In this document: in pieces, positions 1 to 32,000 of the stretch
How positions within the stretch are numbered: position 1 is the first letter of the stretch
How the letters are laid out: each line of letters opens with the position of its first letter
Position numbers and translations under genes: made by a program
Notes under the pieces: generated by a model
What the model was told of the DNA's origin: nothing
The model's database searches: none
The model's input: only the letters and a program-made list of their open reading frames with translations
Assembly (NCBI GenBank): GCA_002431965.1
Contig: DJEW01000011.1
Span: forward strand, 96,854 to 128,853
Length of the DNA stretch: 32,000 bases
Origin: Clostridiales bacterium UBA5888
GTDB lineage: Bacteria; Bacillota; Clostridia; Oscillospirales; Oscillospiraceae
Direction: 5' to 3'

Positions 1-2
1 AG

Positions 3-680
3 ATAGAATACACGCTTGAGCGAAAGCGCGTGAAGAACATCAACCTGCGCGTGAGGAGCGACGCAAGCGTATACGTTTCCGCCCCGCAGCTCGTGCCGAT
101 GGCGGCAATAGAGACGATGCTGCGCAAAAACGCTGCGTACATAATGCAGCACCGCGCCGCAGCGGAGGCGCGGCTGGAGAGAGTGCGCGATTTCACCGAG
201 GGGCGCGCCGTGCGCATCCTGGGCAGGAGCTATGCCGTAATATACCGCGCGGGGGCTAAAAACGGCGCGGAGCTTTATGACGGCGCGGTATACGTGACGC
301 TGAGAAACCCCGACGACGCCGACGCCGGTGCGCGGGCGCTGGAGAAGTGGCTGCGCGCGCTGTGTGCGCAGGAGATAGAGCGCATATGCGAGCGGGTGTA
401 CCCGGCGTTTGAAGCGATGGGCGCGGCGTACCCGGAGATAAAGCTGCGGCGCATGACGAGCCGGTGGGGCAGCTGCCGCCCAAAAGCGGGCGTGCTGACA
501 TTCAACACGGGGCTTATCCACACGGACGAGGCGTGCATAGAGTATGTCGTGACGCACGAATTCTGCCATTTTATCCACCCGGATCATTCCCCGGCGTTCC
601 ATGCGCTGATGACGCGGCTGATGCCCGACTGGCGCGAGAGAAAAAAGCGCCTGAACGAAACGCCGTTTCCCGGCGTTTGA
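3..680 (+). CDS. YgjP/DUF45-type zinc metallohydrolase (M48/WLM-like), 5' end outside window
   Basis: The frame is open from base 3 (IEYTLERKRVKNINLRV...), so the GTG at 30 in the ORF track is internal. It has an RWGSC motif and a C-terminal HEFCH (HExxH) zinc site typical of DUF45 proteins. Confidence 0.8.
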   Translation: MEYTLERKRVKNINLRVRSDASVYVSAPQLVPMAAIETMLRKNAAYIMQHRAAAEARLERVRDFTEGRAVRILGRSYAVIYRAGAKNGAELYDGAVYVTLRNPDDADAGARALEKWLRALCAQEIERICERVYPAFEAMGAAYPEIKLRRMTSRWGSCRPKAGVLTFNTGLIHTDEACIEYVVTHEFCHFIHPDHSPAFHALMTRLMPDWRERKKRLNETPFPGV

Positions 681-684
681 GGTA

Positions 685-713
685 TTGCGCCGTGCGTTAA
701 AACATAGTATAAT
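685..713 (+). promoter_or_regulatory. Candidate sigma-A promoter for the PfkB kinase gene
   Basis: TTGCGC (685-690), 17-nt spacer, TATAAT (708-713), 35 nt upstream of the ATG at 748. Confidence 0.35.
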
Positions 714-747
714 TCGACAAAATACGACATGAAATGAGGGCTCGGCG

Positions 748-1680
748 ATGGCGATAACCGTGGTGGGCAATGTGTTTGTGGATATTAAGGGCTTCCCGGA
801 TGACAGCTATATCCCCGGCGGACGCAACGCGGGTCGTGTGGAATTCGTGCACGGCGGCGTGGGGCGCAATGTCGCGGAGGATATTGCCAATGTTGAGCTT
901 CGCCCGCGCTTTGTCAGCATGGTGGACGACACGCCCGAGGGCGCGGAGGTGCTCAGAAAGCTCAACAACCACAAGGTGAACACAGAGTATGTGCTGTCCG
1001 TGCCGAACGGCATGGGCATGTGGCTGGCGGTGTTCGACGAGACGGGGGATATTGTCGGCTCTATTTCCAAACGCCCGGACATGTCGGCGATGGTACGGCT
1101 TGTGGAGGAAAAGGGAGACGAGATATTTGCCGGCTGCGACAGCATCGTGCTGGAGATCGATCTGGACAAGGAGATAATAAAAAGCGTTTTCAGGTACGCG
1201 GAGAAATACAATAAGCGCGTGTACGCCGTTGTGGCGAACATGAGCATTGCCACGCAGCGGCGCGATTTTCTGCAGTCGATCGACTGCTTTGTTTGCAACG
1301 CCGAGGAGGCTGGCATGCTCTTTGTGTGCGACATGAGCGGGCTTTCGCCGGAGGCGCTGTGCGAGGAGCTTTCAAAGCGCGTTATGAGAGCGCGCATTCC
1401 ATCCATGGTCGTCACGCTTGGCAGCCGGGGCGCGGTGTACGCGGATATGCACGGCGACAAGGGCGTTTATCCTGCCCATCGCGTCAATGTGCGAGACACG
1501 ACGGGCGCGGGCGATGCGTTCTGCGCAGGGGTGGCGATGGGGCTGACCTACGGGAAGACGATGCGCGAGGCGGTTGAGATAGGCACGCGGCTGGCGGCGT
1601 CGGTGATAACAGTGTCGGAAAACGTCTGCCCACGCTTTCTGCCGCGCGAGCTTGGGCTGGACATAGACGTGACGGATTAG
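748..1680 (+). CDS. PfkB-family carbohydrate/nucleoside kinase (ribokinase fold)
   Basis: 310 aa with an N-terminal GGVGRNVA motif and a C-terminal DTTGAGDAFCAG anion-hole/ATP motif characteristic of PfkB kinases. GAGGG SD lies upstream. Confidence 0.85.
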   Translation: MAITVVGNVFVDIKGFPDDSYIPGGRNAGRVEFVHGGVGRNVAEDIANVELRPRFVSMVDDTPEGAEVLRKLNNHKVNTEYVLSVPNGMGMWLAVFDETGDIVGSISKRPDMSAMVRLVEEKGDEIFAGCDSIVLEIDLDKEIIKSVFRYAEKYNKRVYAVVANMSIATQRRDFLQSIDCFVCNAEEAGMLFVCDMSGLSPEALCEELSKRVMRARIPSMVVTLGSRGAVYADMHGDKGVYPAHRVNVRDTTGAGDAFCAGVAMGLTYGKTMREAVEIGTRLAASVITVSENVCPRFLPRELGLDIDVTD

Positions 1681-1681
1681 C

Positions 1682-1716
1682 AATACCCAAACCGGAAATA
1701 TACCGGTTTGGGTATT
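1682..1716 (+). terminator. Hairpin terminator after the kinase gene
   Basis: Perfect 14-bp stem AATACCCAAACCGG / CCGGTTTGGGTATT with a 7-nt loop, starting 2 nt after the stop codon. It is followed by the T-rich GTTATTAT; the U-tract is weak. Confidence 0.6.
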
Positions 1717-1788
1717 GTTATTATGCTCAAAAGCATATCCCCGAATTTGGACATTGCGCCAAAGTTGAGGAATCTTTGCGAAGTGTTG

Positions 1789-1817
1789 TTGACTTTGCGC
1801 CGCAAGCTTGCTAATAT
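1789..1817 (+). promoter_or_regulatory. Sigma-A promoter of the LacI-family regulator / sugar operon
   Basis: TTGACT (1789-1794), exactly 17 nt, TAATAT (1812-1817). Confidence 0.6.
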
Positions 1818-1834
1818 TTAAGCACAGAGAGATT

Positions 1835-1860
1835 GGAAACGTTTCCGGCAACGTTGCCGG
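1835..1860. promoter_or_regulatory. Two abutting LacI-type operator palindromes just downstream of the promoter
   Basis: GGAAACGTTTCC (1835-1846, perfect 12-mer) overlaps CCGGCAACGTTGCCGG (1845-1860, perfect 16-mer). Both have the central AACGTT core typical of LacI/CcpA-family operators. Confidence 0.55.
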
Positions 1861-1927
1861 GAACGGTATCGCGCAAAAAAACAGGACAAAACACGACGGA
1901 ACAATTTCCGTCAGGGCGGGAGAAAAC

Positions 1928-2953
1928 ATGACAATAAAAGACATTGCCAAGGCGTGCGGGGTGAGCGTGAGCACAGTGTCCCGCGTGCTGAATGACCGCC
2001 CGGATGTGAGCGCCGAGGTGCGCAGACGTGTGCTGGATGTCGTGGAGGACAAGGGGTATATTCCCAACAACAGTGCGCGCGACCTTGTGCGCAGCCAGTC
2101 CGCCGCGATAGGCGTGATAGTGCGCGGGATGGGAAACCTGTTCTTTGCGGATATGCTGAAGACCGTGGCGCGCGAGATAGAGCGCAGCGGCTACACCATG
2201 GTGCTGCACTTTATCGACTCCGACGCGGACGAGGTAAAGGCAGGGGCGATACTTGAGCGTGAAAAGAAGCTGCGCGGGCTTATCTTCCTTGGCGGAAGAT
2301 TTGACTATACCCCGTCCGAGCTGACGCTGATAGGCGTGCCGTATGTGTGCTGCTCCTATACAAACTGCTTCGGCTCGCTGCGCGAGGAGGATTATTCCTC
2401 CGTTTCCATTGACGACTACTCCACCGCATATAAGGCGACGGAAATACTTATAGAGCGCGGGCACCGGCGCATTGCCGCCGCCGTGCCGAGCTGCAGCGAC
2501 CGGTCGATAAGCGAGCTGCGCTGCAACGGCTACCGCGAGGCGCTGCGCGATCACGGAATCAGGTTTGACAGCGCGCTGCTCGTGGAGACGGGCGGCTGCT
2601 TCGACATGACGGAGACGTATCAGGCGGTCAGCGCGCTCATGCGCACGAAGGCGGAATTCACGGCGCTGCTGACGCTCTCGGACACGACGGCGATCGCCGC
2701 GATGAAGGCGATAGAGGACAGCGGAAGGCGCGTGCCCGACGACGTGTCGGTTATAGCCATCGACGGGCTGAACGTGTCTGAATATGTCTCGCCGACGCTG
2801 ACGACGCTTGTGCAGCCGGCAGAGGAGATGGGGCGCGAGAGCGTGAAGATCCTTGTGGACACGCTTGAGGGGCGCGGCAAGGCGCGGCACGTCTGCGTGG
2901 AAACGCATCTGCGCGAGGGCGCTTCGGTGAAGCGGCTCGTGCCTGACAGATAA
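1928..2953 (+). CDS. LacI-family transcriptional regulator (MalR-like by context)
   Basis: The N-terminal HTH MTIKDIAKACGVSVSTVSRVLN is followed by a periplasmic-binding-protein-like sugar-binding fold. The start is moved to the ATG at 1928 (GGGAGAAAAC SD), because the 1808 extension in the track overlaps the promoter and operators. Confidence 0.9.
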   Translation: MTIKDIAKACGVSVSTVSRVLNDRPDVSAEVRRRVLDVVEDKGYIPNNSARDLVRSQSAAIGVIVRGMGNLFFADMLKTVAREIERSGYTMVLHFIDSDADEVKAGAILEREKKLRGLIFLGGRFDYTPSELTLIGVPYVCCSYTNCFGSLREEDYSSVSIDDYSTAYKATEILIERGHRRIAAAVPSCSDRSISELRCNGYREALRDHGIRFDSALLVETGGCFDMTETYQAVSALMRTKAEFTALLTLSDTTAIAAMKAIEDSGRRVPDDVSVIAIDGLNVSEYVSPTLTTLVQPAEEMGRESVKILVDTLEGRGKARHVCVETHLREGASVKRLVPDR

Positions 2954-3062
2954 ACATGATTTTCCCGACCGGCACCCACGCCGGCGTGAAGATACCAAAC
3001 CCGCGCAGGGCGGCAGAGCCGTCTGCAACGGGACAAAAAATCTTAAAAGGAGAAAGTATCTA

Positions 3063-4403
3063 ATGAAAAAGATTCTTGCAATGCTTCTGGCGCTGTGCAT
3101 GGTCTTTGCTCTGTGCGCCTGCGGACAGTCCGCAGCTCCTGCTGAGCAGCCTGCCCAGGAGAGTGCCGCTCCCGCAGAGGACGCAGCACCCGCTGACGAG
3201 ACCCCCGCAGCCGAGGGCTCCGTCTACTACCTCAACTTCAAGCCCGAGCAGGATGAGCAGTGGCAGGCTCTTGCAAAGAGCTACACTGAGCAGACCGGCG
3301 TCCCCGTGACCGTAGTCACCGCCGCTTCCGGCACTTACGAGGAGACCCTCGCCGCCGAGATGGCGAAGAGCGAAGCGCCCACCCTGTTCCAGGTCAACGG
3401 GCCTGTCGGTCTTGCAAACTGGAAGGACTACTGCTACGATCTCAGCGGCACTGACCTCTACGGCGAGCTGACGAGCGATTCCTATGCGCTCAAGGACGGC
3501 GACGCTGTTTGCGGCATTGCCTACGTTATCGAGTCCTACGGTCTCATCGTCAACAAGACCCTGCTTGAAAAGGCCGGCTACACTATTGCCGACATCAACT
3601 CCTTCGACACCCTCAAGGCCGTCGCCGAGGACATCACCGCCCGCAAGGACGAGCTCGGCTTCGCCGCTTTCACCTCCGCCGGTATGGACAGCTCCTCCGA
3701 CTGGCGCTTCAAGACCCACCTTGCCAACCTCCCCATCTACTTTGAGTACAAGGATGAGGGCATAAGCAGCACCGACGCTATCAAGGGCACTTACCTTGAT
3801 AACTACAAGGCGATCTGGGATCTCTACATCAACAACTCCACCTGCGATCCCAAGGATCTGGCGAGCAAGACCGGCGACGACTCCCGCAATGAGCTGCTCA
3901 ACGGCGAGGCCGTGTTCTTCCAGAACGGTTCCTGGGAGTACGGCAACCTGTCCGGCACGTTCACTGACGACGAGCTGGCGATGATCCCCATCTACATCGG
4001 TGTGGGCGATGAGGCAAACCAGGGTCTGTGCACCGGCACCGAGAACTACTGGTGCGTCAACAACGAGGCTGACGAGGCCGATATAAAGGCGACGCTCGAC
4101 TTCCTGTACTGGTGCGTTACCTCTGAGGAAGGCACGAAAGCTCTTGCAGACGACATGGGCTTTGTTATCCCCTTCAAGAGCGCTGTCGAGTCCAGCAACC
4201 TCTTCGTCAAGCAGGATGCCGAGTACACCGCAGAGGGCAAGACCCCTGTGTCCTGGAACTTCACCACCATGCCCTCCGAGGAGTGGAAGAACGGTGTTGG
4301 TTCTGCTCTGACCGCTTATGCGGCCGGCACCGGCGACTGGGACGGCGTTGTCACCGCGTTTGTCGATGGCTGGGCTTCCGAGTATGCACTTGCCAACGGC
4401 TGA
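3063..4403 (+). CDS. Carbohydrate ABC transporter substrate-binding lipoprotein (CUT1 family)
   Basis: Signal peptide with an LCAC lipobox (MKKILAMLLALCMVFALCACG), an Ala/Pro/Glu-rich tether, then a family-1 solute-binding fold. AAGGAG SD is present. The gene lies upstream of two MalF/MalG-like permeases. Confidence 0.9.
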   Translation: MKKILAMLLALCMVFALCACGQSAAPAEQPAQESAAPAEDAAPADETPAAEGSVYYLNFKPEQDEQWQALAKSYTEQTGVPVTVVTAASGTYEETLAAEMAKSEAPTLFQVNGPVGLANWKDYCYDLSGTDLYGELTSDSYALKDGDAVCGIAYVIESYGLIVNKTLLEKAGYTIADINSFDTLKAVAEDITARKDELGFAAFTSAGMDSSSDWRFKTHLANLPIYFEYKDEGISSTDAIKGTYLDNYKAIWDLYINNSTCDPKDLASKTGDDSRNELLNGEAVFFQNGSWEYGNLSGTFTDDELAMIPIYIGVGDEANQGLCTGTENYWCVNNEADEADIKATLDFLYWCVTSEEGTKALADDMGFVIPFKSAVESSNLFVKQDAEYTAEGKTPVSWNFTTMPSEEWKNGVGSALTAYAAGTGDWDGVVTAFVDGWASEYALANG

Positions 4404-4431
4404 TAGAAATATCGCCGAAAGCCAACAAATC

Positions 4432-4460
4432 AAAAGGGTGGGCATCCGCCCACCCTTTTT
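4432..4460 (+). terminator. Intra-operon intrinsic terminator/attenuator after the binding-protein gene
   Basis: AAAAGGGTGGGC-atcc-GCCCACCCTTTTT: a GC-rich 8-12 bp stem with a flanking A-run and T-run, 29 nt after the stop codon. Confidence 0.7.
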
Positions 4461-4611
4461 CCTACACCTGACCCGTGCACCGTGTGCTTTTATACGGCGC
4501 AGGGGTCAGGTATAGGGCAGCGCCGCAATCATGACCCCGGTTTTACGGTCGGTCGTTTTGCCGCATTGACCGGCGCTGCCATAAGAAAATTTAACACAGG
4601 AGGAGATTGAG

Positions 4612-5463
4612 TTGGAAAAGGCTATTAGAAAGTACTGGCCGCTGTTTCTGCTGCCGACTTTGTGCGCTTTCGTGATCGGGTTTGTCGTCCCGTTCGTGCA
4701 GGGCGCATATCTGTCGTTCTGCAAATTCCAGACGGTCAACAAGGCGACGTTTATTGGCGTGTCGAACTACGTGAAAGCGGTCGCAGATCCTCTGTTTTCA
4801 CAGTCGTTCTGGCTGACGGTGCGCTTCACGGTGGTCTCCACGCTCGTGATCAACGTTTTCGCGCTGACCGTGGCGCTGCTGCTGACGCGAAACATCAAGG
4901 GCACGAATCTTTTCAGAACGGTGTACTTCATGCCGAACCTTATCGGCGGCATCGTTCTCGGCTACATATGGCAGGTGCTGCTTAACTGCGCGCTCACTCT
5001 GCTGGGCAAGCCCCTGCTCGCGCTGGACGCAACATATGGCTATTGGGGGCTTATCATTCTGATGGCATGGCAGCAGATAGGCTATATGATGATAATTTAC
5101 ATCGCGGGGCTGCAGGCCATACCGAACGACTATATAGAAGCGGCGAAGATAGACGGCGCAAACTCCTGGCAGACGCTGTGGAAGGTGAAAATGCCAAACC
5201 TTATGCCGTCAATCACGATCTGCCTGTTTCTCACGCTCACAAACTCCTTCAAGCTCTTTGACCAGAACCTTGCGCTCACCGCGGGCGAGCCTGCCCACGC
5301 CTCGGAGCTGATAGCGCTGAACATCTATAATACGTTCTACGTGCGCTCCGGCATGCAGTGGAAGGGTATAGGACAGGCGAAGGCGGTCATATTCTGCATT
5401 ATCGTTGTTATAATCTCGCTTATTCAGCTCAAGGTGACACGCTCAAAGGAGGTACAGCAGTAA
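4612..5463 (+). CDS. Sugar ABC transporter permease (MalF/UgpA-like)
   Basis: Multi-TM protein with the EAA loop IEAAKIDGANSWQTLWKVKMPNL. TTG start lies 8 nt after an AGGAGG SD. Confidence 0.9.
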   Translation: MEKAIRKYWPLFLLPTLCAFVIGFVVPFVQGAYLSFCKFQTVNKATFIGVSNYVKAVADPLFSQSFWLTVRFTVVSTLVINVFALTVALLLTRNIKGTNLFRTVYFMPNLIGGIVLGYIWQVLLNCALTLLGKPLLALDATYGYWGLIILMAWQQIGYMMIIYIAGLQAIPNDYIEAAKIDGANSWQTLWKVKMPNLMPSITICLFLTLTNSFKLFDQNLALTAGEPAHASELIALNIYNTFYVRSGMQWKGIGQAKAVIFCIIVVIISLIQLKVTRSKEVQQ

Positions 5464-6305
5464 TGGAAAAGAGAAATCGTATAATCAACGGCGTTCTCAC
5501 GTTCATTTTTGCCATACTGAGCCTTGCGTGGGTGTACCCTGTCGTTATGGTGGTGCTCAACTCCCTCAAGATAGAGCGCGCCATCAGCACCAGCACCGTC
5601 TTCAAGCTTCCGACGGCGGACACGTTTGCAGGACTTTCAAACTTTGCCGATGCGATCTCGTCCAAGGGCTTCCTCTCGGCGTTCTGGTACAGCCTTGTGA
5701 TAACGGTCACGTCCGTTGTGCTCATCCTTGTTTGCTGCTCGATGTGCGCATGGTTTATTACGCGCGTCAACACCTGGGTGTCAAAGCTGTGTTACTTTCT
5801 CTTTGTGTTTTCAATGGTCGTGCCGTTCCAGATGCTGATGTTCACACTGTCGGCACTGTCGGATAAGCTCGGACTCAATACGCCGTATAATATCTGCATC
5901 ATCTACCTGGGCTTCGGCGCGGGGCTGGCGGTATTCATGTTCTGCGGCTTTGTCAAGTCCATACCAATTGAGATAGAAGAGGCGGCGATGATAGACGGCT
6001 GCGGTCCGCTGAGAACTTTCTTCTCCGTTGTGCTGCCGATGCTCAAGCCAACGCTTGTCTCCGTTGGAATACTGGAGACGATGTGGCTGTGGAACGACTA
6101 TCTTCTGCCTTACCTCGTGCTCGACCGCAAGAAGTACACCACCATCCCCATACTCATTCAGTACTTCCGCGGCAGCTACGGCAAGGTTGAGATGGGCCCG
6201 ATGATGGCGTGCATCGTGCTGACCATAATACCCATTATCATCGTCTACGTTGTCGGGCAGAAGCACATCATCAAGGGTGTGGCTGCCGGCGCCGTGAAGG
6301 GCTGA
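5463..6305 (+). CDS. Sugar ABC transporter permease (MalG/UgpE-like)
   Basis: EAA loop IEEAAMIDGCGPLRTFFSVVLPML. The start is set at the ATG at 5463, overlapping the upstream TAA (TAATG coupling); the track's 5358 extension overlaps the previous gene. Confidence 0.9.
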   Translation: MEKRNRIINGVLTFIFAILSLAWVYPVVMVVLNSLKIERAISTSTVFKLPTADTFAGLSNFADAISSKGFLSAFWYSLVITVTSVVLILVCCSMCAWFITRVNTWVSKLCYFLFVFSMVVPFQMLMFTLSALSDKLGLNTPYNICIIYLGFGAGLAVFMFCGFVKSIPIEIEEAAMIDGCGPLRTFFSVVLPMLKPTLVSVGILETMWLWNDYLLPYLVLDRKKYTTIPILIQYFRGSYGKVEMGPMMACIVLTIIPIIIVYVVGQKHIIKGVAAGAVKG

Positions 6306-6331
6306 TACTAAAATCAAAGCAGGTGATTACC

Positions 6332-7855
6332 ATGGACCGCTCAAGCGGTATACTAATGGCCATGAGCTCCCTGCCGTCAAAGCACGGTATAGGGACGATG
6401 GGCAAGTGCGCATACGAATTTATTGATTTTCTGAAGGCGGCGGGGCAAAAATACTGGCAGCTGCTGCCACTTGGACCGACAAGCTACGGCGACAGCCCAT
6501 ACTCCTCGTTTTCCACCTTTGCCGGAAATCCATACTATATAGACCTGGATATGCTCATCGAGGACGGGCTTTTGAAGCGCAGCGATCTGCGCGGAGCCGA
6601 ATGGGGCGAGGATGCGGCAAGCGTAGACTACGGCAGGATATATGAGCAGCGCTTCAAGGTGCTGCGCCGCGCGTTCGACCGCGGGCGCGAGAGTGAGAGG
6701 GAGAATGCAGAGCAGTTCCGCCGAGAGAACCCATGGGTGGAGAACTACGCGCTTTTTATGGCGGTCAAGGCGAGCTTCGGCATGAAAAGCTGGCAGGAGT
6801 GGACGGATGAAGACATCCGCATGCGCCGCGAGAGCGCCGTGCGCGAATACGGTGAGCGTCTGCGCGAGGATGTGGATTTCTACGTGTTCCTGCAATATCT
6901 CTTCTATCGCCAGTGGGACGCGCTGCGCGATTATGCGCATGAAAACGGCGTGCAGTTCATCGGCGACATTCCAATCTATGTCGCGCTTGACTCCGCAGAT
7001 GTGTGGAGCGACCCGCAGTTTTTCCAGCTTGACGAGAACAACGTCCCGGTGGAGGTCGCGGGCGTGCCGCCGGATGCTTTCACCGCCGACGGTCAGCTCT
7101 GGGGCAACCCGCTGTACGACTGGGGGCGCATGGCCGCAGACGGCTACGGGTGGTGGATACGCCGCATCGCAGGCGCAAAGAGGCTGTACGATGTGATACG
7201 CATCGACCATTTCCGCGGCTTTGACAGCTATTGGGCGGTGCCCTACGGCGACAGAACAGCGAAAAACGGCACATGGAGACCGGGACCCGGAATGGGGTTG
7301 GTTGGCGTGCTGACCTCGTGGTTTAATGATCTGAGCTTTATTGCGGAGGATCTGGGCTATGTCACGCCGGGCGTGCGCAGGCTGCTGTCCGATTCAGGAC
7401 TGCCCGGAATGAAGATACTTGAATTCGCGTTCGACGCCCATGGCGAATCGGACTATCTCCCTCACCGGTGCGAGCGCAACAGCGTGTGCTACATGGGCAC
7501 GCACGACAACGACACCGCGCTTGGCTGGCTTGCCGGGACGGGGAAGGACGACCGGCGCTTTGCCGAAAGGTATATGCACATCACACCCGACGAGGGGTGG
7601 TGCTGGGGCATGATACGCACGGGCATGTCCACCGCGTCCGATCTCTTCGTCATGCAGATGCAGGACGTGCTGGAGCTTGGCGCAGGCTGCCGGATGAACG
7701 TTCCGGGCAGAGCATACGGAAACTGGCGCTGGCGCATGCTGCCGGGCGCGGCAAATAAAAAGCTTGCAAAGAAGCTGCGCGAATACACCGCAACGTTCCG
7801 CCGCCTTCCGGAGACGGCGGGGGAGAGTGCGAAAGCGGAAGAGAGCGCAAAGTGA
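6332..7855 (+). CDS. malQ: 4-alpha-glucanotransferase (amylomaltase, GH77)
   Basis: GH77 signatures are present: SGILMAMSSLPSKHGIG, YSSFSTFAGNPYYIDL, GDIPIYVALDSADVW, IDHFRGF, AEDLG, GTHDNDT. The start is set at the ATG at 6332; the track's 6209 extension overlaps the permease. Confidence 0.9.
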   Translation: MDRSSGILMAMSSLPSKHGIGTMGKCAYEFIDFLKAAGQKYWQLLPLGPTSYGDSPYSSFSTFAGNPYYIDLDMLIEDGLLKRSDLRGAEWGEDAASVDYGRIYEQRFKVLRRAFDRGRESERENAEQFRRENPWVENYALFMAVKASFGMKSWQEWTDEDIRMRRESAVREYGERLREDVDFYVFLQYLFYRQWDALRDYAHENGVQFIGDIPIYVALDSADVWSDPQFFQLDENNVPVEVAGVPPDAFTADGQLWGNPLYDWGRMAADGYGWWIRRIAGAKRLYDVIRIDHFRGFDSYWAVPYGDRTAKNGTWRPGPGMGLVGVLTSWFNDLSFIAEDLGYVTPGVRRLLSDSGLPGMKILEFAFDAHGESDYLPHRCERNSVCYMGTHDNDTALGWLAGTGKDDRRFAERYMHITPDEGWCWGMIRTGMSTASDLFVMQMQDVLELGAGCRMNVPGRAYGNWRWRMLPGAANKKLAKKLREYTATFRRLPETAGESAKAEESAK

Positions 7856-7861
7856 ATATGA

Positions 7862-7895
7862 ATCGACCGTCTGCATTGCGCAGCCGGTCGATTTT
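7862..7895 (+). terminator. Terminator between convergent malQ and the transglutaminase-like gene
   Basis: ATCGACCG-t-CTGC-attgc-GCAG-c-CGGTCGAT composite stem followed by TTTT. Confidence 0.6.
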
Positions 7896-7914
7896 CGTAT
7901 ATTATACAAGTTCA

Positions 7915-9378
7915 CTATATATAGTTCACGGTTATGCGGCAGACCTGAAATTCGTCCAGATGGGAGAGAGAGTAGTTGAAGCTGCCGCGCGCAAGACCGT
8001 TCCAGCGCCCCATAACGGCGTTGAGCTGGTCGATAAAGCCGACGTAATCATCCCAGCTTTCAAATTGAAGATATGCCGCGTCCTCGCCGGAGGAGAGACT
8101 GTCAAGCTGGTTAAAGAGTATCTGCGTATAATCCTCACCGGCGGGAATATAGGAGCCGCGGCGCGCGTGATAGCTCATGTTCATGCTCTCGCTGCCGGGG
8201 ATGATGAGAAATCCCGCGAACGACACGCCCTCGGTGTACTTTGAGCGCACCCAGCTGCGCGAGACGTTGAACGCGCCATAGTAGTTGTAGTTCCGGTCGG
8301 CGGAGTTGACGTCGTTTGTAACGTCAAGGTCATAATATGTGCCGTCTATGCGCACGACGTTCCATGCGTGACCGATGGGATTGCCCGGCTGATTGCCCGC
8401 CATGACCATGCACGGTATGCCCATCTCCTCGCATATCCATTTCATCGCAAGGCTTATCCCGTCGCACTTCGCCGCGCCGTCGCCAAGAGCGCCGTATGCA
8501 TTCGAGGCGTTGGCGGCGTCGTAGGAGTAAAAGCAGTTGGAGGCAATATAGTCATAGGCGGCAAGCTCACGCTCATAGTCGCTCAGACCTTCGGTGCTCT
8601 GCGCGAGCGTTTTGGCAATGCCGTCGCACACGCTGTATTCCTTTGCATACTGTTCCTGCGAGAGAGTGATCGGCAGACGGGCGGAGACAACGTTGCCGTC
8701 GGAATCGGAGTAATAGGTAATCTCCTCCGCTGCGGAGAATTGCAGCAGCTCCGGGCATTCGTAGGACAAAAGCAGAGTGAGATTTGAAAGCTCGTCGCGC
8801 GTGAGCGGCTGCGTGAATGAGCAGGCGGAGTCAAACGCGCTCACGGAGCGGTACAGCGCGCAGAAATTCTCCAGAAGCCGGTCGTCCAGCTGCAATAGAT
8901 ACTCCCGCAGCTCAAAGTGCGGAATGAGCGCGCGCGCCTGCTGCTGCACGGCCGAGAGCGGCTGCGGCGTGGGCTGCGGCGTCGGCGTGGGGGCAGGTGC
9001 GGCGGTCTGCTGCGCCGGAGTGGGAGCTTGCGTGACGGCGGAGGAGCGGCTTGCATCGCGGGCAAAGGTGACGAGAATGACGACAAGCGCCGCCGCTGCG
9101 ACAAAAAGCAGCGCCGCCGCTGCGCCGTAGCCGCGGCGCGGCTTTTCCACGCGAACGTCAATACGCAGAGGGCGCACCTCAATATCGCCGTAATTGACAA
9201 AAAACGGCGCGTCAACATACAGCGATGCGCCGGTCTTCAACCCGCCGGGCAGCTCCGCCAGGAGCGGTTCGGGCGCGCCGGGATAGCGCAGCGTGCGAAA
9301 GCAGCCGGAGCGTGCCTCCGCAGCGCTGAGCGTAACGGAGACGGAGGTATATTCAGCTTCGGTATATGTATTACTCAT
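7915..9378 (-). CDS. Membrane-anchored transglutaminase-like (papain-fold) domain protein
   Basis: It has an N-terminal cytoplasmic domain, one TM (AAAALLFVAAAALVVILV) and a Pro/Thr/Gln linker (APTPAQQTAAPAPTPTPQPTPQP). The extracellular domain carries the Cys-His-Asp core CDGISLAMKW...GHAWNVVRIDGTYYDLD. The start is uncertain: ATG at 9378 or TTG at 9399, neither with a good SD. Confidence 0.75.
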   Translation of the reverse strand: MSNTYTEAEYTSVSVTLSAAEARSGCFRTLRYPGAPEPLLAELPGGLKTGASLYVDAPFFVNYGDIEVRPLRIDVRVEKPRRGYGAAAALLFVAAAALVVILVTFARDASRSSAVTQAPTPAQQTAAPAPTPTPQPTPQPLSAVQQQARALIPHFELREYLLQLDDRLLENFCALYRSVSAFDSACSFTQPLTRDELSNLTLLLSYECPELLQFSAAEEITYYSDSDGNVVSARLPITLSQEQYAKEYSVCDGIAKTLAQSTEGLSDYERELAAYDYIASNCFYSYDAANASNAYGALGDGAAKCDGISLAMKWICEEMGIPCMVMAGNQPGNPIGHAWNVVRIDGTYYDLDVTNDVNSADRNYNYYGAFNVSRSWVRSKYTEGVSFAGFLIIPGSESMNMSYHARRGSYIPAGEDYTQILFNQLDSLSSGEDAAYLQFESWDDYVGFIDQLNAVMGRWNGLARGSFNYSLSHLDEFQVCRITVNYI

Positions 9379-9652
9379 AAAAATACTGGTGGCTTTCAAT
9401 AATTATAAAGTAAGGCGCAGAGCAAAATTATAACACATAAACTGCTCTGCACATATGAATTGGCTGTAAAAAAAAGAACGGATATGATATACTGAAGTCA
9501 GCACCGCACAATACGTCTGCGGCGTCCGGTAAAAGATTTGCGCTATGGCACAGCCGCTTTTGCTCTTTCCGCTTTATGCGGCGGCACACTATATACAATA
9601 ATACAAAAAAGCAAAAAGCGCAAGGGCGCAAAGTGAGGATGGGGGAAATAAA

Positions 9653-10777
9653 ATGAGATTCATACATACGGCGGATCTGCATCTGGGGAAGCGGCTGCAC
9701 GATGTGCCGCTGCTGGAGGATCAGATATATATGCTCGACGAGCTGAGAAGGCTCGCGGTGGAGCGCGCGGCGGACGCAGTAGTGATTGCGGGGGACGTGT
9801 ATCAGAGCTCATCCCCGCCGAGCGAGGCGATGAGCGCGTTTGACGGCTTTGTAACGGCGCTCGCCGCGGAGGGAATACGTGTTTTTGCCATCAGCGGAAA
9901 TCACGATTCGGAGCGCCGGGTTTCATATCTCGCCTCGCTCGTGCGCGGCAGCGGAATATATGTGAGCGAGCGCTTCACCGGCGCATTGCAGCAGTTCACG
10001 CTCACGGATGGGCATGGAGAGATCGTCGTGAGCCTGCTGCCGTTCGTAAAGCCGATAACGGTGCGCCGGTGCTTCCCGGATGAGGTGATAGAGAGCTATC
10101 AGGACGCGGCGGCGGCAGTGCTGCGCCATTCGCCGATAGATACGGCAAAGCGCAATATCCTTGTATGCCACCAGTTCATCACCGGCGCGGAGCTGGCAGG
10201 CTCGGAGGAGCTGAGCGTGGGCGGGGTGGAGAACATCGACGCCGCGCTTTTCGGGGATTTTGACTATGTCGCGCTGGGGCATATCCACCGCGCGCAGCGC
10301 GTCGGGCGCGACACGGTGCGTTACGCAGGATCGCCGCTGAAGTACTCCCTGGCGGAGGCCGCGCACAAAAAAAGCGCCGCCGTCGTGGACATGGGCGCAA
10401 AGGGCGAGGTGAGCATTGAGCTTGTGCCGCTCACGCCGCTGCACGATGTGCGCGAGGTTGAGGGCTTTCTTGACGAGATCATGCGCATGCCGTATTCGGA
10501 GGATTATGTCCGGGTGACGGTGTACGACGAGCTTGTGCCGCCGGATGCGCGCGTGACAGTGACGACGGTGTTTCCAAACCTCCTGCGCTTTGAGGTGAGG
10601 AATTCCAAAACCGGCGCGGCGGCGGAGAGCGTCGAGCCGCAGGATGTGGAGAACAAAAGCGTGGAAGCGCTTTTCTGCGATTTCTTCAGCATGCAGAACA
10701 ACGGCATACAGCCGAATGAAGAGCAGCTCGCGCTGATACGCCGCGTGCTCAGCGAGAGCGGGGAGGAAGAGGAATGA
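9653..10777 (+). CDS. sbcD: Exonuclease SbcD (Mre11-family nuclease)
   Basis: Calcineurin-like phosphoesterase motifs MRFIHTADLHLG, GDVYQ, GNHDS and GHIH. The gene is translationally coupled to sbcC. Confidence 0.9.
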   Translation: MRFIHTADLHLGKRLHDVPLLEDQIYMLDELRRLAVERAADAVVIAGDVYQSSSPPSEAMSAFDGFVTALAAEGIRVFAISGNHDSERRVSYLASLVRGSGIYVSERFTGALQQFTLTDGHGEIVVSLLPFVKPITVRRCFPDEVIESYQDAAAAVLRHSPIDTAKRNILVCHQFITGAELAGSEELSVGGVENIDAALFGDFDYVALGHIHRAQRVGRDTVRYAGSPLKYSLAEAAHKKSAAVVDMGAKGEVSIELVPLTPLHDVREVEGFLDEIMRMPYSEDYVRVTVYDELVPPDARVTVTTVFPNLLRFEVRNSKTGAAAESVEPQDVENKSVEALFCDFFSMQNNGIQPNEEQLALIRRVLSESGEEEE

Positions 10778-13398
10778 GACCGTGCAGGCTGACAATGTCC
10801 GCGTTCGGACCATACTCAGGACTGACAGAGCTGGACTTTGACGTGCTGGGGAAAGAGGGGCTGTTTCTCATAACCGGAGACACAGGCGCGGGCAAAACCA
10901 CGATATTCGACGCGATAAGCTTCGCACTCTACGGCGAGGGCTCAGGCGGCGCGGAGCGGCGCGCTTCAAAGTCGTTCCGCTCGGACTACGCCGCGCCGGA
11001 CAGGGAGACGTGGGTGGAATTCACGTTCACGCACCGCGGGCGCGAATACCGCATAAAGCGCGCGCCGGAGTATGAGCGCGCAAAGCAGCGCGGCGAGGGA
11101 ACGACCAGGCAGGAGGCATATGCGGAGTTTGAATGCCGCGAGACGGGCGAGCTTATAACGCGCATCGCGGCGGTCAACGCGCGCGTGGCGGAGCTGACCG
11201 GTTTAACACGAACACAGTTTGCTCAAACGGTGATGATAGCGCAGGGAGATTTTCTGAAGATACTCAACGCCAGAAGCGACGAGCGAAAAAAGCTTTTCCA
11301 GCACATCTTCAACACCGGCGTTTTTGCAGATATCCAGCAGCGTCTCAAGGATATGAACGCCGGGTGCGAAAGCGAGCTGAGCAGGCTGGACACGGCAGCG
11401 GAGACGGAGCTTGCGCGCCTGACGCACGATGCGGATTTCTCGCGCGAGGCGGAGACGGACGCGCTGCGCGGCGATGTGCGCGCGGCGGATAAGCTTATCC
11501 CTGTGCTCCGCGCGCGGCAGGAGGAGCGCAAAGCGCGGATAGAGAGCGCGAGAGCCGGTCACGAGCGCGCCGAGCGGGAGGCGGAAAAGCTGACAGATGC
11601 ACTGAGCCGCGCGAAGCTCATTCAAAACCAGCGGCAGGAGCTTGAAACGCTGGAGAAGGAACTTGCGCAAAGCGAAGCGGACGCCGGCGCGCGCAAGGAG
11701 CGTGAGGCGCTGCTGGAGAGAGCGAAACGCGCTGCAAGGCTGGACGGTGCGGAGCTTCTGCTGCGCCGGAGCGCCGCAGACGCGAAGACGACGCGCGCAT
11801 CGCTCGCAGCAGCGCGTGAGGCGCGGCTGGCGGGCGAGCGTGAGCGCGGGGAGAGCGCAGCGCGGCTTGAGCGCGCAGAGCGCGAGCTTGAAGAGAGCGG
11901 CGCGAAGCGCGAGGCGCTGCGCACACGCGCGGAGGCAATGCCGCTCGCGGAGCGCCTTGCGGCGGCGCGCGGGGAGTATGCGGTGCAGCAGAAGGCTGTC
12001 ACGGGATGCCTGGAAGCGAGCCGGAAGCTTGACGCGGAGTACACCCGCGCGCGTGAAGGCTTTTATGCCTCGCAGGCGGGGCTGCTGGCGCTGACGCTGG
12101 AGGCAGGGCGACCCTGTCCCGTGTGCGGCTCGACAGAGCATCCATCGCCGGCAAGACCCGGCGCGCAGACCGTCACGCGCGAGGAGCTTGAGCGGGTTGA
12201 CAAGGCGCGCAAAACTGCCGAGGAGCGCCTGCGGGGCGCATCGGAGACCGCGCAGCAGCAGCGCACTGCGGTCGAGAAGGACACGGAGCGCCTTGCCGCG
12301 CTGGGCTTTGCGCCGGATACGGACATGACGACGCTGAGCGAGGAGTGCAGCCGCCTGCGCCGCGAGATAGAGCATGCGGAGAGCGAGGCGAAGGCGGCGC
12401 GCGCGGAGAACGAGAGAATAGCCGCCGCATCGGCGCGTGCGTCCGCAGCGGAGGAGGAGGCGAAAAAAAGTCTTGAGCAGCAGGAACGCGCCCTTGCCGA
12501 ACGGCGAAAGGAATTTGCCGCGCAGCTGCGCGAGCAGGGCTTTGAAAGCGCAGAGGAGTACGCCGCGGCAAAGCTGACCGTCGCGCAGGCTGACGCGATG
12601 GAGGCGGAACTTCGCGCCGCGCAGCTGCGCGAGCGCTCGCTGAGAGACCGCGCGAAGGCGCTTGAAGAGAAGCTTGCCGGGGCGGAGGATACAAGCGTCG
12701 ATGGGCTGGCGCGCAAGCTGGACGCGGCGCGGGCAGCGGCGCGAAGCGCCGCCGCGGCAGAGACGGCGCTCACGGCGGCGCATGCGGTGGACGAGAGCGC
12801 AATAGCGCGGCTTTCAAAAATCGTGGAAGAGCGTGCCGCGGCACAGCACCGCTGGGCGGTGGTGAACGAGGTGTACGCCACGGTGTCCGGGCAGATCAGC
12901 CAGAGGGCGAAGCTCTCTTTTGAGACCTACGTGCAGCAGTATTACTTCAAGCAGGTGATCGCTGCGGCGAATAAGCGCCTGACCGTGCTGACGGACGGAA
13001 TGTTCATACTGCGGTGCAAGGAGGGGGCAAAAAACATGCGCTCGCAGTCGGGGCTTGATCTCGACGTGCTCGACAGGAGCACGGGGCTGTGGCGCGACGT
13101 GTCCACCCTTTCCGGTGGCGAGTCGTTCATGGCGTCGCTCGCGCTCGCGCTGGGTCTGTCGGACGTTGTGCAGAGCCGCAGCGGCGGGGTGCGCCTCGAT
13201 GCAATGTTTATCGACGAGGGCTTCGGCTCGCTTGACGAGAACGCGCTGCGCCAGGCGATGGAGGTTCTGACGCGCCTTGCAGGCGGAAAGCGCCTTGTCG
13301 GCGTGATCTCGCATATGCCGGAGCTGAAGGAACGCATAGAGCGCAAGGTGATCGTGACAAAAACCGTCTCCGGCTCAAAGCTCAGAGTGGAGACGTAA
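10774..13398 (+). CDS. sbcC: Exonuclease SbcC (Rad50-family SMC-like ATPase)
   Basis: Walker A GDTGAGKTT, a long Ala/Glu/Arg coiled coil with the zinc hook CPVCGSTEHP, signature LSGGESF and Walker B/D-loop MFIDEGFGSLD. ATGA overlap with sbcD. Confidence 0.9.
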   Translation: MRPCRLTMSAFGPYSGLTELDFDVLGKEGLFLITGDTGAGKTTIFDAISFALYGEGSGGAERRASKSFRSDYAAPDRETWVEFTFTHRGREYRIKRAPEYERAKQRGEGTTRQEAYAEFECRETGELITRIAAVNARVAELTGLTRTQFAQTVMIAQGDFLKILNARSDERKKLFQHIFNTGVFADIQQRLKDMNAGCESELSRLDTAAETELARLTHDADFSREAETDALRGDVRAADKLIPVLRARQEERKARIESARAGHERAEREAEKLTDALSRAKLIQNQRQELETLEKELAQSEADAGARKEREALLERAKRAARLDGAELLLRRSAADAKTTRASLAAAREARLAGERERGESAARLERAERELEESGAKREALRTRAEAMPLAERLAAARGEYAVQQKAVTGCLEASRKLDAEYTRAREGFYASQAGLLALTLEAGRPCPVCGSTEHPSPARPGAQTVTREELERVDKARKTAEERLRGASETAQQQRTAVEKDTERLAALGFAPDTDMTTLSEECSRLRREIEHAESEAKAARAENERIAAASARASAAEEEAKKSLEQQERALAERRKEFAAQLREQGFESAEEYAAAKLTVAQADAMEAELRAAQLRERSLRDRAKALEEKLAGAEDTSVDGLARKLDAARAAARSAAAAETALTAAHAVDESAIARLSKIVEERAAAQHRWAVVNEVYATVSGQISQRAKLSFETYVQQYYFKQVIAAANKRLTVLTDGMFILRCKEGAKNMRSQSGLDLDVLDRSTGLWRDVSTLSGGESFMASLALALGLSDVVQSRSGGVRLDAMFIDEGFGSLDENALRQAMEVLTRLAGGKRLVGVISHMPELKERIERKVIVTKTVSGSKLRVET

Positions 13399-13525
13399 GC
13401 GCAAAAAACTTCATGCGGGAACACTGCGCCGCAAAAATGCGCAAATGCCGGTGCATGAAGTTTCTGTGCATCATTTCTTATTATTTTGCTATGCTTTTGC
13501 ACAGCAAAAATATGGCATCATGCGT

Positions 13526-13864
13526 TCAAAGGCATGGGAGATTTGTGCCGGACTGGTGAGCGAGACGGCGGATATAGGAGGCGAGCGCTTCCTCGGACGG
13601 GAAATGCGCAAGCTTGCCGGGGCTGGGGTGCAGCACAACGTTCAGCGCCTCTCCGCATGCCTGACGCTCCATATATTCCACGGGCATCTCCGTGTAAAAA
13701 TGCTCTGACGCGATATGGCGCAGCTCATGGCGCAAAACCTCCCCGCGCTTTACCTCGCTCAAAAGCGCGTTGATGTACACGCTGAAGCTGCCGTCAGAGT
13801 TTGGAACGGTAACACCCTCGACCTTTATCGGCAGCTCAATGAGCCGGACAAAATAATCAGTCAT
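13526..13864 (-). CDS. ImmA/IrrE-family zinc metalloprotease (anti-repressor protease)
   Basis: HELRH (HExxH) motif in the context EVLRHELRHIASEHF. It is small (112 aa). Its ATG overlaps the 3' end of the upstream XRE gene by 8 nt, the classic repressor-ImmA pairing. The start is moved from 13879 to the ATG at 13864. Confidence 0.8.
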   Translation of the reverse strand: MTDYFVRLIELPIKVEGVTVPNSDGSFSVYINALLSEVKRGEVLRHELRHIASEHFYTEMPVEYMERQACGEALNVVLHPSPGKLAHFPSEEALASYIRRLAHQSGTNLPCL

Positions 13865-14201
13865 TGTGAAGCGCCTCAATGATCTTTACGGCGCGGCGCA
13901 CATCGTCCGGCGTGGCATCCCTGGCGAGCTTGAAGAGCATTTTCATATCCTCGCGGCTGCGCAGAGCCTCCAGAAGCTCTGCCAGCTCCGCGTCTGCGGC
14001 GGTCTGCGTGGAGGTGAGCGTGTTCATATCGACGCCGAAAAACTCCGAAAAAACGCGGAGTGTATCAATATCCGGCTCACGCTTGCCGGTCTCATACATT
14101 CCGATGGCGCTGCGCGACAGCCCGGTGCCGTCGGCAAGCTGCTGCTGCGACAGCCCCGCCTTGCGGCGCAGATGTGTCAGAGTATCGCTGAAATGAGACA
14201 T
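13857..14201 (-). CDS. XRE-family HTH repressor (CI-like)
   Basis: HTH_3 motif LRRKAGLSQQQLADGTGLSRSAIGMYETGKREP. The start is set at the ATG at 14201 with a GGAGG SD (14211-14215, minus strand). It is divergent from the structural operon. Confidence 0.85.
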   Translation of the reverse strand: MSHFSDTLTHLRRKAGLSQQQLADGTGLSRSAIGMYETGKREPDIDTLRVFSEFFGVDMNTLTSTQTAADAELAELLEALRSREDMKMLFKLARDATPDDVRRAVKIIEALHND

Positions 14202-14242
14202 ATGCCTAATCCTCCACGGTGTCACAACATACTTATGCCACG

Positions 14243-14271
14243 AATATATCACATTACGTGATAATTGTAAA
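14243..14271 (-). promoter_or_regulatory. Leftward promoter of the repressor-ImmA operon
   Basis: On the minus strand: TTTACA (14271-14266), 17-nt spacer, TATATT (14248-14243). The spacer is filled by operator O1. Confidence 0.55.
14248..14262. promoter_or_regulatory. Operator O1 (ATCAC-N5-GTGAT)
   Basis: ATCACATTACGTGAT has perfect 5-bp inverted arms. Its reverse complement matches O3 at 13 of the 14 central positions. Confidence 0.55.
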
Positions 14272-14306
14272 GAAAAACTTTTTTAAGAAACCGCGAGACG
14301 TGGGTA

Positions 14307-14335
14307 TTGACTTATACAACAGACAATGGTATACT
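14307..14335 (+). promoter_or_regulatory. Rightward promoter driving the packaging/structural operon
   Basis: TTGACT (14307-14312), 17-nt spacer ending in TGG (an extended -10 TGn), TATACT (14330-14335). Confidence 0.65.
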
Positions 14336-14342
14336 CCGAAAT

Positions 14343-14357
14343 GTCACAGGGCGTGAC
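14343..14357. promoter_or_regulatory. Operator O2 (GTCAC-N5-GTGAC) over the predicted transcription start
   Basis: GTCACAGGGCGTGAC begins 8 nt after the -10 hexamer. Confidence 0.55.
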
Positions 14358-14376
14358 ACAAAGAGCAGAGAGAAAA

Positions 14377-14412
14377 CCGGACGCGGACGCACTCCGCGCC
14401 GGTGGATTTTTT
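14377..14412 (+). terminator. Terminator-like GC hairpin plus T6 in the leader of the rightward transcript
   Basis: CCGGaCGCGGA-cgcac-TCCGCGCCGG (10 bp, one bulge), then TGGA and TTTTTT (14407-14412). The 4-nt gap before the U-tract makes it non-canonical. Confidence 0.4.
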
Positions 14413-14423
14413 GCACCTGTATA

Positions 14424-14438
14424 GTCACGTAACGTGAC
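14424..14438. promoter_or_regulatory. Operator O3 (GTCAC-N5-GTGAC)
   Basis: GTCACGTAACGTGAC lies downstream of the leader hairpin and 27 nt upstream of the first small ORF. Confidence 0.5.
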
Positions 14439-14464
14439 ACAGAATCAAGCGGGCGGAGGTTGCA

Positions 14465-14644
14465 TTGATCGGTTTGCGCAGCGCCGGATACATACGCACG
14501 GCGGAGATATTCGGCTATCCCGTGGGGGAAGAGAGCGAAGAGCTGTGCTGCGGCGAAAATCCAATGCTGCCGTGCTGGCTGTGGAGCGGCGAGCCCGGGA
14601 AAACGGAGGACGGCGGCAATGGGGAGACATTTTGTGAGCTATGA
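14465..14644 (+). CDS. Small hypothetical protein (59 aa, Cys/Trp-rich), not in the supplied ORF track
   Basis: TTG start lies 5 nt after GGAGG (14455-14459). Translation is LIGLRSAGYIRTAEIFGYPVGEESEELCCGENPMLPCWLWSGEPGKTEDGGNGETFCEL. Third codon positions are strongly G/C-biased, like the real genes here. The exact start is uncertain. Confidence 0.45.
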   Translation: MIGLRSAGYIRTAEIFGYPVGEESEELCCGENPMLPCWLWSGEPGKTEDGGNGETFCEL

Positions 14645-14825
14645 GGCGCAGTGCCCATTTTACAGGGCGGAGGACAGAAACAAAATCTACTGCGAGGGGG
14701 TGGAGAAGGGCAGCAGCCTGCACAACGCCTTTGCCGGCAGCGCGGCTTCATATAAGGAGCGCTACTGCTGCGCGCGGTGGGAGGACTGCCTGATCGCAAA
14801 GATGCTGTGGAGCAAGTACGATTGA
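14619..14825 (+). CDS. Small Cys-rich hypothetical protein (68 aa)
   Basis: ATG lies 9 nt after GGAGG (14605-14609). It has five Cys (CPFY, YCEG, YCC, DC) and no family that I can name. Confidence 0.55.
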   Translation: MGRHFVSYEAQCPFYRAEDRNKIYCEGVEKGSSLHNAFAGSAASYKERYCCARWEDCLIAKMLWSKYD

Positions 14826-14864
14826 CGGAAGGGAGGGAGCACAGCGGGGAGCTTTCCCCGGGAA

Positions 14865-15143
14865 ATGAAGAGAATGCAGAGCAACAGTGAAAAAGAGACA
14901 AAGGAGAATGCGCGCTGCCGGCGGTTTATGGACATGACGGATGCCGCGGCGGAGCTGATACAAAGCACGATAAGCGCCGCCGCGCCCGACGATCCCAAGT
15001 CGCTGCGCGCGATCACCGGGGCGCTGAAGGATCTGAAAGAGCTGATGGACGATCCGCCGGGCGCGGCAAAGGACGGCGGGAACATCGTGATACGTATAGA
15101 GGGCGATGTGCCGGACGCACCCGAGCTGCCGGAAGCGCCGTAA
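14865..15143 (+). CDS. Hypothetical protein upstream of the large terminase (positional candidate for a small terminase subunit)
   Basis: 92 aa, acidic, with the helical segment SLRAITGALKDLKELM. Only its position immediately 5' of terL supports the role, and no HTH is recognised. The SD is weak and alternative ATGs exist (14874, 14925). Confidence 0.45.
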   Translation: MKRMQSNSEKETKENARCRRFMDMTDAAAELIQSTISAAAPDDPKSLRAITGALKDLKELMDDPPGAAKDGGNIVIRIEGDVPDAPELPEAP

Positions 15144-15152
15144 AGCGCCCTG

Positions 15153-16568
15153 ATGCCGTACATAGATATACCCGCACCGAGCGCAAAGCAGCGGCAGTTT
15201 TTTGCCGACGGGCACAAATACGTTGCCTACGGCGGTGCGCGCGGCGGCGGGAAGAGCTGGGCGGTGCGCGTGAACGCACTGCTGACGGCGGCACGATACC
15301 CCGGCGTGACGCAGCTTATCATCCGCCGCAGCTACCCGGAGCTGTACGCCAACCATATAAAGCCGTTTCTGCGCCTGCTGCCAAAGGGCAGCTATGCCTA
15401 CAACGACACTCGCAAGGAGATAACCCTCCCCAACGGCAGCCGTATAATCTTCCGCTACTGCGCGAATGACACGGATCTATTGAATTTTCAGGGGACGGAG
15501 TGCGACGTGATGTACATTGACGAGGCGACGCAGATCACGGAGGAGCAGTTCCGTGTGCTCTCCGCATGTGTGCGCGGCGCGGACAACGGTATGCCGAAGC
15601 GCTGCTATCTCACGTGCAATCCCGGCGGGGTCGGACACGCATGGGTAAAAAGGCTTTTTATCGACCGTATCTATAAGAGCGGCGAGCGGGCGGAGGAGTA
15701 CAGCTTTATTCAGGCAAAGGTTCACGACAACCGCGCGCTCATGCGCGCGCAGCCGGACTATATCCGCCAGCTTGAGGCGCTGCCGCCGAAGCTGCGCGCG
15801 GCATGGCTGGACGGATCATGGGACGTACACATGGGGCAGTTTTTCGAGGAATTCCGCAATCTGCCGGAGCATTACGCCGACAGAAGATGGACGCACGTGA
15901 TAGAGCCGTTCGAGATACCGGCGGACTGGCGCGTTTACCGTTCGTTCGACTGGGGGTATCACAGACCCTTTTCATGCGGCTGGTGGGCGGTGGACTACGA
16001 CGGGGTGGCGTACAGGGTGCTGGAAATGTACGGCTGCACCGAAACGCCGAACGAGGGCGTGCGCTGGACGCCGGACAGAGTGTTCGCGGAGCTGGCGCGC
16101 ACCGAGCGCGAGCACCGCTGGCTGCGCGGGCGGCAGATAACCGGTGTTGCCGATCCTGCGATATGGGACGGCTCGACCGGAGAGAGCATTGCCGACTGCG
16201 CCGCGCGCCACGGCATATATTTTTCGCGCGGCGATCACGCGCGCATACCGGGATGGATGCAGCTGCACTACCGCCTGACGTTCGACGAAAACGGCTATGC
16301 GATGATGTACGTCTTCAAAAACTGCGCCGCATTTATCCGCACGCTGCCGCTGCTGCAATATGACGCGCAGCGCGTGGAGGATCTGGACAGCGACGGCGAG
16401 GATCATATCGCCGACGAGACGCGGTATTTTCTCATGTCGCGCCCGATAAAGCCGCGTTCAGGCGAAAAAGAGACCGGGCGCGGCGCGCTGGAGCTGCTGC
16501 TTGATATACCGGGAGGCGCGCTCGGCGCGAAGATCCCGATAAAAAGAATGGAGATTCTGAATGAGTGA
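15153..16568 (+). CDS. Terminase large subunit
   Basis: Walker A GGARGGGKSW, Walker B DVMYIDEAT, coupling motif LTCNPGG and a C-terminal RNaseH-like nuclease region with DSDGEDHIADETRY. Confidence 0.9.
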   Translation: MPYIDIPAPSAKQRQFFADGHKYVAYGGARGGGKSWAVRVNALLTAARYPGVTQLIIRRSYPELYANHIKPFLRLLPKGSYAYNDTRKEITLPNGSRIIFRYCANDTDLLNFQGTECDVMYIDEATQITEEQFRVLSACVRGADNGMPKRCYLTCNPGGVGHAWVKRLFIDRIYKSGERAEEYSFIQAKVHDNRALMRAQPDYIRQLEALPPKLRAAWLDGSWDVHMGQFFEEFRNLPEHYADRRWTHVIEPFEIPADWRVYRSFDWGYHRPFSCGWWAVDYDGVAYRVLEMYGCTETPNEGVRWTPDRVFAELARTEREHRWLRGRQITGVADPAIWDGSTGESIADCAARHGIYFSRGDHARIPGWMQLHYRLTFDENGYAMMYVFKNCAAFIRTLPLLQYDAQRVEDLDSDGEDHIADETRYFLMSRPIKPRSGEKETGRGALELLLDIPGGALGAKIPIKRMEILNE

Positions 16569-18384
16569 CAAAATTGAAAGTGCCATCCGCCCCGCAGAGG
16601 ATGCGCCGGACGCCGCGCCGCGCGCCATAGGGCGCGACGAGATACGGAACGCTTATGCCACGCTTTTGAAATACAAGGCCGGAAAGGCAAATCTTGAACG
16701 GCGCATCGTGGATAATCAGCAGTGGTACAAGCTGCGGCAGTGGGAATGCCTGCGCCGGGCGAAGGCTAAAGAGCAGATAGAGCCCGCGAGCGCATGGCTG
16801 TTCAACGCCATTGCCAACAAGCATGCCGATGCGATGGACGCCTTTCCCTCCGCGGCGATACTCCCGCGCGAGCAGGGAGACGTTGCCGAGGCGGAGATGC
16901 TGACGGCGGTGATACCGGTGGTGCTGGACGAGTGCGACTTTGAAAGCGTGTATTCCGGCGTGATGGACGACAAGCTCATTGCGGGCACGGGCGTGTACGG
17001 CGTGTTCTGGGATGCGGAAAAGCTCAACGGACTGGGAGACGTGGACATTGTGCAGACGGACGTCATCAACCTTTTCTGGGAGAGCGGCGTGACCGACATA
17101 CAGCACAGCCGCAATCTTTTCTACGTGAGCCTGAGAGACAACGACCGGCTGGAGGAGGAATACCCCGCCGTGCGCGGGAAGCTTGGCGGGGCGGTGCTGG
17201 ACGTGGCGAAATACGTATATGACGACAGCGTGGACACCGCAGGCAAGAGCGTAGTGGTGGACTGGTACTACAAAAAGCGCGTCGGGCGGCGCACGGTGCT
17301 GCACTACTGCAAGTTCATTGCCGGACAGGACGAGCCGCTGTACGCCACGGAGAACGACACCGCCCCGGTTACGGACGGCATGGGCGGCGTTATCCGCCCG
17401 GCGCCGGCGGAGACTGGGTGGTACGACCACGGGCTGTATCCGTTCGTATTTGATCCGCTGTTTCGCACAAAGGGCACGCCGTGCGGCTTCGGATATGTCG
17501 ATGTGGGCAAGAACACGCAGGAGTACATTGACCGCGGCGATCAGGCGATAATGCAGAACATGCTCTTCAACTGCAAGCCGCGCCATTTCATCCGCAACGA
17601 CGGCAGCGTGAACGAGGCGGAGTACGCAGATCTTACAAAGGATTTTGTGCATGTGGACGGCGCGCTTGGGCAGGACAGCATCCTTCCCGTGCGCGGCAGC
17701 AGCCTTGACGGAATATACGTTACCGTCATCAACAACAAGATAGACGAGCTCAAGGAGACGACGGGCAACCGCGACGTATCCTCCGGCGGAACGACCGGCG
17801 GCGCGACTGCCGCCGCGGCGATCGCCGCAATGCAGGAGGCGGGCAGCAAGCTCTCGCGCGACAGCAGCAAGGCGGCATACCGCGCGTATAAAAAGCTTGT
17901 GCTGATGGTGATAGAGCTTATCCGCCAGTTTTATGACGTGCCGCGATATTTCCGCATTATGGGCGAGCGCGGCGGCATGAAATTCATAAGCTGCTCGAAC
18001 GCCGGGCTGAGATTGCAGAGCCAGGGCGAGCTGACGGGTCTGGACATGGGCTGGCGGCTGCCGGTATTCGATGTGAACGTCACGCCGGTGAAGTCCTCGC
18101 CTTATTCAAGGCTGAGCCAGAACGAGCTGGCGCTGCAGTTCTATGCGGCGGGCTTTTTCGACCCGGCGCGCGCGGAGGCGGCGCTGGCGTGCCTTGACAT
18201 GATGGACTTTGAACGCAAGGACTTTGTCGCGGCGAAGATCGCCGAGAATGCCGCGCGCGCCCACGCACAGACAGCAGCAGTGCCTGCGCCCGCAGCAGGC
18301 GGCGCCGCTCTGCGCCGCGCGGGGGAGGCAAGCGCAACGGTGAATGCGAGAAAAAACACGGCGCAGAGCATCCAGCCGGAATGA
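16561..18384 (+). CDS. Portal protein
   Basis: 607 aa, overlapping terL by 8 nt, in the canonical position between terminase and scaffold/capsid. The N-terminal region KANLERRIVDNQQWYKLRQWE resembles portal proteins as I remember them. Confidence 0.75.
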   Translation: MSDKIESAIRPAEDAPDAAPRAIGRDEIRNAYATLLKYKAGKANLERRIVDNQQWYKLRQWECLRRAKAKEQIEPASAWLFNAIANKHADAMDAFPSAAILPREQGDVAEAEMLTAVIPVVLDECDFESVYSGVMDDKLIAGTGVYGVFWDAEKLNGLGDVDIVQTDVINLFWESGVTDIQHSRNLFYVSLRDNDRLEEEYPAVRGKLGGAVLDVAKYVYDDSVDTAGKSVVVDWYYKKRVGRRTVLHYCKFIAGQDEPLYATENDTAPVTDGMGGVIRPAPAETGWYDHGLYPFVFDPLFRTKGTPCGFGYVDVGKNTQEYIDRGDQAIMQNMLFNCKPRHFIRNDGSVNEAEYADLTKDFVHVDGALGQDSILPVRGSSLDGIYVTVINNKIDELKETTGNRDVSSGGTTGGATAAAAIAAMQEAGSKLSRDSSKAAYRAYKKLVLMVIELIRQFYDVPRYFRIMGERGGMKFISCSNAGLRLQSQGELTGLDMGWRLPVFDVNVTPVKSSPYSRLSQNELALQFYAAGFFDPARAEAALACLDMMDFERKDFVAAKIAENAARAHAQTAAVPAPAAGGAALRRAGEASATVNARKNTAQSIQPE

Positions 18385-18458
18385 GGCGGATGCCGGACAT
18401 TACAGAATATGCCGTTGCCGGGAGAGAATGCCCCGGCGGCAGAGAGGAGAGATAGACA

Positions 18459-19097
18459 ATGAATAAAGAAACAAACGACAGTATCCAGCTTTTCGCCGCC
18501 GGGGACGGCAGCGCCGGCACGGCGGAGCATCCGGTCTGTAAAGAATCCGCAGGCGAAAAACCCGCACCCGAGGCGGAGCGCGCCGCAGCGGAAAAATACA
18601 GATCCCTTGCAAGCGCAATAGCGGCGCTGGAAAAACGCTACGGAACGGCTCCCGGCGACGCGCAGGCGCTTGCGCGAGCGGTGGAGGAGGACGATCCCGG
18701 GGCGAGGGCGGAGGCCGGGGAGGCAAAAAGAAGAGAAAAAGCCTCCCGCCTTTATAGCATGTGGCTTTCGCAGACGGCGGATCTGCGGGAGAGCTGCCCC
18801 GGCTTCAATCTCACACATGAGCTGAAAAACGCGGACTTCCGCGAGCTGCTGCGCTCGGGCGCGAGCGTGCGCGCCGCGTATGAGCTTGTCAACCGCGACG
18901 CCATCATGCGTGCGGCGGCGCGCGATATGGAGGAGCGACTGGTGCGCAGCATCCTCTCCGGCGCTGACCGCCCGCGCGAGGGCGGGCTGACGAGCCAGAG
19001 CGCCGCCGTTGTGAAAAGCGACGTTGCGGGCATGTCCAGATCCGCCCGGCGCGAGATCATCCGCCGTGTCCAGCGCGGCGAAAAAATTTCATTTTGA
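18459..19097 (+). CDS. Putative scaffolding protein
   Basis: 212 aa, Ala/Glu/Arg-rich and predicted helical, located between the portal and major capsid genes. No prohead protease gene is present. Confidence 0.55.
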   Translation: MNKETNDSIQLFAAGDGSAGTAEHPVCKESAGEKPAPEAERAAAEKYRSLASAIAALEKRYGTAPGDAQALARAVEEDDPGARAEAGEAKRREKASRLYSMWLSQTADLRESCPGFNLTHELKNADFRELLRSGASVRAAYELVNRDAIMRAAARDMEERLVRSILSGADRPREGGLTSQSAAVVKSDVAGMSRSARREIIRRVQRGEKISF

Positions 19098-19110
19098 ATA
19101 GGAGACACAT

Positions 19111-20337
19111 ATGAGCAATGACAAAAACACCGTCCAGACCACCGGCATGACCGGGCTGTCGGCGGAGATGAAAACCTTTTACGATATGACGCTCATTGAC
19201 GAGGCGCAGGCGAATCTCGTCCATGACCAGTTCGGGCAGAAGCGCCCCATACCGCCCAACGGCGGCAAGATAATCGAATTCCGCAAGTTCGCACCGCTTG
19301 CCAAGGCGACAACGCCGCTCACCGAGGGCGTGACCCCGGACGGCAAGCAGCTGTCCGTCAGCACCGTCAGCGCTGCGGTGAGCCAGTACGGCGATTATAT
19401 CACCCAGTCGGATATGCTGGAGCTGACGGCGCTTGACAACACCATTCTCGAATCGGCAAAGCTGCTGGGGCGTCAGGCGGGCGCTACGCTCGACACCGTT
19501 GTGCGCAACGTCATGCACAGCGGCACGAATGTAATCTATGCCGAAAAGTCCTCCGCCTCAGGCGTGACAGAGGTGAAAAGCCGCAGTGTGCTCGACAGTG
19601 ACTGCACCATAACCGTGGAGCTCATCCAGCGCGCCGTGGCAAAGCTCCGCGCGCAGAATGCGCCCACCATCGACGGCAAGTATGTCGGCATCATCCATCC
19701 CTACGTCGCCTATGACCTCATGCGCGACAGCGAGTGGGTAGATGCGCACAAGTACGCCCAGCCGGAGAATCTCTACGAAGGCGAGATAGGCGAGCTTGCG
19801 GGGGTGCGCTTTGTGCAGACGACCGAGGCGAAGATCTACGCGGGCGAGGATCTCGCCTCCGACAGCCGCACGCTAACCGTCAACAACGCCTCCGGCTACA
19901 CGGGCAGCGTGACCTCCGTGAAGTTCGACGGCGGCACGGTCGAGCCTGACGCGCTCGCCGGACGCTATATCCTCATCAACGGTGTGCGCGCGAAGGTCAC
20001 CGCAAACACCGCCGACACCATCACCGTGGAGAGCTGCGACTTCGGCACGGTTGCCGACAACGCCGTCATCTATCCCGGCGAGGGCGGCAAGGACGGGCTT
20101 GCCGTGTTCGGCACGCTCATCCTCGGCGACGGCGCTTACGGCGTGACTGAAGTGACCGGCGGCGGTCTTGAGATAATTGTGAAGCAGCGCGGCTCGTCCG
20201 GCGCGGCAGACCCGCTCGACCAGCGCTCCAGCGTCGGCTGGAAGGCGATAAAGACCGCGGAGATGCTCATAGAAAACTATCTTGTGCGCATCGAGAGCGT
20301 TTCAAAGCGCTTTTCCGCGAGCGCCAAGGCAAACTGA
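19111..20337 (+). CDS. Major capsid protein (HK97 fold; resembles the N4 gp56-type family)
   Basis: 408 aa with a strong SD. The N-terminal pattern FYDMTLIDEAQANLVHDQFGQKRPIPPNGGKIIEFRKF...PLTEGVTPDG...VSQYGDYITQSD matches my memory of that capsid family. Confidence 0.85.
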   Translation: MSNDKNTVQTTGMTGLSAEMKTFYDMTLIDEAQANLVHDQFGQKRPIPPNGGKIIEFRKFAPLAKATTPLTEGVTPDGKQLSVSTVSAAVSQYGDYITQSDMLELTALDNTILESAKLLGRQAGATLDTVVRNVMHSGTNVIYAEKSSASGVTEVKSRSVLDSDCTITVELIQRAVAKLRAQNAPTIDGKYVGIIHPYVAYDLMRDSEWVDAHKYAQPENLYEGEIGELAGVRFVQTTEAKIYAGEDLASDSRTLTVNNASGYTGSVTSVKFDGGTVEPDALAGRYILINGVRAKVTANTADTITVESCDFGTVADNAVIYPGEGGKDGLAVFGTLILGDGAYGVTEVTGGGLEIIVKQRGSSGAADPLDQRSSVGWKAIKTAEMLIENYLVRIESVSKRFSASAKAN

Positions 20338-20361
20338 CGCGGCGCGAAAGGAGAGAGAGTA

Positions 20362-20589
20362 ATGGCAGCGAAAAAGAACACAAACGGCGAAAAGCTGGTG
20401 CGTATCAGGCTTCCCAAGGAGCGGCGCGAGCAGGAGGACGTATTTGTCGGCGTGAATGAGCGCACATGGCTCATCCGGCGCGGCGTTGAGGTGGAAGTGC
20501 CCGAATGCGTGGCGGAGGTGCTGGAAAACCGCGAGATGATGCTCGAAACCATCATGGAGTTTGAGAGCGCGGCACGCAGGGCGGAGTGA
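20362..20589 (+). CDS. Small conserved-looking head-region protein (75 aa), function unknown
   Basis: AAGGAGAG SD, good codon bias, positioned directly after the capsid gene. Confidence 0.6.
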   Translation: MAAKKNTNGEKLVRIRLPKERREQEDVFVGVNERTWLIRRGVEVEVPECVAEVLENREMMLETIMEFESAARRAE

Positions 20590-20593
20590 CGCA

Positions 20594-20965
20594 ATGACGC
20601 TCGCGGAATCAATAGGCCGCGTGGACGCGCTGCGCCCCAACGGCTTTAGCTATGCCCAGAAGCTGGCGTGGCTGAGCGCGCTGGACGCGGCGGTAACGGC
20701 GGAGCTGATAAACACCCACGACGGCGGGGAGTGGGTGGACTTCGCCGGGTACACAGAGAGCAGCGCGCCCCAGACCGAGCTTTTGATCCCCGCCCCGTAC
20801 GACGAGGCGTACCTGCGGTATCTTGAAGCGCAGATGGACTATGCCAACGGCGAATACGACCGCTTCAACAACTCCAACGCCATGTACGCCGCAGCGTTCG
20901 GCGCGTTTGTCAACCACTATAACCGCACGCATATGCCGTTGGGCGTGAAGAAAAAGTATTACTGA
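20594..20965 (+). CDS. Putative head-completion/adaptor protein (by position)
   Basis: 123 aa. The start is moved to the ATG at 20594 (MTLAESIGRVD...). The motif YANGEYDRFNNSNAMYAAAF recalls small post-capsid phage proteins. Function is inferred from position only. Confidence 0.5.
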   Translation: MTLAESIGRVDALRPNGFSYAQKLAWLSALDAAVTAELINTHDGGEWVDFAGYTESSAPQTELLIPAPYDEAYLRYLEAQMDYANGEYDRFNNSNAMYAAAFGAFVNHYNRTHMPLGVKKKYY

Positions 20966-20983
20966 AGGAGGAGGGGGAACGCC

Positions 20984-22735
20984 ATGCTATACCCCAAGCT
21001 CAGAAAAAAAGCCGTCCGCCGGCAGACCGTCAGCGCCTTCGGCGGATATGAGCACCGTCTGCGCACAACTGAGGGCGCGTTTTACGACACGCGCAATCTT
21101 TCCACGGAGCGCTATCCGCTGCTGTCGGTGAGAAAGCGGCGGGGCGAATATCTCACGCTCACCGCGCCGCAGGGGATCATTGAAAAGGACGCGCTCGCCT
21201 ACATCGACGCAGGGACGCTCTATTATAACGGGCTGGCAACGCCGCTCACGGGGATGAGCGAGGGGGAAAAGCAGCTTGTGAGCATGGGAGCGTACATATG
21301 CGTCTTCCCGGACAAGCTCTACTATAACACCGCCGACGGCACGGACTACGGCTCGATGGAAGCAAAGTGGGAATATACCGGGCGCGTGACATATTCGATA
21401 TGCGATCTCGACGGCGGGGACTACCCCGCCGCCGAGGAGAGCGCCGCAGAGCCCGCCGCGCCGCAGGACGGGGACTTGTGGCTGAACACAAGAGAGCGCA
21501 CATTCAGCCGTTACAGCGCGTCGATGAAAATGTGGGTGGAGGTGGAGAGCGTATACACAAAGCTCACATTCACAACGCAGGGACAGATACCCTCCGCCTT
21601 CGCCCGCTATGACGGCGTGCGCATCACCGGCGCAGGGGGCGACCTCGACGGAACGAAGGTGCTGTATGCCGTGGGCGGCAGCGCCGGCACGGCGCCGGAA
21701 TATGCGGACGCGAAGAGCGACTTCATCGTGCTTGCGTGCGCGCCCTCGGAGGCACGCACGGAGGAGAATGCGCACATCACCATCACGCGCCGCGTGCCGG
21801 ATCTGGACTATGTATGCCAGTGCGCAAACCGCCTGTGGGGCTGCCGCTACGGCAACGACGGAGAGGGTAATATCAATGAGCTTTACTGCTGCGCTCTGGG
21901 AGACTTCAAAAACTGGGAGCAGTATCTGGGGCTCTCGACGGATTCGTGGCGTGCGAGCGTCGGCTCTGACGGCGTGTGGACGGGGGCAATCGGCTATCTC
22001 GGCACGCCGCTCTTCTTCAAGGAAAACTGCATACACCGCATAAGCGTGTCTGCGACCGGGGCGCATCAGGTGGGCGAGACCGTGTGCCGCGGCGTGCAGC
22101 GCGGCAGCGCAAAGAGCCTTGTTATCGTCAATGAGACGCTCTACTACAAATCGCGCGGCGATGTGTGCGCCTATCAGGGCGGCTTTCCGGAGGGAGTATC
22201 CGCCGCGCTGGGCGGCGAGAGCTATGGGAGCGCTGCGGCAGGCGCGCTGGGGGAGAGATACTATATCTCCATGCGCGACGCGCGGGGAAAGGCGAATCTT
22301 TTCGTTTATGACATTGCCAGAGGGCTTTGGATGCGCGAGGACGAGCTGGCGGCGGACGCTTTCGCAAGGGTGGACGACGAGCTGTTCTGCCTTGCCGGCG
22401 GCAAGGTCTATGCTCTTGCCGGAACATGCGGCGAAGCGGAAAAGCGCGTGGAATGGTCGGCGGAGACGGGAATGCTGACGTGCGAATACCCGGACAGCAA
22501 ATATCTTTCGCGCATCGCTCTGCGCGCGTGGATGGAGCGGGAGGCGGAGCTTGAGCTTTTCACGGAGTATGATTCCTCCGGCGTGTGGGAGTATGCCGGG
22601 CGGATGCGCGTGGCGAACGCAGGGTCTGCCGGGTTTCCGCTGAGACTGCGCCGGTGCGACCATGTGCGCCTGCGCCTTGAAGGGCGCGGCGATGTGCGGA
22701 TACTGAGCATGACGCGCGAGGTGACGGAGGGATGA
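20984..22735 (+). CDS. Large virion structural protein, unknown family (candidate tail hub/nozzle)
   Basis: 583 aa with a GGAGGAGGGGG SD. It has recurring short strand-like motifs (TLYYNG, KLYYNT, TLYYKSRGDVCAYQGG, ERYYISMRD, GKVYALAG) suggestive of a beta-propeller or beta-rich fold. Confidence 0.6.
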   Translation: MLYPKLRKKAVRRQTVSAFGGYEHRLRTTEGAFYDTRNLSTERYPLLSVRKRRGEYLTLTAPQGIIEKDALAYIDAGTLYYNGLATPLTGMSEGEKQLVSMGAYICVFPDKLYYNTADGTDYGSMEAKWEYTGRVTYSICDLDGGDYPAAEESAAEPAAPQDGDLWLNTRERTFSRYSASMKMWVEVESVYTKLTFTTQGQIPSAFARYDGVRITGAGGDLDGTKVLYAVGGSAGTAPEYADAKSDFIVLACAPSEARTEENAHITITRRVPDLDYVCQCANRLWGCRYGNDGEGNINELYCCALGDFKNWEQYLGLSTDSWRASVGSDGVWTGAIGYLGTPLFFKENCIHRISVSATGAHQVGETVCRGVQRGSAKSLVIVNETLYYKSRGDVCAYQGGFPEGVSAALGGESYGSAAAGALGERYYISMRDARGKANLFVYDIARGLWMREDELAADAFARVDDELFCLAGGKVYALAGTCGEAEKRVEWSAETGMLTCEYPDSKYLSRIALRAWMEREAELELFTEYDSSGVWEYAGRMRVANAGSAGFPLRLRRCDHVRLRLEGRGDVRILSMTREVTEG

Positions 22736-23562
22736 CAGGCATATACGAGCTTCCGCCGATGCTCTCCGGCACACCGGCGCAGCAGCTCTCCGCGCTGCGC
22801 GCCTATCTTGTGCGCATGGCGCAGCAGCTCAACGCCGCCGAGGGCGCGCCCGCAGCGGCGGCGGAGAACGGCATATCGGCGCGGCAGCTTTCTGGGAATG
22901 CCGTGCCTGCGGCATCGACCACGCCATACGGCAGCGCCGAGACCGGCGCGAGCATGAGAAAGAGCGCGGCAGAGCTGCGCCAACTGATACTGAAAACGGC
23001 GGATGGGCTTTCCGGCGACATCGAGGCTGTGGGCAGCTATGCAGACGGACGCATAGAATCGCTCGGCGAGCAGTACCTTGCCAGGTCGGAGTTCGGCGCG
23101 TTCACCGAGAATATAGAAAGCCAGATCGCAAACACCGCTCGCGGCGTGGTGGAGAGCTACGGCTACTCTGAGCGGATAGAGTCAAACCAGGCGAACCTTG
23201 AGCTTTTGCAGACCTATGTGACGGATATTGACGGCGAGATACGCCGAGGACTTGTCACAGACCCGGCAACGGGAGAAACGGTCACCGGCATCGCCATTGC
23301 CCAGAACCTGCAGTTCACGGGAGAGGTCAGCCGCGGCAGCGACGGCATGAATTATTATACGCTCTCCTCCGGGCAGACCTTCGGACTTTACACCTCCACG
23401 GGGTGGCAGTTCTGGATAAACGGCTATCGCCGCGGATGGTACGACTCCGTGGACGGTATGCTGCACATTGCCAACGTCGCCGTGGAGGACAGCCTTCAGC
23501 TCGGCGGGGCGTGGCGGCTGACCGCGGACGGCGGGCTTGGCATAAAGTACACCGGAGGATGA
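22732..23562 (+). CDS. Virion structural protein, unknown family
   Basis: 276 aa with ATGA coupling to the upstream gene. It has an N-terminal helical segment (QQLSALRAYLVRMAQQLNAAEG) and a beta-rich C-terminus. Confidence 0.6.
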   Translation: MTGIYELPPMLSGTPAQQLSALRAYLVRMAQQLNAAEGAPAAAAENGISARQLSGNAVPAASTTPYGSAETGASMRKSAAELRQLILKTADGLSGDIEAVGSYADGRIESLGEQYLARSEFGAFTENIESQIANTARGVVESYGYSERIESNQANLELLQTYVTDIDGEIRRGLVTDPATGETVTGIAIAQNLQFTGEVSRGSDGMNYYTLSSGQTFGLYTSTGWQFWINGYRRGWYDSVDGMLHIANVAVEDSLQLGGAWRLTADGGLGIKYTGG

Positions 23563-23565
23563 ATT

Positions 23566-25161
23566 ATGGGCGTGAATTTCTTTCAAAACGGAGTAAGCCT
23601 CGGCGCGAGCGCGGGATGGGGCGGCTATACCGGCAGCAACAACTATGTCGTGCGTTATGACTTCACAACGCCCGCCGCGGGGGCGAGCGGCGTGACGCTG
23701 ACGCTTGGCGGGATATACTACGGGCACGGCGCCGGTACGCAGGGCTTCGGCTTCAAGCTTGGCACGTCGCCCACGGCGTGGGCAAATGCCCGCAGCGAAA
23801 CGCCGGACTCCACCCTCGGGTACATGAGCTACTCGGGCTCTGCGGGCTATGGGTGCACGCTGACGGCGGCGGGGCTGAATCTGACGCCGTACACGACGTA
23901 TTATCTATTTGTCTATACTGCGACCGGCGGCGCGGAGTATTACACGGGGTGGAACTGCGTCGCGCCGGCCGTCACGCTGACGGGCAGCTACACACAGCCC
24001 GTGTCTGCGATAAGCTCCGTCTCGCCGCAGACGTTGACCGGGAGCAGCGTGTCGCTTATCATGGCGCGCGCCGGAGACAGCCGCCACAGGGCGACGTTCA
24101 GCTTCGGCGGGGAAACGCTCGCCGTGTCAGAGCCGTTCGCCGCGTCGCTTTCCTACACCTGCCCGCGCGAATGGATGGCGAAAGCGCCGGCGGCGCAGAG
24201 CATGACGGTAGACGTTTCCGTGCAGACCTACGCCGACGCTGCGTGCACGGTGCCGGTAGGCGCGGCGCAGACGGCGGCGTTCACCCTCACGGCGGACGCG
24301 GATATGCGCCCGCGGCTGCTGGACGGGGCGGTGACGGCGGCGGTGCTGAACCCGGGCGGAGCTTCCGGTTTCACGGATTATATCGCGGGTGTGAGCCGCG
24401 CGCGGGTGAGCTTTGCACCGGATAAGCTCGACCTCTCTGCCTGTGCCGGGGCGACGGTCACAGCGTACCGCGTGAGCGTCAAGGGGCGGACGATAAGCGC
24501 GGCGTCAGGCACGGTGGACACGGGCGTGCTTCCCGGCGACTGCACGCTTTTGTGCTCGGTCATCGACACGCGCGGCAGGGAGGACACGGTCGGCATAGGT
24601 GTGACGATGCTGCCATATGTGCCGCCATATCTCAGCGACATTGCCGCCGCGCGCTGCAACGCGGACGGAACTGACAACGAACGCGGCGCGTATTATAAGC
24701 TGCGCGCCGCGCTGGGGTACACGCCGCTCGGCGGCGTGAACAGCGCTGCGGTGTCCGTCAGCATCAGGCCGACGGGCGGCACGTGGGGCGCAGAGACGGC
24801 GCTGACCGGGTTTGAAAGCGGCAAATGGTCGCACAGGTGGGGCGCGCCCTCCGTGCTCGGCGGAGATCTTACCGGAGACGGGTACACACTGCGCCTGCGC
24901 GTGACGGACGCGGTTGGCAGCGCGAGCGTATATACCGTGCAGCTTTACAGCCAGCAGTGGGCGATGAAATTCAACGCGCGCGGCACGGCGGTCGGCTTCG
25001 GCATGACCCCAACGGCGGAGAACGCCGTGCAGCTGCCGGACACGTGGCGGCTTTACGCCGGGGCGCTGGTGCTTTCCTCCGGGTCGTACGGCGCGACGCC
25101 GCCGGAACAGGCGGCGCTCAGCCCCGTGGAGGGACAGCTGTATTTTTACATAACGGACTGA
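23566..25161 (+). CDS. Putative tail fibre / host-specificity protein
   Basis: 531 aa with a GGAGG SD. The Gly/Thr/Ala/Ser-rich beta composition, the TTYYLFVYT motif and the VIDTRGRED...YVPPYL region recall prophage host-specificity proteins (possibly DUF859-like, unverified). Confidence 0.6.
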   Translation: MGVNFFQNGVSLGASAGWGGYTGSNNYVVRYDFTTPAAGASGVTLTLGGIYYGHGAGTQGFGFKLGTSPTAWANARSETPDSTLGYMSYSGSAGYGCTLTAAGLNLTPYTTYYLFVYTATGGAEYYTGWNCVAPAVTLTGSYTQPVSAISSVSPQTLTGSSVSLIMARAGDSRHRATFSFGGETLAVSEPFAASLSYTCPREWMAKAPAAQSMTVDVSVQTYADAACTVPVGAAQTAAFTLTADADMRPRLLDGAVTAAVLNPGGASGFTDYIAGVSRARVSFAPDKLDLSACAGATVTAYRVSVKGRTISAASGTVDTGVLPGDCTLLCSVIDTRGREDTVGIGVTMLPYVPPYLSDIAAARCNADGTDNERGAYYKLRAALGYTPLGGVNSAAVSVSIRPTGGTWGAETALTGFESGKWSHRWGAPSVLGGDLTGDGYTLRLRVTDAVGSASVYTVQLYSQQWAMKFNARGTAVGFGMTPTAENAVQLPDTWRLYAGALVLSSGSYGATPPEQAALSPVEGQLYFYITD

Positions 25162-25171
25162 GGAGACGGCT

Positions 25172-27349
25172 ATGGGCTTTTTTTCATCCTTGCAAAAGCG
25201 TGTGCGCAGCGCCTCCGGCTGGAGCGCGTGGAGCGCGCTGGGCGGCGCGGATTATGTCGCCGAAAGCGGGAAGTGCGTGGTATACCGCGTGCAGGCAAAC
25301 TACGCCGCCGGTGATAGCGGCATCGCCGCGCTTTCGATAGGCACAAATTTCGTCAATCCGCTGACCTCCGGCACGGCAGCGGCGGCAGCGTGCTATCTTT
25401 ACGGCTCTGACCCAACGGCGGGCGGCGACGCCGCCGTGACGAGCCCGCCCGGCGGATATATTGCCTCCGCGAGCGCCGAGTTTTCCGCAAGCAACGTGGG
25501 AAGCTATATTCTTTTCGCCTTTCCGGAGATTTCGGGAACGCCGGAGGCGCTGTACTTCTGGTTTACATCGTCCGTCGGCACTGACGCTTACGGCAGCAAT
25601 CAGATATACCACTATGCCACCGGCAACTGGAACGCCGCGCTGGAAACCGGCACGCGCACCCCGGCAATATACGGCGGGCTGACCGGCGATCCGGGCGGCA
25701 GCGGCGGTACTGCCGGCGTTGACCGCTTCACGATAAAGGACTGCGGCACGAGGATGGATATGCCGCAGTCGCCGTGGACGGGCACGATGTCGATGGGCGT
25801 GGGCGAGGTCGGGCGTATACGCTTCAGCTTTGACTTCTCCGTGCAGACGGAGGTATCCGTCACGAGCAGCGGCGGCGCGGCGGCGCTGACGCGCCTTTAC
25901 ATCTCGACAGATCCCGATATTGACGAATCGACCGGACATCCTGTCAGCACCGTGCTGCAATTCGATGCGGACGGCTCTCTCTCTGCGGCGCGCCTTGCGA
26001 GAGGAAAGACGTATTATCTTTTTGCCCTCTTTGACGGCGGGATAAACGCGGGCAGCGTGTCGTTCGCATTCACGCCTGGCGCGCAATGCTGGTATGAGGG
26101 CGACCGCGCGGCGTATACGCGCCTTGCCGCCGATCCGGCGCACTCCGTGACGCTTGGCGCTGGACGCTACAGCGTGATAAGCCTGACGTTCGCAAATTCC
26201 GGCACGGCGCGGTTTTACACCGGCAGCACCGCGATCGAAAGACCGTTTTTCGTCTATGGCTACCTCAGTGAGGAATATAATTTTGACAATTCCGACGGCG
26301 TGTGCGACCCATGCCTGAAAATGGGGCACGGCAGCGTGGAAACAGGCGATCCGCCTGATTATGACATGGAGTATGCCGTCACGGCGGGCAGAACATATTA
26401 TCTTTTTACGCGAAGCTGCTCGGCGGACGTGCCGGTTTCTGCGGCGGTGCATATCGTTCCGCCCGCCGCGCCGTCGGGATACGTCCTCGTCTCAAAGCCC
26501 GCCGCGACGGATGCGGCGGCAGACATCTCATATGACGAGGAGTGCACGCGCTACACCGTGCGTGAGCAGAAAGTGAGCTTTCGCTACCGCGGCACGGCGT
26601 GCATCCGCGCGGCGTCGCCCGCCGGAGGCGGCACAGCGGAGCTGAGAGCATACGTGAGCGCAGCGCACGGCGTTGACCTTGCGACCGGCACGCCTACGGC
26701 ACAGGTGCTCGCACAGACGGCGGGAGTTTCGACTGCGGCGGATGTGACTTTCTTTGCCGAGGAGGGGCGGGAATACTGGGTGTACATCACGGCGGAGGAG
26801 CTGCTGTACGCACCGTCCGCCAGACTCGGCATATACATCCAGAGCCCGCCCGTGCGGCGGTACGCCGTGACGGAGACGGCAGAATATGCAAGCATTGCCG
26901 CGGAAACGGAGCACCCGGCCTCTCCGGGAGAGAGCGGAATAGTACGGCTGGAGCTGACATTTAAGAAGAGCGGCGCCGTGCTGTTTTCAAGCACCGACGC
27001 CGCGGGGACGCACACGCGCCTTGCGGGCGCGCTCAGCCGCGGGACGGATATTTTCCCTGCCACAGGAGACCCCGTTTCCCCTGCGCTCGCCTCGGGTACA
27101 GGGACGCAGACGCACTATTCCTTTGCCGCGCTCGTTGAGGCAGGAGTGACATATTATTTTTTCAGCCGGGATATGTGGCTTTACGCTGCGCCCGCTTTCA
27201 CCATACACATAACGCCCGTGCCCGGCGCGATGCATATTCTCGCCGGCGGAGAAGAGAAAAACGCCCTGCCGTATATATACGTGTCGGGCGCGTGGCGCAC
27301 TGCCGCGCCCATGCTGTATTCTGCCGGCAGGTGGCGCACGGGAATATAG
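25172..27349 (+). CDS. Putative tail fibre / receptor-binding protein with four tandem ~126-aa beta-sandwich-like modules
   Basis: 725 aa with a GAGGAG SD. The module-end motif recurs with a regular period: TYYLF at 26009, TYYLF at 26393, EYWVY at 26771, TYYFF at 27149. Confidence 0.65.
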   Translation: MGFFSSLQKRVRSASGWSAWSALGGADYVAESGKCVVYRVQANYAAGDSGIAALSIGTNFVNPLTSGTAAAAACYLYGSDPTAGGDAAVTSPPGGYIASASAEFSASNVGSYILFAFPEISGTPEALYFWFTSSVGTDAYGSNQIYHYATGNWNAALETGTRTPAIYGGLTGDPGGSGGTAGVDRFTIKDCGTRMDMPQSPWTGTMSMGVGEVGRIRFSFDFSVQTEVSVTSSGGAAALTRLYISTDPDIDESTGHPVSTVLQFDADGSLSAARLARGKTYYLFALFDGGINAGSVSFAFTPGAQCWYEGDRAAYTRLAADPAHSVTLGAGRYSVISLTFANSGTARFYTGSTAIERPFFVYGYLSEEYNFDNSDGVCDPCLKMGHGSVETGDPPDYDMEYAVTAGRTYYLFTRSCSADVPVSAAVHIVPPAAPSGYVLVSKPAATDAAADISYDEECTRYTVREQKVSFRYRGTACIRAASPAGGGTAELRAYVSAAHGVDLATGTPTAQVLAQTAGVSTAADVTFFAEEGREYWVYITAEELLYAPSARLGIYIQSPPVRRYAVTETAEYASIAAETEHPASPGESGIVRLELTFKKSGAVLFSSTDAAGTHTRLAGALSRGTDIFPATGDPVSPALASGTGTQTHYSFAALVEAGVTYYFFSRDMWLYAAPAFTIHITPVPGAMHILAGGEEKNALPYIYVSGAWRTAAPMLYSAGRWRTGI
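25700..27225 (+). repeat. Protein-level tandem repeat: four divergent modules of 126-128 codons (boundaries approximate)
   Basis: Motif spacing is 384, 378 and 378 nt. Each module follows the pattern 'FxxxGTA-F-(S/T)...L-AY(L/V)S...TG-P...G-TYY(L/F)F...-I-I-P'. Confidence 0.6.
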
Positions 27350-27380
27350 AGAAACACACATCGAGAGGGAGGAAAGAAAA

Positions 27381-28388
27381 TTGACGGACGAAGAGAAGAG
27401 GCTTGAACGCGAGAAGGAAGCGGCGTATGGATCCGCCGCGCGCCCGGAGTATGCCGGAAGCCATGAAAAGGAGCTGAGCGACGCCTATGATGCGCTGACA
27501 AAGCGCGGAGAGTTCAGCTATGACCTGGGAAGCGACGCGCTTTATAAGCACTACCGCGACGATTATGTACGCCGGGGCAGACTTGCCATGCGCGACACGG
27601 CGGGTCAGGCATCGGCGCTGACGGGCGGTTATGCGTCCAGCTACGCCGAGGGCGTGGGGCAGCAGAGGTACGACGAATACCTCCAGCAGCTCGGGGCGAT
27701 CGTGCCGGAGCTGTACTCGATCGCGTACAGCCGCTATCAGGACGAGGGCGACGCCCTGCGTGAGCGCTATGACCTTGCCGAGGGCCTGCGCGACAGAGAG
27801 TATAAGGCCTACTCCGACGCGCTCGACGATTATAATAACGCCCAGCAGCTTGCCTATGAACGTGAGCAGGAAGAGCTGGAACGCGAGAGCAGGGAGCGCG
27901 AGAGCGAATACCAGCGCCGCCAGAGCGAAGCGGCGGCGCGCGCCAAGTACGGCGATTTCGGCGGGTATGCCGCGCTCTACGGCGACGAGACGGCAGAGCA
28001 GATGAAAAACTACTGGATAGCTTCCAATCCCGGCGCGGCTTACGGCATGGGGCTGATCACTGCCGAGCGTTATTTTGCCATGACCGGAGGGACGGCATCC
28101 GGCTCGGGTGCAAGCACAAAAAGCTCAGCTTCACGCGGCTCGTATTACCCGTCCACCGCGCCCGACGGCAGGGATGCTTCCGTCGTGCAGCGCGAGCTGA
28201 GAAACAAGGGGTACAACATCGCAGTGGACGGCGCCTGGGGCGAGAGAAGCCAGAGAGCGTGGGACAAGGAGTACGGCAGCGGAGGGAGCGGCACAGCCGC
28301 GCGCTCCAAAAGCAGCGGGAAATCAACCGGTACGCGCACCGGCAGCGCTACGGCGGGCACATCAGGCAGAGCAAAGGCGCTGCGCTGA
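27381..28388 (+). CDS. Coiled-coil structural protein with a C-terminal peptidoglycan-binding-like domain (candidate internal/ejection or wall-anchoring protein)
   Basis: 335 aa; TTG start 8 nt after GGGAGG. It has a Tyr/Glu/Arg-rich helical region. The segment RDASVVQRELRNKGYNIAVDGAWGERSQRAWDKEYG resembles PG_binding_1. The tail is Ser/Gly/Thr/Arg-rich and low in complexity. Confidence 0.6.
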   Translation: MTDEEKRLEREKEAAYGSAARPEYAGSHEKELSDAYDALTKRGEFSYDLGSDALYKHYRDDYVRRGRLAMRDTAGQASALTGGYASSYAEGVGQQRYDEYLQQLGAIVPELYSIAYSRYQDEGDALRERYDLAEGLRDREYKAYSDALDDYNNAQQLAYEREQEELERESRERESEYQRRQSEAAARAKYGDFGGYAALYGDETAEQMKNYWIASNPGAAYGMGLITAERYFAMTGGTASGSGASTKSSASRGSYYPSTAPDGRDASVVQRELRNKGYNIAVDGAWGERSQRAWDKEYGSGGSGTAARSKSSGKSTGTRTGSATAGTSGRAKALR

Positions 28389-28400
28389 CAGGACAGGCAC

Positions 28401-29660
28401 ATGAGAAAAAGCACGTATTATATTGAGCTGGACATAGAGCGCCGCGGGGCGCAGGGCTGCATGTCCGTCCGGCAGGGCGAGAGCGGGCGGCGGCTTGTTG
28501 CGGCGCTGATGAGCGGGGGAAGACCGTATGACCCGGGAGAGGACTGCTATGCCGTGCTCGCCGGGACGAAGAGCGACGGCACGACGCTCTTCAACGGCTG
28601 CGCCATCTCGCACGGGCGCGTGACATATGAGCTGACCGCGCAGACGACTGCGGCGCTCGGGCGCGTTGAGTGCGAGGTGAGAGTATACTCCGCCGCAGGA
28701 GAGCTCATCATATCGCCGGCGTTCACGCTCATGGTTTTTCAGCCAAAGGTCGAAGAGAGCGGCATAACCTCCGCTGCGGAGGTCACGGCGCTCACGGAGC
28801 TCATCGCGGATGCGCGCGAGGCGATAGAGACGAGCCGCAGCGGCGGAGTTGAAGCGGCAGAGGCACATGTGGACGCGCTCAGCGGCACGCCGGCGGTGAG
28901 CGTTCAGCTTGGCGAAAAGAGCGGGAAAAAGACGCTGAGCTTTCTCTTCTCCGGACTCAGAGGAGAAAAGGGAGAGCAGGGGGCGCGCGGGGAAAAGGGC
29001 GATGCCGGGCAGCCCGGCACGCCCGGCGAGAAAGGCAACCCGGGGGATAGAGGCGAGAAAGGCGATCCCGGCGCGCCGGGCGAAAAAGGCGAGCGCGGCG
29101 ATAGGGGTGAAAAGGGCGAGCGCGGGGAAAAGGGCGATGCGTTCACCGTACTTGGCTTTTTTGACAGCCTTGAGGCGCTCACAGCTGCGGTGAGCGCGCC
29201 CGCCGCGGGCGAGGCATACGGCGTGGGCGCGGCAAAGCCCTATGACATATATATTTACGACGCGGCGCGGGCGGAGTGGGTGAACAACGGCCCGCTTCAG
29301 GGCGCGAAGGGAGACAAGGGCGAAAAAGGCGACGCATTCACGTTCGCGGATTTCACGACCGAGCAGCTCGCGTCTCTGCGCGGCGCGGACGGCGCGCCGG
29401 GCGAAAAGGGCGAGAAGGGCGATCCCGGGCAGCCCGGAGCGGACGGCGCACCCGGCGAGAAAGGCGAGCGCGGCGAAAAGGGTGAAAAGGGCGATCCCGG
29501 CGCTGCGGGCGCGGACGGCGCGCCGGGGGAAAAGGGCGAACGCGGCGAGAACGGCTATACCCCGGTGCGCGGCGTGGATTACTGCACCGCTGCCGACAAA
29601 GCGGAGCTTGTCTCCGCCGTGCTCGCCGCCCTGCCGGATGGAGATGTGCAGAGCTATTAG
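28401..29660 (+). CDS. Tail fibre with a BppU-like N-terminal domain and collagen-like Gly-X-Y tracts
   Basis: The N-terminal 115 aa ([19 protein letters not shown]...LAGTKSDGT...[23 protein letters not shown]...ISPAFTLMV) fit the BppU_N pattern. Three G-X-Y blocks are rich in GEKGD/GERG. Confidence 0.8.
28953..29138 (+). repeat. Collagen-like G-X-Y tract 1 (about 20 triplets)
   Basis: [62 protein letters not shown]. The DNA is made of reiterated GGCGA(A/G)AA(A/G)GGCGA units. Confidence 0.9.
29382..29555 (+). repeat. Collagen-like G-X-Y tract 3 (about 19 triplets); a short tract 2 lies at 29301-29333
   Basis: [58 protein letters not shown]. It shares near-identical GGCGCGCCGGG(C/G)GAAAAGGGCGA segments with tract 1. 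Confidence 0.9.
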
Positions 29661-29698
29661 CATGACGGGTCGTGCCAACAGCCATAAGGAGGATTTTT

Positions 29699-30592
29699 AT
29701 GAGCATAATCACAACGGACAGCGCACGTTACAGCGCCATTGCCGCCGCGATCCGCGCGAAAAACGGAGAGACGGAGCAGTACACCCCTGCCGAGATGGCG
29801 GCGAAGATAGCCGCCATCACCACGGGCGCGGAGCTGGATTACGCCGTCGTCTGCGCGGATGAGCGTCCCGCAGCGGCCGTGAAGAACACCCTGTGGGTGG
29901 AGGAGGGTAACACCACGAGCAACGTGTACTTCTCATGGAATGCACCGCAGACGCCCGCGGCAAATACACTCTGGGTGGAGCAGGGAATGCCGTCCATGAC
30001 GCCGTTTGACCCGATAAAAAACGGAGGCATCACCGTGTATCCCCGCCGCGTCAAGCAGTACAAGGCGTCTGCAAATAAATGGACGCTGCGCCGCGCGCAG
30101 CTTTACGACGGCGCGGCGTGGACGGATCTGAGCACGCCCGCGTACAGCTATGGCGACGAATGCAGCGACCTGTCCGGCGGGTGGAAGGTGGAAGCGGCGT
30201 CGTGGGAAGGCGCGGGTTCGGGCATCATAGCAAGTATAACAAAAAATGCCGACCATATTTTTATCACCGGGCAGAGCTACAGTGTGAAAAACGGCAGCGG
30301 ATACCGCATGAGAAACATCACACCGATCGACCTGACGGATGTGGAGAGAATTGGCATATGCGTGAGCGAGCTGACCGGGCAGGGCATATTCGGCGTGCTG
30401 CCGCAGGGGGAAACGTACATGGATCTGAGCATATCTCAGACCGTGACCGGCGCGGACGGCACGACACCTGCGGAGACGAGCATGGATGTGAGCGGAATGA
30501 CAGGACTGCACTATATCTGCCTGCTCATGCGGTGTACAGAGGCAAAGGTGATGACGCTGAAGGCGAAGGTGCACAGATGCTGGATATACTGA
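29699..30592 (+). CDS. Putative tail fibre / receptor-binding accessory protein
   Basis: 297 aa. The start is set at the ATG at 29699 after an AAGGAGG SD. The N-terminal motif TDSARYSAIAAAIRAKNGETEQYTPAEMAAKI is one I associate with Clostridia prophage fibre-region proteins. The C-terminus is beta-rich. Confidence 0.55.
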   Translation: MSIITTDSARYSAIAAAIRAKNGETEQYTPAEMAAKIAAITTGAELDYAVVCADERPAAAVKNTLWVEEGNTTSNVYFSWNAPQTPAANTLWVEQGMPSMTPFDPIKNGGITVYPRRVKQYKASANKWTLRRAQLYDGAAWTDLSTPAYSYGDECSDLSGGWKVEAASWEGAGSGIIASITKNADHIFITGQSYSVKNGSGYRMRNITPIDLTDVERIGICVSELTGQGIFGVLPQGETYMDLSISQTVTGADGTTPAETSMDVSGMTGLHYICLLMRCTEAKVMTLKAKVHRCWIY

Positions 30593-31275
30593 AGCAGCGG
30601 ACGATAGACGCCGCCGTGGAGACGGCGCGCGCCATCGCTGCTGACAGCGCGCACGGATATGACCAGCAAAACCGCTGGGGACCGGATTTTGATTGCAGCA
30701 GTCTTGTCATTCATGCGTGGCGCGAGGCGGGTGTGCCTTTGCAGTGCACGTATACCGGCGATATGCGCGGGGACATGCTGCGCCGCGGCTTTGCCGATGT
30801 TACAGAGAGCATCGGGTGCGAGAGCGGGGCGGGGCTTGAACGCGGGGATGTGCTTTTGAACTGCGCGCGGCACACGGCGCTCTATATCGGCGGCGGACGC
30901 CTTGTCCACGCGAGCGCCGACGAGCGCGGCGCGGCGCGCGGCGGCGTGACGGGCGATCAGACGGGGTGCGAGATCTGCGAAAGGGCGTATTTCAACTATC
31001 CGTGGGACTTTGTGCTGCGCTATATGGGAGGCGGTAACGCCGCGCCGGGCGTGCGAAAGCTCCGCTACGACGGGGGAAGCGCATATATGAGCGGCGAGGA
31101 TGTATACGCCGCGCAGCATCTCCTGCGCGCCGCGGGCTATATGCCGGCGCCCGACGGCGAGTACGGCGGCGAGACGCGCGCGGCGGTGGAGGCATTCCAG
31201 AAATGCCGCGGCCTTGCGCCGGACGGAATATGCGGCGCGGCGACATGGGCGGCGCTTACGGAGGTCAGGGCATGA
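30577..31275 (+). CDS. Endolysin: papain-fold (NlpC/P60- or Amidase_5-like) cell-wall hydrolase with a C-terminal PG_binding_1 domain
   Basis: Candidate catalytic Cys in FDCSSLVIHAW and His in ARHTALYIGGG, plus GDQTGCEI...WDFVLRY. The C-terminus reads GEDVYAAQHLLRAAGYMPAPDGEYGGETRAAVEAFQKCRGLAPDGICGAATWAAL. The start is moved from the track's 30079 to the ATG at 30577. Confidence 0.8.
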   Translation: MLDILKQRTIDAAVETARAIAADSAHGYDQQNRWGPDFDCSSLVIHAWREAGVPLQCTYTGDMRGDMLRRGFADVTESIGCESGAGLERGDVLLNCARHTALYIGGGRLVHASADERGAARGGVTGDQTGCEICERAYFNYPWDFVLRYMGGGNAAPGVRKLRYDGGSAYMSGEDVYAAQHLLRAAGYMPAPDGEYGGETRAAVEAFQKCRGLAPDGICGAATWAALTEVRA

Positions 31276-31529
31276 GCGAGGCGGTGATAGTGGCGCTGCT
31301 GGGCTTTGCAGGAACGCTTACGGGCGCGTACCTGGCAAATAAAAAGACAAGCGCCGTTATAGCCTACAGGCTGGAGGCGCTTGAGAAAAAGGTGGACAGG
31401 CATAACAGCGTCGTCGAGCGCACTTACGAGCTGGAAAAGCGCGCGGCGCTCACGGCGGAGCAAATAAAGGTCGCCAACCACCGCATAGACGATCTTGAAC
31501 ATATTTCAGCGGAAAAGGAGAAACAATAA
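31272..31529 (+). CDS. XhlA-like lysis-associated membrane protein (one N-terminal TM plus coiled coil)
   Basis: 85 aa with ATGA coupling to the endolysin. TM VIVALLGFAGTLTGAYLA is followed by the helical LEALEKKVDRHNSVVERTYELEKRAALTAEQIKVANHRIDDLE. Confidence 0.55.
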   Translation: MSEAVIVALLGFAGTLTGAYLANKKTSAVIAYRLEALEKKVDRHNSVVERTYELEKRAALTAEQIKVANHRIDDLEHISAEKEKQ

Positions 31530-31726
31530 TGAAAATGGACTGGATAAACATACTTGAACGCGCGGCATGGACATTCGCGGAGGGATTTCTTGTGGCGCTG
31601 CCTGCCGCCTCCGCGATAGGCGCGGACGCCGCAGCGTGGAAAGCGGCGCTCATGGGCGCAGCCATGGCGGGGCTGAGCGCACTGAAAACCTTCGCCATCG
31701 AGCTTATCCGCACGATGGACGTATAA
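31529..31726 (+). CDS. Putative holin (two hydrophobic helices, 65 aa)
   Basis: TAATG coupling and a GGAG SD. The segment ERAAWTFAEGFLVALPAA...AALMGAAMAGLSALKTFAIELIR resembles small LL-H/r1t-type holins. It is the last gene of the operon. Confidence 0.6.
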   Translation: MKMDWINILERAAWTFAEGFLVALPAASAIGADAAAWKAALMGAAMAGLSALKTFAIELIRTMDV

Positions 31727-31750
31727 GAACATATCAAATAAGAATATAGC

Positions 31751-31780
31751 AAAAAACGGGCTCGACGAGCCCGTTTTTTT
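31751..31780. terminator. Bidirectional intrinsic terminator at the right end of the element
   Basis: AAAAAACGGGCTC-gac-GAGCCCGTTTTTTT: an 8-bp GC stem flanked by A6 and T7. Confidence 0.85.
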
Positions 31781-31811
31781 GCTATATAAGTAACTATAAC
31801 TGACGCTGACC

Positions 31812-32000
31812 TTAATCGTACCAGCCCGGCGCAGCGTCTGCCGCACCGGAGGAGGATTTTTCGATCTCCACATAAAATGCGGACTGCACAAGCCCTAGGA
31901 AAAGCGGCATGAATGCTGCCGCGACGAGGATCACCACGAAGTTCACGATGCCGAACAGCCAACCCAGATATGGGATCGCCGAGAGCAGCGAGAGAATGAT
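31812..32000 (-). CDS. C-terminal part of a membrane protein (continues beyond the window); presumably a host or cargo gene
   Basis: The minus-strand frame is open to the window edge. Translation is IILSLLSAIPYLGWLFGIVNFVVILVAAAFMPLFLGLVQSAFYVEIEKSSSGAADAAPGWYD, with TAA at 31814-31812. It is hydrophobic with good GC3 bias. It is absent from the track because no start codon lies in the window. Confidence 0.6.
   Translation of the reverse strand: MILSLLSAIPYLGWLFGIVNFVVILVAAAFMPLFLGLVQSAFYVEIEKSSSGAADAAPGWYD

Follow-up and report, generated by a model that had tools for sequence, protein, structure and literature searches.

Genes for a phage head, a short tail, and lysis form an 18.4 kb block that has its own repressor switch (positions 13399-31790 of the window, that is, of the whole 32,000-nucleotide stretch analyzed). 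This block is most likely a GTA-like element that descended from a family of ~40 kb temperate podophages and became domesticated. We prefer this reading because the block keeps particle genes without those for integration or replication, is inherited with the chromosome, and is intact across many species of gut Clostridia. All of the computational tests proposed in the first-pass annotation of this DNA support its interpretation as a domesticated particle; the function of the putative particle (DNA packaging vs killing) is our inference.

The genes for an XRE repressor and its HExxH partner diverge from a plus-strand gene string that runs from 14465 to 31726 without interruption, the arrangement that had been claimed at first reading. 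In order, this operon comprises two to three small ORFs, TerL, a P22-like portal, a scaffold, an N4-gp56-type capsid protein, about nine virion or tail ORFs, an endolysin, an XhlA-like protein, a holin, and a terminator. The features are as follows.

13399-13525, no strand: left junction, a 127-bp spacer from the sbcC stop to the HExxH gene stop; no att-like repeat
13526-13864, minus strand: ImmA-like mini metalloprotease (112 aa, HELRH motif), candidate anti-repressor; phrog_87 metalloprotease, 3.5e-3; no Pfam match
13857-14201, minus strand: XRE-family repressor (114 aa); HTH_3, 6e-16; PHROG transcriptional repressor families; dN/dS 0.04-0.10
14243-14439, no strand: switch region, with predicted divergent promoters, three palindromes, and a hairpin plus U-run
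14465-14644, plus strand: s1, a doubtful 59-aa ORF overlapping the leader and the s2 start; no family match
14619-14825, plus strand: s2, a conserved 68-aa five-cysteine protein; no match in Pfam, PHROGs, or NCBIfam
14865-15143, plus strand: s3, the third small ORF, a truncated small terminase (TerS, 92 aa); core and C-terminal part only
15153-16568, plus strand: large terminase, TerL; Terminase_6N, 3e-15; phrog_979, 3e-46
16561-18384, plus strand: portal protein, P22-like; PF16510, 2e-25; phrog_156, 5e-71
18459-19097, plus strand: putative scaffold protein, 212 aa, from its position; phrog_13908, 2e-30
19111-20337, plus strand: major capsid protein (MCP), N4-gp56 family; TIGR04387, 6e-77; phrog_1357, 2e-87
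20362-20965, plus strand: two small virion-module proteins of 75 aa (g75, 20362-20589) and 123 aa (g123, 20594-20965); phrog_15239, phrog_12105
20984-22735, plus strand: 583-aa virion protein (g583), candidate tail nozzle or internal virion protein; phrog_511, 3e-57
22732-25161, plus strand: 276-aa protein (g276) and 531-aa DUF859 tail protein (g531); PF05895, 1e-14; phrog_372, 2e-30
25172-27349, plus strand: 725-aa hypervariable protein (g725), candidate tail spike or receptor binder; no family match
27381-28388, plus strand: 335-aa Glu/Lys/Ala-rich virion protein (g335), conserved throughout the phage family
28401-30592, plus strand: BppU_N+collagen tail fiber (419 aa) and 297-aa distal fiber or receptor-binding candidate; PF10651, 1e-9; collagen, 7e-21; phrog_10972
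30577-31726, plus strand: lysis cassette of endolysin (30577-31275), XhlA-like membrane protein (31272-31529), and holin (31529-31726)
31751-31779, no strand: bidirectional intrinsic terminator with a 13-bp stem and A and T runs on either side; right boundary, closing the operon

Family matches, including Terminase_6N, the P22-like portal, TIGR04387, DUF859, and BppU_N+collagen, bear out the TerL, portal, capsid, tail, and lysin content read at first. The endolysin, originally taken for a 398-aa ORF, is instead a 232-aa protein preceded by the 297-aa gene (29699-30592), and it carries NlpC/P60 (3e-6), ELLD (1e-22), and PG_binding_1 (2e-17) domains. The holin matches phrog_443 (1e-4), and the label “XhlA-like” has a similarity of 2.8e-5 in its favor, but one below the Pfam cut-off (24.7 vs 34.7 bits). 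Among the ORFs of the element in the window, Pfam, PHROGs, and NCBIfam gave no match to recombinase, replication protein, tape measure, tube, or sheath families, in agreement with the gene classes (integrase, replication, tape measure, tube, and sheath) that had been listed as missing.

Both flanks consist of host genes in the window species. On the left, re-measuring the distance from the sbcC stop (13398) to that of the minus-strand 112-aa gene (13526) confirmed 127 bp. On the right, the strong terminator is followed, as described, by a minus-strand gene whose product has a hydrophobic C-terminus. The two junctions have no direct repeat of ≥10 nt in common, and their common 9-mers are at chance level. 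An integrase and replication module just to the right of the window would have been the main argument against domestication; contigs of the same species (nucleotide identity 99.2-100%, up to 167 kb) show host genes there instead, namely a 229-aa membrane protein, AraC, three EamA, an amidohydrolase, a sigma factor, and the ATP synthase operon. A single Limivicinus contig of 260 kb carries a copy of the element measuring ~19.5 kb, with a transglutaminase gene (tgase) to its left and AAA_28, RimM, TrmD, and KsgA to its right; in a third species, host genes again lie to the right of the element. An integrase or replication module elsewhere in the genome could conceivably act in trans.

The element adjoins an orthologous tgase in seven species (that of the window, L187, L022, L025, L026, L027, and L194), among which tgase identity falls from 86% to 57%, the latter in a Limivicinus. 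In the comparison with L187, the element has a dS of 0.28-0.60 and the host flank one of 0.40-0.60; element and flank values likewise go together against L022, L026, and L027. For every element gene except s1, dN/dS is 0.04-0.36 and orthologs contain no stop codons; the packaging genes TerS, TerL, and portal are under strong purifying selection (0.06-0.23), and the scaffold has the highest values among the head genes (0.30-0.36). The synteny and dN/dS checks proposed at the outset thus found intact ORFs across many species, a position beside host genes without an integrase, dN/dS well below 1, and dS equal to that of flanking host genes. The element is vertically inherited, selected, and domesticated. 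Broken ORFs were seen in single samples (g725 in L009, the lysin in L178).

The regulatory region is similarly conserved. Promoters are predicted at 14271->14243 for xre and at 14307-14335 for the late genes, the scan of the switch region returning four sites vs 0.9 expected. TCAC-N5-GTGA palindromes lie at 14249, 14344, and 14425; these are the only three in the whole window, vs 0.28 expected, and they are retained in 13 species, where O2 and O3 are 81-82 bp apart. The hairpin with its U-run (~14376-14412; -28.2 kcal/mol, z -5.5) separates the second palindrome from the third. The name “ImmA” given to the 112-aa protein is backed by its conserved HELRH motif, but its sole family match is weak (phrog_87), with none in Pfam. 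HExxH is present in all orthologs (dN/dS 0.07-0.16), and in sister lineages the same position is occupied by HELGH proteins of 143-145 aa or by a true Peptidase_M78.

The “three tiny ORFs” noted in the first pass are present, but they are not of equal standing. The first, s1, is doubtful: it was called in most but not all samples, and its dN/dS is 1.1 against the nearest species (L187), vs 0.27-0.30 against others. The second, s2, has a dN/dS of 0.10-0.17 and also lies directly upstream of TerS in complete phage relatives. The third is the truncated TerS. A TerS profile from relatives of 155-175 aa matches this 92-aa protein at positions 58-116 of 162 (E 4e-10), and the profile of the TerS N-domain is absent from all three plus-strand frames in the 2.5 kb upstream. 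In the full-length relatives, it is through the N-terminus that HTH_psq and PHROG TerS families are matched, and database homologs of the 92-aa protein are uniformly short (35/35 are 75-130 aa). Judged by its sequence, then, the 92-aa protein is a small terminase without the N-terminal HTH DNA-binding domain of its ~40 kb phage relatives. Such a loss has been published as the “GTA-type TerS” trait: the RcGTA-type TerS likewise has no N-terminal DNA-binding domain (PMC6854486). A point against our reading is that DNA binding can partly persist in a truncated TerS (PMC6854486).

The same architecture forms a monophyletic group of at least 15 species representatives in Oscillospiraceae and Butyricicoccaceae (16 plus the window in the TerL tree), and TerS is HTH-less wherever it was detected in this clade. 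A second clade of 11 in the TerL tree is also HTH-less. Because lineage L184-186 has the repressor next to the terminase and yet a full-length TerS, that layout alone is not diagnostic. The uncultured phages of the same family (IMG/VR L103-L173; MAG prophages L036, L037, L047, L077, and others) are ~36-45 kb long; close full-length relatives among them number about two dozen IMG/VR contigs (36-45 kb), which carry genes for SSB, a replisome organizer, ERF, and a helicase. They share with the element a collinear homologous module (s2, TerS, TerL, portal, in some Prp, scaffold, MCP, g75, g123, g583, g276, in some g531, and g335), of which g75 and g123 are conserved throughout the family, with TerL identity of 47-68% and MCP identity of up to 78%. 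They differ in retaining the TerS HTH domain and in carrying, directly upstream of the module, the early and replication genes that the element lacks (replisome organizer, SSB, ERF, helicase, methylases, DUF1064, and G39P in the relatives with full-length TerS). The element is no recent deletion derivative of a single strain, a possibility raised earlier; its clade is old and rich in species and has also lost the TerS DNA-binding domain.

That it is an inert defective prophage remnant, without selected function and awaiting decay, is very unlikely. Integration and replication genes are missing, as in remnants, and a few ORFs are broken in single samples, but all of the ~20 genes remain intact in over 15 species, with dS reaching values above 1, the promoters, operators, and operator spacing are conserved, and the clade is monophyletic and rich in species. 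Neutral decay would destroy an 18 kb operon well before such divergence. It is also quite unlikely that the element is still mobile, helper-dependent, or selfish and not yet domesticated, being moved, amplified, or packaged through functions encoded elsewhere, such as those of a co-resident phage of its own family or an unlinked integrase. Complete phages of this family are common in the same habitats, L070 and L071 of the second HTH-less clade have a tRNA-like sequence right beside the repressor module, and the left neighbors vary among more distant clade members (PRTase, Sel1, MatE, CobU, GalT, RelBE), which genome rearrangement would explain, as would past mobility equally. However, a mobile element should show younger or incongruent divergence, whereas the dS of this one equals that of the neighboring host genes in four species pairs and the position beside tgase is kept down to 57% identity. 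Att repeats are absent, no immA/xre pair of the window type occurs on any of 74 viral contigs outside the element, and the HTH-less TerS speaks against self-specific packaging.

A killing particle is the remaining alternative, and an unlikely one: a repressor-controlled operon selected to kill or damage related strains, with packaged DNA incidental and undelivered. Its model is PBSX of Bacillus subtilis, which is also chromosomal and cannot propagate, begins with an xre repressor and an ImmA-like gene and ends with genes for an XhlA-type protein, holin, and lysin, a layout that the element resembles, places its morphogenesis genes under that repressor, and packages host DNA non-specifically, as the element would. 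The receptor-binding end of the element evolves fastest, a pattern typical of strain-level targeting: g725 is 30-53% identical among clade members whose capsid proteins are 85-95% identical, and dN/dS is 0.19-0.31 for the fiber and the 297-aa protein. Yet PBSX is of myovirus type, with the sheath, tube, and tape measure whose families have no match in the element (Pfam, PHROGs), and it uses a late sigma-like factor, a gene for which we recognized none here. Phage-derived bacteriocins kill by contractile or long flexible tails; we know of no killing mechanism described for a short podovirus tail. A pure killing particle would have no need for purifying selection on TerS, TerL, and portal, although PBSX keeps packaging genes too. 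The authors of the FpGTA study keep this option open for their own element.

Faecalibacterium prausnitzii, a high-GC Clostridia host, has a GTA-like element of podovirus-like character, FpGTA (Nat Commun 2026;17:2046, PMC12946183), and among gut bacteria the Oscillospiraceae and Ruminococcaceae show prominent GTA-like packaging. The first-pass statement that no such case was known is thus outdated, and the kind of element described here is no longer an unknown one. Both reside in gut Oscillospirales, are of podovirus type, have a TerS without its DNA-binding domain, and carry neither integrase nor replication genes. In the same order and with the same annotations, they encode TerL (“Terminase-like family”/PF03237), portal, a Prp-like protease, an N4-gp56-family MCP, and a large nozzle-type protein, followed by further matches in a Glu/Lys/Ala-rich “TolA-like” virion protein, a BppU-like fiber, receptor-binding proteins, holin, and endolysin; this likeness is one of annotation and gene order. 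The protease gene is found in Limivicinus and other members of the clade, and the lineage of the window is without it. The 583-aa protein is a candidate nozzle by analogy with FpGTA RCH50846, from gene order only, and a PDB sequence-profile search with it gave no match. The stretch from s3 to g531 in the window packs 10 ORFs into 10.3 kb, compared with 10 in 10.5 kb for FpGTA I. FpGTA, however, consists of two operons 125 kb apart with no regulator described, whereas the element is one contiguous 18.4 kb operon with an XRE/HExxH switch and three putative operators; its host family is also another one (its MAGs are labeled Oscillospiraceae or Butyricicoccaceae), and it is for FpGTA that particles and their 8.4-8.9 kb content of host DNA were shown by experiment.

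RcGTA and other alphaproteobacterial GTAs resemble the element in vertical inheritance, purifying selection, the absence of integrase and replication genes, and an expected lysis-dependent release. RcGTA is, in contrast, siphovirus-type, multi-locus, and under host regulators (CtrA, GafA), whereas the element is short-tailed, occupies a single locus, and has a phage-type repressor pair; their structural lineages are unrelated (HK97-type vs N4-gp56-type MCP).

As a GTA-like element, the locus probably arose when an ancestor lost its integration, early, and replication genes together with the DNA-recognition domain of TerS, and was then inherited vertically as a chromosomal operon. The XRE repressor would bind the three palindromes and shut the late promoter until a stress signal activated the HExxH partner, which would inactivate XRE as ImmA acts on ImmR. 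Transcription could then pass the leader hairpin and run through TerS, TerL, portal, capsid, tail, and lysis genes as one unit. The HTH-less TerS would bring TerL to DNA without pac specificity, so that heads would take up host DNA or, at the least, show no preference for an element that can neither excise nor replicate; holin and endolysin would release the short-tailed particles. Such a mechanism would therefore be GTA-like in logic and PBSX-like in regulation.

The 18.4-kb element at positions 13399-31790 of the window is a vertically inherited, selectively maintained and repressor-controlled particle operon, derived from a podophage and equipped with a small terminase (TerS) of the gene transfer agent (GTA) type. 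The first-pass annotation had proposed a domesticated podovirus-type particle, integrase-less, replication-less and PBSX- or GTA-like, and this reading is supported by gene content, boundaries, TerS truncation, synteny, parity of synonymous divergence (dS), and dN/dS. Particle production, random packaging and DNA delivery are inferred, as are an ImmA-like mechanism and a checkpoint in the leader. The genes, with their left host flank, are as follows.

9653-10777, sbcD, left host flank
10774-13398, sbcC, left host flank
13526-13864, minus strand, 112-aa HExxH gene, overlapping the XRE gene
13857-14201, minus strand, XRE gene (HTH_3, 6e-16)
14465-14644, plus strand, s1, a doubtful 59-aa ORF
14619-14825, plus strand, s2, a cysteine-rich 68-aa ORF
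14865-15143, plus strand, s3, a 92-aa ORF
After s3, plus strand, large terminase (TerL), then P22-like portal, then scaffold candidate
Then, plus strand, major capsid protein (MCP) of the N4-gp56 family (TIGR04387, 6e-77)
After the MCP, plus strand, two small conserved proteins, a 583-aa phrog_511 protein and a 276-aa protein
Next, plus strand, DUF859 tail protein, then a 725-aa protein without a family match
Next, plus strand, 335-aa protein rich in Glu, Lys and Ala
Next, plus strand, BppU_N and collagen fibre, then a 297-aa protein
Plus strand, endolysin, 232 aa (NlpC/P60-ELLD-PG_binding_1)
Plus strand, XhlA-like protein, 85 aa (sub-threshold match)
Plus strand, holin, 65 aa (phrog_443)
31751-31779, bidirectional terminator with a 13-bp stem, ending the gene string

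The divergence of the XRE gene and its partner from one plus-strand gene string, described earlier by eye, is reproduced by the ORF map and family searches, and the gap between the sbcC end (13398) and the stop of the 112-aa gene is indeed 127 bp. Every junction in the plus-strand string is tight or overlapping on the ORF map, and beyond the terminator lies a membrane-protein gene on the minus strand. When all ORFs were searched against Pfam, PHROGs, and NCBIfam, no recombinase, replication, tape-measure, tube or sheath family was matched, just as the first-pass annotation had claimed; functions for particle morphogenesis, packaging and release are encoded, and those for integration, excision and replication are absent. 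The XhlA-like protein that it named is present as an ORF beside the holin, with a match that falls below threshold. Judging from their families, the P22-like portal and the N4-type MCP indicate a virion that would be short-tailed. By analogy, the 583-aa protein is a candidate “tail nozzle”; PDB sequence-profile searches with it and with the 531-aa DUF859 tail protein gave no match.

Some features of individual genes are worth recording. The s2 protein has five cysteines and is under strong purifying selection (dN/dS 0.10-0.17). It had no match in Pfam, PHROGs, or NCBIfam, and the complete ~40-kb phage relatives also encode it, directly before TerS; a role in late regulation or as an accessory of packaging is possible. 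At 28961-29583 the tail-fibre gene has two blocks of collagen-like (Gly-X-Y) repeats with a 9-nt period, the only sizeable internal repeats of the element. In single samples the 725-aa gene appears as 254 + 465 aa (L009 15545-17722), the endolysin comes as 142 + 80 aa (L178 9122-9820), and the collagen-repeat fibre has 416 rather than 419 aa (L008, L012, and L015); errors of assembly and non-producer “cheater” alleles are both possible explanations.

Longer contigs from metagenomes show what lies beyond the window. More than 20 independent contigs of this species encode a capsid protein and a holin identical to those of the window in every residue; they share 99.2-100% DNA identity and reach lengths of up to 167 kb. 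On every one that reaches the junctions sbcDC is the left neighbour, and to the right lie a 229-aa membrane protein, an AraC regulator and three EamA transporters, followed by an amidohydrolase, a sigma factor and the ATP synthase operon. The domesticated reading was exposed to the discovery of an integrase and replication module just right of base 32000; none is contiguous with the element on these contigs, and no direct repeat of 10 nt or more is common to the left and right junctions, so the reading stands on this point. An sbcC-based metagenome scan and an exact-protein look-up for an empty site gave only occupied sites or distant sbcC genes. Fixation of the element in the window species is suggested.

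Throughout the clade of the window, wherever the flank is visible, the HExxH gene is bordered on its left by an ordinary host gene (transglutaminase, sbcC, phosphoribosyltransferase, Sel1 protein, MatE, CobU, GalT, and RelB are examples). Two further species show the right end: CstA, DeoR, PMM, and Fe-ADH come after the holin in one, and AAA_28, RimM, TrmD, KsgA, and PPDK in Candidatus Limivicinus. Both ends of the Limivicinus element lie on one 260-kb contig, with ~19.5 kb between host genes by arithmetic on the coordinates. Neighbours differ among distant members of the clade. In one abundant species a RelB/YoeB-type toxin-antitoxin pair adjoins the HExxH gene (L195 8296-8559; L196 99-625), and beside that pair, L195 has a quorum-sensing cluster of Agr-like type (AgrB, LytTR regulator, and histidine kinase).

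Among closer relatives the neighbourhood is shared. The element adjoins the orthologous transglutaminase gene in the window, in L187, L022, L025, L026, and L027, and in the Limivicinus contig, and transglutaminase identity falls from 86% to 57% across the series. In some of these seven species sbcDC lies in between and in others not: it separates the transglutaminase gene from the element in the window (9653-13398), L187 and L026, is missing from that position in L022 (5396-7316), L025, and L027, and in Limivicinus (L194 2628-8568) sbcCD-like genes stand on the other side of the transglutaminase gene. Because the position of sbcDC varies, the junction is not a fixed attachment site. Divergence was estimated by the Nei-Gojobori method, with the following result.

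Table. Synonymous divergence (dS) of host-flank and element genes between the window and related loci
Compared locus; host-flank dS; element dS
L187; 0.40-0.60 (ABC permeases, GH77, transglutaminase, sbcD, sbcC); 0.28-0.60
L022; 0.55-0.64; 0.38-0.67
L026; 0.81-1.56; 0.76-1.73
L027; 0.91-1.08; 0.61-1.32

The dN/dS ratio is 0.04-0.36 for all element genes except the doubtful s1 (1.1 against L187), and none of the orthologues compared contains a stop codon. Given the parity of dS, the low dN/dS and the intact frames, the element has diverged in step with the chromosome under purifying selection, which acts alike on regulators, packaging, head, tail and lysis genes. A domesticated element leaves such a signature; a decaying remnant, or a phage that had lately moved between these species, would not.

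The switch lies in a 230-bp intergenic stretch, where two promoter-like sites with extended -10 boxes point in opposite directions, one for xre (TTTACA-17-TATATT) and one for the operon (TTGACT-17-TATACT). The palindrome TCAC-N5-GTGA has three copies in the window (0.28 expected), all of them here: one over the xre promoter, one just downstream of the operon -10 box, and one 81 bp further. Palindromes, -35 and -10 boxes, and the 81-82-bp spacing are conserved in 13 species. The second and third palindromes enclose a GC hairpin followed by a U-run (-28.2 kcal/mol, z -5.5 in a single-sequence fold), which recurs in about nine of twelve species with differing stem sequences. The stretch from the second palindrome to the third, with the hairpin inside it, is 14344-14437 in the window, and the same arrangement is seen in L187, L022, L021, L024, L026, L027, L029, and L195. 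RNAalifold gave no consensus for the leader, and single-sequence folds were used because the stems cannot be aligned between species. Placed after the late promoter and before the first gene, the hairpin may act as a leader terminator or as a checkpoint for antitermination.

As for the proteins of the switch, the first-pass annotation had called them an XRE/ImmA pair. The XRE assignment is clear; the partner has the HExxH motif, as an invariant HELRH/HELEH, but its metalloprotease match is weak and it has no significant M78 match. With moderate confidence, we regard the 112-aa protein as a reduced ImmA-type anti-repressor.

Relatives of the portal were found on 477 stretches of GTDB species-representative genomes, nearly all of them from gut Oscillospiraceae or Clostridia MAGs of humans, ruminants, and birds, and the closest GTDB representative of the element is labelled Butyricicoccaceae. 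In INPHARED no cultured phage relative turned up, only unannotated faecal contigs. When the window proteins were mapped onto the best 80 of the 477 loci and 74 IMG/VR contigs, two kinds of relative emerged. Complete phages (about two dozen viral contigs of 36-45 kb, plus many MAG prophages) have in common with the window a collinear module running s2-TerS-TerL-portal-(Prp)-scaffold-MCP and on to the 335-aa protein gene. Immediately ahead of this module, in the same orientation, they have genes for a replisome organiser, SSB, ERF recombinase, helicase, methylases, DUF1064, and a G39P-type loader. The early regions of two of them include a reverse transcriptase (RVT_1) beside a C5 methylase (L047 3051-4298) and a Tad2-like anti-Thoeris domain (L100 6259-6798). 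The other kind is the clade of the window (L021-L033, L041, L099, L187, L194, L195, and L177), with portal identities of 69-93% and MCP identities of 76-95% to the window, and an architecture exactly like it: the HExxH gene and XRE, then s2, s3, and TerL onward. Two abundant homologues of the 335-aa protein (P0075 and P0108) belong, by genomic context, to other lineages.

A Prp-like cysteine protease gene (PF04327) lies between portal and scaffold in phage relatives and several clade members (for example, L194 13657-14037 and L195 13558-13920); it is absent from the window, L187, L022, L021, and L177, where the portal-scaffold gap is only 74 bp (window 18385-18458).

The small terminase differs between the two kinds. 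Complete phages encode a 155-175-aa TerS upstream of TerL, which matches PHROG TerS families and whose first ~55 residues form a helix-turn-helix (HTH_psq, 1e-5 to 1e-3). A profile of this phage TerS aligns to s3 over positions 58-116 of 162 (E 4e-10). The profile was split into N and C parts, with which all plus-strand frames of each locus were searched as far as 2.5 kb upstream of TerL. Both parts occur in all ~40-kb viral contigs that use this TerS type, and all members of the window's clade with a detected TerS have the C part alone; upstream of the window TerL the N part was found in no plus-strand frame within 2.5 kb. All 35 database homologues of s3 (35/35) are 75-130 aa long. A small terminase without the N-terminal sequence-specific DNA-binding domain is what has been termed a GTA-type TerS (PMC6854486), and s3, consisting by the family profile of core and C-terminal part only, is of this type.

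Truncation extends beyond this clade. A neighbour-joining TerL tree of 113 loci, drawn without support values, covers 65 with full TerS, 36 with truncated TerS, and 12 with other or undetected TerS. The window's clade is monophyletic in it, as is a second clade of 11 species representatives with truncated TerS (high-GC MAG loci L050, L053, L058, L065, L067, L069-L072, L075, and L080), and several smaller truncated-TerS lineages are scattered among complete phages. Members of the second clade have a 143-145-aa HELGH protein paired with an XRE, host genes to the left, and a small Zn-ribbon-like ORF followed by a 105-124-aa TerS without HTH beside TerL; in L070 and L071 a tRNA-like sequence adjoins the module. 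Such a tree, lacking support values, suggests at least two independent origins of truncated-TerS elements. A further lineage (L184-L186) has an element-like layout and a full-length TerS: QueT and other host genes precede a genuine 206-aa Peptidase_M78 and XRE pair (L184 4765-7848), divergent from a 153-aa TerS that keeps its HTH, then TerL and portal, with rearranged head genes and a 335-aa-like gene straight after Prp.

Several other identities deserve consideration. IMG/VR lists the locus as an 18,999-bp provirus; a functional temperate prophage is rejected for want of an integrase or transposase, att sites, and any contiguous replication or early module. A deletion derivative recent to one strain does not fit an old and species-rich clade. 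Phage satellites have their own integrase and replication functions and largely borrow structural genes from a helper; the element is the opposite of a PICI or cf-PICI, with a full structural and lysis set and no integrase or replication genes. Nor is it a small protein-primed podophage like phi29, as families for DNA polymerase B and terminal protein are absent and its portal is of the P22 type. The regulatory and lysis logic would be that of PBSX (given a clear XRE, an HExxH partner and a sub-threshold XhlA), but the element has no sheath, tube or tape measure and represents another particle type; no sheath, tube, tape-measure or baseplate family of a contractile or long tail was matched in it. 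RcGTA shares the evolutionary signature and the TerS trait, although its structural lineage and regulation are unlike those of the element.

The domesticated particle operon has a possible closer counterpart. GTAs were long thought nearly confined to Alphaproteobacteria. According to long-read viromics of 2024-2026, gut Oscillospiraceae and Ruminococcaceae show prominent GTA-like packaging, with a cluster assigned only in Faecalibacterium. In a 2026 study (preprint 2024), intact capsid-packaged faecal DNA was sequenced, with prominent GTA-like packaging in both families, and FpGTA of Faecalibacterium prausnitzii was described as two operons: operon I (10.5 kb, 10 ORFs, including a TerS without DNA-binding domain, TerL, portal, scaffold, and MCP) and, 125 kb away, operon II (5.5 kb; fibre, RBP, holin, and endolysin) (PMC12946183). 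Its ~40-nm capsids hold 8.4-8.9 kb of host DNA, and its proteomics labels are a “Terminase-like family” TerL, portal, Prp protease, “N4-gp56 family” MCP, tail nozzle, an abundant “TolA” protein, and a BppU-like fibre (PMC12946183). That paper describes no FpGTA regulator and found no cluster in its Oscillospiraceae and Gemmiger MAGs (PMC12946183). According to a 2026 preprint, Butyricicoccaceae DNA is strongly enriched in murine virus-like particles (VLPs).

Compared by annotation and gene order alone, the window genes bear the same labels in the same order, and Prp occurs in several members of the window's clade; FpGTA differs in having separate head/packaging and tail/lysis operons where the window has a single contiguous one. 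Membership in the FpGTA family is, on this concordance, a well-founded lead. Random packaging of host DNA, in heads that would hold less than the cluster, has indirect support from this literature on related taxa. The single-locus, switch-equipped architecture borders on setting the element apart from the known kind.

At somewhat less than even confidence, we propose that one ~40-kb gut podophage family underwent repeated domestication, in two or more large Oscillospirales clades and several small ones, each time losing early and replication genes and the TerS HTH while a phage-type ImmA/XRE stress switch became wired directly to the particle operon, and that such single-locus elements, not generalised-transducing phages, explain much of the GTA-like chromosomal DNA in gut VLP fractions from Oscillospiraceae and Butyricicoccaceae. 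Published searches have found no gene clusters for these two families. The element is a concrete, complete single-operon GTA candidate for families of the order beyond that of Faecalibacterium, and makes the source of GTA-like packaging in other gut Clostridia directly testable. Since its induction switch is recognisable (repressor, protease-like partner, three operators, and leader hairpin), and since deletion of xre should switch it on, it is experimentally tractable. Because free-living phage relatives still exist, a graded series is available in which to follow the steps of domestication (loss of early genes, of the TerS HTH and of Prp, and operon splitting). Should the particles transfer DNA, genes could flow through them between abundant commensals of the gut.
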